A stretch of 64,000 nucleotides of DNA, taken from NCBI GenBank assembly GCA_034667685.1, contig JAXDQU010000021.1, positions 46,654-110,653 on the forward strand. The letters run 5' to 3'. Below the pieces are notes generated by a model. It was not told the origin of the DNA and searched no databases. It saw only the letters and a program-made list of their open reading frames with translations. Of the stretch, positions 1-64,000 are shown one piece after another. Each line of letters begins with the position of its first letter. Position 1 is the first letter of the stretch. The position numbers were made by a program, and so were the translations under genes. This stretch comes from Thermoplasmata archaeon (GTDB taxonomy: Archaea; Thermoplasmatota; SW-10-69-26; JACQPN01; JAJPHT01).

Positions 1-404
1 ATGATCGTCGCCGTCTTGGCCGTGATGCGGTGCGCCTTGCGCATGTTGCCCGCGGGGTCGTTCTTCTCGACGTCCGGATCGAACGTGGAGAGCGCGGAGA
101 CGCTGGTGCGCAGCGCGTCCATCGGGGGGGCGCGGCCGGCGAGCACGCGCAGCGCATCGAGCACCGGCGTGGCGAGGGCGCGCTCCTTGGCGAGCAGCTC
201 CTTCGTGTGCGCCAGCTCGGTGCGCGTGGGGAGCTTGCCCTGCCAGAGCAGGTGCGCGACCTCCTCGAAGCCGCTGTTGCGGGCCAGGTCGCCGATGTCG
301 ATCCCGCGGTACGTGAGGCGCCCCTGCTGGCCGTCCACCATGGAGAGCGACGTCTTGCCCGCGACGACGCCTTCCAGGCCCGCCTTCCACGTGCCGCTCG
401 CCAT
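1..404 (-). CDS. gltA: citrate synthase (N-terminal part, runs off window)
   Basis: Not in the ORF track; manual translation from ATG at 404 gives MASGTWKAGLEGVVAGKTSLSMVDGQQGRLTYRGIDIGDLARNSGFEEVAHLLWHGKLP, the typical citrate synthase N-terminus. Confidence 0.9.
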   Translation of the reverse strand, partial: MASGTWKAGLEGVVAGKTSLSMVDGQQGRLTYRGIDIGDLARNSGFEEVAHLLWQGKLPTRTELAHTKELLAKERALATPVLDALRVLAGRAPPMDALRTSVSALSTFDPDVEKNDPAGNMRKAHRITAKTATI

Positions 405-461
405 TCGAAAGAACCCCGCGTTTGGCGCCGGACAGCGGGTGGGGGTGAAGAATGTTTCTCA

Positions 462-544
462 CCCGAGCCCGCTTTCGAGCCCGATTCCGAGCCCTGTTTG
501 CGCGGCTCATCGGGCTAGGAATCGGGCTCGAAAGCGGGCTCGGG
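462..544. repeat. palindromic element, family B
   Basis: Arms CCCGAGCCCGCTTTCGAGCCCGATTCC / GGAATCGGGCTCGAAAGCGGGCTCGGG; the uvrC stop lies inside it. Confidence 0.85.
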
Positions 545-2419
545 ATTCCTCCGCCGTTTCCACGACGCCTCGTCCGCCGGCGCGATCCGCTCGGCCTCCT
601 TCGCGGCGGCCGCCGGCTCCAGGATGGCCTTGGCCAGCTTGGGCCCGATGCCGGGGACGCGGGCGAGGTCCTCCTCGCGGGCGCGCAGCACGTCGTCCAC
701 GCTGCCGAAGTGCGCGAGCAGGGCGCGCTTCTTGGCGGGGCCGAGGCCGGGCACGGCGTCGAGCGCGCTCTCGCGGAGCTGCTTGCGGCGGCTCGCCCTT
801 TGATAGCTCACGGCGAAGCGGTGCGCCTCGTCGCGCACGCGCATCAGGGGGAGCAGCGCCTCGCTCGCGCGGCCCAGCTTGAGCGGACGGAGCAGGTTGG
901 GCAGGTAGACCTCCTCCTCCTTCTTGGCGAGGCTCGCGAGCGGCTGCGCGTCGAGGCCCAGCTCGTGGAGCGCCTTGCGCGCGGCGTTCAATTGGCCCAT
1001 GCCGCCGTCGATGAGCACGAGGTCGGGAAGGGGCTCGCCCTCGCGCTGGAGGCGGCTGTAGCGCCGGCGGACCACCTCCTCCATCGCGGCGAAGTCGTCG
1101 TTGCGCTCGGTGCTCACCTTGAAGCGGCGGTACTCGGAGGGCGTCGCGCGGCCGTCCACGAGTACGCTCATCGAGGCGACGACGCCGGTGCCGCCCAGGT
1201 GGCTGATATCAAAGCACTCGATGCGCCGCGGGAGCGCGGGCAGCTTGAGCGCGGCCTGGAGCGCGGCCAGCTCCTTGCGGTGCTCGTCCTCGCCGCGCTT
1301 GAGGCGCTCCTGGCCGAGGCGGAACTCGGCGTTGCGCTGCGCGTGGTCGAGCACCGCGCGCAGGTCGCCCTTCTGCGGCACGCGGATGTCCACCGGGCCG
1401 CCGCGCTTCTCCGCGAGCCAGGCCGCGAGGCTCTCCGACCCCGCGGGCAGGTCAGGAACGAGGACCTCGCGGGGCACGCTGGGCAGGTTCTCGTAGTAGC
1501 GCTGCACGAACTCCGCGAGCACCTCGGGCACCTCGTGCGCCTGCGCGTTCCGGAAGAAGAACGTCTCCTGGCCCGCGACCTGGCCGCGCCGCAGCAGCAC
1601 GACGACGCCGGTCCACGCCGGGCCTTCGCGGTGCACGGTGAACACGTCGCGGTCCTCCTTGCCGCCCGCGAAGATGGCCTGGTGCTGGAGCGTCGTCGTC
1701 ACCGCGGTCAGGCGATCGCGGAGCTGCGCGGCGCGCTCGAACTGCTCGTGCTGCGCGGCATCCTCCATCTGGCGCTGCAGCTCCTTCGTGAGGCGTTCCA
1801 TGTCGCCCTTGAGGAACGCCTCGGCCTGCTGCGAGGCCTCCTGATATCGCGCGATGGGATCGACGTCCGAGAGGCCCCGGTCCGCGGTCTTGCGGCGGCG
1901 CTCCTCCAGGTCGGTCATGCACGGCGCCCAGCAGAGCCGCATTTGATAGCTCAGGCAGCCGCCCGGCAGCAGCTCCTTGCAGTCGCGCAGGCGGAACACC
2001 TCCTGCATCGTCTTCAGCGTCCGCCATGCCGCGCCCGCGTTGGGAAACGGCCCGAAGAGCCGCCCGCGCGCCTTGGTGTCGCGCACGATGCGCGCTCGCG
2101 GGAACGGGTGGTCCGAGAGCAGGATGAACGGGTAGCGCTTGTCGTCGGTGAGCGTGACGTTGTAGCGCGGGTGGTTCGCCTTGATCAGCGAGCTTTCGAG
2201 GAGCAGCGCCTCCTTCTCGGAGGTCGTCAGGATCAGCTCGACGTTCGCCGCCTTCTCCAGCATGACCTCCTTGCGCGGGTCGAGGTTGCCGTGCCGGTAG
2301 CTCGACAGGCGCGTCCGGAGGCTGCCCGCCTTCCCGACGTACAGGATGGTGCCCTGGTCGTCCTTGAAGAGATAGACGCCCGGCTCCTCCGGCACCGTGG
2401 CGAGGTCGACCTTGAGCAT
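515..2419 (-). CDS. uvrC: excinuclease ABC subunit C
   Basis: GIY-YIG (PGVYLFKD..ILYVGKA), RIECFDISH, PDLVLIDGG, RDEAHRFA and C-terminal HhH; start moved to MLKVDL. Confidence 0.97.
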   Translation of the reverse strand: MLKVDLATVPEEPGVYLFKDDQGTILYVGKAGSLRTRLSSYRHGNLDPRKEVMLEKAANVELILTTSEKEALLLESSLIKANHPRYNVTLTDDKRYPFILLSDHPFPRARIVRDTKARGRLFGPFPNAGAAWRTLKTMQEVFRLRDCKELLPGGCLSYQMRLCWAPCMTDLEERRRKTADRGLSDVDPIARYQEASQQAEAFLKGDMERLTKELQRQMEDAAQHEQFERAAQLRDRLTAVTTTLQHQAIFAGGKEDRDVFTVHREGPAWTGVVVLLRRGQVAGQETFFFRNAQAHEVPEVLAEFVQRYYENLPSVPREVLVPDLPAGSESLAAWLAEKRGGPVDIRVPQKGDLRAVLDHAQRNAEFRLGQERLKRGEDEHRKELAALQAALKLPALPRRIECFDISHLGGTGVVASMSVLVDGRATPSEYRRFKVSTERNDDFAAMEEVVRRRYSRLQREGEPLPDLVLIDGGMGQLNAARKALHELGLDAQPLASLAKKEEEVYLPNLLRPLKLGRASEALLPLMRVRDEAHRFAVSYQRASRRKQLRESALDAVPGLGPAKKRALLAHFGSVDDVLRAREEDLARVPGIGPKLAKAILEPAAAAKEAERIAPADEASWKRRRNPEPAFEPDS

Positions 2420-2479
2420 CCGACAGGAACGACGGGGCGTCTCCGGCTTGAGGATTTGCGGGGCGTCGGCCCCCTGGCG

Positions 2480-2560
2480 TGACCCCACCAGAAACCCGAG
2501 GACCCGAAAACCCGAGAACCCGAGCCAAGGAATCGGGTTCTCGGGTTTCTGGTGGGGTCA
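2480..2560. repeat. palindromic element, family C (ACCCGAGA units)
   Basis: TGACCCCACCAGAAACCCGAG...CTCGGGTTTCTGGTGGGGTCA with 8-nt tandem units. Confidence 0.8.
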
Positions 2561-2662
2561 CAAACCCGGCCAAGCGGAGAGGTGGGGAGGCCAAATGTGG
2601 AGGCTTTCTTTCAATGACCCCACTCCCTGAGGCTCTTTCGCCTGGCCGCCTGCCGGAGTCCC

Positions 2663-3364
2663 ATGCTCGGTGACGCGGTTGCGCCCCTCACGGCCCCCAG
2701 CCCTCTTTCGAGCCCCAGCCCGAGCCCTGCTTGCGCGTGGCAGCAGGGCTCGGGCTGGGGCTCGAAAGAGGGCTCGGGACGGCTACGCATCGGCCTCTCC
2801 GCCCAGGAATGGGCCGAGCCCGGACGGCTCACCCTCGTCGTCGCCCCGCCGCGCTGGCTAAGCGGCCTCGAATCGCGCCTCCTGCTGGACACCATCGCCA
2901 CCGGCCGCGACGCCTTCCTGGTAAGCGGCGACAACCGCCTCGACGCCTACGCCCTCCTCGCCCAAGCCCGCGCAAAAGGGCTGGAGACCGAGCTGGCCGA
3001 CGGCGTCTGGATCACGCGCGCCTTCACCGTCCACCAGCTCGTCGCGCTCCTCGAAGAAGCGCTCCCCCTCGCCAGCCGCCAACACCCGCTGGGCCTCGCC
3101 CTCGCCACCGGCCTCCTGGAGATGTTCCTCGACGAGGACGTTCAACCCCACGAAGCCCGCGCCCTCTTCACCCGCAGCGTGCGCCGCCTCGACGCCTGGG
3201 CCCGGACGCGCGACTTCCCCGTCATCGCCACCCTCGCGCAAGCTACCGGCGCGCGGGCCGAAGCGCTGCTCGCGGAGGTGCAGGGGCGGGAGCCACCGCG
3301 CGCCGCGCCGTCCCAGCTAGATCTGGCCAGATCTAGCCGCCAAGCCACGCTGGAGGTGGCCTGA
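2663..3364 (+). CDS. inactivated RadA/RecA-like protein associated with PolB2
   Basis: RadA-like segments DAFLVSGDNRLDAY and VWITRAFTVHQL, with degenerate Walker A and B; first gene of the polB2 operon. Confidence 0.75.
   Translation: MLGDAVAPLTAPSPLSSPSPSPACAWQQGSGWGSKEGSGRLRIGLSAQEWAEPGRLTLVVAPPRWLSGLESRLLLDTIATGRDAFLVSGDNRLDAYALLAQARAKGLETELADGVWITRAFTVHQLVALLEEALPLASRQHPLGLALATGLLEMFLDEDVQPHEARALFTRSVRRLDAWARTRDFPVIATLAQATGARAEALLAEVQGREPPRAAPSQLDLARSSRQATLEVA
2699..2774. repeat. palindromic element, family B, inside a CDS
   Basis: Perfect 33-bp arms at 2699-2731 and 2742-2774 with a 10-nt loop. Confidence 0.9.
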
Positions 3365-3607
3365 GTGGGCCGCACGCTTCCGACGTCGCGCCACGTCCTC
3401 GACGCGCTGGAGCTCGAGTGGCAGGATTACCGCCGCGGCCTGACGGAGGCGGAGCAGCGCCGCTTCGACGCGCTCTGGCAGAAGGCGCGCGCGCACGCCA
3501 GCGCGATGGCGAACCAGTCGCCGTTGGATCCGATGCAGGCGGCGCTGCTCGGGATGATCCTGGAGATGCAGGGCGAGATCGACCGGTTGCGGGGCCTGCG
3601 GGCGTGA
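3365..3607 (+). CDS. small helical protein conserved next to PolB2
   Basis: MGRTLPTSR..EWQDYRRGL..RFDALW.KARAHASA matches the small genes that precede archaeal polB2. Confidence 0.8.
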   Translation: MGRTLPTSRHVLDALELEWQDYRRGLTEAEQRRFDALWQKARAHASAMANQSPLDPMQAALLGMILEMQGEIDRLRGLRA

Positions 3608-3630
3608 TCGTGGTTGGGCGCAGTCTCCAC

Positions 3631-3695
3631 CAGCCACAGAGGACACGGAGGAACGAAAGAAGCCGCCTCTGTGGCCTCCATGTCCTCTGTGGCGG
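3631..3695. repeat. palindromic element, family A (ACAGAGGAC units)
   Basis: CAGCCACAGAGGACACGGAGG-loop-CCTCTGTGGCCTCCATGTCCTCTGTGGCGG; related copies at 9516, 17336 and 28453. Confidence 0.9.
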
Positions 3696-3731
3696 GAGTG
3701 GGCACGGACGCCGCGCGATGAGGACGCGGGC

Positions 3732-6098
3732 ATGATCGACGGCTTCATCCTCGACGTGACGCCGGACCCGACGAAGGCGCAGATGGTCCTGTGGATCAAG
3801 ACGCCGGAGGGCAGGGTCGTGCCGTGGCGCGCGCCGTTCACGCCGGCGTTCTACGTGGCGGGGCCGCAGCCCGCGCTCGACGAGCTCACGACGACGTTGC
3901 CGCTGCTGCCGGGCGTGGGCGCGCTCTCCTTCGAGGTGCGCAGGCTGGGTTTGGGCGGGCGGCGGCGCGTGCTGAAGGTGCCGGTGCGCGACACGAAGCG
4001 CCTGATGGCCGTCGCGAAGATGGTGGACGCGCGCGGCGGGCACCGCGACCTGGACCTCTACGACGTGGACCTGCGCGCCAGCCAGCGCTTCTTCTTCGAT
4101 CGCGGTCTCTTCCCCTTCGCGCGCGTGCGGGCCGGCGCCCAGGATGATATCACGGCGCTGGACAAGGCGTGGGACCTGGAGTACGTGCGCCCGCCACTCT
4201 CGGAGGCGAGCCTGCGCGTGGAGGCGCGGCGGCGCGGGGCGCGCGTCGAGCCGGAGGATCCGGTGACGCGCGTGGTCCTCGGGCCGGGGGCCGGGAGCTT
4301 CGACAAGGAGGGCGAGCTCGTGCCCCATCCGGACGACGTCGCGCTCGAAGGCGACGAGGAGGACGTGCTGCGCGAGACGATGCGCCTCGTGCGCGAGCGC
4401 GATCCGGACGTGCTCTACACGTGGGGCGGCGACCGCTGGGGGCTGCGGCATCTTGCGGCGCGCGCCCAGGCGTTGGGCCTCGCGGGCTGGACGCTCGCGC
4501 GCGGGGAGGGCGAGGTGGCGCAGCCGCCCACGCGCAAGGCGCGGAGCTTCTTCCAGTACGGCCACATCCGCTACAGCGCGCCCACGTACCCGCTCGCGGG
4601 GCGCATGCACGTGGACCTGCGCGAGAGCTTCTTCTTCGGCGAGTCGAGGCTGGCGGGCGTCATCGACCTCTCGCGCCTCTCGGGCATCCCCGTCTCGGAG
4701 CTGGCGCGCCTGGAGGCCGGCACGGCGGTCACGGCCATCGAGATCGACTTCGCGAAGCGCCAGGGGCGCCTGATCCCGTGGAAGAAGAACATGCCCGAGA
4801 AGCCCAAGACGCTGCGCAGCCTGGTGCGCGCGGACCGGGGCGGCTACATCTTCGACCCGCGCGTGGGCCTCTACGACGATGTCATCGAGCTGGACTTCGG
4901 GTCGCTCTACCCCGCGCTCATCGCGAACCACAACCTGGGCTCCGAGGCGATCCTGTGCGCGTGCTGCGACCCGGAGAAGCTGCCGCCCGAGCGCTTCGTG
5001 CCGCAGATCGGCTACCACGTCTGCGACAAGCCCGCCGTCGTGCCGCAGGTGCTCAAGAGCCTGGTCAAGCGGCGCATGGACATCAAGAAGATGCGCAACG
5101 CCGCAACGGACGAGGCGCTCTTCCACGAATACAAGGGGCGCGTGGACGCGCTCAAGTGGCTCAACGTCGTCGCGTTCGGCTATCAGGGCTACAAGAACGC
5201 GCGCTTCGGCTGCATCGAGGCGCACGAGGCCACCTGCGCGTGGTCGCGCGAGGCGCTGCTCCGGGCCAAGGAGATCGCGCATGACGCGGGCTACGAGTTC
5301 CTGCACGGCATCGTCGACTCGCTCTGGCTGCAGAAGGTCGGGACCGCGAGCTGCTCCGCGGAGCAGCTCGCGGCGCGGGTCGAGGCCGAGGTCGGCATCC
5401 CCTTCGAGCCGCAGGGGCGCTACAAGTGGATCGTCTTCCTGCCCACGCGCTCGCACGACGCCCAGGGCGCTCCGCGGATCGGCGCGCCGAACCGCTTCTA
5501 CGGCTGCTTCGACAAGGCCCCGCGCGTGCTGGGGCGCAGCCAGGCGGGGCAGCCCCTCGACGACATCGCCGGGGGCGCGATGAAGGTGCGCGGCGTCGAG
5601 TACCGGCAGGACTCGTGCCCGCCCGTCCTGGCCTGGATGCAGCACGACATGCTGGAGGTCCTGGCGAAGGCCGACGACGCGCCGCAGTTCCGCGCGCGCA
5701 TCCCGGAGGCGCTGGAGACGGCGAGGGGCTTCGCGCGGCGCGTGCGCGCGGGCGCGTGCGGGCCCGAGGAGCTCTGGATCGACCTGCGCGTCACGCGCGG
5801 CCTCGAGGGGCGCACGCAGATGAACCACGGCCACGCGGCGCTCAGGCAGCTCGCGGCCCAGGGGGAGGTCGTCGCGCCGGGCGATCGCGTGCGCTTCGTC
5901 ATCACCGACGCCGCGAGCCGCGACCCGGCGCAGCGCGTGCGCGAGAAGCGGCTCGGGCCTCCCGACCATTATGATATCGAGGCCTACGAAACGCTGCTCG
6001 CGCGCGGCGTCGCGTCGCTGCTGCTGCCCTTCGGCTACGACGAGGCGAAGGCGCTGGCCGCGCTGCGCGGGGAGCCCATGCAGACGTGCCTGGCGTGA
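3732..6098 (+). CDS. polB2: family B DNA polymerase, PolB2 group
   Basis: Motif A ELDFGSLYP, motif B KWLNVVAFGY, motif C HGIVDS in place of YGDTDS; exonuclease motifs degenerate. Confidence 0.9.
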   Translation: MIDGFILDVTPDPTKAQMVLWIKTPEGRVVPWRAPFTPAFYVAGPQPALDELTTTLPLLPGVGALSFEVRRLGLGGRRRVLKVPVRDTKRLMAVAKMVDARGGHRDLDLYDVDLRASQRFFFDRGLFPFARVRAGAQDDITALDKAWDLEYVRPPLSEASLRVEARRRGARVEPEDPVTRVVLGPGAGSFDKEGELVPHPDDVALEGDEEDVLRETMRLVRERDPDVLYTWGGDRWGLRHLAARAQALGLAGWTLARGEGEVAQPPTRKARSFFQYGHIRYSAPTYPLAGRMHVDLRESFFFGESRLAGVIDLSRLSGIPVSELARLEAGTAVTAIEIDFAKRQGRLIPWKKNMPEKPKTLRSLVRADRGGYIFDPRVGLYDDVIELDFGSLYPALIANHNLGSEAILCACCDPEKLPPERFVPQIGYHVCDKPAVVPQVLKSLVKRRMDIKKMRNAATDEALFHEYKGRVDALKWLNVVAFGYQGYKNARFGCIEAHEATCAWSREALLRAKEIAHDAGYEFLHGIVDSLWLQKVGTASCSAEQLAARVEAEVGIPFEPQGRYKWIVFLPTRSHDAQGAPRIGAPNRFYGCFDKAPRVLGRSQAGQPLDDIAGGAMKVRGVEYRQDSCPPVLAWMQHDMLEVLAKADDAPQFRARIPEALETARGFARRVRAGACGPEELWIDLRVTRGLEGRTQMNHGHAALRQLAAQGEVVAPGDRVRFVITDAASRDPAQRVREKRLGPPDHYDIEAYETLLARGVASLLLPFGYDEAKALAALRGEPMQTCLA

Positions 6099-6761
6099 TC
6101 ATTCGGCGTCGGGCGCCGCCACGATCTCTTCAGCAGGCATGGCAGCCACCGCACCCGGCCAGACGCGGCGCGAGAAGGCGCTGACGTAGAACGCGGCGCC
6201 GCCCACGAAGAAGAGCGCGAGCGAGAGCCAGGGCGTGACGAAGGCGGCCGCGACCGAGAGCAGGCTGATCGCCACGAGGCTGAGGATCGCGTAGTGCGTC
6301 GCGCGGATCGCCGCGTCGGAGAGGTCGGGCCCCACGAGGCGGCGGCCCGCGGTCACGTAGCTCCAGCGCGCCCAGAGGCAGAGGAAGTAGACCAGCGCCG
6401 AGAGCGCGGGGACCATGACGCCCAGAGGCGTGCCGAGGTTCTGGCCGAAGAGGCGCGCGGCGAAGGGCTGCAGCGTCGCGACGAAGAGAAGCGGCAGGTT
6501 GAGCAGCGCGAGGTTGCGGTCCATCCTGCGCACGTAGCGCAGGTCGACGTGGAACGCGTACCAGAGCGTGCCCAGCAGGCCGAACGTCGTGACGTAGGCG
6601 AAGAACGCCGGCCACTGGCCGCGCAGGTTCTCCAGCACGTCGCCCATCTGGCCGGTGGGCGCGAAGGGGGCGACGGCGAGCAGCGTCATCGAGAAGCCGA
6701 ACACGTTGTCGCCGATGCTCTTCACGCTCTCCAGCGAGAGCGGGAGGTAGCGCTGCGTCAT
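6099..6761 (-). CDS. TMEM175 family membrane protein (divergent)
   Basis: SIGDNVFGFSMTLL, WPAFFAYVTTF..LW..FH, and several TM helices. Confidence 0.7.
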   Translation of the reverse strand: MTQRYLPLSLESVKSIGDNVFGFSMTLLAVAPFAPTGQMGDVLENLRGQWPAFFAYVTTFGLLGTLWYAFHVDLRYVRRMDRNLALLNLPLLFVATLQPFAARLFGQNLGTPLGVMVPALSALVYFLCLWARWSYVTAGRRLVGPDLSDAAIRATHYAILSLVAISLLSVAAAFVTPWLSLALFFVGGAAFYVSAFSRRVWPGAVAAMPAEEIVAAPDAE

Positions 6762-8059
6762 CCCCGCGGCGCCTCCGGCGCGACGAAGCGGCCCGCGCCC
6801 GCAGGGCCCACGAGCCTGCCTTCCTCGACCACGAGCGATCCGCGCAGCGCGACGTGCGTGGGGAAGACGGCCGGCATCCCCTCGAAGGGCGTCCAGCCGG
6901 CGCGGCTCGCCATCTCGGAGGCGCGGACCGGGCGCTCGGCGGCCAGGTCGTACACCGCGAAGTCGGCGTCGTGGCCCGGCGATAGCATTCCCTTGCGCGG
7001 GATGCCGAAGAGGCGCGCGCCCGCGACGCTCGCGTCGAGGAGGCGCGGCAGCGCGATCCGGCCCCGCTTCGCGAAGGGGAGCAGGACCGGAAGGAGGGTC
7101 TGCACGCCGGGCACGCCGGAGGGGCAGCCGGCCTGCGAGGGGACGTCCTTCTCGGCGGGCGTGTGCGGCGCGTGGTCGCTGGCGATGGCCGCGATGCGCC
7201 CGTCGCCCAGGGCGCGCCAGAGCGCCTCGGCGTCCTCCTGCGCGCGCAGGGGCGGGTTCATCTTGAAGCGGCCGCCCTGGGAGAGCCTCTGCTCCGTCAG
7301 GAGCAGATGGTGCGGGCAGACCTCGGCGCTGAACGGCGTGCCACGCATCGCCTCGAGCCCCGCGGCGGTGGAGAGGTGCGCGATGTGCACGCGCGCGCCG
7401 GTGCCGGCCGCCGCCTCCACGAGGGACTGGATCGCCTCGGCCTCGCATTCGGGCGGGCGCGACGCGGCGTGGCTGGGGAACGTCGCGTCGACGAGGTGCG
7501 CGTGGCGCTCCAGGCAGGCTTGGCTCTCGGCGTGGAACGCGACGGTGCGGCCGCGCTTCGCCGCCTCCACGAGCGCGCGGCGCACAAGGCCGTGGTCGCG
7601 CACGAGCAGGTGCCCGGTGGTGGCGCCGAGGTAGACCTTCATCGCGCTCGCGAAGGGCAGGACGTCGAGCGCCTCGCCACGCTCGTCCAGGCCGCAGTAG
7701 AGGCCGAAGTCGACGTGCGCCTTGGCGGCCGCGATGGCGAGCTTGCCGTCGAACGCCTCGCGCGTGAAGACGGGCGGCACGGTGTTGGGCATGTCCATGA
7801 CGGTGGTCACGCCGCCCAGCGCCGCCGCCGCGGTGCCGCTGCCGAAGTCCTCCTTCTGCGGGTGGCCCGGGTCGCGGAAGTGGACGTGCGCGTCCACGGC
7901 GCCGGGCGCGACGAGCCGCTCGCCGAAGTCCAGCGTCCGGAGCGCGGGCTCCTCGCGCATCGCGGCGATCCGGCCCTCGCGGACGCTGAACGCGCCCCGG
8001 GCGAGCGTGCCATCCGGCTGGAAGAGCGTGCCCTTGACCACGAGGTCGGCGCGGGCCAT
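6758..8059 (-). CDS. pyrC: dihydroorotase (amidohydrolase family)
   Basis: DAHVHFRDPG, DMPNTVPP, EVCPHHL, KMNPPLR, SDHAPH. Confidence 0.9.
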   Translation of the reverse strand: MARADLVVKGTLFQPDGTLARGAFSVREGRIAAMREEPALRTLDFGERLVAPGAVDAHVHFRDPGHPQKEDFGSGTAAAALGGVTTVMDMPNTVPPVFTREAFDGKLAIAAAKAHVDFGLYCGLDERGEALDVLPFASAMKVYLGATTGHLLVRDHGLVRRALVEAAKRGRTVAFHAESQACLERHAHLVDATFPSHAASRPPECEAEAIQSLVEAAAGTGARVHIAHLSTAAGLEAMRGTPFSAEVCPHHLLLTEQRLSQGGRFKMNPPLRAQEDAEALWRALGDGRIAAIASDHAPHTPAEKDVPSQAGCPSGVPGVQTLLPVLLPFAKRGRIALPRLLDASVAGARLFGIPRKGMLSPGHDADFAVYDLAAERPVRASEMASRAGWTPFEGMPAVFPTHVALRGSLVVEEGRLVGPAGAGRFVAPEAPRG

Positions 8060-8099
8060 CGCGGCGCGATGCTGGGGCTTCCGCTTAACGGTTCGTCGT

Positions 8100-8210
8100 T
8101 CCCGCTGGGGCTTCGCCCCAGACCCCAAACACCACCGAATCCACGAATCATCGCGACGCGGATTCGTGGATTCGGTGGTGTTTGGGGTCTGGGGCAAAGC
8201 CCCAGCGGGA
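8100..8210. repeat. long palindromic element, family D
   Basis: 50-bp arms with one mismatch; each arm contains a GGGGC-NNN-GCCCC mini-hairpin and CGAATC units. Confidence 0.9.
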
Positions 8211-8337
8211 GCACCATGATATCAAACGAGGCGCCTTCCCGAGCCGATCAAATGACGGAGAGATAGGGCTCCGCGAGAGAAGGCGTGTCACGCGGAACCA
8301 CGATAGGCTCATGACCCGAAGCGGGGGTGGCGCCCCA

Positions 8338-9492
8338 ATGGTCGACCAGGCCCGCCGGATGCGCGACCTGCCCCTCTCGGGGATCCGCAAGATGTTCGAG
8401 ATGGCGGGGAAGGACGCCATCAACTTCGGCATCGGGGAGCCTGACTTCCAGCCCCCGGGCTACGTCATCGACGCCTACCACCGCGCGATGCGCGAGGGCA
8501 AGAACAACTACGGCCCCAGCAGCGGCATCCCGGAGCTGCGCGCCGCCATCGCGCAGAAGGAGCGCCACCGGCTTCCGGGCATCGACGCGAGCCACGTCAT
8601 CGTGACGACCGGCTCGACCTCGGGGCTGTACGCGACCATCGCCTCGTTCATCGACCCGGGCGACGAGGTGCTCATGCCCAACCCGGGCTTCGTGCTCTAC
8701 CGTCCGCACACGGTGCTCGTGGGCGGCGTGCCGGTCTACTACCCGCTGCGCAAGGAGTTCCACTACCGGCCGCGCGTGGACGACCTGCGCGCGCTCGTGA
8801 CGCCGAAGACCAAGGCCATCATCGTCAACTCGCCCTCCAACCCGACCGGCGCGTGCCTGCGCGAGAAGGACGTCGACTACATCGTCGAGTTCGCGCGCGA
8901 GCACGGCCTGCTCCTGATCACCGACGAGGCGTACGACACGATCACGTACGACCGCCCGCACGCCAGCTTCCTGGGCAAGTACGAGAGCACGGTCTACCTC
9001 AACACGTTCAGCAAGGCGTACGCGATGACCGGCTGGCGCATCGGCTACATCGTCGCCGACCCCGCGCTCGCCGAGCCGATCAAGCGCATGAACTACCACC
9101 TGGTGGCCTGCCCCGCGACGCCCACGCAGTACGCGTGCCTCGCCGCGCTGGAGGGTCCGCAGGACTTCGTGCACGGCATGGTCCAGACGTTCAAGGAGCG
9201 CCGCGACCTCATCGTGAAGCTGGTCAAGGAGGTCCCCGGCCTCGACATCGTGAAGCCCGAGGGCGCCTTCTACGCGTTCTGCTCCTACGAGCACGACGTG
9301 GACTGCAACGAGCTGGCGCTCCATCTGCTCAAGCGCCGCAACGTCGTCGTGACGCCCGGCTCCGCGTTCGGCTCGCTGGGCGCGGGCCACATCCGCCTCT
9401 CGTACTCGACCGACGAGGGCACGATCCGCGAGGGGATGGGTCGCATCCGCGCCGCCTTCGAAGAATTGGCCGCAGGCAAGAAGCTCTCCTGA
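8338..9492 (+). CDS. PLP-dependent aminotransferase, class I/II
   Basis: GEPDF, NSPSNPTG, DEAY, NTFSKAYAMTGWRIG. Confidence 0.95.
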   Translation: MVDQARRMRDLPLSGIRKMFEMAGKDAINFGIGEPDFQPPGYVIDAYHRAMREGKNNYGPSSGIPELRAAIAQKERHRLPGIDASHVIVTTGSTSGLYATIASFIDPGDEVLMPNPGFVLYRPHTVLVGGVPVYYPLRKEFHYRPRVDDLRALVTPKTKAIIVNSPSNPTGACLREKDVDYIVEFAREHGLLLITDEAYDTITYDRPHASFLGKYESTVYLNTFSKAYAMTGWRIGYIVADPALAEPIKRMNYHLVACPATPTQYACLAALEGPQDFVHGMVQTFKERRDLIVKLVKEVPGLDIVKPEGAFYAFCSYEHDVDCNELALHLLKRRNVVVTPGSAFGSLGAGHIRLSYSTDEGTIREGMGRIRAAFEELAAGKKLS

Positions 9493-9515
9493 TATCAGAT
9501 CTTCTCGCCCCACTC

Positions 9516-9590
9516 CCGCCACGGAGGACACAGAGGTCACAGAGGACGGTTCTTCTCGTTCCTGCGTGTCCGCTGTGTCCTCCGTGGCTG
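9516..9590. repeat. palindromic element, family A (reverse orientation)
   Basis: Approximate reverse complement of the 3631 copy, including the loop and the GGGAGTGGG flank. Confidence 0.9.
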
Positions 9591-9629
9591 GAGGCGGAGC
9601 TTATCCGACCTTCGGAGGATGTGCGCCAC

Positions 9630-10088
9630 ATGCCCCGCCCCGTGAACGTCAAGATCACGCGCGAGATCCCGATGCCGGTCCCGCAGGCCTTCGCGTGGCT
9701 CACCGACTTCCAGGACGATGACGCCCAGCGCGCCGGAGCGGTCGTCGCGCGCCGCAAGGTCGTCGAGCGCAGCGCGACCCGGAGCGTCTACGAAGGCGAG
9801 ACCGAGGTGCTGGGCCGCCGCAACCCCGCGACCACGGAGGTCCGGCTCCACCCGCCCGACGCCTGGGAGGCGCGCGTGGTCGCCGGCCCGCGCACGGGAA
9901 GCTGGACCACGTACAAGCTGACGCCCTCCGGGACCGGCTCGCGCCTCGCGCTGCACTACCGCTTCACGCACGAGAAGCCCATGACGCGCGTGCTGATGCG
10001 GCTGGTCAAGCCGAAGATCCGCGCCGAGCTGGTCAAGATGTGGGAAGGCTACGAGGCGGACATGCGGCGCGAGATCGCGAAGGCCTAA
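9630..10088 (+). CDS. SRPBCC (START-like) family protein
   Basis: About 150 aa; VPQAFAWLTDF pattern, beta strands and a C-terminal helix. Confidence 0.75.
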   Translation: MPRPVNVKITREIPMPVPQAFAWLTDFQDDDAQRAGAVVARRKVVERSATRSVYEGETEVLGRRNPATTEVRLHPPDAWEARVVAGPRTGSWTTYKLTPSGTGSRLALHYRFTHEKPMTRVLMRLVKPKIRAELVKMWEGYEADMRREIAKA

Positions 10089-10101
10089 GGTTCCCGGGGC
10101 G

Positions 10102-10788
10102 TCAGGTCCCGCGCGCGTGGCCCCGTGGGCCGGCGGCGGCGTCCGCGCCCTTCGCGTAGGCCGCGCGGCGCAGCCACGCGAGCGTCGCCACGGCCCACGC
10201 GACGAACACGAGCATGCCCAGGAGGCGCACGGCGCTGGGCAGCCCCAGCGTTCCCTCCAGGACGAGCGGCACGTGGGCGACGCCCGCCGCGACGCCAAGC
10301 CAACCCGCGACTCGCGCCTCGCGCGCCGCCAGGAGGGCGACGCCGAAGAGCAGCGCCGCGCCGCCTTCGAGCGCGTCGGCGCCGCTGTTGTAGAGCACGT
10401 CGTAGAGCCGGTACGTCGCCATGATGGGCGCGCCGGCCATCGCGGCGTCGACGAGCGGCGCGGTGAGCGCCGCGCACGCCACGAAGAGCGCGGCGAGGGC
10501 GAGGAAGAGGCCGAAGGCGAGCCGCGCCCAGGGCGCGCCCTCCGTCCCGGCAAGGCGCTCCGCGAGGGCCGCCGTGAACGCGGCGCCCAGGAGCGCGGCG
10601 GGGAATTGCCACATGGCCAGGGGCGCCAGCGCCGCGTGCGCGAAGTACGCGCGCACCGCCGGCTCGGGCGCGTTGGCCGCGAGCGGCTGGCCGGCGACGA
10701 GCGTCGCGCCAAGGATGCCGAATGAGATCACGGCGAGGAGCATGAGCACGCCGGAGACGAAGCCGAACCGCAGGAACGCGCGAGTCAT
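10102..10788 (-). CDS. membrane protein (DUF4386-like)
   Basis: Multiple TM segments from MTRAFLRFG; overlaps the stop of the upstream gene. Confidence 0.6.
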   Translation of the reverse strand: MTRAFLRFGFVSGVLMLLAVISFGILGATLVAGQPLAANAPEPAVRAYFAHAALAPLAMWQFPAALLGAAFTAALAERLAGTEGAPWARLAFGLFLALAALFVACAALTAPLVDAAMAGAPIMATYRLYDVLYNSGADALEGGAALLFGVALLAAREARVAGWLGVAAGVAHVPLVLEGTLGLPSAVRLLGMLVFVAWAVATLAWLRRAAYAKGADAAAGPRGHARGT

Positions 10789-11747
10789 CGCGCCCGACGA
10801 GCGCGCGACGGGGATATGCCGGCGCGCATCGGCGGGTTGTGACGGCGCGACACGTGCGCGGCCAGCCATGGCTCGTGCGCCTCGTTGTAAAGGACGTCGC
10901 GGTAGAGGAGCACCTCGACGCGCTCCACGCCGGGGCGTCCCTCGACGCTCGCGGCCGCGCGGTCCGCCTCGTCCAGGTTCTCGACGAGGATGGCGACGCC
11001 CGCGTTCACTCCGTTTCCCCACGGGCCGGCGAGGCGCTCGGGGAACGCCGCGGCCAGCGAGCCCGGACCGCGAGCGTCCCCGACGGCGAGACGCAGGTGC
11101 GCGACGATCGCGCCTTCGATGCGCGCGGGACGGAGGCGCGGGAACATCCCGCCCGCGCGCGCCTCGAAGAGGCGCTTGGCGCGCCGCTCCACCGTACGCG
11201 TGGTGGCGCCGGCCGCGCGCGCGATGCCGGCGAGGCTCGCGCCGGCCGGGGCGCGCAAGGCCAGCGCGATGCGCAGGTCCAGCGGCGTCGCCTCGATCGC
11301 GTCGGCCGGCGCCGGTGGGAAATCGGACGAGGTGAAGTGGCGCTCCAGGCGCGCGGCGCCGACCTCGCGCGCGAACCGCGCGGCGACGCCCTGGGCCGCC
11401 GCGTCGTCGGTCGTCCAGACGTGGAGGAACGCCCAGTCGAGGCCCACGACGGCGTTGGCGACCTCGGGGAACGAAGCAAGCCGGCTCTCCGTCTCGCGGC
11501 CCCGGAAGCCGGACACCATCCAGCCCGCGTGGACGAGGCCGACGAGGCGCGGCCAGGGCTCGAAGTACGCGCCTTCGAGCACGCCGCCTTTCCCCAGCGC
11601 GACCAGGCGCGCGCGGACCGTGTTCGGGTGCGCGCCCGTGCGCTTCGCCAGGTCGCGGACGGGGAGCCGCAGCGCGCCCTCGGGCTGGTTGCCCTGCCAG
11701 CGCAGCAGCTCGCGCAGCAGATGGCGGTCGATGGGCTTCAGGCGCAC
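10785..11747 (-). CDS. Lrp/AsnC-type regulator with two HTH modules
   Basis: IDRHLL..VRDLAKRTGAHPNTVRARL and LDLRIALAL..LAGIARAAGATTRTVERR. Confidence 0.75.
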   Translation of the reverse strand: MRLKPIDRHLLRELLRWQGNQPEGALRLPVRDLAKRTGAHPNTVRARLVALGKGGVLEGAYFEPWPRLVGLVHAGWMVSGFRGRETESRLASFPEVANAVVGLDWAFLHVWTTDDAAAQGVAARFAREVGAARLERHFTSSDFPPAPADAIEATPLDLRIALALRAPAGASLAGIARAAGATTRTVERRAKRLFEARAGGMFPRLRPARIEGAIVAHLRLAVGDARGPGSLAAAFPERLAGPWGNGVNAGVAILVENLDEADRAAASVEGRPGVERVEVLLYRDVLYNEAHEPWLAAHVSRRHNPPMRAGISPSRARRAR

Positions 11748-11769
11748 CGGCTTGCACCGGCGCCGGGAG

Positions 11770-11778
11770 CCTTTAAGG
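11770..11778 (+). promoter_or_regulatory. TATA-like box of asnS (leaderless-type spacing)
   Basis: CCTTTAAGG about 25-30 nt before GTG 11802; similar boxes precede starts at 9630, 31233, 32454, 58337 and, on the minus strand, 26946, 8059 and 57677. Confidence 0.6.
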
Positions 11779-11801
11779 CCGAAGGCTCGTGTCCTGCCCC
11801 C

Positions 11802-13163
11802 GTGAGCCCGCCCTTCGTCTCGATCCGCAGCATCCTCGCCGGCCAGCACACGGGCCAGAAGGTGCACCTGCGCGGCTGGATCCACCGCTACCGCACGAGC
11901 GGCAAGATCGTCTTCGCCACGCTGCGCGACGCGACGGGCACGATCCAGACGACGACGAAGAAGGGAGTCGCGGACGATGCGTCATTCGAGGAAGCGCTGA
12001 AGGGCAGCATCGAGGCCTCGGTCGAGCTGGTCGGCACGGTCAAGGCGGACGAGCGCGCGCCGGGCGGCTTCGAGCTGGGCGTCGACCAGTTCCACCTCGT
12101 GGGCGCCTCGCACGACTTCCCCATCTACGAGAGCACGGTGGACGCCGACGCGCAGGAGACGCTGCTCGACAAGCGCCACCTGTTCCTGCGCAGCCGCCAC
12201 CTGACGAACGCCATGATCCTGCGCGCCAAGACGCTCAAGGCGTTCCGCGAGTGGTTCGACGAGCACGGCTTCTACGAGACCACGCCCAGCGTCATCACGA
12301 CGAACAACTGCGAGGGGGGCAGCGAGGTCTTCGAGTTCGACTACTTCGGCCAGAAGGCGTTCCTCTCGCAGTCCTCGCAGCTCTACCTGGAGGCGCTCAT
12401 CTACGGCATGGAGCGCGTCTACTGCCTGCTGCCCAGCTTCCGCGCCGAGAAGAGCCGCACCCGGAAGCACTTGACCGAGTTCCAGCACCTCGAGGCCGAG
12501 GAGGCGTGGATGGACAACAAGGGCAACATGGAGATCCAGGAGCAGCTCGTCTCCTACGTCGCGCGCCGCGTCGCCGACACCGCGCAGGAGCAGCTCGTCG
12601 CGCTGGGCCGCGAGCCGGCCGACCTGAAGAAGGTCACGACGCCGTTCAAGCGCTACACGTACGACGAGGCGATCCAGATCCTCCGCAAGAAGGACTACGA
12701 CCGCGGCCGCGACGCCAAGGGGCGCCGCCGCGAGGGCATCGAGTGGGGCGAGGACCTGGGCGCGCCCGACGAGCGCGCGCTGGTCGAGGGCGAGGAGAAG
12801 CCCGTCTTCGTCATGAACTGGCCCGCCGACATGAAGGCGTTCTACATGCACGACAACGGCGACGGCACGGTCGCCAACGCCGACCTCATCGCGCCCGAAG
12901 GCTACGGCGAGATCATCGGCGGCTCGCAGCGCAGCACGGACGTCGCGTGGATGGAGCAGCGCCTCGTCGCCCAGGCGAAGCGCGACGGCACGCCGCTTGA
13001 TCTCAAGGCCTACGAGTGGTACTTCGACCTGCGGCGCTACGGCAGCGTGCCGCACGCGGGCTTCGGCCTTGGCACCGAGCGCGTGACGACGTGGCTCGGG
13101 AAGCTGGAGCACATCCGGGACGCGACGCCCTTCCCGCGCACGCCGAGCCGGGCGTACCCGTAG
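11802..13163 (+). CDS. asnS: asparagine--tRNA ligase
   Basis: OB fold, CEGG, LSQSSQLYLE, FRAEKSRTRKHLTEF, EIIGGSQR, RRYGSVPHAGFGLG. Confidence 0.93.
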   Translation: MSPPFVSIRSILAGQHTGQKVHLRGWIHRYRTSGKIVFATLRDATGTIQTTTKKGVADDASFEEALKGSIEASVELVGTVKADERAPGGFELGVDQFHLVGASHDFPIYESTVDADAQETLLDKRHLFLRSRHLTNAMILRAKTLKAFREWFDEHGFYETTPSVITTNNCEGGSEVFEFDYFGQKAFLSQSSQLYLEALIYGMERVYCLLPSFRAEKSRTRKHLTEFQHLEAEEAWMDNKGNMEIQEQLVSYVARRVADTAQEQLVALGREPADLKKVTTPFKRYTYDEAIQILRKKDYDRGRDAKGRRREGIEWGEDLGAPDERALVEGEEKPVFVMNWPADMKAFYMHDNGDGTVANADLIAPEGYGEIIGGSQRSTDVAWMEQRLVAQAKRDGTPLDLKAYEWYFDLRRYGSVPHAGFGLGTERVTTWLGKLEHIRDATPFPRTPSRAYP

Positions 13164-13190
13164 TCGGATCGTCCCAGCGGCGCGCTGCGC

Positions 13191-13273
13191 GGCCGTTCCC
13201 GAGGCACCCGAGTCAACCCGAGGTGGGGAAGGCGCGGGTCCCCTCGGGTGCCACGGGCGCCTCGGGGTCGGCC
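13191..13273. repeat. palindromic element with CCCGAGG units between convergent genes
   Basis: GGCCG..CCCGAGGCACCCGAG..CCCGAGG / CCTCGGGTGCC..CCTCGGGG..CGGCC. Confidence 0.65.
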
Positions 13274-13287
13274 CGCCGCAGGCGCGG

Positions 13288-14163
13288 TCACTTCGCGAGG
13301 AGTTTCGCGAGCTTGTCGAAGCCTTGGCCCCACCCGACGGTCGCCATCTGGTGGTACTCGGGCGGCACGCCGGTCACCTCGACGATGAGGCGCGTGCGCT
13401 TGCCCTCGGGCACGATGCGCACGTCGAGCAGGAACGACTTGTCGGGGCTGCCGGTAACAAGGTGCGTGGGCGGCGCGAGGACGTGGAAGACGCCCTCCTG
13501 CGGGTTGCGGTTGCCGCCGGGCTGCGGCATGTCGAAGCGCACGCGGCCGCCCACGCGGACGTCGTACTCGTGGATCACGAGGTCCATGCCGGGCGCGGGG
13601 TTGAACCACTTCGCGTACTGCGCGGGATCGACCCACGCGTCCCAAAGCTCCTGCGGCGTCGCGTCGAACGCGCGCTCCAGGCGTAGCGCCTTGGCGTGCG
13701 GCTTGCGCTCCACGAGGCGCGCGATCTTGTCGGAGGCGGCCGTGAAGCCCTGCCTGGCCATGTCGAGCGGCACCGCGGCGGGCAGGCCGGTCTGCGTGAG
13801 CGTCATCTTCGTGCTGGGGCCGACGGCCTCCAGCCTCACCGTGATCGTCATCGGGTGGTCCGCGAAGACGTCGCTGCGCCCCTTGTTGTCCTGGTACTGC
13901 ACCAGCTCGCGCGGAGGGTCGAGCTTGACGAACCAGAGCGTCTCCTCCGGGAGGGGCGTGCCGTCGGGCGCGTACATGGTGAAGCGGACCTTGCCGCCCA
14001 CGCGCGCGTCGAGCTCGTGCACCTTCGCCTCGCCGAACGGGTTGATCCACTGCGCGAACGCCTCGGCGCGCGTGAACGCGTCCCAGACCTGCTGGGGCGT
14101 GGCGTCGAAGACGCGTTCGAGGTGGAGCGTCTGGCTTCCGGGTCGGGGTTGCGCGATCTGCAT
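13288..14163 (-). CDS. tandem SRPBCC/AHSA1 domain protein
   Basis: Two repeats of LERVFDATPQ.VWDA..W..DARVGG. Confidence 0.9.
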   Translation of the reverse strand: MQIAQPRPGSQTLHLERVFDATPQQVWDAFTRAEAFAQWINPFGEAKVHELDARVGGKVRFTMYAPDGTPLPEETLWFVKLDPPRELVQYQDNKGRSDVFADHPMTITVRLEAVGPSTKMTLTQTGLPAAVPLDMARQGFTAASDKIARLVERKPHAKALRLERAFDATPQELWDAWVDPAQYAKWFNPAPGMDLVIHEYDVRVGGRVRFDMPQPGGNRNPQEGVFHVLAPPTHLVTGSPDKSFLLDVRIVPEGKRTRLIVEVTGVPPEYHQMATVGWGQGFDKLAKLLAK

Positions 14164-14164
14164 G

Positions 14165-14482
14165 TCACTTCACGTTCCTTCTCTGCTTCTCGAGGTGGGC
14201 CGCGAGCTTGTCGAAGCGCGCGTCCCAGATTGCGCGGTAGTCGTCCATCCAGTCCACCAGCTCGCGGAACGGCTCGGGCCGCAGGGCGTAGTAGCGCCGC
14301 TGCGCCTCCTGCCGCACGCTCACGAACCCGGCCTCGTGCAGGATGCGGAGCTGCTTGGAGACGCCCGGCTGGTTGATGTCGACCTCGTCGACGAGGTCGT
14401 TGACGGAGCGTTCCCCGTCGCGCATCGCCCGGATCAGGCGCCTGCGGGTCGGGTCCGCCAGGATCTCGAAGAGATCGGCCAC
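14165..14482 (-). CDS. ArsR/SmtB family regulator
   Basis: FEILADPTRRRLI..SVNDL..QPGVSKQLRILHEAGFV. Confidence 0.93.
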   Translation of the reverse strand: MADLFEILADPTRRRLIRAMRDGERSVNDLVDEVDINQPGVSKQLRILHEAGFVSVRQEAQRRYYALRPEPFRELVDWMDDYRAIWDARFDKLAAHLEKQRRNVK

Positions 14483-14500
14483 AGCCCCCTATTATCGCTC

Positions 14501-14531
14501 ATCAGGCATATTCCTTTCGAGCAATACTGAT
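14501..14531. promoter_or_regulatory. putative ArsR operator
   Basis: Imperfect AT-rich palindrome ATCAG-GCATATTCC-TTTCGA-GCAATA-CTGAT just upstream of the ArsR gene. Confidence 0.5.
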
Positions 14532-17212
14532 CAGGCGAGCCGCACCGCGACGTTCCCGCCGTGCAGCACCGCGTCGTCGGGGACGTCCACGAGCGCCTGG
14601 TGGCCCCCGCCGGCGTCCACGAGCACCTGCGAGGTGGGCACGACGATCGTGTTCGTGCCGCCGTGCTTCGCGTCGAGGAAGCCCACCGTGCCGTAGGGGA
14701 ACACGAGGTCGAACGCGCCGTCGGGGCCCGCCGTGGTCGAGACGTGCGCCTGGAAGGGGCGCGTGACGTTGCCCGGCTGGCGCACCTGGAGGTTGATCGC
14801 GGCCGTGACGCGCGCGCCCGGCGTCGCCGTGCCGGTGAGGTGCGCGCCCGCCACGCGCTCGAAGAGCTTCAGGCGCGACTGCACGTTGAGGTCGTAGGCG
14901 TTGGTGTCGGAGGCGACGCTGAGCACCGTGCCGGGCTGATAGCGCGACGCGGCGACGGGATCGATGTTCACGGGGCAGCTCCCACTCCGCACGATGTCGT
15001 GGAAGCAGCGCACCTGGCCGTTCTGGTCCACCACGTCGCCCATGAGGTTGTAGCCCGGGTCCTCCCAGACGAGGCGGTAGTGCGAGAGGTCCGCGCCGTC
15101 CTGGTCGTAGAGCCGGCCCATCATGCTCTCGGTGTACTCGGGGCCGGGCGTGTAGAGCTGTTTGCTGGTGCCATCCGCCATCTGATAGCTTTTCTGCGTG
15201 ACGAACCCGCCGTCGGCCCACTGGTCGCGGCTCGCGTTGTTCGTGTGGGCCCAGACGGTGATCGCGCCGAACTTGCCGGTCGCCATCTCGTCGTCGATGA
15301 ACACGTAGCGCACGGGCGGCTTGCCCTGCTCCCAGTCGGTGAGCAGCTTCTCGGCCTGCGCGGGGTCGCGCTCGGTGAACCAGATGGACGCGAAGGGCGC
15401 GGCCTGCTGGAAGGGGTTCGCGACGGGCGGGCGCTCGGCGAGCGTCTCGATCCAGAAGCCGTAGTCCCACCATGATAGCACGCCGTAGGCGTTGGGTGGA
15501 TAGTCGGGCAGCGCGCCCAGGGGCGGCGTCGGGTAGACCTTGCCCAGGTCGACGCCAGCATCGGGCGTGTTGTCGCGCATCCATTCGAGCGCGGGCTGCC
15601 ACTTCCACAGGTCGCCCGGGCTCGCGGCGGCCGCCGCCACCTGCCAGCCGGGCACCGCGCCGTTGGAGGCGAACACGTTGCCCGGAAGCACGAGAAGGAG
15701 CACCGCGGCGACGCAGAGGGCGCGCAGGGGCGTCACGCCGGTGCTGCGCGCGCTGGCCGCCTTGGCCTTGCGTCCGCGCGCGGGCTTGCCGGCCGCCTTC
15801 GTGGCCGCCTCGTCCTCGGACGGCGTCAGGCCCACGGCCTCGCCGATGCGCGCGGCGAGCCAGCCGGTGAGCAGCGCGAGGCTGATGGCGAGGTAGTGCG
15901 CGAAGTGCGCCTGCGTCGCGGTGGCCTGGAAGATGAGCGCGCTCCAGACGAGGAGCAGCACGTCGGCCGGCCGCCGCTTCCAGAGGGTCCAGAGCAGGAG
16001 CAGCGCGAGGATGACCACGCCCAGGTACGTGAGCGGGCCGTAGTTCGCCGCGAGGCAGCTCTGGGTCCGCGTCGGGTCGCAGAAGAACTCCGCGCTGCGC
16101 GCCTCGCTGATGGTGAGCGTCGTGCGCGTCACGCCGATGCCGGAGACCCAGCTCAAGCCCCAGCGGATGCTGCCCAGGAAGTTCGAGGGGATCGTGAAGA
16201 TCGCGACGACGGCCGCCACGAAGATGCCGGCGAATCCGGCGGGGACGGCCCAGCGCGGCCAGCCCGCGTCGCGCGCGCGCCGCGAGGCGACGTAGATCAC
16301 CAGGACGCCGATCGCGCTCGCGAAGCACGCCAGCGGGTGGAGGATGCCGTACGTCGTGAACTCGCCCAGGTACGTCGACTCGATGACGGGGACCATCAGC
16401 GCGCCGGTGATCGCGAGCACGAGCGCGCCGCCCGCGGCGTAGCCCAGCGCGTCCTGCCCCTGCGCCTCCTTGAGCAGCACGACGACGCCCAGCCAGACCG
16501 CGGCGATGGCGACGAAGAGGATGCCCGGGGGCCACACGTAGAGGTTCGCCGCGAACGCGACGCCGCCCACGAGCGTCCAGAGCAGCGGCAGGCGCAGCGC
16601 GCGCCAGTCGCGGGCCCGCAGCGCGTCGCGCGCGGCGTGCATGCGCTCGACGGCGATGAGGAGGCCGAGCATGGCGAGGATCGCGGCGAGGTCCTGCGGG
16701 CCGTCGTGGTCGGTCGAGCCGATGATGCTGCGGTAGAGGAAGTCGCCCGGCAGGACCGCGAGCGTCAGCGTGGCGACGATGGCGCCGGGCCGTCCCATCA
16801 GGCGGCGCGCCAGGTAGTAGAACGGGATGATGAGCAGCGAGCCGATGATCGGCGGCGCCCACGCCAGGTCGCGCGCGATGATCAAGTCGGGCGCGCCCTT
16901 CCCGCCGTCGAAGAGCACGACGAACGCCGCCACGAGCCAGTCGTAGAGCGTGCCGAACTGCCCGGTGGTCGTGCCGTGCGGGTAGAACGTCCACGGGTCG
17001 AAGCGCGGGATCGCGGGGAACGCGCGCACGGCGCCCACCGTCTCGCGGAAGTGGTAGATGTCGTCCGGGTCCTGGCCCAGCGGGATGCCCCCGCCGCTGA
17101 ACAGGATGTCATGGCCCAGCGTGCGGATCCAGAGCATGAAGAGCGCCAGGACGACCAGCAGCGGGATCTCCCAGACGATCGGTCGGCGCAGCCACGCGGG
17201 GGCCTCGGCCAT
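14531..17212 (-). CDS. aglB: oligosaccharyltransferase AglB (STT3 family)
   Basis: QDPDDIYHFR, DHD, TISE, WWDYG and ANPFQQ motifs; many TM helices. Confidence 0.93.
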   Translation of the reverse strand: MAEAPAWLRRPIVWEIPLLVVLALFMLWIRTLGHDILFSGGGIPLGQDPDDIYHFRETVGAVRAFPAIPRFDPWTFYPHGTTTGQFGTLYDWLVAAFVVLFDGGKGAPDLIIARDLAWAPPIIGSLLIIPFYYLARRLMGRPGAIVATLTLAVLPGDFLYRSIIGSTDHDGPQDLAAILAMLGLLIAVERMHAARDALRARDWRALRLPLLWTLVGGVAFAANLYVWPPGILFVAIAAVWLGVVVLLKEAQGQDALGYAAGGALVLAITGALMVPVIESTYLGEFTTYGILHPLACFASAIGVLVIYVASRRARDAGWPRWAVPAGFAGIFVAAVVAIFTIPSNFLGSIRWGLSWVSGIGVTRTTLTISEARSAEFFCDPTRTQSCLAANYGPLTYLGVVILALLLLWTLWKRRPADVLLLVWSALIFQATATQAHFAHYLAISLALLTGWLAARIGEAVGLTPSEDEAATKAAGKPARGRKAKAASARSTGVTPLRALCVAAVLLLVLPGNVFASNGAVPGWQVAAAAASPGDLWKWQPALEWMRDNTPDAGVDLGKVYPTPPLGALPDYPPNAYGVLSWWDYGFWIETLAERPPVANPFQQAAPFASIWFTERDPAQAEKLLTDWEQGKPPVRYVFIDDEMATGKFGAITVWAHTNNASRDQWADGGFVTQKSYQMADGTSKQLYTPGPEYTESMMGRLYDQDGADLSHYRLVWEDPGYNLMGDVVDQNGQVRCFHDIVRSGSCPVNIDPVAASRYQPGTVLSVASDTNAYDLNVQSRLKLFERVAGAHLTGTATPGARVTAAINLQVRQPGNVTRPFQAHVSTTAGPDGAFDLVFPYGTVGFLDAKHGGTNTIVVPTSQVLVDAGGGHQALVDVPDDAVLHGGNVAVRLA

Positions 17213-17258
17213 CGCGCGGCGACCCGCCCCGGGCCGTTTCAGGGTTTCCGTTGAGATT

Positions 17259-17499
17259 CCCGAGCCCTCTTCGAGCCCAAGCCTCAGCCTCAGCCTCAGC
17301 CTCAGCCTCAGCCTCAGCCTCAGCCTCCATCCTTTCAGCCACAGAGGACACAGAGGTCACGGAGGAACGAGAAAAAAAAATCGCCTCTGTGACCTCTGTG
17401 TCCTCTGTGGCTGGAGGAGTCAGGGCAACAGGCTAGGGCTGAGGCTGAGGCTGAGGCTGAAGGCTCGGGCTAAGGCTAAGGCGGAGGCTGGGGCTCGGG
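17259..17499. repeat. nested element: family B arms with (AGCCTC)n/(GAGGCT)n around a family A copy
   Basis: CGAGCCCTCTTCGAGCCC plus about 8 AGCCTC units, family A at 17336-17413, then GAGGCT-like units ending GGGCTCGGG. Confidence 0.85.
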
Positions 17500-17504
17500 T
17501 GCGC

Positions 17505-18059
17505 ATGGACGAGGGCCTGCTCGCCTTCCTGCTGCGCGCCGAGGGGATCAAGGACCGGCCGCGCCGCGGTTGGCTGCGGGCCGGCGTCGCGCGCCCCGAG
17601 AGCGTGGCGGACCATGCGTGGGGCGTCGCGATGCTGGCGCTCCTGGCGCCCGCGCCGGGCGTCGACCGCGCGCGGGCCGTGGAGCTGGCGCTGCTGCACG
17701 ACGTCTGCGAGGCGGCGGTGGGCGACCTGGTGCCGGGCGAGTACGCGAGCCGCGAGGCGAAGCTGGCGGTGGAGCGCGCTGGTCTGGAGGAGATGCTGCG
17801 CGGAGCGCCTTCGGCCCTCCGTGCGCGGGTCCTCGATGCGTTCGATGAGCTGGCGCGCGACGCGACGCCCGAGGCGCGCTTCGTCCACGCGATGGACAAG
17901 GTGGAGATGGCGCTCCAGGCGCGGCGCTACGAGGATCGCGGCGTCGCGTCCGACGCGCTCGCATCCTTCCGGGCGAGCGCCCGCGCCAGCGCGCCCGGGC
18001 ACGCCGAGGCGCTCGACGCGCTCGTCCGAGGATCCGGCCAGAAGGCCGACCTACCATGA
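17505..18059 (+). CDS. HD domain 5'-deoxynucleotidase-like protein (HDDC2/YfbR family)
   Basis: K..PRRGW..PESVADH..LLHDVCEA..GD; EARFV..MDKVEM. Confidence 0.9.
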   Translation: MDEGLLAFLLRAEGIKDRPRRGWLRAGVARPESVADHAWGVAMLALLAPAPGVDRARAVELALLHDVCEAAVGDLVPGEYASREAKLAVERAGLEEMLRGAPSALRARVLDAFDELARDATPEARFVHAMDKVEMALQARRYEDRGVASDALASFRASARASAPGHAEALDALVRGSGQKADLP

Positions 18060-18244
18060 GCGGCCCCCGGGGGCGCATGACCGAGCGCGAGAGCAAGAGC
18101 GGCTACGGCGAGAAGGGGCGCGACTTCCTGGAGAAGGAGATCAAGCACCACGTCGAGGACAAGGGCATGCCCCAGGACCAGGCCGTCGCTGCGGCGATGA
18201 GCGAGGCCCGCAAGAAGGGGTACAAGGTCCCGGACGAGAAGTAG
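18056..18244 (+). CDS. small basic protein (DUF6496-like)
   Basis: QAVAAAMSEARKKGYKVP motif; normal codon usage. Confidence 0.6.
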   Translation: MSGPRGRMTERESKSGYGEKGRDFLEKEIKHHVEDKGMPQDQAVAAAMSEARKKGYKVPDEK

Positions 18245-18414
18245 ACCGCTTTCGGTGGGCCCGAAGGGTCCTGCTGCCGCCGCCTGGAGCGTGAGGCGCT
18301 GAAGCTCACGCCCGAGGGCGGCCACGTCACGCTCCGCGCGCCAGGACGGGGAGGGCGCCCTTCCCGCAAGACGCGGCCGAATGGCTCATGGGGCCCCCGC
18401 CCGATCCGCGCCGC

Positions 18415-19596
18415 ATGACGTCCGACCTGGCCCCGCGCCTCTCGCAGCGCGCCGGCCTCTTCCCCGAGAGCGTGATCCGCGAGATGACGCGCCACGCGAA
18501 CGCGCACGGTGCGGTCAACCTCGCGCAGGGCTTCCCGGACTGGAATCCGCCCGCGGAGGTCGTCGCCGCCGCGAAGGAGGCGCTCGACGGCCCGTTCAAC
18601 CAGTACGCGATCACGTGGGGCGCGCCGCCGCTGCGCCAGGCCATCGCGCAGAAGATGAAGTGGTTCAACGCCGTGGACGTGGACCCCGAGACCGAGATCG
18701 TCGTCACGTGCGGCGCCACCGAGGCGATGATGGCGATCATGCTCGCGATCGTGGACCCGGGCGACGAGGTCATCGTCTTCGAGCCCTTCTACGAGAACTA
18801 CGGGCCCGACGCGGTGCTCTCAGGCGCGTCGCTCCGCTTCGTGCCGCTCCGGCCCGAGCGCGGCTTCCGCTTCGACCCCGAGGAATTGAAGGCCGCGTTC
18901 ACGAGCAGGACGAAGGCGATCATCGTCAACACGCCCGCGAACCCCGCCGGCACCGTGTTCACGAAGGAGGAGCTGACGCTCATCGGCGACCTTTGCCGCC
19001 AGCACCGCGCGTTCCTCGTCACCGACGAGATCTACGAGCACATCCTCTATGACGACCGCAAGCACGTGGCGCCCATCGGCCTGCCCGGCCTGCGCGACGT
19101 CGTCATCATGGTCAGCGGCGCGTCGAAGACGTACAGCATGACCGGCTGGCGCGTCGCGTGGGTCGTCGCGCGCCCCGAGGTGATCCAGGCCGTGCGCCGC
19201 ACGCACGACTTCCTCACCGTGGGCGCGCCGCACCCCTTGCAGATGGGCGTCGCCAAGGCGCTGGCGCTCCCGCCGGCCTACTACGAGCAGCTCGCGAAGG
19301 ACTATGGCGCGAAGCGCGAGTTCCTCGTGGGCGCGCTGCGCAAGGCCGGGTTCCAGGTGGAGAAGCCCGAGGGCGCGTACTACGTCATGGCCGACTTCCG
19401 CGCGCTGGCTCCCCAGAAGGACATGGACGACCGCGGGTTCGCCATGTGGCTCGTCAAGGACGTGGGCCTGGCGGGCGTCCCGGCCTCCTCGTTCTTCTCG
19501 CGCAAGGCGCTCGGCCGGAACCACATCCGATTCCACTTCGCCAAGAGCATGCCCACGCTGGAGGCCGGCGCGGCCAGGCTCGCCAAGCTCGCTTAA
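18415..19596 (+). CDS. PLP-dependent aminotransferase (methionine/kynurenine aminotransferase-like)
   Basis: NLAQGFPD, NQY, GATEA, NTPANPAG, DEIYEH, SKTYSMTGWRV. Confidence 0.93.
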   Translation: MTSDLAPRLSQRAGLFPESVIREMTRHANAHGAVNLAQGFPDWNPPAEVVAAAKEALDGPFNQYAITWGAPPLRQAIAQKMKWFNAVDVDPETEIVVTCGATEAMMAIMLAIVDPGDEVIVFEPFYENYGPDAVLSGASLRFVPLRPERGFRFDPEELKAAFTSRTKAIIVNTPANPAGTVFTKEELTLIGDLCRQHRAFLVTDEIYEHILYDDRKHVAPIGLPGLRDVVIMVSGASKTYSMTGWRVAWVVARPEVIQAVRRTHDFLTVGAPHPLQMGVAKALALPPAYYEQLAKDYGAKREFLVGALRKAGFQVEKPEGAYYVMADFRALAPQKDMDDRGFAMWLVKDVGLAGVPASSFFSRKALGRNHIRFHFAKSMPTLEAGAARLAKLA

Positions 19597-19620
19597 ACCT
19601 CGTCGGGGCGATGCGGGCCC

Positions 19621-20460
19621 ATGCCCTCCAACGGCAAGACCGCCCTCGTCACGGGCGCGGCGTCCGGCATCGGCAAGGCGACGGCGACCGGCCTCGCGCG
19701 CGACGGCTACCACGTCGTGCTCGTGGTGCGCAACGCGAAGCGCGGCGACGAAGCGACCCGCGACCTCAAGGCCGCCGTCCCGGGCGCCTCGGTCGAGGTC
19801 CTCGCGTGCGACCTCTCCTCCCAGGCGTCGATCCGCGAGGCGGCCTCCGCGTTCCTGCAGCGCCACGACAAGCTCCACGTCCTCGTGAACGCCGCCGGCG
19901 TCTTCCGCAAGGAGCGCCACGTCACGCCCGACGGCCTGGAGGAGACGTTCGCGACGAACTACATGGCCTACTTCCTGCTCACGAACCTGCTCCAGGACGC
20001 GCTGAAGCGCGGCGCCCCCTCGCGCGTCGTCAACGTCTCGTCGCGCTACGGCGGGACCAAGCTCGACTTCGACGACCTCCAGACGGCCAAGGGCAAGTAC
20101 TCGTTCATGCGCTCGACGCCCCGGACGATGCTCGCGCGCGTGCTCTTCACGCAAGCGATGGCCGAGCGCCTGAAGGGCAAGGGCGTCACGGTCAACACGC
20201 TCCACCCCGGCCTCGTGAAGAACACCGTCCTCCTGAACGACGTGGGCGGCTTCTTCCGCTGGGTCACGAACATGCTCGGCAAGCCCGCCGAGGTCGGCGC
20301 GGACACCGTGCTCTGGCTCGCCACCTCCTCCGAGGTCGAAGGCGTGACGGGCAAGATGTTCGCCAACCGCAAGGAGATCGCCACCCCCGGCATGGGCAGC
20401 GACCCCGCGGCGCGCCAGCGGCTCTGGGACGAGAGCGTGAAGCTCGCGAAAATGGCATGA
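19621..20460 (+). CDS. SDR oxidoreductase (retinol dehydrogenase-like)
   Basis: TGAASGIG, DLSS, NAAG, HPGLV; the YxxxK motif appears altered. Confidence 0.88.
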   Translation: MPSNGKTALVTGAASGIGKATATGLARDGYHVVLVVRNAKRGDEATRDLKAAVPGASVEVLACDLSSQASIREAASAFLQRHDKLHVLVNAAGVFRKERHVTPDGLEETFATNYMAYFLLTNLLQDALKRGAPSRVVNVSSRYGGTKLDFDDLQTAKGKYSFMRSTPRTMLARVLFTQAMAERLKGKGVTVNTLHPGLVKNTVLLNDVGGFFRWVTNMLGKPAEVGADTVLWLATSSEVEGVTGKMFANRKEIATPGMGSDPAARQRLWDESVKLAKMA

Positions 20461-21065
20461 GCCTCGCGGAACGATATCAGGACGTCGCGCGCCGCGTGGA
20501 CGGCCGCGCCCGCCTCGTTGCCGTGGGCAAGAGCCATCCCGTCTCTGCGCTCCAGGAACTCTACGCCCTGGGCCAGCGCGACTTCGGCGAGAACCGCGTC
20601 GACGAGCTGCGCGCCAAGGCGCAGGCGCTGCCGCCCGACGCGCGCTGGCACTTCCTGGGCAACCTCCAGCGCAACAAGCTCAAGGTCCTCCTGGAGACGG
20701 GCGCGCTGATCCACAGCTTCGACCGCGACGAGCTCGCGCCGCTCCTGCGCGACCACCCCGTCCTCGTGCAGGTCGACTTCGGCACCGGACGCAACGGCGT
20801 CGCGCCCGAGCGCATCGAGGAGACGCTGCTCGCCCTCTCGCACGCCGGCGTCCCCGCCGTGGGCCTCATGCTGCTCCCGCCGCGCGGCGAGGACCCGCAG
20901 CCCCACTTCCGGCGCCTGCGCGCGCTGCGCGACGAGCTGCTGCCACGCTGGCCGTTCCTCGTCGAATTGTCGATGGGGATGAGCGAGGACTTCGAGGCGG
21001 CGCTGGAGGAGGGCGCGACGATGGTGCGCGTGGGGCGGGCGATCTTCGGCGAGCGCGGCGCCTGA
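20457..21065 (+). CDS. yggS: PLP homeostasis protein (YggS family)
   Basis: AVGK, FGENR, WHFLGNLQRNK, LSMGMSEDF, GATMVRVGRAIFG. Confidence 0.93.
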   Translation: MSLAERYQDVARRVDGRARLVAVGKSHPVSALQELYALGQRDFGENRVDELRAKAQALPPDARWHFLGNLQRNKLKVLLETGALIHSFDRDELAPLLRDHPVLVQVDFGTGRNGVAPERIEETLLALSHAGVPAVGLMLLPPRGEDPQPHFRRLRALRDELLPRWPFLVELSMGMSEDFEAALEEGATMVRVGRAIFGERGA

Positions 21066-21071
21066 GCTTCT

Positions 21072-21282
21072 TGCACGAAAGCCGGCGGTCGAAGCCTCCG
21101 ACGCTTTTGCACGTTGGCTTGGGCCGCCTCCGGCGGGGAAAGACGGAATCTCCGAATCTCGGAATCCCCGCAAGAAAGTCTTGGCGGAGATTCCGCGATT
21201 CGGAGATTCCGTTGTTTTCCGTGCGGAGCGCGTCCACAACCAGAGGGCAGCTTCGGAGGGTTCGGCCGTCGGCCCTCGTGCA
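21072..21282. repeat. layered palindromic element, family E
   Basis: Outer arms TGCACGAAAGCCG..CGAAGCCTCCGA, GCCGCCTCCGGCGG and CGTGCGGAGCGCG mini-hairpins, inner GAATCTCC units; homologous to 52414 and 31050. Confidence 0.85.
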
Positions 21283-21294
21283 GAGGCGCGCAGA

Positions 21295-21513
21295 TCAGCC
21301 CGTGTCGTCGTCCTCGCGCCGCGCGATGGCGTCCTTCACGCGCGAAGGAACGCCCGGCCGCGAGCCGCCGATCTGCTCCTCGGCCGGGTACTGCGTGGGT
21401 GGCGGCGCCTGCGTCTCGTCGGCGGCAGCTCGCTCGTCCTGGACGCTCGCGCGGCGCGCGTGCTCCATGTCGCCGATCTTTCCTTCGGGGCGGTGCGGGT
21501 TGTGTCCGGGCAT
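21295..21513 (-). CDS. small hydrophilic hypothetical protein
   Basis: 72-aa ORF that fills the gap, with plausible codon usage. Confidence 0.45.
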   Translation of the reverse strand: MPGHNPHRPEGKIGDMEHARRASVQDERAAADETQAPPPTQYPAEEQIGGSRPGVPSRVKDAIARREDDDTG

Positions 21514-21558
21514 GGGGCGCGGATGGCCGCGCGCGGGGACCTCGCTTCTGGCCGGCGG

Positions 21559-22560
21559 CTAGATGCCGCGGAGCTTCATGACGGCTTGGTCGTGGTACTG
21601 GTGGTCGGCCACGGCCCAGGCGCCCTGCGCGTCGTAATCGGGGAGCGTGCCGGCCGCCGCGTGCGCCTGGAGGGCGGGCCACTGCGCGTTGAGCAGGAAG
21701 CCCATGCCTTCGCGCGCGTAGGGGCTCGTGACGCTGTTGCTCGCGCTGAAGAGGATCAGGTCGTAGACGTGGTCGCGGTCCGCGGGCTGGCCGTTGGCGC
21801 GCGCGATCTCGATGGCCTTGCCCGCCATGCCCGCGACGAGGGGCGCCGCGAAGCTCGTGCCGCTCTCCTGGACGTAGCCCGCCGTGTTGGCCTTCGCGAT
21901 GCAGACGTTGTCGCTCCAGCTCGTGACGTCGGGGTCCGTGTTGCCGGTGGTCGAACCCACGGTGCCGCCGCCGCGGTTGCCGCCGCCCACCGAGAGGACG
22001 TTGGGGTCGTCGGCGAAGGACGAGAGCCACGAGGGGTAGGGCGCGGTGCCGTAGTTGAGCAGTCCGTTGCCCGCGGAGACGACCACGAGCACGCCGGCCG
22101 CGCGGGCGTCGCGGATCGCGGGGTCGGGCGAGCTGGGCAGCGGGACGCTCGTGCCGATGCTGATGCTGATGACGTCGGCGTCCTGCGCCACGGCCCAGCG
22201 GATCGCGTCGTCGATGCTTCCGACGATGCTGCCCGCGTCGTTGCCCACGCGCGCGATGACGAGCGAGGCGCCCGGCGCGAAGGAGAGCTTGCGCAGCCCG
22301 CCGCACCCGCCCACGTCGAGGCCCGCCACGAGGCTCGCGGTGCCCGTGCCGTGGCCGAAGCCGTCCTTGGGCGTCGGGCTCGCCTCGGGCGTGAAGTCCT
22401 TCCACGCCACGACCTGCCCGGGCGCGAACTCGGGGTGCGCCGCGTCGATGCCCGTGTCCACCAGCGCGATGCGCAGCGGCTTGGGCGTGGTGACGGCGCC
22501 GCCCGGCGGGACGCACAGGCTGGCGAGGAGGAGCACGGCGAGGACGAGGACGGCCCGCAT
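21559..22560 (-). CDS. secreted S8 subtilase
   Basis: Signal peptide; catalytic triad VDTGID, HGT, SGTSFAAP. Confidence 0.92.
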   Translation of the reverse strand: MRAVLVLAVLLLASLCVPPGGAVTTPKPLRIALVDTGIDAAHPEFAPGQVVAWKDFTPEASPTPKDGFGHGTGTASLVAGLDVGGCGGLRKLSFAPGASLVIARVGNDAGSIVGSIDDAIRWAVAQDADVISISIGTSVPLPSSPDPAIRDARAAGVLVVVSAGNGLLNYGTAPYPSWLSSFADDPNVLSVGGGNRGGGTVGSTTGNTDPDVTSWSDNVCIAKANTAGYVQESGTSFAAPLVAGMAGKAIEIARANGQPADRDHVYDLILFSASNSVTSPYAREGMGFLLNAQWPALQAHAAAGTLPDYDAQGAWAVADHQYHDQAVMKLRGI

Positions 22561-22604
22561 GGCGCTCCATCCCTTCGCGCGGGGATGAAGGCGTTCCCGA
22601 ATCC

Positions 22605-22754
22605 CTATCGGACGAGCGTGGGCCCCTCGACGAGCCGCGCCCCCTTCGCCGCGGCGTTGCGCTCCGCCCGCGCCGCCTCGCCGTTGCCGGCCGCGAGGAC
22701 GTTGGTCTCGCGCGAGCCGTCCGGCCGCTGGGTCATGTAGCGCCAAAGGGCCAT
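22605..22754 (-). CDS. small hypothetical protein
   Basis: 49 aa, MALWRYMTQRPDGSRETNV, starting 5 nt after the upstream stop. Confidence 0.4.
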   Translation of the reverse strand: MALWRYMTQRPDGSRETNVLAAGNGEAARAERNAAAKGARLVEGPTLVR

Positions 22755-22759
22755 CGGGC

Positions 22760-24613
22760 TCAGTCCGTCGTCGCCCCGCCCGCCCCGAGGATCGTCGGGA
22801 GCCACAGGTCCGTGTCCCAGCGCGTCGGGGTGCCATCGCGGACGACGGTGGGCAGCGTGAACGTGGTCGCCTTGTCGCCGTAGGTCACGGTGACGGGCGC
22901 GGTCTGCGCGCTGGGGAGCACGTCGCTGCCGCCCTGCTCCTGGGTGAGCGCGAGGCGGATGCGCGAGCCGGGCAGGATGTGCGCGTCCAGGGGGTAGAAC
23001 TCCATCTTGGCGACGATCGGCTGGCCGGGCGTGACGGTCTGCGGCTCCATGCCGCCATCCGCGTAGCGGAGGTCCATCTGCGCGCGGCCGATCCAGAGGT
23101 CGGTGCCGTTTGATAGCACCTCGTGCAGCTCGGCCCACAGCAGGCCGCCCGACGAGGTGGGCGTGACCGTGACGTGGAGCGTCGGCAGGCCTTCGATGCG
23201 CGTGCCGTTGGGGAGCGGGTCGGTCACGAACGAGAGGACGTTCTTCGTGCCCGGGAGCGAGGCGGGCGCGCCGGCGCCGGCCGTGGGCGCGTAGAGCATG
23301 TCGCTGCCCTCCTGCGCCTTCGCGACGAGCTTGCCGTCGGCCTCGGGGTGGAGCACGAGCGGCGTCGCGTCGAGCGGCGGGTAGGCGTTCTCCGGCTCGG
23401 TGGTCCAGTGGCCGTGCGTGTCCTCGACCTGCACCGCGGGGCCCGTGTCGGTCTTCGCGCCCTTCAGCTCCTGGTCGAACCAGCGCAGCAGCATCTCGGC
23501 CCAGTCCATGCGCACGTTGGGGTGCTCGCTGGCGCGGTCGGCGTGCACGTGCGCCCACTCGCCCACGAGCATCTTCTTGGCGCCGGGGAACTGGTTGTAG
23601 ATGTCGATGCCCTGCGAGGGCTTCACGTTCCAGTCCTGGAAGCCGTGGATGTAGAAGAGCGAGCCGTGGAAATTCTTCAGCGCGCGGTCGCGGTAGTCGC
23701 GGGCCGTCCAGTAGTCCGCCTGCGGGCCCATGTCGAGCGGCGTGCTGGTCTGGCCGCCGCCGGTCGCGTAGCCGTACGCGCCCTCGGGCGCGTGGAAGGG
23801 GCCGCTGAACGGATCGGGGCAGGCGACGCGCGCCGCGGTCTGCGGGTCGTCGGGCGTCGAGCCCATGCCCTGCGTCGCGCCGTAGCTGTAGTACGACTCG
23901 CCCAGGATCAGGCTGCGCGTCTCCGCCGACCCGTTGCGGAAGTGGAGCTGCTGCATGCTGTCGATGCCCTCGATGGGCACGATCGTCTTGAGGTACTTGT
24001 TGCCCGTCGTCGCGGCCTCCCACGCGGTGGTTCCGTCGTACGACTTGCCGATGACGGCGACCGCGCCGCTCGACCACGGAGCTTCGCCCAGGTACGTCAG
24101 GAGCACGTCGATGTCGTGCTGCTCGGTGGCGCCCAGGTAGTCGTTGCACCCCTCGCTCTGGCCCGTGCCGCGCACACTGGCCTGCACGACCGCGTAGCCG
24201 TGCGGCACGAGGTTGTCGATGAGGAACTTGCCCAGCCGCACGTGCGCGGGCGTGCCGACGTCGTCGTCCAGCTCGCCGTAGTAGGGGCCGACGTCCATGA
24301 GCACGGGGACCTTGGTGCCGTTGGGCACGTCGGGGAGGTAGATGCCCAGCGCGAGCTTCACCCCGTCGAAGCTGGGCACCTTCACGACCTTCGCGGGCAG
24401 CACGGCGTAGGTCCCCTTCTCGACGGGGTGGCTCCAGTCGAGCGGCTTGCCCTCCGGCGTGTTGATATCAAACGCGGAGGCGGGCGGGAAGGGCAGGCCC
24501 GCGGTCGTGGCAGGCGTCGCGCCCAGCGCCGCGGCGGGCGGCTGCTTCGAGGCCGAGAGACAGCCCGCGACGAGGAGGAGCCCGACGAGGGCGAAGGCCA
24601 GGAAGGCGCGCAT
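22760..24613 (-). CDS. CocE/NonD (X-Pro dipeptidyl peptidase-like) hydrolase lipoprotein
   Basis: Lipobox LVAGC, VRGTGQSEG, GKSYDG nucleophile, HGFQDWNV. Confidence 0.9.
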   Translation of the reverse strand: MRAFLAFALVGLLLVAGCLSASKQPPAAALGATPATTAGLPFPPASAFDINTPEGKPLDWSHPVEKGTYAVLPAKVVKVPSFDGVKLALGIYLPDVPNGTKVPVLMDVGPYYGELDDDVGTPAHVRLGKFLIDNLVPHGYAVVQASVRGTGQSEGCNDYLGATEQHDIDVLLTYLGEAPWSSGAVAVIGKSYDGTTAWEAATTGNKYLKTIVPIEGIDSMQQLHFRNGSAETRSLILGESYYSYGATQGMGSTPDDPQTAARVACPDPFSGPFHAPEGAYGYATGGGQTSTPLDMGPQADYWTARDYRDRALKNFHGSLFYIHGFQDWNVKPSQGIDIYNQFPGAKKMLVGEWAHVHADRASEHPNVRMDWAEMLLRWFDQELKGAKTDTGPAVQVEDTHGHWTTEPENAYPPLDATPLVLHPEADGKLVAKAQEGSDMLYAPTAGAGAPASLPGTKNVLSFVTDPLPNGTRIEGLPTLHVTVTPTSSGGLLWAELHEVLSNGTDLWIGRAQMDLRYADGGMEPQTVTPGQPIVAKMEFYPLDAHILPGSRIRLALTQEQGGSDVLPSAQTAPVTVTYGDKATTFTLPTVVRDGTPTRWDTDLWLPTILGAGGATTD

Positions 24614-24712
24614 CGCATGGGACCTCCGGACCCGGCCCTTCAGGATTGTGGTGCCGCGGGTGTGCACCCGATCCCGGGCGCGTTCTGGGCCGCGGCAGTC
24701 TTGACCGGCTTG

Positions 24713-24799
24713 ACTGCGCTTCGCTTGCCGCCAACACGCCATGACGCCATCACCTCGCGTGTTGGCGTGGTCGCGTGTTGGCGGCAAGCGAAGCGCGGT
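24713..24799. repeat. palindromic element, family F (ACGCCAAC-like units)
   Basis: GCGCTTCGCTTGCCGCCAACACGC / GCGTGTTGGCGGCAAGCGAAGCGC; related to 34408. Confidence 0.85.
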
Positions 24800-24846
24800 G
24801 AGGCGCGCGAGCCGAAGAACCGCGCGGCAGAGCCCACGGCCCAGGG

Positions 24847-26946
24847 CTAGGTCTTGCGGACGAGCGCCACCGCGATGCCCACCGCCGCCGCGCCCAGGAG
24901 TGCGAGGAGGGTGGCGGCGACGCCGAGCCCCGCGACGCCCTTGCCGGCGGGCGCGCCCGCGAGCGCCAGCGGGCCCACGAGCGTCTGCGCGGCGGCGAAC
25001 TGGAGCTTGGCGGTCGCCGCGCCGGTGGCGGCGGGGCCGGGGTTCGTCGCGTGGACGACGTAGACCTTGGTGCCGTTCGCGTCCTGGGTCTCGGTGGTGA
25101 GCGTGACGCCGGGCTGGTCGGAGGCCAGCGTCAGCGTGGGGGCGGGCGCGCCGGCCGCGGCGGGGAAGGCGTAGACGCCGACGATCGCGCCGGCGGGCGC
25201 CTGCGGGATCTCCAGCGCGTCGTGGATCTCGTAGGTCTGCGCGACGGTCGTCGTGTTCGCGCCCACTCCGAAGGTGAACGCGCGCACGGTCGGGGAGAAG
25301 GCGAGGCCGGGGAGCGTGGGCTCGACGTAGACGAAGGCGCGGTAGACGCCGGCCTCCGGCGCGGAGAAGCTCGCCGTGCCGCCGCGCAGGCCCGAGGCGT
25401 AGGCGAGCGCGCCCTGCGGGCCGAAGACCGTGATATCATAGCGCGCGTTGGCCATGCCTTCCAGCTTGGGCGTGACGTCGCCCGGCTTCCAGGGCGCCAG
25501 CGCCGCGAAGGGGAGCGTGACGTTGTGCCCCGCGCCGGTGAGCGTCTGGGCCGTCCAGTCGGGCGCGCCGTCGGCGTGGTTGCGCGTCTGCGGCGCGGTG
25601 GCGTAGGCGACCTCGATCTTCGTGTCCCACGCGCTGCCCGCCGGGACGCCGGCGCCCTGCACGCGGATGGTGTACCAGCCCTCGACGGGGACGCTGCCCA
25701 CGCGGAGCGGCTTGGAGGGCGTCTGCACGGGGTCGACCGACGCGGTCTGGAGGACCTTGCCCTCGGGGTCGAGGAGCTGCATGTTGAGGCTCGCGGCGCC
25801 GCGGTCGAGCGACTGGCCGGGCGTCTCCAGCGTCAGCGTGGCGGTCACGGCCTGCGCGCTGTCGAAGACGAAGAAGGGCACGTCGCGCTGGAACTGGTTG
25901 AGCGCGTTGAGCGCGTCGGCGCTGCCGCCGGGCGCGGGCACCAGGCCCTGGTCGACGACGGCGTAGTCCTTGGGGAAGCTGAACCCCTCGGGCTTGACGT
26001 CGCCCGCGACGAAGCTCACCGGGATCGTGACGGGCGGCGTCGCGCCCTTGGCGTCGGGGAGGAGCGTGAACGTCGCGGTGGTGAGGCCGGGCCGCGCGAG
26101 CGTGGCGGTGAACTGCACCTTGCCGCCGGCGGCGTCCATCGGCTGCGTGGCGTAGACGAGGTCGCCCGCCTCGTCGTGGAGCGCGGCGACGACCTTGCCC
26201 GCGGGCGCGGGGTCGATCTGCGCGCTGAAGACCTGCGGGACCCAGAAGCTCGTCTTGGCGGGCGGCGTGAGCGTGACCTTCTCGCCGGCGGCCTGTCCGG
26301 TGGCGGGGGCCGCGGTGAAGTTGGCGACGGGCGTGACCGCGTACACGTCGGGCGTCAGGTCGCCGTCGTGGAGCGGGTTCTCGGGCGCGACGCGGAACTC
26401 CTTGATGCCGTAGCCCGACTGGTAGAGGCTGTTCTCGCTGCTCTTGGCGAAGACGAGGAGCTTGGCGTAGTCGTAGCCGTCGCGCAGCACGGCGCGGTCG
26501 ACGAGCGTGATGCTCACCGTGACGTCGAACTGCTGGTCGTACATCGCCTCGGGACCCGCGGCGTTGGTGGGGTCCGGCTGCACGCTCGTGGGGTTCTGCG
26601 TGTTCACGGTGAGCGCGTCGGGCTGGACCTTCATGTCGACCCACGCGGGCTTGCGCGGGAACTCGAACGTGATCTGGATGGGGTCGGTGGGCGCGACGGG
26701 GGCGTAGCCGTCGCCGAGCATGCGGAAGCTCCAGTCGACCTTGGCGTGGATCTGCACGGTCTTGTTCGCCGTCAGGTTCGTCATCGACGGGCCTGCGGAC
26801 GTGATCGTGATGACGGGGTAGATGCGGCCGCAGGGGACGCCGCCGAGCGAGACGCCCGAGGTCGCGCAGGCCGACGCGGCGGGGACCAGGGACGCCAGCG
26901 GCGCGGCCAGGAGAAGCGCAAGGACCAGGAGCGCGGCGCGTGACAC
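24847..26946 (-). CDS. large secreted beta-rich surface protein with C-terminal anchor
   Basis: Signal peptide from GTG 26946; T/A/P-rich Ig-like segments; C-terminal TM helix followed by RKT. Confidence 0.75.
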   Translation of the reverse strand: MSRAALLVLALLLAAPLASLVPAASACATSGVSLGGVPCGRIYPVITITSAGPSMTNLTANKTVQIHAKVDWSFRMLGDGYAPVAPTDPIQITFEFPRKPAWVDMKVQPDALTVNTQNPTSVQPDPTNAAGPEAMYDQQFDVTVSITLVDRAVLRDGYDYAKLLVFAKSSENSLYQSGYGIKEFRVAPENPLHDGDLTPDVYAVTPVANFTAAPATGQAAGEKVTLTPPAKTSFWVPQVFSAQIDPAPAGKVVAALHDEAGDLVYATQPMDAAGGKVQFTATLARPGLTTATFTLLPDAKGATPPVTIPVSFVAGDVKPEGFSFPKDYAVVDQGLVPAPGGSADALNALNQFQRDVPFFVFDSAQAVTATLTLETPGQSLDRGAASLNMQLLDPEGKVLQTASVDPVQTPSKPLRVGSVPVEGWYTIRVQGAGVPAGSAWDTKIEVAYATAPQTRNHADGAPDWTAQTLTGAGHNVTLPFAALAPWKPGDVTPKLEGMANARYDITVFGPQGALAYASGLRGGTASFSAPEAGVYRAFVYVEPTLPGLAFSPTVRAFTFGVGANTTTVAQTYEIHDALEIPQAPAGAIVGVYAFPAAAGAPAPTLTLASDQPGVTLTTETQDANGTKVYVVHATNPGPAATGAATAKLQFAAAQTLVGPLALAGAPAGKGVAGLGVAATLLALLGAAAVGIAVALVRKT

Positions 26947-27048
26947 GGCAGAGTCCCGGGTCGCGCGAGCGGGAGGGCTCCTTAAAGGCGTTGCTGCAAA
27001 CCCCTGCTGCAAGAAGCGCCAAATACGCCGCGCCCGGCTCGGGGGGCC

Positions 27049-28440
27049 GTGCGCGCCCTTGCCCTCGCCTTCGTCCTCGCCCTCCTCGCGGGCTGCGTCT
27101 CCACCGTGCCGGGCTCGACGCCCGCACCGGGCCCCGCCGCGGGGCAGGACGTGACGCTGGGCGCCACGCGCGTGCACGTCGAGGCGCACGCGGCCGGCAT
27201 CTCGCGCATCCTCCTGGCCGAGGGGAGCGCCGCGCAGGTCACGTTCCCCGAAGGCTACCTCGTCCAGGACGAGAAGGGGGAGCTTCACCCCGCCAAGGGC
27301 GCGGTGGACGTGACGCCCGGCAAGGCCGTGCGCTTCCTCCCGCCCTGGAACGTGACGGGCCTGCCGGTGCCCACGCTCTCCGCCGACGGGAAGACGGCGC
27401 CGCTCGACCTCGCGTTCGACGAGGGGCACCACCTCGCCTCGGGCGAGGAGGCCATCGCGCTGGAGAAGGTGCAGCGCGCGCAGTTCCCGCACCGCACGCC
27501 CGGCATGCCCAACTACGCCAAGGCCGAGGCCTACTTCGCCGACTTCTTCAAGAAGCTCAACTACACCGTCGAGGTCAACGCGTACCCCGGCGACGACCAG
27601 AAGATCCCCCTGGGCGACCAGCCGGGCCCCGGCAGCGCGGAGAGCGTGCTCGGTTACAAGATGGGCACGACGAAGGCGGATCGCTATCTCGTCTTCGGCG
27701 GCCACTTCGACGTCGTCGAGGGGACGACGGAAGGCGCGTTCGACAACACGGCGGGCGCGGTCGCCACGCTCGCGATGGCGGAGGCGTTCGCCAACCTCAC
27801 CACCGAGCACAGCATCGTCTTCGCCGAGTGGGGCGGCGAGGAGGACGGCACCGTGGGCAGCGCCGCGTGGCTCGCCGCGCACCCGCAGATGGTCCCGCAG
27901 ATCGACGGCTACGTGAACTTCGACGTCGTGGCGCTCGCGTACCCCGCGCCCAAGCCCGAGCCCGCGCCCATCGTCGTGACCGCCGCGCCCGACGGCCCCG
28001 TCGCCGACGCGCTCCACGCCGACGCGGCCATGATCGAGAAGACCTACGCCCGCACCGGCGCCAAGCTCATCATGGAGGACTGGGCGAAGAACCAGGCCAC
28101 CGGCACGCTGGGCCTGGGCGGCGCGGGCGTCAACGCGCAGAGCGACCACACGCCCTTCGCCGCGCACGGCATCCCGAGCTTCTTCCTCTTCACGAGCCGC
28201 GTGCCCGACGTCTTCGCCATCATCCACAGCCCCAAGGACACGCTCGACAACATGACGCGTTACTCGCTCCTGGGCATCCAGGGCATCGGCCAGGAGCTGA
28301 CGCCCGCCGAGACGGCCGAGGGCGAGGCGCTCCTCGCGCGCAGCTTCGAGGCGCAGATGGTCCCCATGTTCGACTGGGTCGTGCTCGTGGACGACGGGAC
28401 GATCGCGTTGCCCGTGGCCGCTCCGGGCTTGCAGGTCTGA
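27049..28440 (+). CDS. M28 family peptidase lipoprotein
   Basis: Lipobox LLAGC; GGHFD, GAFDN, GEEDG, SDH, HSPKD. Confidence 0.9.
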   Translation: MRALALAFVLALLAGCVSTVPGSTPAPGPAAGQDVTLGATRVHVEAHAAGISRILLAEGSAAQVTFPEGYLVQDEKGELHPAKGAVDVTPGKAVRFLPPWNVTGLPVPTLSADGKTAPLDLAFDEGHHLASGEEAIALEKVQRAQFPHRTPGMPNYAKAEAYFADFFKKLNYTVEVNAYPGDDQKIPLGDQPGPGSAESVLGYKMGTTKADRYLVFGGHFDVVEGTTEGAFDNTAGAVATLAMAEAFANLTTEHSIVFAEWGGEEDGTVGSAAWLAAHPQMVPQIDGYVNFDVVALAYPAPKPEPAPIVVTAAPDGPVADALHADAAMIEKTYARTGAKLIMEDWAKNQATGTLGLGGAGVNAQSDHTPFAAHGIPSFFLFTSRVPDVFAIIHSPKDTLDNMTRYSLLGIQGIGQELTPAETAEGEALLARSFEAQMVPMFDWVVLVDDGTIALPVAAPGLQV

Positions 28441-28452
28441 TGGTTCCGACTG

Positions 28453-28528
28453 CCAGCCACAGAGGACACGGAGGACACAGAGGCGGCTTTTCTCCGTCCT
28501 CCGTGACCTCCGTGTCCTCTGTGGCTGG
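28453..28528. repeat. palindromic element, family A
   Basis: CCAGCCACAGAGGACACGGAGGACACAGAGG / CCTCCGTGACCTCCGTGTCCTCTGTGGCTGG. Confidence 0.9.
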
Positions 28529-28578
28529 AGAAGGCGCGTTCACAATCTGATATCACCCTCGCAGGCTCCTCGGAGCAC

Positions 28579-28821
28579 GTGTCCACCCGCGACCGCGTCC
28601 GCGCGCTGCTCCTCGAACGGCCGGGCCTGACCACCACCGAGGCCGCGCGGGCGCTCGCGCTCGACCGCACGACGGCGCGCTATCATCTGCGGCAGCTGGC
28701 GAGGGAGCGCCACGCCGTCGCGAGCGGGCTGAGGTGGTTCCCGCCGAGGCAGGCGCTCGGCCGTCGGGACTCCGGGCTCCGGGCTCTGGACTCTGGACTC
28801 CCGGCGAGTCCTGAGCCCTGA
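28579..28821 (+). CDS. short winged-HTH protein, possibly truncated
   Basis: TRDRVRALLLERPG..EAARAL.LDRTTARYHLRQL; the C-terminus is read from a repeat. Confidence 0.6.
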   Translation: MSTRDRVRALLLERPGLTTTEAARALALDRTTARYHLRQLARERHAVASGLRWFPPRQALGRRDSGLRALDSGLPASPEP

Positions 28822-28854
28822 GCCCACAGCCCGGAGCCCTGGATCGGCTCCCGA
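28763..28854. repeat. palindromic element, family H (7-nt units)
   Basis: GGACTCC GGGCTCC GGGCTCT GGACTCT GGACTC / GAGTCCT GAGCCCT GAGCCCA CAGCCCG GAGCCCT. Confidence 0.75.
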
Positions 28855-28908
28855 AAGGCTCTTCCGGAGGACGACCCGTGGGCGACCCGCCACGAGGCCA
28901 GCGCCCCC

Positions 28909-30339
28909 ATGTACGTCATCCTCGGCTGCGGGTCCGTCGGCTTCAACGCCGCGCGCCTGCTCAAGTCGCGCGACGAGGACCTCCTCGTCATCGACCGCTC
29001 CAAGAAGCGCGTCGAGGACCTGCGCGACGCCGGGTACACCGCCGTCACGGGCGACATGGAGAACCTGGAGGCCTTCCGCCCCGAGTTCGAGCGCGCGAGC
29101 GCGTTCCTGCTCCTGAGCAGCAACATGGAGGCCAACCTCTCGGGCCTGAAGCACCTCAAGCGCGAGTACGCGCACGCCTTCGTGATCGTGCGCGCGATCG
29201 ACCCGGTCTCGGCCGAGGCGTTCGAGAAGGCGGGCGCGGACCGCGTCATCACGCCCAGCGACGTCATCGCCCGCAGCGTGCTGCGCGAGCTCTCCGAGTT
29301 CGAGGTGCGCAGGACGGGCGGCGCGCTCATCGCCATCATCCAGGCCGCCAAGTCGGTCGCCATCTTCCTCCAGAGCAACCCGGACCCCGACGCGCTGGGC
29401 AGCGGCCTGGCGCTCAAGGCCATCTGCGAGCACTTCGGCGCGAAGTCCACGCTCTACTACGGCGGCGCGATCGGCCACCAGGAGAACCGCGCCTTCGTGA
29501 ATCTCCTGGAGATCCAGCTCGTGCAGGTGGGCCCGCGCGACGACGTCCACGACATCGTGGCGCAGCACGACTGCGTGGCGCTCGTCGAGGCCTCGCTGCC
29601 CGGGAAGAACAACGTGCTCCCGCTCGACGTCACGCCGGACATCGTGTTCGACCACCACCTCGTCGAGGAGGCGGACATCCGCGCGCGCTTCCACGACGTG
29701 CGCCAGGAGATCGGCGCCACGAGCACGATCCTCACGCAGTACCTCAAGCAGCTGGGCGTCCCCGTCGACGCGAAGCTCGCCGTCGCGCTCCTGTACGGCA
29801 TCCGGACCGACACGAAGTCCTTCTCGCGCGACGTGACGCCCGCCGACATGGAGGCGGCCACCTTCCTCTCGCAGCACGCCGATCCGGAACTGCTGGAGAA
29901 GATCGAGACGCCGCCCATGGCCGCCGAGACGGTGGACACGCTGGGCAAGGCGATCCGCAACCGCGAGCAGTACGGCTCGTTCATCCTCACGAGCGTGGAC
30001 TTCATCCGCGACCGCGACACGCTGCCGCAGGCCGCCGACTTCCTCCTGAAGCTGGAAGGCGTGAACACGGTGATCGCGTTCGGCATCGTCGAGGACGTCA
30101 TCCACATCAGCGCGCGCACCAACGACGTGCGCGTGAACTTGGGCGAGGCGCTGGAGAAGGCGTTCGGCAAGCAGAACGCCGGGGGCCACGCCAAGATGGC
30201 GGGCGGCCAGATCCGGCTGGGCATCTTCGGCGACGTGGACGAGAAGGAGGCGCTTCTCCGGCTCGCCCGCGACGCCGTGCGCAAGCAGGTGCTCAACGTG
30301 CTCGGCCTCGAAGAGCGGGCCAAGCGCGAAGAGGAATAG
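28909..30339 (+). CDS. TrkA-N plus DHH/DHHA1 phosphoesterase
   Basis: GCGSVG Rossmann motif, NPDPDA, DHH, GIRTDT, GGHAKMAG. Confidence 0.92.
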   Translation: MYVILGCGSVGFNAARLLKSRDEDLLVIDRSKKRVEDLRDAGYTAVTGDMENLEAFRPEFERASAFLLLSSNMEANLSGLKHLKREYAHAFVIVRAIDPVSAEAFEKAGADRVITPSDVIARSVLRELSEFEVRRTGGALIAIIQAAKSVAIFLQSNPDPDALGSGLALKAICEHFGAKSTLYYGGAIGHQENRAFVNLLEIQLVQVGPRDDVHDIVAQHDCVALVEASLPGKNNVLPLDVTPDIVFDHHLVEEADIRARFHDVRQEIGATSTILTQYLKQLGVPVDAKLAVALLYGIRTDTKSFSRDVTPADMEAATFLSQHADPELLEKIETPPMAAETVDTLGKAIRNREQYGSFILTSVDFIRDRDTLPQAADFLLKLEGVNTVIAFGIVEDVIHISARTNDVRVNLGEALEKAFGKQNAGGHAKMAGGQIRLGIFGDVDEKEALLRLARDAVRKQVLNVLGLEERAKREEE

Positions 30340-30366
30340 CGCACCGGTTTCCTGCGTGCGGGAAGC

Positions 30367-30458
30367 GCGACCCGTCCAAAACCCGACGACCCGAGAACCC
30401 GACGGACCAACTCGGGTAGTCGGGTGCTCGGGTCCCTCGGGTTTTCTCGGAGGGTCAC
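30367..30458. repeat. palindromic element, family C
   Basis: ACCCGACG ACCCGAGA ACCCGAC / TCGGGTAG TCGGGTGC TCGGGTCC TCGGGTTTT. Confidence 0.75.
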
Positions 30459-30525
30459 ACGCCCAGCCACGATCGGACGGTAGTGACGGAACCTTTTTCC
30501 CAGCCGCTCGGCGTGCGCGCCACGC

Positions 30526-30999
30526 ATGAAGGCCTTCGGCTTCCTCCTGCTCCTCTCCGGTCTCGTCCTCGCGGCCGTCCCGGTCCACGCCCAGTCGAGC
30601 CAGACCACGTTCAACCTCGTGGGCAAGGCCAACGGCGGCTCCTACGCGTGGTACCTCGACGGCGCCGGCAGCCCGAACCCCGACCTCAACGTCCCGGCCA
30701 ACACGCAGATCACCATCACCTGGTCGAGCGCGGACGACGTCCCCCACACGCTCAAGGTCGGCTCGAACGCCGTCTGCGGCGGCAACGGCAAGTCGAACAG
30801 CGACGGCCCCCAGACCTGCACGTTCAACTCGGGCAGCGCCAACATGGACTACGCCTGCACGATCCACCCCGACATGAAGGGCAGCGTCAAGGTCGCGGGC
30901 GCGGCCGAGCCGGCGAAGAAGTCGCCCGGCACGCAGGTGCTCGGCGTCGGTCTCGCGTTCGTGGGCGCCGCGCTGCTGGCGTCCCGTCGCCAGAAGTAG
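30526..30999 (+). CDS. secreted cupredoxin with C-terminal membrane anchor
   Basis: Type 1 copper ligands PH..YACTIHPDM; KKSPG, TM helix, RRQK. Confidence 0.85.
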   Translation: MKAFGFLLLLSGLVLAAVPVHAQSSQTTFNLVGKANGGSYAWYLDGAGSPNPDLNVPANTQITITWSSADDVPHTLKVGSNAVCGGNGKSNSDGPQTCTFNSGSANMDYACTIHPDMKGSVKVAGAAEPAKKSPGTQVLGVGLAFVGAALLASRRQK

Positions 31000-31049
31000 G
31001 GTCCCTCCTTCCCAAGACGCCCGAGCGGCCCCCGGAGCCAAGCTTCGCA

Positions 31050-31166
31050 TGGGCCGCCTCCGGCGGAGGAAATCCCGAATCACGAATCTCCGAATCACGA
31101 ACAGCAGATCCTCGTGATTCGAGATTCGTGATTCGGGATTCCCCGCGCGGAGCGCGCCGGGGCTGT
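31050..31166. repeat. palindromic element, family E core (CGAATCA units)
   Basis: GGGCCGCCTCCGGCGG..AATCCCGAATCACGAATCTC / GAGATTCGTGATTCGGGATT..CCGCGCGGAGCGCG. Confidence 0.8.
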
Positions 31167-31232
31167 CGGTTCAGCCTGGAATCCAAGGGTCCAAATCCTT
31201 ATCCCCGCGGTCGTGGTCGCGCGGCTGTTCGC

Positions 31233-32399
31233 ATGCAGGTCGAGCTCCCGGGCATCACGCTGGTCGGCACGGCCCACGTCTCGGCCGAGAGCGTGGCCGA
31301 GGTGCGCGACGTCGTGGCGCGCGTGAAGCCGGCCGTCGTCGCCGTCGAGCTCGACGAGAACCGCAAGCGCGCGATCGTGGACAAGAAGCGCTTCGAGGAG
31401 ACGCCGATCACGGACCTCCTGCGCAGCGGCAAGTCCTCCTTCATCCTCGCGCAGAGCCTCCTCGCGAGCTATCAACGCCGCATGGGCGCCAAGTACGGCG
31501 TCGAGCCGGGCGCCGAGATGGTCGCCGCGATCCACGCGGCCGAGGCCAGCGGCGCGAAGCTCGCGCTCGTCGACCGCGACATCGGCGTCACGCTGCGCCG
31601 CGCGTACGCCAAGATGGGCTTCGGCGAGCGCATCCGCCTCGCGTGGGAGCTGATCAAGTCGCTCGCGGGCGCGGGCGACGACGAGGAGATCGACGTCGAG
31701 GAGATCCTGCAGGAGGACGTCCTCACCGCGATGATGGGCGAGCTCTCCGCCATGGCGCCCACCGTCGCCGACGTGCTGATCCACGAGCGCGACGCCTACC
31801 TCGCCGCGCACATCCGCGAGGCCGCGAAGGACGGCCACGTCGTCGCCGTGCTGGGCGCGGGCCACCTGGCCGGCGTCGAGAAGTACCTGCGCGCGCCCGA
31901 CACCATCCCCGACACGAAGCCGCTCGAGGTCATCCCAAAGCGCTTCCCGTGGGGGCTCGTCGTCACGATCCTCCTGTCGCTCGTCATCGCAGGCTACTTC
32001 GCGTTCAGCTTCTACAAGGGCGTGACGACGGGCGACTTCAGCGACTTCACGCGCCACCTCAAGGAGTACGTCATCGTCATGGGCGGCATGTGCGCGCTGG
32101 GCGCCCTCGCCGCCGCCGCGAACCCGCTCGCGATCCTGACGGCCTTCGTCGCCGCGCCCACCAAGATCATCCATCCCTTCGTGGGCTCGGGCATCTTCCC
32201 GGGGCTCGTCCAGGCCAAGATGAACAAGCCCACGATGAAGGACTTCCAGGGCATCAGCCACCTCCAGGCGATGCGCGACCTCTACCGCAACAAGCTCACG
32301 CACGTGCTGCTCGTGGCGAGCCTCTCGCAGCTCTTCGCGGACGTCGGGCTGCTGCTCCTTCCCATCGTGTTCCGCACCGGGCTCCCCTTCGTCCACTGA
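31233..32399 (+). CDS. TraB/GumN family protein
   Basis: LVGTAHVS, VELD, PGAEM, DRDI..TL.R, ERD, VLGAGH. Confidence 0.93.
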   Translation: MQVELPGITLVGTAHVSAESVAEVRDVVARVKPAVVAVELDENRKRAIVDKKRFEETPITDLLRSGKSSFILAQSLLASYQRRMGAKYGVEPGAEMVAAIHAAEASGAKLALVDRDIGVTLRRAYAKMGFGERIRLAWELIKSLAGAGDDEEIDVEEILQEDVLTAMMGELSAMAPTVADVLIHERDAYLAAHIREAAKDGHVVAVLGAGHLAGVEKYLRAPDTIPDTKPLEVIPKRFPWGLVVTILLSLVIAGYFAFSFYKGVTTGDFSDFTRHLKEYVIVMGGMCALGALAAAANPLAILTAFVAAPTKIIHPFVGSGIFPGLVQAKMNKPTMKDFQGISHLQAMRDLYRNKLTHVLLVASLSQLFADVGLLLLPIVFRTGLPFVH

Positions 32400-32453
32400 G
32401 GGCGCGCCGAGCTCCAGGGTCAACTTTAAGGGGGGCCTCCCAATTCCCGCCGC

Positions 32454-33575
32454 GTGCGCGCCCTCCTGGTCCTGGCCTTCCTGCCTGTTCTTCTCGCGGG
32501 CGCGGCCTTCGCGCAGAACGCGACGGACAACAGCACGGCCACCGGCAACGCCACGGCGACCAGCAGTGGGCCTACCGCGGCGTCCGTGACGATGCACGCG
32601 CACGTCGAGGGCGACACCTACTACTGGACGCAGGGCTCGGACGCGCAGCGCAACCCGACGCTCTCCTTCGCGCCCGGCACGCAGGTGACGGTCACCGTCG
32701 TCGACGAGAGCGACCAGACGCACAACTTCGCCGTGGCGCCCGACGCGAAGGGCAGCCCCTACGTGAACGGCCAGGGTGACCAGACGACGTACACGTTCAC
32801 GATGCCCAGCTCCGACACGACGTACTTCTGCGTGCCGCACAAGAGCCTGGGCATGGGCGGCAAGATCACCGTCGCGGGCGCCTCCACGGGCGGCGCCGCG
32901 GCGGGCGGCAACGCGAGCGCGCCGGCCCCCACGCCCGCGCCGACCTCGTTCACCATCGTCGCGCACGCCGAGGGCGACTCCTACTTCTGGACGCTCGAAG
33001 GCCAGACGCAGCACAACCCGACCATCACCGTGGCGCCCGACACGACCATCACGGTCACCGTGAAGAACTCGGGCGACGTCACGCACAACTTCGCCGTGGG
33101 CGACGACAAGAAGGGGAGCGCGTACCTCGCCTCGCCCGCCGACGTCGTCACCTACACGTTCCAGAGCGGCCACGAGGGCGAGTCGTCCATCTACTTCTGC
33201 GTCCCCCACGGCAGCCTGGGCATGAAGGGCACGCTCAAGTTCGCCAAGGAGATCGCCCCGCCCACCTCCAGCGGCGGGGGCGGCGCCACCAGCGGCGTCC
33301 TGGGCACCGGCTCGATCAACGGCGACGCGGTGGACCTCGGCCAGGCCAGCGGCGACGGCAAGTGCGGCGGCATGCAGATTCCCGCGCCCGTCGCCGACAA
33401 GCAGGTCGGCGGCCCCACCGTCGCGGACTACCAGAAGCGCTGCGACGAGGGCGGCGCGCCCCAGGAGGGCCTCGTCACCCCCTCCAACGCCGACTACGTG
33501 ATCCCGGTCTCGCTGGGCGTCATCGGGCTGGGCGTCGTGGGCGTCGTCTGGGTTCACAAGTTTTACAGGCCCTAA
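32454..33575 (+). CDS. secreted protein with two cupredoxin (plastocyanin/halocyanin-like) domains and a C-terminal TM helix
   Basis: Two copies of HNF...YFCVPH.SLGM. Confidence 0.88.
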   Translation: MRALLVLAFLPVLLAGAAFAQNATDNSTATGNATATSSGPTAASVTMHAHVEGDTYYWTQGSDAQRNPTLSFAPGTQVTVTVVDESDQTHNFAVAPDAKGSPYVNGQGDQTTYTFTMPSSDTTYFCVPHKSLGMGGKITVAGASTGGAAAGGNASAPAPTPAPTSFTIVAHAEGDSYFWTLEGQTQHNPTITVAPDTTITVTVKNSGDVTHNFAVGDDKKGSAYLASPADVVTYTFQSGHEGESSIYFCVPHGSLGMKGTLKFAKEIAPPTSSGGGGATSGVLGTGSINGDAVDLGQASGDGKCGGMQIPAPVADKQVGGPTVADYQKRCDEGGAPQEGLVTPSNADYVIPVSLGVIGLGVVGVVWVHKFYRP

Positions 33576-33591
33576 CGCGGCTCGCGGCACG

Positions 33592-34347
33592 ATGGCGGTG
33601 CGCGACGACGAGCATGGGCCGCGCATCTTCTTCTCCTGGGAGGAGATCGGGCACCTCGCGCTGGGCTCCACGGTGCTCACGCTCGCCTTCGCGCTCGTCC
33701 TGGGCATCCGCACCGGCGGCGCCTTCGTCCTGCCGCCGGGCTTCGACTTCAGCGACGCGCCGCGCCTGCTCTTCTTCAGCGCCATCGTCGTGCTCCCGGC
33801 CTTCGTGCTCCACGAGATCGCGCACAAGATCGTCGCGCAGCGCAAGGACATGTGGGCCGAGTTCCGCGCGAGCATCAAGGGGCTCGTGGTCGGCTTCATC
33901 CTGACCGCCGGCATTGGCTTCCTCGCGCTGGTCCCCGGCGCCGTGCAGATCTACGGCAAGGGGCGCGACCAGGCGCTCTACGAGCTGCGCGAGGCGCGCC
34001 TCCACGGCGACGCGAGCGAGGTCGCCTTCGCCACCGCCGAGCTGCGCGACGCCGCGCGCAACGAGGGCATCATCAGCGTCGTGGGGCCCATCCTCAACCT
34101 CGTGCTGGGCTACGGCGCGCTGCTCCTCGAGCCCGTCGTCGGCCCCATCCGCGTCTCGCGCGACTTCGGCAACCTCCTCGAGGTCATCGTGCTGCTCAAC
34201 GGCATCCTCGCCGCGTTCAACATGCTGCCCATCGGGCCGCTCGACGGCCGCAAGGTGTGGCACTGGAGCAAGCTCGCCTTCGTGGGCATGTGGGCGATGA
34301 TCGTGGCGCTCGCGCTGCTGATCCTCCAGAGCGCGTACACGATCTAG
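33592..34347 (+). CDS. site-2 protease (M50 family)
   Basis: HEIAH, GPILN, FNMLPIGPLDG. Confidence 0.92.
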   Translation: MAVRDDEHGPRIFFSWEEIGHLALGSTVLTLAFALVLGIRTGGAFVLPPGFDFSDAPRLLFFSAIVVLPAFVLHEIAHKIVAQRKDMWAEFRASIKGLVVGFILTAGIGFLALVPGAVQIYGKGRDQALYELREARLHGDASEVAFATAELRDAARNEGIISVVGPILNLVLGYGALLLEPVVGPIRVSRDFGNLLEVIVLLNGILAAFNMLPIGPLDGRKVWHWSKLAFVGMWAMIVALALLILQSAYTI

Positions 34348-34407
34348 AACCGGTTTCGCAACCTCCTTCATTTGTTGTGGGATCTTTTTCTTTTCATCTT
34401 CCGCGTG

Positions 34408-34475
34408 GCCGCCATCACGCCAAGACGCCAACACGCCGCGTGTTGGCGTCTTGGCGTGATGGCGGCAAGCGAAGC
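34408..34475. repeat. palindromic element, family F
   Basis: Perfect 29-bp arms with a 1-nt loop, followed by AAGCGAAGC. Confidence 0.9.
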
Positions 34476-34519
34476 CGGGACCCAAGCAAGGCACTGCGAC
34501 AGAGGTCATGGAATTGGTT

Positions 34520-34915
34520 CTACGCGCGGAGCTTGAGGCGGGCCCATTCGAGGAACCGCACCGCCTGCTTCTCAATGCGCGCGGCCGACTTCTCGTCGAA
34601 GTCCACGTCCTCGTACTCGACGACGTTCTTCTCGTGGATCACCTGCGCAGCCTGCTGCGCCCGCTCCTTCGCGTCGTCGAGGGGAAGCTGCCGCAGGAGG
34701 GCGATCACGTCGAGGTGCGAACCGCCCACCGAGCGCTCCCCCAGGTAGAACGCGGTCATGGCATCGGCCGCGCTGATGACAGCGTGGACCGCGTTGAGCC
34801 CGACGGCGTTCCAGTCCTCGCGCAGGGCGGCGTCCCCCATGCTCCGCTCGAACTCGGCGGCCTTCTTGAGATAGACCGCGTGGCGGGCGGGGGCAAGCTT
34901 CCGCGTCTTGGTCAC
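34520..34915 (-). CDS. HEPN domain protein (putative toxin)
   Basis: Helical, 131 aa; YLKKA.EF..AVHAVISAADA..RS...H..KN..EY; coupled to the MNT gene. Confidence 0.8.
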   Translation of the reverse strand: MTKTRKLAPARHAVYLKKAAEFERSMGDAALREDWNAVGLNAVHAVISAADAMTAFYLGERSVGGSHLDVIALLRQLPLDDAKERAQQAAQVIHEKNVVEYEDVDFDEKSAARIEKQAVRFLEWARLKLRA

Positions 34916-35508
34916 GGCATGTCGCCCCGGAGCACGCGCCCCTCGGCGCGGACGTTGCCCAGGAGCGCAGTCTTGCGCAGCCGGGGCAGGTCGGACTCGG
35001 GGTGCACGATCGCCGAAAGCTGCGCGCCGAACCTCTCGCCCAGCCGGATCGCCAGGTGATCCAGGCGCTTGCGCACGTCCTCCACGTCCGAGGCGCGCCG
35101 GGTGAGGACCAGGAGGTCCACGTCGCTTCGCGCGGTCTCGTCGCCGCGCGCGAACGAGCCGAAGAGGATGGCGCGCGTGACGCGCTCGTCCCGCACGCCC
35201 TTCCTCAGCGTGGCGAGCATGACGCCGGGCAGGTCGCGCTCGGCTTCGAACGCGGGTCTCAGGAGGCGAAACACCACGTGCTCGCGGTTCGCGCGCCAGG
35301 CATGGGTGCGGCCGTGGGTCTGGCGCGTGACGATCCCCGCCTCGCGCAGCCGGCCAAGCTCCTGGATGACCTTCGAGGGCGCGCCGCCGGCCATCTGCGC
35401 GAGCTGGCGCCCGGTGAACTCCTTCTCGGGGAAGAGGCTGAGCACGCGCAGGACGCGCACGCTGGTCTTGCCGCCGATGACGTCATCGAGCGGCGCAGAG
35501 GCCGTCAT
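34912..35508 (-). CDS. HTH plus minimal nucleotidyltransferase (putative antitoxin)
   Basis: N-terminal HTH (GRQLAQMAG); LFGSFARG..SDVDLLV. Confidence 0.9.
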   Translation of the reverse strand: MTASAPLDDVIGGKTSVRVLRVLSLFPEKEFTGRQLAQMAGGAPSKVIQELGRLREAGIVTRQTHGRTHAWRANREHVVFRLLRPAFEAERDLPGVMLATLRKGVRDERVTRAILFGSFARGDETARSDVDLLVLTRRASDVEDVRKRLDHLAIRLGERFGAQLSAIVHPESDLPRLRKTALLGNVRAEGRVLRGDMP

Positions 35509-35518
35509 GGAGAGGACA

Positions 35519-35557
35519 ATGTTCCCATTTATTCATATATGTTCCCGATCGGGGACA
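35519..35557 (-). promoter_or_regulatory. promoter/operator of the MNT-HEPN pair
   Basis: Two ATGTTCCC copies flank an AT-rich box; palindrome TGTTCCCGATCGGGGACA. Confidence 0.6.
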
Positions 35558-36411
35558 GACGGCTCCCGCGCCGCGATCAGCCCCATCGCCACGACGGCGC
35601 AGAGCAGCAGCGCCGCGCCCACGAGCTCCACGGCGCCGAACGTCTCGCGCTTGATCGCGAGCGAGACGAGGCTCGCCACGAGGATCTCCCAGAGCAGCAG
35701 GAGGGCGCTGGCGCTGGGGCGGATGCCGCGCAGCCCGTACGTCCAGAGCCCGTAGGCGGCGGCCGTGGTGACGACGCCCGCATAGAGGACGGCCGCGGCG
35801 CCCGGCGCGCTCCACGCGAGCGGCTGCGGGTCGAGGAGGAGCACGGGCAGCGCGAGGAGGCTGGAGAGGAGGAACGTCCACGCGGTGACGGCGACGGGGT
35901 CGCGCGTCGCGATGGCGCGGTCGTTCAGGACGAAGTAGACGCTCCACGCGAGGCCCGCGCCGAGCTCCAGCAGGTCGCCCACGAGCTGGCCGCCGCGGAG
36001 GCGCGAGGGGTCCTCGCCCACGATGAGCACGACGGCGCCCGCGCAGCCCGCGAGGATCGCCGCGACGCGCGCCCAGCCCAGGCGCTTGCGCAGGACGTAG
36101 CGCTCCACGAGCGCGACGGCGAAGGCGCTCGTGTTCACGAAGAGCGCGGTGCGCGCGGGTGTCGTGAGCGTCTGGCCGTAGTATTGCAGGAGGAAGCCGG
36201 TCGCGTTGGCGGCGGCGAGCGCCCAGATGAAGGGATCGCGCGGCAGGCGCAGGTCGAGGCGGCGCAGGACAAGCGCGACGGCGGCGACGACGAGCCCGCC
36301 CACGGCGAAGCGCAGCACGACGAACCAGCCGGGCCCGACGTAGGCGAGCCCGCGGTCGTTGACGCTGAAGCTCGTGCCCCAGAGCGTGGCGGCGAGGAGC
36401 GTCGCCGTCAC
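35533..36411 (-). CDS. DMT/EamA transporter
   Basis: LWGTSF..LRF, about 10 TM helices; start codon uncertain. Confidence 0.88.
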   Translation of the reverse strand: MTATLLAATLWGTSFSVNDRGLAYVGPGWFVVLRFAVGGLVVAAVALVLRRLDLRLPRDPFIWALAAANATGFLLQYYGQTLTTPARTALFVNTSAFAVALVERYVLRKRLGWARVAAILAGCAGAVVLIVGEDPSRLRGGQLVGDLLELGAGLAWSVYFVLNDRAIATRDPVAVTAWTFLLSSLLALPVLLLDPQPLAWSAPGAAAVLYAGVVTTAAAYGLWTYGLRGIRPSASALLLLWEILVASLVSLAIKRETFGAVELVGAALLLCAVVAMGLIAAREPSVPDREHI

Positions 36412-36477
36412 TGCCGCTTTCGCGCCCGGTGCCTTCGGCTTGGAGCCGTCTCGCCGCGCCGCAGCGCGGCGACTCCG

Positions 36478-36584
36478 CGGGGGTTTCAGGGGGCAGAGCC
36501 CCCTGACGTCTTCGTCTTGAGGATACCATGCAAGGGGAGCTTCTTGCTTAACGTCGGGGGGCTCCGCCCCCCGAGCCCCCCGCG
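36478..36584. repeat. palindromic element, family D
   Basis: CGCGGGGG..GGGGGCAGAGCCCCC..ACGT / ACGTCGGGGGGCTCCGCCCCCC..CCCCCGCG. Confidence 0.75.
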
Positions 36585-36644
36585 TGTGCGCGCGCTGCGG
36601 CGCGCGCGGACGTGCTTGACCGCGCCGACCTTCTTCGCCATGCC

Positions 36645-37661
36645 TCACGTCCGCGTGACGACCCAGTCGAAGCCGAGCGCGCCATCGGGCCCGGTGAAGG
36701 AGACGTGGCGCGTGGTCGCCGGCGGGCCCTCGCCACGCGCGGTGGTGCCGGCCACGAGGTCGAGGCGGAGGTACGCGCCGCGCGGGTCGTCGAAGAAGTC
36801 CAGCGTGCGGCCGTCGGCCCCGTCGCGCGCGGAGAGGATCAGGATCGCGCCCAGCGAGCCGCGCCGCGGCGTGCTGTCGTTGACGCCGAGGTCGGCCGCG
36901 TGGCCGGGGCTCGCCTGGCCGACCGCGAAGCCGTCGTTGAGATCGAGGCGGACCGCGGTGCCGTTGCCCGAGACGGTGACGTTCTCGACGCGCAGGCCGA
37001 GGTCCCAGAGCGGGTCCGCGTCGTTCCCGTCGGGGACGCCGTCGCGGTCCGTGTCGGCGCTGCGCGGGTCGGTGCCCAGCGTCTTCTCGGCGTCGTCGGA
37101 GAGCCCGTCGCGGTCGGTGTCGGGGACGCACGGGTCGGACGTGACGTGGAGCGGGACGCCGCGCAGGGTCGCGTTCCAGCCGAGGACCTCCTCGCCGTCG
37201 GAGAGCTTGTCGCCGTCGGTCGAGCCGCGCACGGCGGAGAGCGAGCACGCGGGCGTCGCGTCCATCTCGCCCACGAACTTGCCGCTCCCCGGCGGAAGCT
37301 CGACGACGCCGCGGGCGCGCCACGCCTTCGCCGCGTCGGAGTCGGGCGCCAGCGTCACGTTGTGGCCGTCGAGCAGCCCGTCATGGTCCGTGTCGACGTC
37401 GCGCGGGTCGGTCTTGAAGCCGTACTCGCTGGTGTCGGAGAGGCCGTCGCCGTCGGTGTCGGCGTGGTGCGGATCGCTCGTGGCGGCGCGCGGCTCGACG
37501 GTGCCGTTGGCGTAGACGATGCTGATCAGGTTGGGCGCCGTCTCCTGGTCGTCGGGGAGGCCGTCGCCGTCCGAGTCGCGCGCGCCGTTGCCCTGGCCCA
37601 CGCAGCCCGATAGCAAAGGGAGGGCGAGGAAGAGGGCGAGGGCAAGGGCGGGGGCTTTCAT
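36645..37661 (-). CDS. lipoprotein with Ca-binding DxDxDG repeats
   Basis: Lipobox LLSGC; repeated DSDGDGL, DTDGDGL, DTDHDG, DTDRDG. Confidence 0.85.
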   Translation of the reverse strand: MKAPALALALFLALPLLSGCVGQGNGARDSDGDGLPDDQETAPNLISIVYANGTVEPRAATSDPHHADTDGDGLSDTSEYGFKTDPRDVDTDHDGLLDGHNVTLAPDSDAAKAWRARGVVELPPGSGKFVGEMDATPACSLSAVRGSTDGDKLSDGEEVLGWNATLRGVPLHVTSDPCVPDTDRDGLSDDAEKTLGTDPRSADTDRDGVPDGNDADPLWDLGLRVENVTVSGNGTAVRLDLNDGFAVGQASPGHAADLGVNDSTPRRGSLGAILILSARDGADGRTLDFFDDPRGAYLRLDLVAGTTARGEGPPATTRHVSFTGPDGALGFDWVVTRT

Positions 37662-38383
37662 GGGATCGAGATCCAGTTGAACGGGGGCTGGGAGTTGGAC
37701 ATCGCGGGGTCGGGCGGCACCTGCACGTTGTCGACCGCCTCGTGGTTGTGGAAGACGGCCTCGAAGGAGTACCAGCCGGTGCCCTGGTCGAAGCGCGCCT
37801 TGTCGACGTCGAAGTCGGTGGCCGTGTTGCCGTGGCTCGTCTCGACGGAGAACTGCGCGACGTTGACGTCGCCGGTGCCGTCCTTGCCGTGGTACTTCAG
37901 CGTCAGCACCAGCTCGCCCTCCGCGAGCACGCGGTCCTCGGCGTTGCCGCCGCTGGCGGACTGGAGCGCGGCCTCGACGGTGACGTGGTCGCCGCGGTCG
38001 AAGGGGTGCAGGTAGACGTAGCTGACCCACTTGTCGACGTGCACGCGCGAGCGCGCCTCGACGCCCGCGTAGCGCACGAGCACGTCGTACTCGCCGTTGC
38101 CCACGACGAAGTGGTCGTAGGGGACGAACACGTTGCCGGTGCGCCCGCTCACCTCGAACGTCCCGCCCTTGCCCGCCGGAGGGTAGGCGATCTGGTCGCC
38201 GTAGTAGATGACGTACTCCGCGTTCCCGCCGGAGAGGCGCGCGAGCACGCTCTTGTCCGCGGCGAGGAAGATCGTCATCCCGCTGGCGGACTTGGGCGCG
38301 GAGGCGGCGATGATGAGGTCGGTGGGCGTGATGCAGCCGGGAAGCGTCAGGAGCGCCGCGAGCGCGAGAGGGAGCGCACGCAC
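37658..38383 (-). CDS. hypothetical lipoprotein
   Basis: Lipobox LPGC; beta-rich; lies within an operon. Confidence 0.75.
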   Translation of the reverse strand: MRALPLALAALLTLPGCITPTDLIIAASAPKSASGMTIFLAADKSVLARLSGGNAEYVIYYGDQIAYPPAGKGGTFEVSGRTGNVFVPYDHFVVGNGEYDVLVRYAGVEARSRVHVDKWVSYVYLHPFDRGDHVTVEAALQSASGGNAEDRVLAEGELVLTLKYHGKDGTGDVNVAQFSVETSHGNTATDFDVDKARFDQGTGWYSFEAVFHNHEAVDNVQVPPDPAMSNSQPPFNWISIP

Positions 38384-38386
38384 GCG

Positions 38387-39808
38387 CTATTCTCCCTTCT
38401 TCTTCGCCGCCTTCTTCGCCGCGCGGGCCGCCTGCTTCGCGGCCTTCGCGTCGAGCTTCGCCTGCTTCTTGGCGGCCTTGGCCTCCTTCTTCGCGAGCTT
38501 GGCCTGCTGCTTCCCGAGCCTGCTGCGCGCGCGCTTGAGCTCCTTCTCCTTGGCCTTGCGCTCCTTCGCCTCGCGCGCCTCGAGGATCCTGGCCTCCTTG
38601 CGCTCGCGCGCGGCCTGCGTGCGCAGCGCCTTGCGCTCGGCCGCCTGGCGCTTGCGCGCGGCGCGGAACTCGGCGGCGGCGAGCTTCGACTCCTCGCGGT
38701 CGCGCGCGCGGCGCTCCTTGCTGATGGACTTGTACTCGCCCCGGCGCTGCGCGTAGAGCGCGTCGAGCTGCGCCTTGCGCTGCGCGTACGCCTCGGGGTC
38801 GGTGCGCTTCAGCTCCGCGAGCAGGACGGCCTGGCGCGGCGTGGGCTGCACGCGCTCGGGCGCGCCGCGCTCCATGCGCCTCGCCGCGGCGGTCTCGCGC
38901 GCCCGACGCGCGACGATGGTGGCGCTGACGACGCCCAGGAGCGCCATCGGGATCCACGAGACGGGGAGGTAGAAGCCCGTGACGCGGAGGATGCCCACGG
39001 CGGTGTACGTCGCGGGGCTGAAGGTGCTCGTGACGGTGGCCGTGAACGCGGCGCTGTGGCCCAGCTCGTAGAGCGTGCCCTTCGGCGTGAGGACGGTGAA
39101 GGTGAGCTGCTTGGTCTGGTGGGGCGGGACGTAGACGCCCGCGGGCTGCGCGATCTCGAACGTGGGGTCGTTGGACACGACGCGCACGTGGAAGTAGTCG
39201 GGGTAGACGCCGTCGTTGCGCACGTCCAGCGTGTACGTCACCTCCTGGTTCTGCGAGGCCTTCTGCGAGAGGCTGCGCTGGTCCATCTCGACGAAGCCCT
39301 GCGCGTAGGGGTTGACCTGCGCGACGAGGTGGACGGTCTGGTTCTGAGTCTGCCCGTTCTCGGCCGTGTAGTTCGCCAGGAGGTCGAAGCGGAACACGGC
39401 GGTCTGGATGAGCGGGAGCACGGTGATGTGCACGCCGAAGTTGGCGGAGCCCGTGCCGGCGAGCTGCACGAAGGGCACGGTGGGGTAGGCCTGCCAGCCC
39501 AGCGTCTCGTTGGGAAGGCCCACCGGCGCGACGCGCAGCGACACGACGTGCGGGGGCCCCACGGGCGACGAGCCCGACGTGCCCACGGCGTCGTAGGTGA
39601 GGTCGACGACGGTGCAGAGCGCGTCGCCCGCGCCAGGCGGCGCCGTGACGATGGCGTAGCTCTGCGAGCAGGAGACGGCGAACTTGAACACCGACGACTG
39701 CGGGTCCACGGGCAAGGGGCTCTGCGCGCTCGCCAGGGGCGAGACGAGCAGGAGAAGAAGGAGCACGGCCCCGGCGGCCATGCGAAGCGCCGGGGCGCGC
39801 GGAGACAT
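38387..39808 (-). CDS. secreted Ig-like protein with TM helix and long K/A/R/E-rich cytoplasmic tail
   Basis: Signal peptide, beta-rich ectodomain, TM helix after GFYLP, tail ending AAKKAAKKKGE. Confidence 0.8.
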   Translation of the reverse strand: MSPRAPALRMAAGAVLLLLLLVSPLASAQSPLPVDPQSSVFKFAVSCSQSYAIVTAPPGAGDALCTVVDLTYDAVGTSGSSPVGPPHVVSLRVAPVGLPNETLGWQAYPTVPFVQLAGTGSANFGVHITVLPLIQTAVFRFDLLANYTAENGQTQNQTVHLVAQVNPYAQGFVEMDQRSLSQKASQNQEVTYTLDVRNDGVYPDYFHVRVVSNDPTFEIAQPAGVYVPPHQTKQLTFTVLTPKGTLYELGHSAAFTATVTSTFSPATYTAVGILRVTGFYLPVSWIPMALLGVVSATIVARRARETAAARRMERGAPERVQPTPRQAVLLAELKRTDPEAYAQRKAQLDALYAQRRGEYKSISKERRARDREESKLAAAEFRAARKRQAAERKALRTQAARERKEARILEAREAKERKAKEKELKRARSRLGKQQAKLAKKEAKAAKKQAKLDAKAAKQAARAAKKAAKKKGE

Positions 39809-39823
39809 CGCGGGTCCCTCGGC

Positions 39824-40756
39824 TCACGCCTTGCGGCGGCGGATGCCGATGACCAGGGCGACGCCCGCGAGCGCGGCGAAGAGCACGCCGGGCTCGAAGC
39901 CGGGCACGTAGAAGCCGCGCGTCGTGAGGACGACCGAGATGACGGACGAGTCGCCCGTCAGCTTGGGGTCCAGCGCGTACGCCGAGGTGACCTTGTACGT
40001 GACCGTGCCGACCTGGTTGAGGTAGCCGTTGTGGTAGGGCGTCTGCACCGTCAGCTGGATGTCCTGGCTGATCTGCGAGCCGCCGGCCTGCTTGGACTGC
40101 AGGATCGAGGGCTGGGGCGCGGGCGCCGTGAGGTCGCCGGTGACCGTGTCGGGCGTGATGGTGACCTTCGTGTTCGCGTTGCCCAGGTTCGTGATCTTCA
40201 CGGGGAAGACGACGGGGGTCTGGGGGCGGTCCACCTTGACGGCCTCCTGGAGGTTCACGTCGATGATGCTGAAGTAGTCCGCGCCGATCTGGAACGCGGT
40301 GCCGCCGGTGACGGCGCCGCCGGACTGGCCGGTCGTGGTGCCGGAGACGGCGACCTGGTCGTTGCTGAACGCGGGCGCCTGGTCGGTCGTCGAGATGCAG
40401 ATCTGGAGCGGCGTCGTGCCCGAGAAGGTCGGGCTGGCGGCGCCGGCGCCGGCCTGGATCGGGAAGATGGCCGTCGTCGGGGAGAGGACGACGGTGGCCC
40501 ACGCGGGCTGCTTGGTGACCGAGAACGTGACGGGCACGCCGATGAGGCCCGAGTAGGAGTCCGCCGAGGCCGTGATGGTGACCGTGGAGGTCTGGCACAC
40601 CGCGGGGCGGAGGGGCTTGATCGGGTCCGCGAACGAGACGGGCGAGAACGTGAGCTGGCCCGTCTTCTGCGCGCTGGCGTCGGGGACGAAGACGGCGAGC
40701 GCGCCGAGCACGAGGCTCGCGACGAGCAGGATGTTCAGGATGGTCTTGATGCGCAT
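39824..40756 (-). CDS. secreted T-rich surface protein with PGF-CTERM sorting signal
   Basis: Signal peptide; ends VPGFEPG, TM helix, RRRKA; GGAGAGG ribosome-binding site upstream. Confidence 0.85.
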   Translation of the reverse strand: MRIKTILNILLVASLVLGALAVFVPDASAQKTGQLTFSPVSFADPIKPLRPAVCQTSTVTITASADSYSGLIGVPVTFSVTKQPAWATVVLSPTTAIFPIQAGAGAASPTFSGTTPLQICISTTDQAPAFSNDQVAVSGTTTGQSGGAVTGGTAFQIGADYFSIIDVNLQEAVKVDRPQTPVVFPVKITNLGNANTKVTITPDTVTGDLTAPAPQPSILQSKQAGGSQISQDIQLTVQTPYHNGYLNQVGTVTYKVTSAYALDPKLTGDSSVISVVLTTRGFYVPGFEPGVLFAALAGVALVIGIRRRKA

Positions 40757-40917
40757 GGCTGTAACCTCTCCAACGAGGCGGACGACCCACCTTTCGGGGG
40801 CGTATTTAGAGCCTCGGTTTTGGAATCCCGCAACGGGGACGCGACGACACTCCCAAGGTGGTCTTATAGACTTATTGGATGCAGCGTTTTTCAGAGGGCC
40901 ACCGGGAAAGAGTGGTG

Positions 40918-42396
40918 CTAGGGATGCCGCGGCGCCGGCGGGAGCACGCTGGCGAGCACCGCCGGGATCGCCTCCACCACGTCGGTCGCCACCAGGCCCC
41001 ACGACCTCTGCGCCGCCGCCCGCTCCCCGGCCTCGCCCGTGAGGCGCGCCCCGACGCGCGCGGCGTCGAAGGGCGCCATGCCCTTGGCGAGGAGCGCGGC
41101 CACCACGCCCGAGAGCGCGTCGCCCGTGCCGCCCACGCTCATGGCGGGGTGGCCCGTGGCGTTGAGCTTCACGCGCTCGCCCTCCGCGATCGCGTCGATG
41201 GGCCCCTTGAGGAGCCACGTGCCGCCCAGCTCCCGCGCCGCCCCGAGCGCCGCCTTCTCGCGCCCGTCCGGATCGGTGGGCGCGTCGCGGCCGGTGAGCG
41301 TGCGGAACTCGCGCGCGTGGGGCGTGAGCACGGTGCGCGGCCCGACGAGATCCTTGCGCTCCGCGAGGGCGGTGAGCGCGTCCGCGTCGACCACCACCGG
41401 GAGCCCCTCGCGCGCCGCGCGTTCGAGCGCATGGTGGACGGCCTTCTGCGCCTGGCCGAAGAGCCCCGCGCCGGGCCCCACGACGACGCTGTCGGCCTTC
41501 TTGAGCCACGTGTTGAGCGTGACGCGGTTGGCGGGGTCGTCGAAGTTGAGGTCGTCGCCGTTGAGCGGCCGCACGACCACGTTGGGCGAGTAGGACGCCA
41601 CGACCTGCCAGGCGCGCTGCGGCGTGAGCACGATCGCGAGGTCCGCGCCCGCCCGCAGCGCCGCCATCGCGCACACCGCCGGCGCGCCCGTGTAGGGGCC
41701 CCCGCCAATGACGAGCACGATGCCGCCCTCGCCCTTGTGCTGCTCCCACCGTCCCTGCGGATAGAGCAGGTACTCGCCCGGCCCCGTGTAGCGCGCCGCG
41801 TCGCGCGGGATGCCGATGTCCACGACGCGGACGCGCCCGCACGTCGCCTCGCTCATCCCGTCCTTGATATCATGGAACGTGACCGTCTCGCGCGGGACGT
41901 AGGTCGTCGCGCCGCCGAAGCCCGTGGGCACGTCCACCGCGACGACGCGCGCCTTCGTCCGTGATAGCACCTCGACGATGCCGCGGTACGGCTCGCGCAG
42001 CTCGCCCGAGAGGCCCGCGCCCAGGAGCGCGTCGAGCACGACCGGCCCGCGCGCGAGCGCACGCTCGACGTCGGCGGCCGTCGCGTTGAACTTCACCGGG
42101 ACCTGCGGCGGAAGCTGGCCGAACGCGCCGCGCGCCAGCGCCGTCCGCCACCCGCCGGGCGAGACGGGCGTGACGACCTCGACCGCGATGCGCTGCGCCG
42201 CGAGGTGCCGCGCCGCCACGAGCCCGTCGCCCCCGTTGTTGCCCGGCCCCGCGAGGACGAGCACGCCGGCCTGTTGCGCGAGCGGCGCGCAGTGCTCGGC
42301 CAACGCGCGCCCCGCGTTCTCCATGAGCTGCGCGGTGGGCACGCCCAGCGCCTCGGCGTTCAGGTCCAGGACGCGGACCTCCGGGAGCGGGATCAC
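40918..42396 (-). CDS. nnr: bifunctional NAD(P)H-hydrate epimerase/dehydratase
   Basis: LMENAG, GPGNNGGDG, DALLGAG, HKG, DADAL, TPH.REF, GGTGD.LSG. Confidence 0.95.
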   Translation of the reverse strand: MIPLPEVRVLDLNAEALGVPTAQLMENAGRALAEHCAPLAQQAGVLVLAGPGNNGGDGLVAARHLAAQRIAVEVVTPVSPGGWRTALARGAFGQLPPQVPVKFNATAADVERALARGPVVLDALLGAGLSGELREPYRGIVEVLSRTKARVVAVDVPTGFGGATTYVPRETVTFHDIKDGMSEATCGRVRVVDIGIPRDAARYTGPGEYLLYPQGRWEQHKGEGGIVLVIGGGPYTGAPAVCAMAALRAGADLAIVLTPQRAWQVVASYSPNVVVRPLNGDDLNFDDPANRVTLNTWLKKADSVVVGPGAGLFGQAQKAVHHALERAAREGLPVVVDADALTALAERKDLVGPRTVLTPHAREFRTLTGRDAPTDPDGREKAALGAARELGGTWLLKGPIDAIAEGERVKLNATGHPAMSVGGTGDALSGVVAALLAKGMAPFDAARVGARLTGEAGERAAAQRSWGLVATDVVEAIPAVLASVLPPAPRHP

Positions 42397-42439
42397 GCGC
42401 CACGACCGGCCAACCGCGGTATGGACGTTGCGCGAGGAA

Positions 42440-42566
42440 ACCCGAGTCCGATTCCGATTCCTCTTCCCCGAGTCCGATTCCGATTCCTCTTCCGATTCCG
42501 AACGGGACTCGGAAGAGGAATCGGAATCGGAATCGGAAGAGGCGACGATCGGCATCGGACTCGGTT
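42440..42566. repeat. palindromic element, family G (CCGATT units)
   Basis: CCGAGTCCGATTCCGATTCCTCTT twice, then inverted AAGAGGAATCGGAATCGGAATCGG. Confidence 0.8.
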
Positions 42567-42604
42567 CCGGAAGCCTCAAGCCCGGACCCCCTTCTCGTCG
42601 AGCA

Positions 42605-42991
42605 ATGTTCCCCGGCATGGGCGGTCGCGGCGTCGACCCGAAGCGTCTCCAGGCGATGATGCGCCAGATGGGCATCAAGATGGAGGACATCGAGGACGTC
42701 GAGGAGGTCGTCATCCGGACGAAGGACAAGGAGTACGTCTTCGCCGACGCCGAGGTCAGCAAGATGACCGCGCAGGGGCAGGTCACGTGGCAGCTGGCCG
42801 GCGAGCCGACCATCCGCCCTCGCGCCCCCGCCGAGCCGGTGAAGATCGGCTACAGCGACGAGGACGTCAAGCTCGTCATGGAGCAGGCGAAGGTCAGCGA
42901 GAAGCAGGCGCGCGACGCGCTCGACGCGGCCAACGGCCAGCCTGCGGAAGCGATCATGAAGCTGATCGAGGAAGACGCGGACGCGGCCTAG
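42605..42991 (+). CDS. nac: nascent polypeptide-associated complex protein
   Basis: MMRQMGI..VEEVVI..EDVKLVMEQA.VS...A..AL....G..AEAI. Confidence 0.95.
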   Translation: MFPGMGGRGVDPKRLQAMMRQMGIKMEDIEDVEEVVIRTKDKEYVFADAEVSKMTAQGQVTWQLAGEPTIRPRAPAEPVKIGYSDEDVKLVMEQAKVSEKQARDALDAANGQPAEAIMKLIEEDADAA

Positions 42992-43179
42992 AGCTTCAGC
43001 ATCGTGCGCAGCAGGTCCGAGAGGCGGGCCGGGCGCACTTCCTTCTTCATGTCCTTCGCCAGCGCCTCGTAGTAGAGCACCTGGCGCTCGACCTTCGCAA
43101 GCTCGGCGCGCAGCTCGTCCTGGCGGCGACGCCACCGGTCGAGCTCGTCCAAGGTCTTGAGGATCGCTTGGTCGCGCAT
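42988..43179 (-). CDS. small coiled-coil protein
   Basis: 63-aa heptad pattern with normal codon usage. Confidence 0.6.
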   Translation of the reverse strand: MRDQAILKTLDELDRWRRRQDELRAELAKVERQVLYYEALAKDMKKEVRPARLSDLLRTMLKL

Positions 43180-43269
43180 CGTCCGAGCCAGACCGGCCGT
43201 CGTCCATATAGTTTGTGAACGTCCGGTCGGGCACGCTGCGGCGCAGCCGTTCCACTGCGCGTTGGCATG

Positions 43270-43343
43270 TGGGCCCCACCCGATTTGAACGGGTGACCAA
43301 CGGGTTATGAGCCCGGCGCTCTACCAGACTAAGCTAGGGGCCC
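43270..43343 (-). tRNA. tRNA-Ile2 (anticodon CAT)
   Basis: GGGCCCCTAGCTTAGTCTGGTAGAGCGCCGGGCTCATAACCCGTTGGTCACCCGTTCAAATCGGGTGGGGCCCA folds as a cloverleaf; the GGGCCC acceptor is typical of archaeal Ile rather than Met. Confidence 0.85.
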
Positions 43344-43365
43344 GCACGCCGCCGAACTCGGTCAT

Positions 43366-43455
43366 GGGTTATGAGCCCGGCGCTCCCGAGCGAGCGCAGC
43401 GAGCGAGGCGCGGCCGACCGCAGTCGGCCAGCGTACCAGACTAAGCTAGGGGCCC
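43366..43455 (-). pseudogene. interrupted copy of the 5' half of tRNA-Ile2
   Basis: Identical 42 nt of the 5' half, split by a 48-nt insert (43386-43433). Confidence 0.85.
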
Positions 43456-43519
43456 GCGCTTGCGCCAACCCACGCGGCTCGAATGAGACTTTGCCGGGCG
43501 GCGTCGGAGGGGAAGATTC

Positions 43520-44137
43520 ATGCCCGCCCCGCGCGACTCCCCCGACAATCGCAAGGTGGTGTCCCTGGAAGCGCAGCGCGCCTTGGCCGATGGCCAGCTG
43601 TTCGTGAAGAACGCGGAGGAAGAGATGGACCGGAAGATCCTCCGCGAGGACCAGCTGTACTTCATCGACAACCAGGTGGAGGCCATCGACACGTTCCTCG
43701 CCGACACCGAAGACCTCAACGGGAACCACGACGTGAAGTCGCTGCGCGACAACCTGCGCACGATGAAGCAGAAGCTCGAGAAGAAGAGCATGGAGTTCCT
43801 CGCGCAGCAGGAGGGCGGCGACCTTCCCGAGGACCTGCCGCCCGCCGAGATGGCCGAGGCGATGGTCGCCTACGGCAAGGACTTCATCGAGATGGCCGAC
43901 GAGGCCCTGAAGACCAAGGTCAAGGCCGTCGACCAGGTCGCCGCGTGGGAGGACCCGCTCGCCACGCTCAACAGCTTCCTCGCCGACAGCGAGACGCTCG
44001 TGACGCACCACAAGCCCCTCGCCAAGGTCCGCGAGGACGTCCGCGCCCGCAAGATGGAGCTCCAGAAGCGCATCGCCGACGTCGTGCAGGCCTGGCGCCA
44101 GAGCGACCTGGCCGGCGGCGCCGACGAGGACGACTGA
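43520..44137 (+). CDS. hypothetical helical protein
   Basis: 205 aa, strong codon bias, abuts mtnP. Confidence 0.75.
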   Translation: MPAPRDSPDNRKVVSLEAQRALADGQLFVKNAEEEMDRKILREDQLYFIDNQVEAIDTFLADTEDLNGNHDVKSLRDNLRTMKQKLEKKSMEFLAQQEGGDLPEDLPPAEMAEAMVAYGKDFIEMADEALKTKVKAVDQVAAWEDPLATLNSFLADSETLVTHHKPLAKVREDVRARKMELQKRIADVVQAWRQSDLAGGADEDD

Positions 44138-44869
44138 GTGGCCCGCGTCGCCATCCTCGGCGGCACCGGCGCCGCCTTCGGCGACCTCGAGCGCATCCTC
44201 GTCGAGACGCCCTTCGGCGACGTCGAGGTCCTGCGCGACCGTGATATCATCCTTCTCCCGCGCCACGGCACGCAGCGCCTGCCCGCGCACCGCGTCAACC
44301 ACAAGGCCAATGTCGAGGCGCTGGCCCGGTGCAAGGTGGACGCCGTCCTCGCGCTCAACAGCGTGGGCGCGCTCCACGACGCGATCCCCACCGGCGCGCT
44401 CCTCGTCCCGCACGACCAGCTCGACATGCGCTCGCGCCAGAGCTTCTTCGACGACATGCCGGTCCACGTCGCCTTCGATGAGCCCTACTGCGCCGACCTG
44501 CGCGCCCTTCTGACCGCAGCCGCGCCAAGCGCCATCCCGCGCGGCGTCTACGCCGCCACCGAAGGCCCGCGCCTGGAGACGCCCGCCGAGGTGCGCGCGC
44601 TGCGGACGCTGGGCGGCGACGTGGTGGGCATGACCGGCGCGCCCGAAGCCGCCCTCGCCCGCGAGCGCGGCCTCTGCTACGCGAGCCTCTGCCTCGTCAC
44701 CAACCCCGCCGCGGGCGTCGGCGGCGCGCGCGTGAGCGCCACGCAGATCCGCGACGCGGCCGCCAAGCTCCACCACGAAGCCCTGCGCGCCGCGCGCGAA
44801 GCCGCCGGGCGGGTGCGCGCGCCGCGGACGTGCGCGTGCGCGCGGGCGGCGCGCGACGGGAGCATCTGA
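44138..44869 (+). CDS. mtnP: MTAP-family purine nucleoside phosphorylase
   Basis: ILGGTG, TPFG, RHG, EGPRLETPAE, DVVGMT..PEA.LARE. Confidence 0.9.
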   Translation: MARVAILGGTGAAFGDLERILVETPFGDVEVLRDRDIILLPRHGTQRLPAHRVNHKANVEALARCKVDAVLALNSVGALHDAIPTGALLVPHDQLDMRSRQSFFDDMPVHVAFDEPYCADLRALLTAAAPSAIPRGVYAATEGPRLETPAEVRALRTLGGDVVGMTGAPEAALARERGLCYASLCLVTNPAAGVGGARVSATQIRDAAAKLHHEALRAAREAAGRVRAPRTCACARAARDGSI

Positions 44870-44909
44870 GCGCGCACCTGACCTTGGGATCAGGTGCGCG
44901 CTCAGATGC
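44862..44909. repeat. hairpin element, family I
   Basis: 20-bp arms GCATCTGAGCGCGCACCTGA; contains the mtnP stop; a second copy starts at 63961. Confidence 0.85.
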
Positions 44910-44912
44910 CCC

Positions 44913-45191
44913 TCAACGCAGCGTCGCCACGAGAAGCGCCACGCTCGCCGCCGTCTGCAGGCCTTCGCGCACGAGCGCCAGCCACGCGTTGCCGCCGAGC
45001 ATCATCATGGTCCAGGCGTCGTAGAGGACCATCGCGTTGTTCACGAGAAGGAACGCCGCGAAGAGCAGGAGGCCCAGCGTGAAGGGGGAGCGGAGCTGGC
45101 GGTGGTTGCGCCAGTAGACGGCGCCCAGGGCGAGCGCCAGGAGGCAGTTCGCGCCCGCGAGCGCGAGGTCGATCGCCTCGATGGCGCTCAC
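44913..45191 (-). CDS. small 3-TM membrane protein
   Basis: VYWRNHRQLRSPFTLGLLLFA; coupled to the HTH gene. Confidence 0.75.
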   Translation of the reverse strand: MSAIEAIDLALAGANCLLALALGAVYWRNHRQLRSPFTLGLLLFAAFLLVNNAMVLYDAWTMMMLGGNAWLALVREGLQTAASVALLVATLR

Positions 45192-45496
45192 GGCGTCCGG
45201 CCCTCCTCGTCCTTCAGGATGCGCGCGGCGATGAGGTCAAAGTCGGGCAAGCTCTCCTCCATGTCGGGCGTCAGGATGTAGACGGCGCCGTACTTCGCGC
45301 CGGCGGGCGACACGATGCGGTTCTCGGTGAGCACGCGCAGGTGGTGCTCGGCGGTCTTGTAGTCGATCTTCAGCATCGCGCTGACCTGGTTCGTGTTGTA
45401 CGGCCGGTCGCGCAGCAGCGCGAGGATGCGGATGCGCATCGGCCCGCCGCGGGTGCCCCCGAGGAGGTGCCAGAGCACGCGCTTGAGGTTCGCCAT
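45188..45496 (-). CDS. winged-HTH (ArsR-like) regulator
   Basis: LWHLLGGTRGG..RI..RPYN.NQ..DYKT..HHL.VL. Confidence 0.88.
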   Translation of the reverse strand: MANLKRVLWHLLGGTRGGPMRIRILALLRDRPYNTNQVSAMLKIDYKTAEHHLRVLTENRIVSPAGAKYGAVYILTPDMEESLPDFDLIAARILKDEEGRTP

Positions 45497-45613
45497 GCCG
45501 GCCGGGCGCGAAGCTCATGGTGGGAGCCTTGTAGATGTCGAAGCCTCTCGCTGCCCCAGATTCGACCCCGAAATCGTCATATAGCGCCCCCTGGATGGGC
45601 CCATCCCAGCCCC

Positions 45614-45687
45614 GGGCTCATGGTCTAGCTGGTTATGACGGCGCTTTCACACAGCGCAGATCTCCGGTTCGAATCCGGATGAGCCCA
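45614..45687 (+). tRNA. tRNA-Val (anticodon CAC)
   Basis: GGGCTCA..GCGCT TTCACAC AGCGC..TCCGG TTCGAAT CCGGA TGAGCCC A. Confidence 0.93.
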
Positions 45688-45746
45688 TGATTGCGCCAGC
45701 GAAGCTGGCGCGAGCATGGGCAGGAGCCGCGCAGCGGCGCCGGTCA

Positions 45747-45821
45747 TCCGGATGAAGCCGAAAGGGCGCGCAGCGCCCGGTCGCGCCGCAGCGCGATTCG
45801 GCTGAAATCCGGATGAGCCCA
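45747..45821 (+). repeat. copy of the tRNA-Val T-arm and 3' end with expanded loop
   Basis: AATCCGGATGAGCCCA at 45806-45821 is identical to 45672-45687; hairpins sit in place of the T-loop. Confidence 0.8.
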
Positions 45822-45899
45822 CGTCGAATCGATCAGAATGAGTGGATCATTCTTTTCACGACCGATGCCTTCTTGCTGTCTCTTGTTACTCGTCGCACG

Positions 45900-46265
45900 A
45901 TGAGCCCCGCTGGCCGTGGCCGTTGCGTGATCGCCCTCGCCTTCGTCGGCCTGCTTCTGCCCGCGTTTCCCACCCACGCGGCGGCCTCGCAGCCCGCCAT
46001 CGATCCCACCACGCTCTCGTTCGTTCCCTCGCCCGTCGTCCAGTCGACCTTCGCGCCGCGCGGCGTGGCGTCCTGCTCCGGCGCCGGAAGCATCGGCACG
46101 GGGTCCCATCCCGCGGCCGAGACCGTTTCCGTGATGGTGCGGACCCACGGGTGCCACGTCGCCAGCGCCACCGTCACCTGGACCATCTCAGGCAAGACGT
46201 ATGCCGCGAGCGTTGACCCGATCACGGGCAGGTTGGGCCTGATCCACCGGGTCGGGAGCGCCTGA
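45900..46265 (+). CDS. hypothetical secreted protein
   Basis: Signal-peptide-like N-terminus; somewhat atypical codon usage. Confidence 0.45.
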   Translation: MSPAGRGRCVIALAFVGLLLPAFPTHAAASQPAIDPTTLSFVPSPVVQSTFAPRGVASCSGAGSIGTGSHPAAETVSVMVRTHGCHVASATVTWTISGKTYAASVDPITGRLGLIHRVGSA

Positions 46266-46337
46266 AGGCAAGCGCCCATTCCATCCTGCGTTCCAGAAAG
46301 ACGACGAGCGGATGCTCTCGTACGCTCCTCGCGTCGC

Positions 46338-46532
46338 ATGCATCCCGCCTTGGTCCAGGGTCGCGCGTGGGTCGGCGCCGAGCTGGCGGTGGCCGTCGCG
46401 TGGGCGGCGCACCTGCGCGCGGAGGGGCCGCAGCAGCGCTTCTCGACGGCCGCGCGGTTGCACGCGCTGGAGGCGGAGCGGCGCCGGCTGCGCGAGGAGC
46501 TGAGCCTGCGCCGCAAGCGGCCGCGGTCCTGA
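46338..46532 (+). CDS. small hypothetical protein
   Basis: 64-aa ORF, weak support. Confidence 0.3.
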   Translation: MHPALVQGRAWVGAELAVAVAWAAHLRAEGPQQRFSTAARLHALEAERRRLREELSLRRKRPRS

Positions 46533-46549
46533 TGTCGGGGCGCGGCCGC

Positions 46550-47023
46550 CTAGGCCGGCGGTCCTTGTCGGGCGCGGCGCAGCTCCTCGTTGAGCGCGTT
46601 GAGCCCGCGCGCGAAGGCCGCGGCGCGGTTCGCGTCGGCGCGCCGTTCGTCGAGGGCGCCGCGCAGCGCTTCGACGAAGGCGGCGGTGGAGATCGGCTTC
46701 GTGAGGAAGCGGTCGACGCGCGCGTCGTTGATGCCGCGGATGGCGGCGTCCTGCTCGGGGTAGGCGGTGAGGAGGATGCGCACGGTGGTGGGCCGCTTGG
46801 CGCGGACGTGCTCGAGGAACGCGATGCCGTCCTCGCCGGGCATGCGGTAGTCGGAGACGGTCAGGTCGTACTCGTGGCGGCCGACGAGGGCCATGGCTTC
46901 GGCGGCGTCGCGCGCCATGTCGACGCTGACCTCGGGCATCGCGCGGCGGATCACGGCGCCCAGGGCGGCAAGGATCTGCGGCTCGTCGTCGACCAGCAGG
47001 ATGCGAGGGTGGGTGGCGCTCAT
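46550..47023 (-). CDS. response regulator receiver protein
   Basis: ILLVDDE, SDYRMPGEDG, LLTAY, FLTKP. Confidence 0.92.
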   Translation of the reverse strand: MSATHPRILLVDDEPQILAALGAVIRRAMPEVSVDMARDAAEAMALVGRHEYDLTVSDYRMPGEDGIAFLEHVRAKRPTTVRILLTAYPEQDAAIRGINDARVDRFLTKPISTAAFVEALRGALDERRADANRAAAFARGLNALNEELRRARQGPPA

Positions 47024-47088
47024 GCTGCTCGGTCTTGGACGTTGGAGCACTTGGCGGAGCGTCCTCCGGCCGCGGACGGACAGCCCGG

Positions 47089-48948
47089 CTAACGAGACAG
47101 GTTCAGGGTCGCGAGGACCGGCGCGTGGTCGCTGGCCGCCACGACGTCCGCACTGCGGATCACGTCCACGGACCGGGCGTCCCATTCGGCGCTCATCCAG
47201 ACCTGGTCGATGCGCTCCTGCGGGTCGAAGCTGGCGTACGTGTTCCCGGCGGTGTCGTTGGCGCCGTGGCCGCTGGCGACCCATGCGTCGCGGAAGGGCG
47301 AGGCCGCGAGCGTGCCGTAGACGTGGCCGCCGTCCTCGTCCTCGCACGTCGTGGGGCACGAGTTGAAGTCGCCCACCAGGAGGCGCGGTCCGTTCCGCGT
47401 GGCGGCGCGGGCGAGGAGCGCGTCGATCTGCGCGGCGCGGTCGTTGATGCCGAGGCCGAAGTGGACGCCGTAGAGCCAGACGTCGCGCCCGGCCACGGTG
47501 AGGCGCGTCTCGGTGACGTAGCGGTTGTCCTTCGTCGTGGGGAGCGCGAACCAGCTCGTCTCCTGCACGGGCGCGCGTGATAGCACCGCGCCGGCGAACC
47601 CTTCGGCCGAGGTGGCCGGGCCGTAGACGACGTGATAGCCCAGCCGGTCCGCGAGGATGCGCAAGAGGTCCAGGTTGCCGCTCGACATGCGCGTCGCGTC
47701 GTACTCCTGCGCCACGAGCACGTCGGGCTTCGCATCGCCGACGATCTTCACGAAGATCCCCGGATCGAGCGCGCCCGCGTTGTCGAACCCCTGGTGCAGG
47801 TTGAACGTCATCACGCGCAGCGTCGGCGACTGCGTCTCGGGCACCGCCGCCACGGGCAGCGCGAGGGGCGCCACCGCGAGGACCACGAGGAGCGCGGCCA
47901 CGATCGGCCCGGCGCGCGGCGTGGGCAGCCGGGCGGCGAGGCGCGGCGCGGCGAGGAGGGCGGGGATCGCCACGAGGAGGACCGCGAGCGGCGCGACCCA
48001 GGCCTGGTCGCCCTTCCAGAGCGCGCTTCCGGGCACGTAGGCGAAGACGAACCCGAACACGGCGAAGAACTGGAGGAGGATCATGACGAGCGCGGTCAGG
48101 CCCATCGTGCGCGCGCTGGCGGCGAAGGGGCGCGACGCGAGCGGGCCCACGAGCGCGACGAGGTCGGCGCCCATCGCGAGCTGCGCGAGGAACGCGCCCA
48201 GCGGGACCAGCGAGCTGTGGAGGAGCGCGTGGTCGAAGGCGAAGAGGAGCGCAGCGCCATTGAGCGCCAGGAGCGGCGCGCGGGGGGCCAGCCGCGGGGC
48301 CAGGAGCGCGCCCGCCGCGAGGCCCAGCGCGTCGGCGACGAGCACGAGCTTGAGATCAGCCTCGTTCCAGCGCGCGAGGCCGAACGGGTTGGCGAGGATC
48401 GCGGTCTCCAGGAAGAGCCACGCGCCAAGCCCGAGCGCGGCGAACCGGAGGCGGGGCGCTTCGCCTGCCGGAGCGGGCCGGAGCGGCCACGCGAGCGCGA
48501 CGAGAAGGACCGCCAGGGGCGCCACGAGGACCGGGCTCGCGAGCGTGGCGTCCCACGAGCGCCCCCACGCGACGAGCGCGACGTCGGCCGCGAAGCCCGC
48601 GACGATGCCGCACGCGACGAGCGTATCGGCACCAGAGAGGAGCGCCGCGAGCGTCACGAGGGCGGCGAGCGTCGCGAGGCCCGAGACGACGAGGTAGGCG
48701 TTGCCCGCGGGGACCCACGGCAGCGCGATGCGGCCCAGCGCGAGCGCCACGGCGCCGGCGCGCAGCCAGGGGCGCGCCTCGCCGCGCAGCGCCACGGGCA
48801 GCACCAGCAGGAGCGGAAGCGCGGCGGTCCACGTGAGGCCCAGCGCGTTGAGGTTGCCGTTGTAGACGCCCGAGACGAAGGCGCGCAGCGCGCCGGCGAA
48901 GAGCATCGTGGCGAGCAAGGCCGCGGCGGGGCGGCGCCAATCCTGCAT
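47089..48948 (-). CDS. polytopic membrane protein with C-terminal EEP phosphodiesterase domain
   Basis: More than 10 TM helices, then TFNLHQG, AQE, VGDFN, RIDQVW, SDHAPV. Confidence 0.85.
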   Translation of the reverse strand: MQDWRRPAAALLATMLFAGALRAFVSGVYNGNLNALGLTWTAALPLLLVLPVALRGEARPWLRAGAVALALGRIALPWVPAGNAYLVVSGLATLAALVTLAALLSGADTLVACGIVAGFAADVALVAWGRSWDATLASPVLVAPLAVLLVALAWPLRPAPAGEAPRLRFAALGLGAWLFLETAILANPFGLARWNEADLKLVLVADALGLAAGALLAPRLAPRAPLLALNGAALLFAFDHALLHSSLVPLGAFLAQLAMGADLVALVGPLASRPFAASARTMGLTALVMILLQFFAVFGFVFAYVPGSALWKGDQAWVAPLAVLLVAIPALLAAPRLAARLPTPRAGPIVAALLVVLAVAPLALPVAAVPETQSPTLRVMTFNLHQGFDNAGALDPGIFVKIVGDAKPDVLVAQEYDATRMSSGNLDLLRILADRLGYHVVYGPATSAEGFAGAVLSRAPVQETSWFALPTTKDNRYVTETRLTVAGRDVWLYGVHFGLGINDRAAQIDALLARAATRNGPRLLVGDFNSCPTTCEDEDGGHVYGTLAASPFRDAWVASGHGANDTAGNTYASFDPQERIDQVWMSAEWDARSVDVIRSADVVAASDHAPVLATLNLSR

Positions 48949-48972
48949 GCGCGCCGATCGGTTTCACAGCGT

Positions 48973-49917
48973 TTAGCTGATGCGAGATTCCTCGACGCGC
49001 GGCGGGGCGGCGGGCGCGGTCACGACGAGGGCGACGGCGGCGACGATCAGCGCGGTCGCCACGAGCGTCATGGGCCCGACGGCCTCGCCCGCGAGCAGCA
49101 CGCCCAGCGCCACCGCGACGATGGGGTTCACGAACGCGTACGTGGCGACGAGCTCGGGGCGCGAGACCTTCAGCAGCCAGACGTAGGCGCTGTAGGCGAC
49201 GATGCTGCCGAAGACCACGAGGAAGCCCAGCGAGAGCCACGCGCGCGGGCCGATGGCCGCGACCTGGAGTTGCGACGCCTCGCCGCGCGCCAGGCCGAGA
49301 AGCGCTAGGAGCGCGCCGCCCGCGAGCATCTCCATCGCCGCGCCCAGGAGCGCGCTCGCGGGGAGCTTGGCGCGGCGGGCGAAGAGGCTGCCCGCGCTCC
49401 AGAGGAAGCTCGCCAGGAGGATGATCGCGAGGCCCCAGCCCGAGGCCGCGCCGCCCGAGGCGACGAAGCCGGGCGCCACGAGCGCCGCGACCCCCGCGAG
49501 CCCGAGCGCGATGCCCACCGCGACCCGCCAGCCGGGCCGCGCGCCGCCCGAGCCCCACGTGAGGAGCGCGATGTGCACCGGGACGATGGCGATGAGCAGC
49601 GCGGCCAGGTGAGACTCGACGGTCTGCTCGGCGAGCGAGACGAGGCCGTTGCCGCCCACGATGAGGAGCGCGCCCACGATCGCCGCGTTGCGCCACTCGG
49701 CGAGCGTCGGCCTCGCGTCGCCCGCCGCGCGGCGCCACGCATGGAGCACGAGCCCCGCGAGGAGCCAGCGCGACGAGGCCATGAGGAAAGGCGGCACGTC
49801 GGCGACGGCGAAGCGGATCGCGAGGTACGTCGAGCCCCAGATCACGTACACGGCGGCGAACGCGGCGACGAGCTTGGCCCGCGAGGTCACGCGCCTCGAC
49901 GAGGCCCCCCTGCTCAT
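48973..49917 (-). CDS. EamA transporter (YedA-like)
   Basis: VYVIWGSTYLAIR, FGSIVAYSAY, YAFVNP. Confidence 0.92.
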   Translation of the reverse strand: MSRGASSRRVTSRAKLVAAFAAVYVIWGSTYLAIRFAVADVPPFLMASSRWLLAGLVLHAWRRAAGDARPTLAEWRNAAIVGALLIVGGNGLVSLAEQTVESHLAALLIAIVPVHIALLTWGSGGARPGWRVAVGIALGLAGVAALVAPGFVASGGAASGWGLAIILLASFLWSAGSLFARRAKLPASALLGAAMEMLAGGALLALLGLARGEASQLQVAAIGPRAWLSLGFLVVFGSIVAYSAYVWLLKVSRPELVATYAFVNPIVAVALGVLLAGEAVGPMTLVATALIVAAVALVVTAPAAPPRVEESRIS

Positions 49918-49988
49918 GAAGCTTGCACCGGCGGAGGCCGACGAACGCGCTTCGAAAGGGCGATGCATGCGTCAACCGTCGCGCGCGC

Positions 49989-50726
49989 ATGGCCTTCTGT
50001 CCCCATTGCGGCGCCACGGTCCCCGAGGGCGCCGCGTTCTGCGCGACGTGCGGCAAGCCGATCCTCGCCGACGCCGCCTCGCCCTCGACCGCCTACAGCA
50101 TGGCGCCCGAGCAGCCGCAGCGTCCCGCGCCGGGCCGCATCCAGGAGCCCTCGCAGGTGCTCGTGCTCTCCGCGGTCACGCTCACGGTCTACTTCTACGT
50201 CTGGCTCTGGCGCGTCACGGGCGAGGTCGACGCCTACGCCAACCGCCCGGGCGAGTCGCGCAACCTCGCGAGGGTGGGCATCGTGGCCGCCATCCTCGGC
50301 CTCGTGGTCAGCGCCACCGTCGCGATCGCCTACAGCGCGCCCGCCGCGATCCGCCGCGCCAACGGCGGCGCCGTGGCCATCCCCGCGTGGGTCTCGTACG
50401 CGTCCCTCGTGAGCGCGCTCGCCGTCGTCCTCGTCACGCTCGCGCTGCGCCGCGTCTGGGCGATCCTCGCGGACGACGCCCGTGCCCACGGCCGGCCCCC
50501 GCTGAACCTGGGCGCGCTCACGGCGATGTCGCTGGTCTCCGTGGCCGGCACGCTCGTGACCGTCGCCGGCGCGGCCCTCGCCTCCCCCGCGGCGCCCTTC
50601 AATCCGCTCAGCCCCGTGGGCGGCCTCCTCTCGCTGGCGGGCCTCGTCCTGTGGTTCGTCGTGCTCCACCGCACGCAGTCCGAGCTGAACGCGGCGTGGC
50701 GGGCGGCCCAGGCCCGTCCGGCGTAG
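49989..50726 (+). CDS. zinc-ribbon membrane protein (DUF4234-like)
   Basis: CPHCG..FCATCG, LSAVTL..Y..VW, and TM helices. Confidence 0.8.
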   Translation: MAFCPHCGATVPEGAAFCATCGKPILADAASPSTAYSMAPEQPQRPAPGRIQEPSQVLVLSAVTLTVYFYVWLWRVTGEVDAYANRPGESRNLARVGIVAAILGLVVSATVAIAYSAPAAIRRANGGAVAIPAWVSYASLVSALAVVLVTLALRRVWAILADDARAHGRPPLNLGALTAMSLVSVAGTLVTVAGAALASPAAPFNPLSPVGGLLSLAGLVLWFVVLHRTQSELNAAWRAAQARPA

Positions 50727-50764
50727 CGGCAACATTCTTGCCGCCCCCGCCCGTAGCGCGCCCG

Positions 50765-51766
50765 ATGAAAGCCGTGGTCATGGCCGGGGGCGAGGGGACG
50801 CGCCTGCGGCCGCTCACGCTCGACGTGCCGAAGCCCTTCCTCCGCGTGGCCGGCAAGCCCGCCATCGAGTACGCGCTCGACGCGCTCGTGGCGGCGGGCG
50901 TCCAGGACATCATCGTCACCACGTTCTACAAGCCCGAGCGTCTCATCCAGCACCTCGCGGGCGGCGCGCGTCTGAAGGCGCGCATCTTCTACAGCGTCGA
51001 GGACGAGGCCATGGGCACCGCGGGCGGCGTCGCCAAGTGCGCGCCGCTCCTGGGCGACGACACCGTGATCGTCCTCTCGGGCGACGTCATCGCCGACGTC
51101 AACGTCCGCGCGCTGGTCGACGCGCACAAGCGCAGCGGCGCCGTCGCGACGATGGCGCTCACCACCGTCGACAACCCCACCGAGTTCGGCATCGTGGGTC
51201 TCGACGAGACGGGGCGCATCGTCCGCTTCAAGGAGAAGCCGAAGGCCGAGGAGGTCTTCAGCAACCTCGTCAACGCCGGCATCTACGTCCTCTCGCCCGA
51301 GGCGCTCCGCGAGGTGCCGCAGGGGCAGACGTTCGACTTCAGCAAGCAGCTCTTCCCGAAGCTCCTGGAGTCGGGCCGCCGTCTGCAGGGCGTGCCGCTC
51401 GAAGGCTTCTGGATGGACGTGGGGCGCCCCGCCGACCTGCTCAAGGCGAGCCTCGCCTTGGGCCAGAAGCACCACGGCGGCACGCTGCGCGAAGGGGCGA
51501 AGGTCTCGCCGCAGGCGCGCGTCGCCCGCACCGACCTCTACCCGGGCGCGGCGGTCGAAGGCAGCGCGCACGTCGAGGACTGCATCCTCTACGACGGCGC
51601 GCGCGTCGAGGACCAGGCGCGCGTGACCGGCACCATCCTCGCGCCCGACGCGGTGATCGGGGCCGGCGCCAAGGTCGCGGACTGCGTGCTGGGCCGCGGC
51701 GCGCGCGTGAAGCCGGGCGCCACCCTCACGGGCGAGCGTGTGCAGCCTGGCCAAACGTCGGGCTGA
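50765..51766 (+). CDS. NDP-sugar synthase (mannose-1-phosphate guanylyltransferase family)
   Basis: AGGEGTRLRPLT..PKP, GTAGG, F.EKP, NAGIY, W.DVG, and hexapeptide repeats. Confidence 0.93.
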   Translation: MKAVVMAGGEGTRLRPLTLDVPKPFLRVAGKPAIEYALDALVAAGVQDIIVTTFYKPERLIQHLAGGARLKARIFYSVEDEAMGTAGGVAKCAPLLGDDTVIVLSGDVIADVNVRALVDAHKRSGAVATMALTTVDNPTEFGIVGLDETGRIVRFKEKPKAEEVFSNLVNAGIYVLSPEALREVPQGQTFDFSKQLFPKLLESGRRLQGVPLEGFWMDVGRPADLLKASLALGQKHHGGTLREGAKVSPQARVARTDLYPGAAVEGSAHVEDCILYDGARVEDQARVTGTILAPDAVIGAGAKVADCVLGRGARVKPGATLTGERVQPGQTSG

Positions 51767-51842
51767 CGCAACAACGATTGGTTGACCCGCCCCGGTTGCA
51801 GCCGGCGGCGAGGCTAAGCTTCCGCAAGGCGAGCAGGGGCGG

Positions 51843-52106
51843 ATGCGGGCGTACGCGATCAGCACGTTGCAGCTGGCCGCCCAGATGGGGTGCACGGCCG
51901 CCGACGCCGACCGCTTCGGCGCCGCGTACCGCGAGGCGACCGCGCGGGGGATCGCGGCCGAGGATGCGCTCCGCGCGGCGCTGCGCGCCTCGTTCCCCGA
52001 GCTGTCGGCCGAGGGGGCCGCGCTCTACGAGCAGCGCTTCGCCGACCCGGACGCCGCCGGGGCCATCGTCCGCCTGGCCCGGACGCCTCCGGCCCTCGAG
52101 GGCTGA
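51843..52106 (+). CDS. small hypothetical protein
   Basis: 87-aa ORF with plausible codon usage. Confidence 0.45.
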   Translation: MRAYAISTLQLAAQMGCTAADADRFGAAYREATARGIAAEDALRAALRASFPELSAEGAALYEQRFADPDAAGAIVRLARTPPALEG

Positions 52107-52186
52107 TAAACCCCTCGTGCCACGTCGCTCCCGCCCCGTCCCACCTTTTCAACCAGGCAAGCAACCTACTCGTCAGGCTGACCAGC

Positions 52187-52402
52187 ATGAGGCAAGACAA
52201 GGTCGGGGAGCTCCGCCAGCTTTTGGCGGCAGGCTACGAGGTCGAGTCGATCAACAGCGACGAGGAGTGCGTCGAGGCCGTGCTCCGCCGCGGGCCGCTG
52301 CGCATCAGCCTCACGTTCGTGGGCCGTGAGGCGACGGGCCTCTTGACCGTCGCGACGCCGGCGCTGGCGGAGAAGCGACGCCTCAGGCACTGGGGTGCGT
52401 AG
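52187..52402 (+). CDS. small hypothetical protein
   Basis: MRQDKVGELRQLLAAGYEVESI, preceded by an AT-richer promoter-like stretch. Confidence 0.5.
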   Translation: MRQDKVGELRQLLAAGYEVESINSDEECVEAVLRRGPLRISLTFVGREATGLLTVATPALAEKRRLRHWGA

Positions 52403-52413
52403 GCTTTTCCATC

Positions 52414-52621
52414 CACACGAAGGCCGACGGCCGAAGCCTCCGACGCCCCCTCATGCTGGCCTGCGCCGCCTCCAGCGGGAAAAATGGAATCTCGGAATCT
52501 CCGAATCTCCGAATCGAGTGGCTTGGCCGAGATTCCGTGATTCTGAGATTCGGCGCTTTCCGCGCGAAGCGCGCCCACGGCAGAGGCGACTTCGGAGGCT
52601 TCGGTCGTCGGCCTTCGTGTG
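52414..52621. repeat. layered palindromic element, family E
   Basis: 30-bp outer arms with one mismatch, CGCGCGAAGCGCG mini-hairpin, GAATCTCC units. Confidence 0.9.
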
Positions 52622-52624
52622 CCA

Positions 52625-52993
52625 TCAGGCGAGCGTCTTCTGCAAGGTGGTGGCCCACCCCGCCGCGACGAGGAGCAGCCCGACGCCGATCTCCAGGGGC
52701 ACGTGGAGCCACGCGCCGATCACCGCGACGAGCATCCCCGCGAGACGCACGCCCTGCCAGAGCGGGATCATCCGATCCGCCGCGGCCGCGCCCAGCCGCG
52801 TCGCGCCCACGCGGTCGAGGTCGCCGAAGCGCAGCACGAGCGCCGTCGCGACGAACGGGGGCGCGAGCAAGAGGACCGTCCCCCAGACAAGATGCTGCGC
52901 CCAGAACAGGAGCAGCGCCGCGAGCGCGCTGATGAGGTCGGTGGCGAGCTTCGCCGGGTGGACCTGGTGGACGCGCATCGCCTGCGGGTGCAT
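52625..52993 (-). CDS. small membrane protein
   Basis: HQVHPAKLATD followed by TM helices; starts 2 nt after the kinase stop. Confidence 0.7.
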   Translation of the reverse strand: MHPQAMRVHQVHPAKLATDLISALAALLLFWAQHLVWGTVLLLAPPFVATALVLRFGDLDRVGATRLGAAAADRMIPLWQGVRLAGMLVAVIGAWLHVPLEIGVGLLLVAAGWATTLQKTLA

Positions 52994-52995
52994 CC

Positions 52996-54681
52996 TCAGT
53001 CCGTCCAGTAGAGGAAGAAGAACGCCCAGATCAGGACGAAGAGCACCGCGGTGAAGAGGAACGGCACGAGCGCCGCGCTGTTGCCCGCCGCCATGATCCA
53101 CGCGATGCCCAGCACGAGCGCCGCCACGAGCGCCGTGAACGTATTGCGCAGGTTGCGCCGCTCCTCGCGCTCCAGCCGCTGGCCGCGGTGGTCCATGTCG
53201 ACGCGCACGCGGACCTCGTTGTTCTCCAGCATGCGCAGGACCTTGTTGACGCGCGCGGGGAAGTGGCGCGCGGCGTCCAGCGCCTCCAGCGCGCCAGATA
53301 GCATTTTCTCCCCCGAGTCCCCGACGCTGAACGCCTCCTTGCGCAGGTACTGGAAGACGTAGGGCTCCAGCACGTCCACCAGCTCGTAGCGCGGATCGAG
53401 CTTCTTGCAGAGCCCCTCGAACTGGAAGAGCGCCCGCGTGATGAGCATGAAGTCGGGCGGAAGCAGCATGTTGTGCTTGTTCGCCACGTCGAGGATCATC
53501 TCCAGCACGACCGGATCGCCCACGCTGGCCCGCTCGCGCTCGTGGTAGTCCATGATGCGCTCCATGTCGCGCATCAGCTCGCCCATGTCCACGTCGTTGC
53601 CGTGCCGGCAGATGTCGAGCAGCGCCTGCGCCACGCCGTCCAGGTCGCTGCGCACGAAGCCCAGGATCAGCGCCAGGATGCGCTCCGACCGGCGGCGGCT
53701 GACCGAGCCGACCGCGCCCCAATCGAGGAACGCGACCTGGTCGCTCCCCATCGCCATCAGGTTCCCCGGCGAAGGATCGGCATGGAAGAAGCGGACCTCG
53801 AAGATCTGCTTCGCCATCGCGTACGTGATGATCCGCGCCAGGCGCTTCCCGTCGAGCGCCTTGAGCTCCGGATTGTCGAAGTCGCTGAACTTGACGCCCT
53901 CGATGCGCTCCAGCGTCAGCACGCGGCGCGACGAGGCGTGCCAGTAGACCTGCGGGATCTTCACCGTCGCGTCGTCCTCGAACGCATCGCGGATCCGCTG
54001 GACGTTCTTCGCCTCGTTCCGGTAGTCCAGCTCGCGGTAGAGCATCTGCTGGACCTCCAGGAGGTGCTCGCGCGGCTGCCAGACGCGGCTCGCCGCGAAC
54101 AGGTTCTCCACGAAGCGCACCATCGGCTCCATGATCTCGAAGTCGACGCGCACCCGCTCCTCGATCCCCGGATGCTGCACCTTCACCGCCACGCGCTCGC
54201 CCCCGCGCAGCGTCGCGAAATGCACCTGCCCCACCGACGCCGAGGCGATGGGCACCTCGTCGAACTCCTCGAAGAGCTCCTTCATCGGCCGCCCCAGCTC
54301 CGACTCGATAAGCGCCTTGATCGCCGGGAACGGCGAGGCCGTCGTGCGGTCGTAGAGGTGGCGGAACTCGTCGAGGAACGGCTTCGAGACGAGATCCGGA
54401 CGCGTGCCGAGCAGCTGCCCGATCTTGATGAACGTCGGACCCAGCTGCTCCAGCATCCGACGCACCCGGCGCGGCGCATCCGCCGGGACGACGAGCTCCA
54501 TCGTGCCCACCACGTCGCCGGGCACGCGCTCCGCCCGCGCCACGTCGCGCATCATGCGGAAGAAATCGTTCTCATAGAGCACGCGGCTGATCTCGACCGT
54601 CCGCTGCAGCTTCGAGATCTTCCGCTGCTTCTCCTCAGCGGCGGACGCGGCTACGTCGCTCGACGCGCGCTCGTCCGCCAT
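52996..54681 (-). CDS. ABC1/UbiB (AarF) atypical kinase
   Basis: LGPTFIKIGQ, ASASVGQVH, VAVKVQHP, ELDY..E, FFHADP.PGN, LDWG, and 2 C-terminal TM helices. Confidence 0.95.
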   Translation of the reverse strand: MADERASSDVAASAAEEKQRKISKLQRTVEISRVLYENDFFRMMRDVARAERVPGDVVGTMELVVPADAPRRVRRMLEQLGPTFIKIGQLLGTRPDLVSKPFLDEFRHLYDRTTASPFPAIKALIESELGRPMKELFEEFDEVPIASASVGQVHFATLRGGERVAVKVQHPGIEERVRVDFEIMEPMVRFVENLFAASRVWQPREHLLEVQQMLYRELDYRNEAKNVQRIRDAFEDDATVKIPQVYWHASSRRVLTLERIEGVKFSDFDNPELKALDGKRLARIITYAMAKQIFEVRFFHADPSPGNLMAMGSDQVAFLDWGAVGSVSRRRSERILALILGFVRSDLDGVAQALLDICRHGNDVDMGELMRDMERIMDYHERERASVGDPVVLEMILDVANKHNMLLPPDFMLITRALFQFEGLCKKLDPRYELVDVLEPYVFQYLRKEAFSVGDSGEKMLSGALEALDAARHFPARVNKVLRMLENNEVRVRVDMDHRGQRLEREERRNLRNTFTALVAALVLGIAWIMAAGNSAALVPFLFTAVLFVLIWAFFFLYWTD

Positions 54682-54720
54682 GGCGGGCCGAAGATGGATC
54701 GGCCCCGTTCAAAGGTTTCT

Positions 54721-55266
54721 CTACTCGCTCTTCTTGCCCGACTTCTTGCGCGACGCGGGCTTCTCGTCCGCGGTGGACGAGCCGCCGTTGTCGTTGCCCA
54801 TCGGGAGCTCGCCAGGCGCGCTGCCCGCCGCCGGCTCGCCCGACGCCGTCGTCGTGCCCTCCTCGCGCTTCTCGCGCCGCAGGAAGCTGGGCGCGCGCTC
54901 GCCGAACTCGGCCTCCAGCTTCTCCACGCGCGCCTCGAACTCGCGCGTGAGCTGATCCATCCGCTTCTCCAGCTCGCCACGCGCCTTCTGGTACGTGTCG
55001 AGCGCGCGCGGCAAGACCTTCTCGTTGATCTCCGCGACCTGCTTCTCCGCCACCTCGCGCTGCGCGGCGACGAGCGCCTTCAGATCCTCCAGCATCTGGT
55101 TGCTGACCTCGCGCGTCACCTGCGCGGTCGGGCGGCGCACCACGAAATACTGCGCGTGCGGCTCCAGGTTCACGATCTGGCCCCACTCGTTGGCCTCCGT
55201 CGCGTGGACGAGGTCGGCAGGGCTGGTCTTGCGGGCAGGCGGAACGGTGGCGGTGGGGGCGGTCAT
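54721..55266 (-). CDS. coiled-coil, phasin-like protein
   Basis: Long amphipathic helix ending FEARVEKLEAE; sits upstream of the ABC1 kinase. Confidence 0.6.
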   Translation of the reverse strand: MTAPTATVPPARKTSPADLVHATEANEWGQIVNLEPHAQYFVVRRPTAQVTREVSNQMLEDLKALVAAQREVAEKQVAEINEKVLPRALDTYQKARGELEKRMDQLTREFEARVEKLEAEFGERAPSFLRREKREEGTTTASGEPAAGSAPGELPMGNDNGGSSTADEKPASRKKSGKKSE

Positions 55267-55271
55267 GGGGA

Positions 55272-55679
55272 TCACTCGGTGGACTTGGACGGGGACGCAG
55301 GCTTCTCGTCGGAAAGCGCGATCTCGACCTTCTCCTCGACGCGGTCGATCTGCTCGCCGACCCAGAACTCGACCTTCTCGTAGAGGCCCTGGAAGGAGCG
55401 CGGCGCGTTCTTCGCCAAGAACTCCTTCGTGGCCCGCTCCGGCGTCTCGAAACGACGCTTCAGGTCCTTGTACTGCTGGAACGCGACCTTCATGTGCTCG
55501 TTCGTGGCGACCTGGATCTCGCGCACCAGATCCTTCGCGCCCAGCTTCACGTCGGTCTGCTCGCCCGGAAGGATCACAAGGACCTCCTGACCCGCATACT
55601 CGGTGAAACCGGAGATCTGGCCGTTGGGGCTGACGCGCTTGGTCCCGAGGACCTTGCCGTTGCCAATGTCGATCTTCAT
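55272..55679 (-). CDS. AbrB/DUF2080-like beta-hairpin domain plus amphipathic helical domain
   Basis: KRVSPNGQISGFTEYAGQEVLVILP followed by helices. Confidence 0.6.
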   Translation of the reverse strand: MKIDIGNGKVLGTKRVSPNGQISGFTEYAGQEVLVILPGEQTDVKLGAKDLVREIQVATNEHMKVAFQQYKDLKRRFETPERATKEFLAKNAPRSFQGLYEKVEFWVGEQIDRVEEKVEIALSDEKPASPSKSTE

Positions 55680-55698
55680 GGAGCGCACGACGCTGCGC

Positions 55699-55717
55699 CA
55701 TTGTGGGTGGCACAATG
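55699..55717. promoter_or_regulatory. operator-like inverted repeat
   Basis: CATTGTG-N5-CACAATG about 20 nt upstream of the 55679 start. Confidence 0.5.
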
Positions 55718-55780
55718 ATGCACGTGCTCGTAGGGTCAGGGGGTAGAAAAGGATTTCGCGTCAGGCGGCAGCGCGTGGCC

Positions 55781-55866
55781 ACACGCGGCGCCGCTTTGCG
55801 CGACCCGGCGCCGCTCGCGCCCACCCGGCGCTGTCTTGCGCCACGCGGCGCCGGGTGGCGCCACGT
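55781..55866. repeat. phased 10/20-nt tandem array
   Basis: CCACNCGGCG-like units recur every 20 nt, alternating with CCG....GCG units. Confidence 0.7.
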
Positions 55867-55949
55867 TCACCAGCGTTGCTATAGAGCGCAGCACCTGGCT
55901 GGACCTCGCCCAGCCCGGCGCCGGGTGCACGCAGGAGGCGCCGGGTCGA

Positions 55950-57677
55950 TCAGCGCGCCCCGCGCGTCTCTTCGCCCGGCCCGCGCGCGAGGTGCAGCTC
56001 GAACGCGCTGACGGGGTGCGAGAGGCCGAAGGCGTCTAGCACGGCGGGGTGGATCTCGCCGAAGACGCCGCGTTCGGGGATGCCGGCGCAGCGTCCTTCG
56101 ACGAAGGCGGGGTCGTCGACCTTCTCGATGGTGAGGTTCCACTTGAGGTCGCGGGCGAGGGCTTGGACGATGCCTTTCATCTCGCTGAAGTTGGAGCGGC
56201 CTTGGATCAGGACGCCGGCGATGCGGCGTTCGTTGACGATTCGGCCGAACTCGCGTTCGGCCTCTCCGGCGGGGCCCTCCCGGCTGGTGCCGGGCCCTTC
56301 CCGCCGGACGTGGCCGTGGGCGTCGACGTGCGTGACCATGCCGACCTCGAAGAGGCGTTGGGGGAGGTCGCGGTGGGCGTTCTTCTTGAGGATCTCCAGG
56401 AGCGAGGGCAGGAGCGCGACGCGCAGCATGGTGAAGTCCTCGGTGGCGGGGTTCTTCACGTCGACGTGGCGCGTGGGCGGGCGGCGCATCTGCTCGTACT
56501 GGGCGCGCGGGTTGGAGAGGGTGAGGCTGAGCGTCTCGAGGAAGCCGAGTCCGGTGAGGCTGGTGCGGGCGCGCTCGCTGGTCTCGCTTTCGGGGAGCTG
56601 GGCGCCGGCGGTGACGCTGCGCAGCGGGAGGGGGGCGAAGGCGTTGATGCCGTGGCCGATGGCGACGTCTTCCATGAGGTCGGCGGGGTGGAGGACGTCG
56701 GCGCGGTAGGCGGGGACTTCGACGTGGACGCGCTCGGGGTCGAGGGGGCGGGCGCCGTGGCCGAGGCGTTCGAGGCGGGTGGCGACGCCGGCCGCGTCGA
56801 GGTCGGTGCCCAGGCGGCGGTTGGTGGCGGCGACGGAGAGCTCGCGCGTCTCGGGCGTGAGGTCGGGCGTGGCGCGGGCGCCTTGGTGGGTCTGGATCTC
56901 GACGCTTTCGATGTGGCCGCCGGCTTCGGCGAGGGCGGTGACGATCATGTTGAGCGCGCGCTCGACGGCCCAGCGGTCGGTGCCGGTGACGTCGACGAAG
57001 ACGTCGTGGGTCGCGGTCGTGACGGCCGTGCGCTGGGCGTTGATGAGCGGGGGGAGCGAGACGACGCCGTCCTTCGCGTCGAGGATGATGGGGACGTGGA
57101 GGTGCCCTTCGAGGAGGTGGGCGTAGGCCTTGCCCTTCTCGTGGTCGGCGAGGATCTGGCGCGGCGTCATCTCGCGCGGGTCGGCCAAGGGCACGAAGCG
57201 GATCGCGTCGAGGGCGACCGTCTGATAGCGGAAGGGGGGCGCGAGGGGCTTGGCGTCGTGGATGCCGATGGCGACGCGGCGGCGGCGGGCGCCCAGGCCC
57301 CAGTGGAGGTCCTCCTGGAGGTCGATGAGGGCGTCGAGGCGCGCCTGCGTGATGGTGACGCCGCGCACGAAGGCGGCGACGATGTGCGGGCGCACCTTCT
57401 CGACCGAGGGATCGACGCGGACGCTCTGCGTGCCCTTGCGGACCTCGTAGCGCCTCAGGCCGGGCTCGACGCCGTACCAGGCGCGCAGCGCGCGGGCGAT
57501 GCCTTCGACGGTGTAGAGGTCGGGGCGGTTGGGGAAGAACTCGACGGCCCACGTCTCGCCGGTGGCGTCCTCGACGTCGGCGCCCAGGAGCGGGATGGTC
57601 TTCGCCAGCTCAGGGCGCGGCACGGGCTTGCGCAGGAGGCGCTCGAGCTCCGCGATGTCGAACCGGATGACGGGCAC
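55950..57677 (-). CDS. pheT: phenylalanine--tRNA ligase beta subunit (archaeal type)
   Basis: PNRPDL, LQEDLH..G.RRRRVAIGIHD, SLPPLIN, YRADVLH..DL.ED.AI, GEIHP. Confidence 0.95.
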   Translation of the reverse strand: MPVIRFDIAELERLLRKPVPRPELAKTIPLLGADVEDATGETWAVEFFPNRPDLYTVEGIARALRAWYGVEPGLRRYEVRKGTQSVRVDPSVEKVRPHIVAAFVRGVTITQARLDALIDLQEDLHWGLGARRRRVAIGIHDAKPLAPPFRYQTVALDAIRFVPLADPREMTPRQILADHEKGKAYAHLLEGHLHVPIILDAKDGVVSLPPLINAQRTAVTTATHDVFVDVTGTDRWAVERALNMIVTALAEAGGHIESVEIQTHQGARATPDLTPETRELSVAATNRRLGTDLDAAGVATRLERLGHGARPLDPERVHVEVPAYRADVLHPADLMEDVAIGHGINAFAPLPLRSVTAGAQLPESETSERARTSLTGLGFLETLSLTLSNPRAQYEQMRRPPTRHVDVKNPATEDFTMLRVALLPSLLEILKKNAHRDLPQRLFEVGMVTHVDAHGHVRREGPGTSREGPAGEAEREFGRIVNERRIAGVLIQGRSNFSEMKGIVQALARDLKWNLTIEKVDDPAFVEGRCAGIPERGVFGEIHPAVLDAFGLSHPVSAFELHLARGPGEETRGAR

Positions 57678-57805
57678 GCGAGCGGGACGTGGGAAAGCGG
57701 CCATAAGGGTTGGGTCATGGGTTGCGCCTGACATCTGCGGGGCGCTCGCCAGCCGAGGCGACACCGGGATGCATGCCACGCGGCGTTGCGGGGCCGGTGC
57801 CCGAC

Positions 57806-58291
57806 ATGGCGACCCCGACCTTCGACCCGACCCGCTACGTGAAGGACTTCGAGACGGCGTGGAACGCCAAGGACCTCGACGGCGCGGTGAAGCACCACGC
57901 CGACAACGTCGAGCAGCAGGACCCGCTCGGCGGGCAGCCGATCCACGGCAAGGACAAGGCCCGCGAGAACGCGCGCGGGTGGTTCGACGCATTCAGCGAG
58001 ATGGAGATGCGCGTCGTCCAGAGCGCCGTGCAGGAGCGCCAGGCGGCCGTGCTCTACGAGTGCAAGGGGCGCCACACGGGCGACCTCCGGATCGGCGGGG
58101 GCGAGACGATCCCCGCGACGAACAAGCGCGTCACCGTCCTGGTCTCCGAGTTCCTGACGCTGGGGTCCGACGGCAAGATCACGAAGGACCTCGTGCTGCT
58201 CGACAGCGGCAAGATGCTCCAGCAGCTCGGCGTGATTCCGACGCCCGGCTCCGCGCAGCGGCAGGTGGGCAAGGGCGTCCCCCAGCGCTGA
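57806..58291 (+). CDS. SnoaL-like ester cyclase / NTF2-like protein
   Basis: AWNAKDLD, AFSEM, GRHTG, PATNKRV, GKI..D. Confidence 0.88.
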   Translation: MATPTFDPTRYVKDFETAWNAKDLDGAVKHHADNVEQQDPLGGQPIHGKDKARENARGWFDAFSEMEMRVVQSAVQERQAAVLYECKGRHTGDLRIGGGETIPATNKRVTVLVSEFLTLGSDGKITKDLVLLDSGKMLQQLGVIPTPGSAQRQVGKGVPQR

Positions 58292-58336
58292 GGGCCGCGC
58301 CAAGCCCTTATGCGGTCCAAGCCGGGATCGCCCTTC

Positions 58337-59593
58337 GTGACGTCCCGGCTGCCCGGGTTCCACAAGCTCAGCGCCAAGGAGAGGCGTGCCCTCGTCGCGC
58401 GCGAGACCGGCCTCGCGGAGGCGGACCTCGCGGCGCTCGACGATCCGCTGCCGCACGCGCTGCGTGACGGGCTCGTCGAGAACGCCGTGGGCGCGATCGG
58501 CATCCCCATCGGCGTGGCGACCAACTTCGTCGTCAACGGGCGCGACGTGCTCGTGCCCATGGCGATCGAGGAGAGCAGCGTCGTCGCGGCGGCGAGCCAC
58601 GGCGCGAAGATCGCCCGCAAGCGCGGCGGGTTCACGGCGCGCGCCACGGCGCCCATCATGACGGCGCAGGTGCAGCTCGTCGACGTGCCCGACTTCGCGC
58701 TGGCGCAGCGCAACCTCTACGCCACCGCGGGCACGCTCGCGGAGCTGGCGCGCGGCGCGACCGGCTCGCTGGAGGCGCGCGGCGGAGGCTATCGCGGCTT
58801 CCACGTGCGCAGCGTGGACACGGCCGCGGGCAAATGCCTCGTGGTGCATCTCCTGGTTGACGTGCGCGACGCGATGGGCGCCAACGCGGTCAACGGCGTG
58901 GCGGAGGCGTGCGCGGACCACCTCGCGCAGGTCACGGGCGGCCGGCCGCTGCTGCGCATCCTGACGAACCTCGCCGACGAGCGCACCGTGCGCGCGCAGG
59001 CCGTCTTCGACGTCGACGAGCTGGGCGGTCCCGACGTGGCCGCGGACGTCGTGCGCGCGTGGGCGTTCGCCGACGCCGATCCGTACCGCGCCGCTACCCA
59101 CAACAAGGGCGTCATGAACGGCGTCGACGCGGTCGCGCTCGCGACGGGCAACGACTGGCGCGCGGTGGAGGCGGGCGCGCACGCCTGGGCTGCCCGCACG
59201 GGCCGCTACCGCTCGCTGACGCGCTACTGGATCGGCGAGGACGGGCACCTGCACGGCGAGATCGAGCTCCCGCTCGCGCTCGGCACGGTGGGCGGCGTGA
59301 CCCGGCTGCACCCGGCCGCGCAGGCCGCGCTGAAGATCCTGGGCGTCAAGTCCGCCGGCGAATTGGCGGAGGTCGCGGCGTCGGTGGGCCTCGCACAGAA
59401 CCTCGCCGCCCTGCGCGCGCTCGCGGCCGAGGGCATCCAGCGCGGCCACATGCGGCTCCACGCGTTCAACCTCGCGATGCAGGCCGGCGTCCCCGCCGCG
59501 CGGATCGACGAGGTCGTCGCCGCGATGCTGGCCGAGGGCGAGCCGAGCGTGAGGAAAGCGGCCGAGGTGTGGGCGCGGCTTTCGGGGCGGTGA
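58337..59593 (+). CDS. mvaA: HMG-CoA reductase, class II
   Basis: ENAVG, EESSVVAA, DAMGANAVN, RAATHNKG.MNG, EGIQRGHM.LH. Confidence 0.95.
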   Translation: MTSRLPGFHKLSAKERRALVARETGLAEADLAALDDPLPHALRDGLVENAVGAIGIPIGVATNFVVNGRDVLVPMAIEESSVVAAASHGAKIARKRGGFTARATAPIMTAQVQLVDVPDFALAQRNLYATAGTLAELARGATGSLEARGGGYRGFHVRSVDTAAGKCLVVHLLVDVRDAMGANAVNGVAEACADHLAQVTGGRPLLRILTNLADERTVRAQAVFDVDELGGPDVAADVVRAWAFADADPYRAATHNKGVMNGVDAVALATGNDWRAVEAGAHAWAARTGRYRSLTRYWIGEDGHLHGEIELPLALGTVGGVTRLHPAAQAALKILGVKSAGELAEVAASVGLAQNLAALRALAAEGIQRGHMRLHAFNLAMQAGVPAARIDEVVAAMLAEGEPSVRKAAEVWARLSGR

Positions 59594-59634
59594 GCCCAAC
59601 AGCGTTTTGCACGCGACCGTGGTCCCCGGTGCGA

Positions 59635-59997
59635 ATGCAGCGCGCGATCCCGCTCCTCCTGCTCCTGACCGCCTTCGTCTTCCCGACCGCGGCCGCGACG
59701 CCGCCCACGCCGTGCAACGACGACAACGGCGACCTCATCCTCCTGGAGCTGCGCCCCGTGATCGACGCGGTCGCGATCGACACGGGCATCACGAGCGGCG
59801 CGCAGGCGGTGTGCGTCAACGACGTGAGCGTCGTCTCGCAGACCGTCGTCTCCACGGGCGCGTTCACGGGCGTCACCGAGACCATCTCGACCTGCCAGGA
59901 CCGCGACTGCCAGATGGCGCTCGACACGACGGGCGCCGCGATCGGGCCGGGCACGACGCTCTACGTGTGGGTCGATGGGGCGCAGGTGCTGCCCTAG
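59635..59997 (+). CDS. small secreted Cys-containing protein
   Basis: Signal peptide MQRAIPLLLLL..AAA; 4 Cys. Confidence 0.6.
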   Translation: MQRAIPLLLLLTAFVFPTAAATPPTPCNDDNGDLILLELRPVIDAVAIDTGITSGAQAVCVNDVSVVSQTVVSTGAFTGVTETISTCQDRDCQMALDTTGAAIGPGTTLYVWVDGAQVLP

Positions 59998-60650
59998 GGC
60001 TTCTGGAAGCCCCGGATGAACGCCACGCTGTGCGCCCATGCGTCGTTCGCGGCCTTCTCGTCGTACGACTTCACGCCGCTGAAGGGCGACGTGATCCAGT
60101 CGGGGCGGTGGAAGGGGTGCACGACGGCCGGGTAGAGCTCGACGTGGACGCGCTTCTTCTGCTCGTCCAGCTTGGGCAGGAGCTGCGCGTAGGCCCACGG
60201 GTTGATGCGGTCGTCCTCCGAGGCGAGGATCAGGAGCAGCGGGCCCTTCAGGTGCGCGACGTCGTTCACGTCGTTGATCATGCCGTACCAGTCGATGCAG
60301 AACGCGTAGTCCGCATGGCAGGCGCCGTGGAGCGCGATGCCGCCGCCCATGCAGAAGCCCATGCTGCCGACGATCGCGTTCGGGCCGATCTCGGCCTTCA
60401 GCCTCTCGTGGGCGAAGCGCATCGCCTGGGTGAGGTCCTCGGTCGTCAGCTTCTGGCGCAGCGCCATGCCTTCCTGGAGGTCCTTGGCCTGGTGGCCGCG
60501 GAACATGTCGATCGCGGCGACCCAGAAGCCCTCCTGCTGGAGCCTGTCGGCGAAGCTGAGGTTGACCGGATCGAGGCCCGTGATATCATGCACGAGCACC
60601 ACGCCCACGTTCGTGCGGCCCTTCTTGACGACGATCGGCCAGTCGCTCAT
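59994..60650 (-). CDS. dienelactone hydrolase family protein
   Basis: HDITG, GFCMGG, D, HPF. Confidence 0.92.
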   Translation of the reverse strand: MSDWPIVVKKGRTNVGVVLVHDITGLDPVNLSFADRLQQEGFWVAAIDMFRGHQAKDLQEGMALRQKLTTEDLTQAMRFAHERLKAEIGPNAIVGSMGFCMGGGIALHGACHADYAFCIDWYGMINDVNDVAHLKGPLLLILASEDDRINPWAYAQLLPKLDEQKKRVHVELYPAVVHPFHRPDWITSPFSGVKSYDEKAANDAWAHSVAFIRGFQKP

Positions 60651-60689
60651 CGGCGGCGCGAATCGCCCGCCGCGGGATAGCGGTTTTCC

Positions 60690-61418
60690 CTATTCGAGGC
60701 GCCGGAGGATCGCGGGCAGGTCGATGAGGTGCTCGGCGACGGCGTCCGCTTCTGGCGGGGCGGGGGCGCGCGGCGCCTCGCGCGGGTAGGGCGTCCAGAC
60801 GGCGCGCAGCCCGGCCTCCTTCGCGCCGCGCACGTCGGCGTCCACGTCGTTGCCCACCATGACGGCCTCGTGGGGCGCCACGCCCAGCGCGTCGGTGGCG
60901 GCGCGGAAGATGCGCGGGTGCGGCTTGAGCACGCCCACCTCGCCCGAGACGACGACGGCGTCGAAGCTGGGCAGCAGGTCGAGCCGCGCCAGCGCCTCGC
61001 GCAGCACGCCGCCGTGGTTGTAGTTGGAGACGAGCGCGAGGCGATAGCCGTCGGCCCTGAGGTCGGGCAGCACCTTGGCGGCCTGGTCGTAGGCGTGCAC
61101 GAGCGCCTGCTGGAAGCGGTGATAGCGTTCGCTGGCGACGGGGCCCCACGGCTCGGCCTCGGCGGGCGGGACGCCGCATCGCACCAGCGCGTGGCGGAAG
61201 CGCGCGGGGAAGTCGAACTCGCGCCAGCCGCCGTCCAGCGCCGCGTGCTGGTCCGCGCGCGCGGCCTCGTACGCGGCCAGGAACTGCGGGAGCGGGACGT
61301 GACGGCCGGTCCAGGTGCCGTGGACGACCGCGAGGCATTCGGGGCGCAGCGCCTCCCAGCCGGGCTCCGGGTGCACGATGGTGCCGAAGGCGTCGAAGAT
61401 CACGGCGCGCGGACGCAC
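60690..61418 (-). CDS. HAD family hydrolase
   Basis: IFDAFGT, VSN, KPHPRIF, VGNDVDADV.GA..AG. Confidence 0.9.
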   Translation of the reverse strand: MRPRAVIFDAFGTIVHPEPGWEALRPECLAVVHGTWTGRHVPLPQFLAAYEAARADQHAALDGGWREFDFPARFRHALVRCGVPPAEAEPWGPVASERYHRFQQALVHAYDQAAKVLPDLRADGYRLALVSNYNHGGVLREALARLDLLPSFDAVVVSGEVGVLKPHPRIFRAATDALGVAPHEAVMVGNDVDADVRGAKEAGLRAVWTPYPREAPRAPAPPEADAVAEHLIDLPAILRRLE

Positions 61419-61476
61419 GCTCCGGGCATGGCGCTCATGCCGCAAAAGCGATCCGCGTCCCGCACGCTCGACGCGC

Positions 61477-62148
61477 GTGGCGATCCCTCGCGGGGGCAAG
61501 GCGCGCGGTCCGGCGGCGCTCGCCCGCCTGGAGCGCGAGTACGGGCCGCGCTACAGCTTCCTCGACCACGGCTCGGACTTCCAGCTGCTCGTGGCGGTGA
61601 TCCTCTCGGCGCAGACGCCCGACGCGCTCGTCAACAAGGTCACGCCCGCGTTGTTCAAGCGGTGGCCGACGCCGCAGAAGCTCGCGAAGGCCGACCCCGA
61701 CGACGTGCTCGCCGCGATCCGGCGCGTGAACTTCTCCCACGGCAAGTCCCAGCGCATCGTCGCGTGCGCGCAGAAGCTCCTCGACGAGTTCGGCGGCCAG
61801 GTCCCGCGCGACCTCGACGCCCTCACGAGCTTGCCGGGTGTGGGCCGCAAGACCGCCAACGTCGTGCAGGGCCACCTCTTCGGCGCTTCCACCGGCGTGG
61901 GCGTCGACACGCACGTCAAGCGCGTCAGCTTCCGCCTCGGCCTCACGGACCAGACCGAGCCCGAGGACGTGGAGCGCGACCTCAACCGCGTCTTCGCGCC
62001 CGCCGACTACCCGGACGTCAACTTCTGCCTCATCGCGCACGGCCGCGCCATCTGCCGCGCGCCGCGCCCCAAGTGTCCCGACTGCCTCCTCGCGGACCTC
62101 TGCCCCAAGAAAGGCGTAAATCCCAAGGACGTCGTGCGCGCGGCGTGA
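61477..62148 (+). CDS. nth: endonuclease III, paralog 1
   Basis: LSAQ, HhH LPGVGRKTANVV, VDTHV, [4Fe-4S] motif C-X6-C-X2-C-X5-C. Confidence 0.9.
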   Translation: MAIPRGGKARGPAALARLEREYGPRYSFLDHGSDFQLLVAVILSAQTPDALVNKVTPALFKRWPTPQKLAKADPDDVLAAIRRVNFSHGKSQRIVACAQKLLDEFGGQVPRDLDALTSLPGVGRKTANVVQGHLFGASTGVGVDTHVKRVSFRLGLTDQTEPEDVERDLNRVFAPADYPDVNFCLIAHGRAICRAPRPKCPDCLLADLCPKKGVNPKDVVRAA

Positions 62149-62792
62149 GCCTGCCCGCGGGAGCGAAGCTGCGCGCGCCGGAGGCCCTCGCGCGCATGGA
62201 GCGGGCGCACGAGCCGCGCTACTGCTTCCTCGACCACGAGAGCCCGTTCCAGCTGCTCATCGCGGTGATCCTCAGCGCGCAGTGCACCGACGCGATGGTG
62301 AACAAGGTCACGCCCGACCTCTTCGCGCGCTGGCCCGACCCGGCCTCGCTCGCCGACGCGCCGCGCGTCGAGGTCGAGCGCGTGATCTACCGCACGGGCT
62401 TCTACCGCGCGAAGGCGAAGAACGTCCAGGCGTGCGCCCGCATGCTCGTCGATCGCTTCGGCGGCGAGGTCCCGCGCGGCATGGCCGACCTCACGAGCTT
62501 GCCGGGTGTCGCGCGCAAGACGGCCAACGTCGTGCAAGGCAACGTCTGGGGCCGGAGCGAAGGCGTCTGCGTCGACACGCACGTGGGCCGCATCGCGCGC
62601 CGCCTCGGCCTCACCCGCGCGCAGGACCCCGAGGGCGTCGAGGAGGACCTCGCGCGCCTCTACCCCGAGGAGAAGTGGGTCGAGGTCCCCTACCACTTCA
62701 TCCAGCTGGGCCGAAGCTTCTGCGACGCGAAGAGGCCGCGCTGCGCCGAATGCTATCTTGCCGACCTCTGCCCCAAGCGGGGCGTCGCCTGA
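62145..62792 (+). CDS. nth: endonuclease III, paralog 2
   Basis: LSAQCTD, TGFYRAKA, LPGVARKTANVV, VDTHV, and the FeS cluster motif. Confidence 0.92.
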   Translation: MSLPAGAKLRAPEALARMERAHEPRYCFLDHESPFQLLIAVILSAQCTDAMVNKVTPDLFARWPDPASLADAPRVEVERVIYRTGFYRAKAKNVQACARMLVDRFGGEVPRGMADLTSLPGVARKTANVVQGNVWGRSEGVCVDTHVGRIARRLGLTRAQDPEGVEEDLARLYPEEKWVEVPYHFIQLGRSFCDAKRPRCAECYLADLCPKRGVA

Positions 62793-63361
62793 TGTACCGC
62801 GGAAGGCCCGGCGTCAGCCCCACGCTCGCCGCGCTCCTCGCGCTGGACGAGGTGCGCCCCACGGACCGCGTGCTGGAGGTGGGCTGCGGCGACGCGCGCG
62901 AGCTTGCCCTCCTCGCCGAGTGGGGCTTCCGCTCGCTCACGGGCGTCGAGCGCGACCGCGAGGAGCTGCGGCGCGCCCGCCTGCGCGTCACCAAGCGGGG
63001 CCTCGCATCGCGCGTGCGCCTCCTCGAAGGCGAAGCCGCCGACCTCGACGGCGTCCTCGGGCGCGAGACGTTCGACGTCGCGCTCGACAACCTGCTGCTC
63101 AACAACCTCGCGGAGGGCGAAGAGGACGCGTACGTCCGCGGCGTGGCGCGCCACCTGCGGAAGGGCGGCCTCTTCGTCGTCCACTGCCGCATCGACGCGC
63201 AGAGCGAGAACCGGCCGCCCGGCGCCATGCGCCCGCCCGAAGGCCTCGCCAGGCGCTTCCGCGTCGGCCCTTCGATCCAGACGCACCTGCCCGAGCTTCG
63301 CCAGGCGTCGAACCGGCGCGACTACGCCCTCGTCGCCACGTGGATCGGACGGCGACGATGA
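62792..63361 (+). CDS. class I SAM-dependent methyltransferase
   Basis: VLEVGCG, GVE, FDV, L..GG. Confidence 0.85.
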   Translation: MYRGRPGVSPTLAALLALDEVRPTDRVLEVGCGDARELALLAEWGFRSLTGVERDREELRRARLRVTKRGLASRVRLLEGEAADLDGVLGRETFDVALDNLLLNNLAEGEEDAYVRGVARHLRKGGLFVVHCRIDAQSENRPPGAMRPPEGLARRFRVGPSIQTHLPELRQASNRRDYALVATWIGRRR

Positions 63362-63960
63362 CGGGCATCGACGGCTGCCCCGGCGGCTGGATCGCGGTCT
63401 CCAAGGGGCGCTGCGTCGTGGGCGACCTTGCCACCGTGCTCCGCGGCGCGCCGCGGCCCGTCCTGATCGACATGCCCATCGGCCTCGCGGAGGGAGACCG
63501 CCCGTGCGACAAGGCGGCGCGCAAGCTCCTCGGGCCGCGCCGCGCCAGCGTCTTCGCGCCCCCCGCCCGCCGCGCGCTGGATGCCACGGCCTGGTCGCCC
63601 GCGCTGGGCATCTCCAAGCAATGCTATCACCTGCTGCCGCGTATCCGCGAGGTGGACGCCTGGATCACGCCCGCCCGCCAGCGGCGCGTCCGCGAGGCGC
63701 ACCCCGAGCTGGCGTTCGCGCGGATGGGCGGCGGCCCGATGCGCCACGCCAAACGCACGCCCGAAGGCCTGCGCGAACGGGACCGCGCCCTGCGCCTCGC
63801 GGACGCGCCGATCCCCGAGCGCCCCTCCGGCACGCGCCGCGACGACCTCCTCGACGCCTGCGCGCTCGCATGGAGCGCGGACCGCCTGGCGCGCGGCGAG
63901 GCGCTCGTGCTGGGCGGCGAGCGCGACGCGAGGGGGCTGCGCATGGAGATCGTGGCTTAG
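63358..63960 (+). CDS. DUF429 family predicted RNase H-fold nuclease
   Basis: GIDGCPGGW, IDMPIGL, R.CD..AR, E.HPEL.F, DDLLDA. Confidence 0.88.
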   Translation: MTGIDGCPGGWIAVSKGRCVVGDLATVLRGAPRPVLIDMPIGLAEGDRPCDKAARKLLGPRRASVFAPPARRALDATAWSPALGISKQCYHLLPRIREVDAWITPARQRRVREAHPELAFARMGGGPMRHAKRTPEGLRERDRALRLADAPIPERPSGTRRDDLLDACALAWSADRLARGEALVLGGERDARGLRMEIVA

Positions 63961-64000
63961 GGGCATCTGAACGCGCACCTGTGCCTGGGCACAGGTGCGC
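63961..64000. repeat. hairpin element, family I (truncated by window edge)
   Basis: GGGCATCTGAACGCGCACCTG..CAGGTGCGC matches the 44862 copy. Confidence 0.75.

Follow-up and report, generated by a model that had tools for sequence, protein, structure and literature searches.

The closest described counterpart of the word considered here is HIP1 (GCGATCGC) of the cyanobacteria, a group in which alternate highly iterated palindromes are also described (PMC4390886), and HIP1 itself has been proposed as an uptake recognition sequence (PMC13756078). The octamer TGATATCA is likewise a word at the level of DNA and not a by-product of coding, and among the 21 genomes of its class only those of a single genus, made up of soil archaea that are uncultured and GC-rich, carry it.

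In the window, i.e. the whole 64-kb stretch of DNA that was analysed, TGATATCA occurs 10 times against 0.04 expected from dinucleotide-preserving shuffles, and the second-rank form TGATAGCA/TGCTATCA occurs 5 times against 0.25, with the observed counts of both words matched by none of 100 such shuffles. The coordinates given for these sites in an initial annotation, ten and five respectively, all proved exact, and each of the 16 near-matches that it listed agrees with the word at seven of eight positions. The signal extends beyond the window, as the G000 genome (3.48 Mb, 71% GC) contains 378 TGATATCA sites against approximately 4 expected at zero order, an excess of about 90-fold and a density of 1 per 9 kb, or 1 per 5 kb including the variant. 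The two nulls that the annotation had called for gave the same result: with both strands counted, 756 occurrences were observed in the genome against 4–22 expected under Markov orders 1–3, and synonymous-codon shuffling, run on a first gene set that included some wrong-strand calls, returned 4.5±1.7 in-gene TGATATCA sites (maximum 8, 60 shuffles) against 274 observed, 9.7 against 182 for TGCTATCA and 1.8 against 73 for TGATAGCA. Neither codon usage nor amino-acid pairs account for the word, which is the most enriched among all genome 8-mers with a count of at least 40. Position 3 tolerates only A or C (position 6, T or G), G or T there being found at 3–5 sites, and C at an outer position is 8-fold enriched. 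The second-rank form, with 329 sites genome-wide (TGCTATCA 173, TGATAGCA 156), is a tolerated one-sided form of TGATATCA, and the word is therefore roughly TGMTAKCA.

The word is written wherever the code permits. The Asp-Ile frame xxT GAT ATC Axx is used by 257 of the 378 sites, which is 257 of the 266 inside called genes; a further 25 sites supply a TGA stop codon, several overlap start codons as TGATATC-ATG, and 71 lie between called genes (745 kb, 1.2 expected), where site density is similar to that within them. Gene calls were made with our own heuristic and covered 79% of the genome, and many of these ‘intergenic’ sites are probably inside missed genes. For Ala before Asp, the share of G-ending codons falls from 41.5% to 6.6% and that of T-ending codons rises from 1.2% to 46%, and the two synonymous changes show a strong tendency to occur together, with 257 double cases, 31 and 63 single cases and 225 with neither. 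Many gains of the word have also altered amino acids. Orthologs in the closest species, G003, mostly read GACGTC, GACCTC or GAGGTC (Asp-Val or Asp-Leu), such that Ile replaces Val and Leu alike, and the T before GAT was gained from both G- and C-ending codons. The codon after Asp-Ile starts with A in 38.3% of cases versus approximately 19% for Asp-Val, Asp-Leu and Glu-Ile; the share after Asp-Ile is 31% in G003 (51/164) but only 12% in G007, the outgroup (6/49), and the Asp-Ile-(A-codon) tripeptide is itself about two-fold in excess. The codon shifts, the ortholog readings and the A-codon after Asp-Ile show that the force acting on the sequence aims at an end-state. Among genes ranked by codon bias, the top fifth shows an occupancy of 34% versus approximately 51% in the lower three fifths, a visible cost of the word.

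Seven of the ten TGATATCA sites in the window use the Asp-Ile frame. The site at 1204..1211, in the UvrC gene (515–2419, minus), reads TTT GAT ATC AGC (F-D-I-S), with orthologous readings of AGATATCA in G003, TGATGTCG in G004 and G001, AGATATCG in G002 and AGATGTCG in the outgroup, and in four of four runs the contigs from soil metagenomes carry A>G at both 1208 and 1211. That at 4145..4152 lies in a family-B DNA polymerase gene (3732–6098, plus) as GAT GAT ATC ACG (D-D-I-T), a place that none of the ortholog alignments covered, that at 24463..24470 in an S15 peptidase gene (22760–24613, minus) as TTT GAT ATC AAC (F-D-I-N; TGACCTCG in G003, TCACGTCG in G002), and that at 25431..25438 in a gene for a secreted protein without a Pfam family (24847–26946, minus) as TAT GAT ATC ACG (Y-D-I-T; TGATCGCG in G003, TGACGCTG in G004 and G001). 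The NAD(P)H-hydrate repair gene (40918–42396, minus) carries CAT GAT ATC AAG (H-D-I-K) at 41865..41872, for which the orthologs form a stepwise series from TCACGTCG in the outgroup through TGACATCA in G003 and TGATATCG in G002 to TGATATCA in G004. A purine/uridine phosphorylase-family gene (44138–44869, plus) carries CGT GAT ATC ATC (R-D-I-I) at 44242..44249, absent at the orthologous place in G003 and G002, and a dienelactone-hydrolase-family gene (59994–60650, minus) carries CAT GAT ATC ACG (H-D-I-T) at 60581..60588, where G003 reads TGATGTCG. The first three letters of the site at 9490..9497 are the TGA stop of a class I/II aminotransferase gene (8338–9492, plus), and the two remaining sites are between called genes, at 8217..8224 (divergent genes 6758–8059 minus and 8338–9492 plus) and 28548..28555 (27049–28440 plus and 28909–30339 plus). 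Four of the five second-rank sites are TGATAGCA on the plus strand with the sense reading GTG CTA TCA: 15473..15480 in the AglB/STT3 gene (14531–17212, minus; V-L-S), identical in G001 but CGATAGCA in G003 and CGAGAGCA in G004; 23111..23118 in the S15 peptidase gene, kept in none of four aligned relatives from the genus; 41962..41969 in the NAD(P)H-hydrate repair gene, 97 bases from the 41865 site; and 47578..47585 in an endonuclease/exonuclease/phosphatase-family gene (47089–48948, minus). The fifth, on the minus strand at 63622..63629 (TGCTATCA in plus-strand reading), is in a stretch without a called gene, and the same word is present at the orthologous place in G003.

Across the class, the five genomes of the genus contain 378, 210, 141, 111 and 53 TGATATCA sites and the remaining 16 genomes contain 0–9 each, including 5 in the outgroup G007 at matching GC (72%); TGATAGCA/TGCTATCA is equally genus-restricted (63–229 versus 5). 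Comparison at orthologous positions, as proposed in the initial annotation, revealed mostly species-specific sites: in 388 kb of one relative, G003, and on the basis of 27–35 sites, motif 8-mers were identical in 3 of 27 cases versus 27.2% of frame-matched ordinary 8-mers, and 4 of 35 TGATATCA sites of G000 and 4 of 17 of G003 were shared. Within-genus comparisons for the window found the word kept in 1 of 13. Each of the five species has acquired TGATATCA sites of its own. The assemblies are fragmented bins from metagenomes, and spacing was measured within contigs, where it is near-exponential and Poisson-like (CV 0.98); there are no arrays within contigs, canonical sites never being less than 100 bases apart. 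The word marks resident DNA and compositionally foreign islands almost lack it, islands below 66% GC, 130 kb in total, containing a single site versus 1.1–2.4 per 10 kb elsewhere, and an occupancy of 7/38 in genes with GC3 below 0.9.

Several explanations for this pattern were considered. A coding artefact, in which a frequent peptide or codon pair generates the word, would fit the 257 sites encoding Asp-Ile, but it is refuted by the synonymous shuffle (4.5 versus 274), by diverse flanks (16 different codons before, 7 residues after) and by host genes that are unrelated to one another; GAT is 9% of Asp codons, T-ending codons are 1–4% in most families, and the outgroup of the same GC has 5 sites, leaving it with next to no credence. 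As the word is the same on both strands, every mRNA crossing it carries UGAUAUCA, and most sites are transcribed, giving an identical RNA word from either coding strand; a signal in RNA read by a nuclease, RNA-binding protein or small RNA is nevertheless extremely unlikely given the equal density between called genes, the sites straddling stops and starts, their uniform distribution along gene length and the lack of a tie to translation or RNA structure, RNA families in the window having no match beyond two tRNAs. Context-specific mutation bias, whereby methylated C in CGACGTCG-like words deaminates at CpG to give TGATATCA, has in its favour that, on paper, all four differences between the two words are C>T or G>A at CpG steps, that no palindromic octamer except CGCGCGCG is more frequent than CGACGTCG (1058 sites), and that an orphan cytosine-5 methylase is present. 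However, that methylase is found family-wide, including genera with 2–5 sites, gains of T started from G-ending codons too, some gains of Ile started from Leu (which requires a transversion), intermediates are scarcer than the end product, specificity is equally high for the variant TGCTATCA, and the first change would destroy the palindrome recognised by the enzyme. This reading is very unlikely and largely refuted, and neither a codon or peptide effect nor plain deamination is behind TGATATCA.

Motif-directed biased mismatch correction, in which an enzyme recognises a word with one mismatch and repairs it toward TGATATCA, as in very-short-patch repair except that no type of mismatch would be exempt, and acting on replication errors or recombination heteroduplex, would explain why the word behaves as an attractor, with counts dropping from CGACGTCG (1058) through the intermediates and climbing again at the full word (378), and the coupling of the synonymous changes. 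Vsr-family genes in the class are also confined to the genus (G003 twice, G002, and weakly G004), but there was no Vsr match in G000, the site-richest genome and 99% complete, or in G001; the Vsr genes adjoin extra cytosine methylases, not orthologous to the G000 methylase fragments, in islands of 59–61% GC; and Vsr chemistry restores C, while seven of the eight word positions would need changes of the opposite or another kind. The distribution of the mismatch nuclease NucS, which 17 of 21 genomes have, does not follow that of the word, and on balance such correction is improbable. Somewhat better placed, though still doubtful, is selection for binding sites of an abundant genus-specific chromosomal protein acting in nucleoid organisation, replication or segregation, for which many dispersed sites, and not particular ones, would be beneficial. 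The palindrome with its graded half-site tolerance suits a dimeric DNA-binding protein, density is similar in genes and spacers, foreign islands are nearly devoid of the word, and PMC5861425 argues that HIP1 is under selection and takes part in structuring the chromosome, the reading favoured in 2018. Against this, positions are kept worse than ordinary sequence, unlike those of HIP1, within-contig spacing looks random, per-site selection would need to exceed the cost of rare codons and of amino-acid changes that number several hundred, and no candidate protein was found.

The explanation tentatively preferred, at somewhat less than even confidence, is that TGATATCA is a genus-specific palindrome of the HIP1 kind whose fixation is biased by a sequence-specific reader, most likely through drive linked to DNA exchange and recombination. 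Alleles with the word would be favoured in fixation by this reader, for which the palindromic form of the word makes a symmetric dimer probable, and word density in resident DNA would matter while the position of an individual site would not. The likeliest mechanism would be a drive between cells of the lineage in which word-tagged DNA is preferentially taken up, kept or recombined; a similar drive has been proposed for bacterial uptake sequences and, recently, for HIP1, and the proposal that HIP1 is an uptake recognition sequence (PMC13756078) is part of the basis for the exchange-linked reading. ComEC was found in none of the 21 genomes of the class and DprA in none of the five of the genus, none of the DNA methylase families searched tracks the word across genomes, and neither do Vsr, ComEC and DprA. 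The analysis found neither the reader nor any apparatus for uptake or exchange, and we know of no such apparatus for the lineage. In the interpretation offered by the initial annotation, the DNA-level, genome-wide and HIP1-class elements hold, whereas a parS/matS-type site (tens of sites, versus 378 + 329 here in a Poisson-like spread), a simple methylation or deamination bias (given the gains of T from G- and C-ending codons and of Ile from Val and Leu, and the two-fold tripeptide excess) and the placement of copies in different frames do not.

Among known systems, Chi, Noc and SlmA sites and matS are also short scattered words read by a chromosomal protein, but Chi is asymmetric and oriented with replication, and the others number tens of sites limited to chromosomal domains. 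To our knowledge none of these has rewritten several hundred codons. Dcm/Vsr and the CCWGG excess in E. coli show that a word-reading repair enzyme can turn a word into an attractor; in that case C is restored and the effect is modest, in contrast to an approximately 90-fold excess with gains of A and T in a genome without Vsr. The uptake sequences of Pasteurellaceae (USS) and Neisseriaceae (DUS) are likewise short genome-wide words that accumulate in resident DNA, use the least costly frames, leave an imprint on the proteome and are common to related species at different positions, and drive explains their accumulation without per-site benefit. However, they are asymmetric, non-palindromic, 9–12 bases long and about ten times denser (approximately 1 per kb), and they require a bacterial competence apparatus, whereas the genus yielded neither ComEC nor DprA. 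In Archaea we know of no uptake sequence. The comparison with HIP1 is the right one in that both are 8-bp palindromes in genes and spacers that override codon preference, are lineage-specific and are similarly enriched (about 90-fold versus 15- to 300-fold for HIP1; PMC5861425). TGATATCA differs in being archaeal and confined to one genus rather than a phylum, AT-rich inside a 71% GC genome and roughly ten to thirty times sparser (1 per 9 kb; 5 kb with the variant), in positions that are poorly kept between species where HIP1 sites are reported as conserved (PMC5861425), and in having no methylase that tracks it, while DmtA and DmtC are reported to recognise HIP1 (PMC13756078). TGATATCA would thus be the equivalent in archaea of cyanobacterial HIP1, itself still unexplained, in a genus whose protein sequences have been altered to fit the word.

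The AT-rich palindromic octamer TGATATCA (hereafter the word) occurs ten times in the window and its one-sided variant TGATAGCA/TGCTATCA five times, against 0.04 and 0.25 matches, respectively, expected from dinucleotide-preserving shuffles. The initial annotation had placed all of these copies correctly, and 16 of the 16 near-matches it named are true 7-of-8 matches. Its suggestion of a signal extending beyond the window was borne out across the whole assembly (3,481,428 bases in 124 contigs, 71.1% GC; the window is C21:46654-110653), in which 378 sites were counted against approximately 4 expected at zero order, a 94-fold excess. Among 8-mers counted at least 40 times in this genome the word has the highest enrichment, the runner-up palindromic octamer being only 7.7-fold enriched. 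The excess also held against Markov models of orders 1-3, which predicted 4-22 occurrences compared with 756 counted on both strands; above order 3 the estimate is dominated by the word itself. Synonymous-codon shuffling within each gene, for which GC3-only gene calls were used that are partly wrong-strand, as they are also in the flanking-residue tables, yielded 4.5±1.7 copies (maximum 8 in 60 shuffles) against 274 in genes, ruling out a coding artefact. Since an AT-rich word is in excess in a GC-rich genome, explanations from base composition are likewise ruled out.

One-letter variants of the word form a steep hierarchy of counts in this genome: TGCTATCA and TGATAGCA (173 and 156 sites) are 16-17-fold enriched and CGATATCA and TGATATCG (82 sites each) 8-fold, while G or T at position 3 is found at 3-5 sites and any replacement of the word's G or C at 0-2. 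The double variant TGCTAGCA, with 3 sites, contains CTAG, which is strongly avoided in this genome. The flanks of the sites carry codon periodicity only, with no further consensus outside the 8 letters, and their uniqueness rules out a longer repeat or mobile element surrounding the sites. The word is a real, genus-specific signal at the DNA level with graded specificity. Palindromic hexamers containing CTAG are also strongly avoided, GCTAGC and CCTAGG each reaching 0.07 of the expected count and ACTAGT 0.04. CTAG methylation is known from haloarchaea, and a CTAG-directed system would fit this avoidance, the candidate being a family-wide N6/N4 methylase on contig C106.

Frame, codon-gain, occupancy and Asp-Ile tripeptide counts were taken from a codon log-odds gene caller (2883 genes, 79% of the genome); GC3-only calls had assigned 44 sites to the frame xTG ATA TCA, mostly on the wrong strand, of which the log-odds calls leave 9. 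By the latter, 257 of the 378 sites are read as xxT GAT ATC Axx (Asp-Ile), 25 contain the gene's TGA stop, 16 lie at gene edges and 71 fall between called genes. The word is therefore present both inside called genes (266 sites) and outside them (71 against 1.2 expected). The earlier description of copies lying in different frames was incorrect, a single frame dominating by 257 sites to 9; of the other two frames, one holds a stop and one needs the nearly unused ATA codon. The sites at gene edges are mostly TGATATC-ATG, the last A of the word being the first base of the start codon. At operon junctions, one copy of the palindrome can serve as both upstream stop and downstream start (TGA-TATC-ATG), as at C111:8589, C111:18463, C124:69690 and C89:61219. 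The one-sided variant fills places where coding forbids the perfect word, being read as xTG CTA TCA (175), xxT GAT AGC A (60) or TGC TAT CAx (28). Host genes in the window are unrelated to one another, encoding UvrC, a family-B polymerase, an aminotransferase, an S15 peptidase, NAD(P)H-hydrate repair, a phosphorylase, a dienelactone hydrolase, AglB and an EEP-family protein. The sole Rfam matches in the window are two tRNA genes, at 43270-43343 (minus strand) and 45614-45687 (plus strand).

The codons that the word imposes are rare ones, GAT making up 9% of the codons for Asp, and codons ending in T 1-4% in most families. Residues flanking Asp-Ile are diverse on both sides, and the full word is present at 257 of the 580 places where X-Asp-Ile is followed by a codon starting with A. 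Such a codon follows Asp-Ile in 38.3% of 1516 cases, compared with 17-20% after Asp-Val, Asp-Leu or Glu-Ile and 18.9% overall. Tripeptides of Asp-Ile with Thr, Ile, Lys, Asn, Ser, Met or Arg number approximately 360 above expectation, a surplus larger than the 257 sites read as Asp-Ile. The corresponding share is 31% (51/164) in G003, the closest species of the genus, and 12% in the outgroup genus of the same class (G007; 6/49, a small sample). By this measure the word has altered protein sequences, and a DNA-level force is able to do so.

Plain deamination of CGACGTCG, from which the word could on paper arise through four transitions (C>T or G>A), all at CpG steps, was rejected as a misfit with codon, ortholog and intermediate counts. 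The T preceding GAT is gained from codons ending in G and from those ending in C: for Ala before Asp, G-ending codons fall from 41.5% to 6.6% and C-ending codons from 56% to 47.5%, and for Val each of the two is about halved. Orthologs in G003 of sites in the genome of the window are often GACCTC or GAGGTC (Asp-Leu), from which a transversion is required. Site counts drop from CGACGTCG (1058) through the intermediates and climb again at the full word, and the two synonymous changes that make the word are tightly coupled. The force is aimed at the word as an end state.

Gaps between sites within contigs are near exponential (mean 6.8 kb, CV 0.98), and there are no arrays in this genome, gaps below 100 bases numbering 0 against 4 expected; autoregulated operators were likewise not found. 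Sites are located uniformly along gene length, and their density climbs with local GC, from 1 site in 130 kb in windows below 66% GC to approximately 1.1 per 10 kb at 69-73% and 2.4 per 10 kb above 75%. Occupancy by the word is 7/38 among genes with GC3 below 0.9; with genes ranked by codon bias, it is 34% in the top fifth and approximately 51% in the lower three fifths. A likely explanation for this distribution is that the word builds up with residence time and is opposed by codon selection in highly expressed genes. The word is a sensitive marker of native versus recently acquired DNA in genomes of the genus. An island of 59-67% GC outside the window, at approximately 28000-46000 of contig C118, holds no native-looking genes by the gene caller used and is likely an acquired defence island; the contig has 4 sites in 81 kb.

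The genome has archaeal gene content, and the stretch of the window is present in soil metagenomes. Within the 21 genomes of the class, enrichment is limited to the five species of this genus, with 378, 210, 141, 111 and 53 sites, the other 16 genomes having 0-9, including 5 in the outgroup G007 at 72% GC. The one-sided variant has 72, 229, 151 and 63 sites in the four relatives and 5 in G007. In G002 the variant (229) exceeds the perfect palindrome (141), the palindrome being equal or ahead in the other four species, and the preference of the postulated protein recognising the word (hereafter the reader) may have shifted there. Elsewhere in the phylum, of which 401 genomes were sampled, high raw counts belong to mid-GC families, such as family f20 (e.g. 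G073, G078 and G152), with 138-430 raw sites per genome. The 6.7-fold enrichment in G073 (46% GC; 220-kb sample) is ordinary codon usage, unrelated 8-mers there reaching 9-10-fold, and from this one sampled genome the counts of the family are probably ordinary, within the range of other codon-driven 8-mers that include GAT or ATC. Enrichment in G030, G032 and G037 is about 3- to 6-fold, with GC taken from small samples as an estimate.

Comparison with G003 covered 388 kb, of which 245 kb aligns to the genome of the window at 81.4% identity. Only 4 of the 35 sites with an aligned ortholog are also the word in G003, and 4 of 17 in the reverse direction. Of the 27 motif 8-mers compared in called genes, a small sample, 3 are identical between the two species. 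The corresponding figures are 27.2% for all 8-mers matched in frame and 42.7% for Asp-Ile cores outside the motif, while the result is somewhat above the approximately 7% found for 8-mers that include a single rare codon, T-ending or GAT. The four shared sites lie in or beside housekeeping genes, judged by eye to include an ABC transporter, transketolase and PurM. As few of the non-shared orthologs are one step off the word, they look never-tagged rather than decayed. In the window, the full word was kept in 1 of 13 within-genus comparisons, and at site 41865 a stepwise approach to it can be seen among the relatives. At 1204-1211, contigs of four soil runs have G at 1208 and 1211, matching G001 and G004, so that soil relatives carry TGATGTCG there; this metagenome sample consists of contigs rather than reads, hence is without allele frequencies, and 31-94% of the sampled words are present in three of the runs. 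The low sharing of positions indicates that each species is gaining the word on its own. The word is imposed on codons as well as residues, and foreign DNA lacks it. It is of recent origin and continues to spread, since sister genera of the same GC are nearly siteless and the gains of the five species are mostly different.

Across the 21 genomes of the class, no searched methylase, Vsr, NucS, ComEC or DprA family tracks the count of the word. The cytosine-5 methylase on C63 and the N6/N4 methylase on C106 were rejected as readers as both have orthologs family-wide, including genera without the word, and a third methylase as it is present in the genome of the window only. A Dam/EcoRV-class methylase is absent from the genus apart from one marginal match in that genome, and the genus has weak N6_Mtase matches, with none in G001. 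The marginal match is an open frame at 34272-37541 (minus strand) of C118, a putative adenine methylase of approximately 1000 residues in a 60-65% GC island, which from its N-terminal motif we take to be of DUF1156 type. Within the class, Vsr occurs in this genus only (two in G003, one in G002, a weak match in G004, none in G000, the genome of the window, or G001). Cytosine-5 methylase and Vsr pairs lie at G003:C8:39283-40792, G003:C27:117320-118609 and G002:C307:1051-2589, in islands of approximately 59-61% GC. Cytosine-5 methylase parts, N- and C-terminal, run off contig ends in low-GC3 DNA on C103 (7251-8375) and C51 (17575-18222); they probably belong to a single gene interrupted by a gap in the assembly, and are 27-36% identical to the methylases adjoining the relatives' Vsr genes.

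These observations are consistent with a symmetric, sequence-specific reader that would bias the fixation of alleles carrying the word, in which case site density, and not single positions, would matter. What such bias might be tied to was weighed among three readings. Correction of mismatches directed by the motif is the least probable and appears unlikely; of the repair systems searched, NucS is present in 17 of the 21 genomes of the class, and very-short-patch repair of the Dcm/Vsr type was rejected because Vsr is not in every genome with the bias. A somewhat stronger case, although still a doubtful one, may be made for the sites being selected as those of an abundant chromosomal protein. 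Sites of the parS, matS, Noc and SlmA kind number in the tens, are domain-limited and are mostly of 14-16 bases; the parS or matS reading of the initial annotation does not hold, there being 378 sites of the word and 329 of the variant on nearly all large contigs. A drive tied to DNA exchange or recombination is tentatively ranked first, at rather less than an even chance on the sequence patterns, because the sites are free to differ in position, the word is a mark of resident DNA, and the current reading of HIP1, the highly iterated palindrome of cyanobacteria, as linked to DNA uptake, in the available portion of PMC13756078, concurs. The fuller proposal of a sequence-specific molecular drive in a genus of soil Thermoplasmatota, in which a reader for exchange or self-DNA recognition favours DNA carrying the word, is improbable as it stands.

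No report of the word as a genomic over-representation, or of an archaeal HIP, was among the matches listed by a full-text literature search, outside of which lie supplements with possible octamer tables; in the available portion of PMC4390886, a term search found neither 'GATATC' nor 'archaea'. If this fuller proposal were true, Archaea would have their first sequence of the uptake-like or self-tag kind, with approximately 700 sites and several hundred amino-acid positions rewritten by drive, separately in each species. With 53-378 sites across five species and near none in sister genera, comparative genomics should be able to find the reader, this contrast giving a clean basis for finding the responsible gene by presence or absence, and motif-creating changes could be followed through soil metagenome populations. 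Cyanobacteria have been known for thirty years to carry hyper-abundant palindromes, to our knowledge with no agreed function; an independent archaeal instance widens this problem, and a reader, if found, could illuminate that of HIP1.

The bacterial DNA uptake sequences (USS/DUS) are asymmetric, of 9-12 bases and at approximately one per kb, and depend on a competence apparatus with a word-preferring receptor. As in those systems, the word accumulates in resident DNA and leaves an imprint on protein; unlike them, it is palindromic, has 8 bases and occurs once per 9 kb, and bacterial competence genes were not found (ComEC in 0/21 genomes of the class, DprA in 0/5 of the genus). HIP1 is spaced quasi-periodically, at 10-90 kb, on the chromosome; spacing here, followed within the 124 contigs, is near exponential at that scale. 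In composition the word is the opposite of HIP1, being AT-rich in a GC-rich genome. HIP1 sites are conserved at orthologous positions according to the available portion of PMC5861425, unlike the sites here, which are kept below controls (3/27 against 27.2%). Also unlike HIP1, no cognate orphan methylase tracks the word, the methylases of the genus being judged by distribution. Because of these two differences, in position conservation and in cognate methylases, the word is set beside HIP1 rather than within it. HIP1 is the closest known system, sharing with the word the form of a palindromic octamer, an excess of more than 10-fold over composition and codon-aware nulls, and occurrence both in and between genes.
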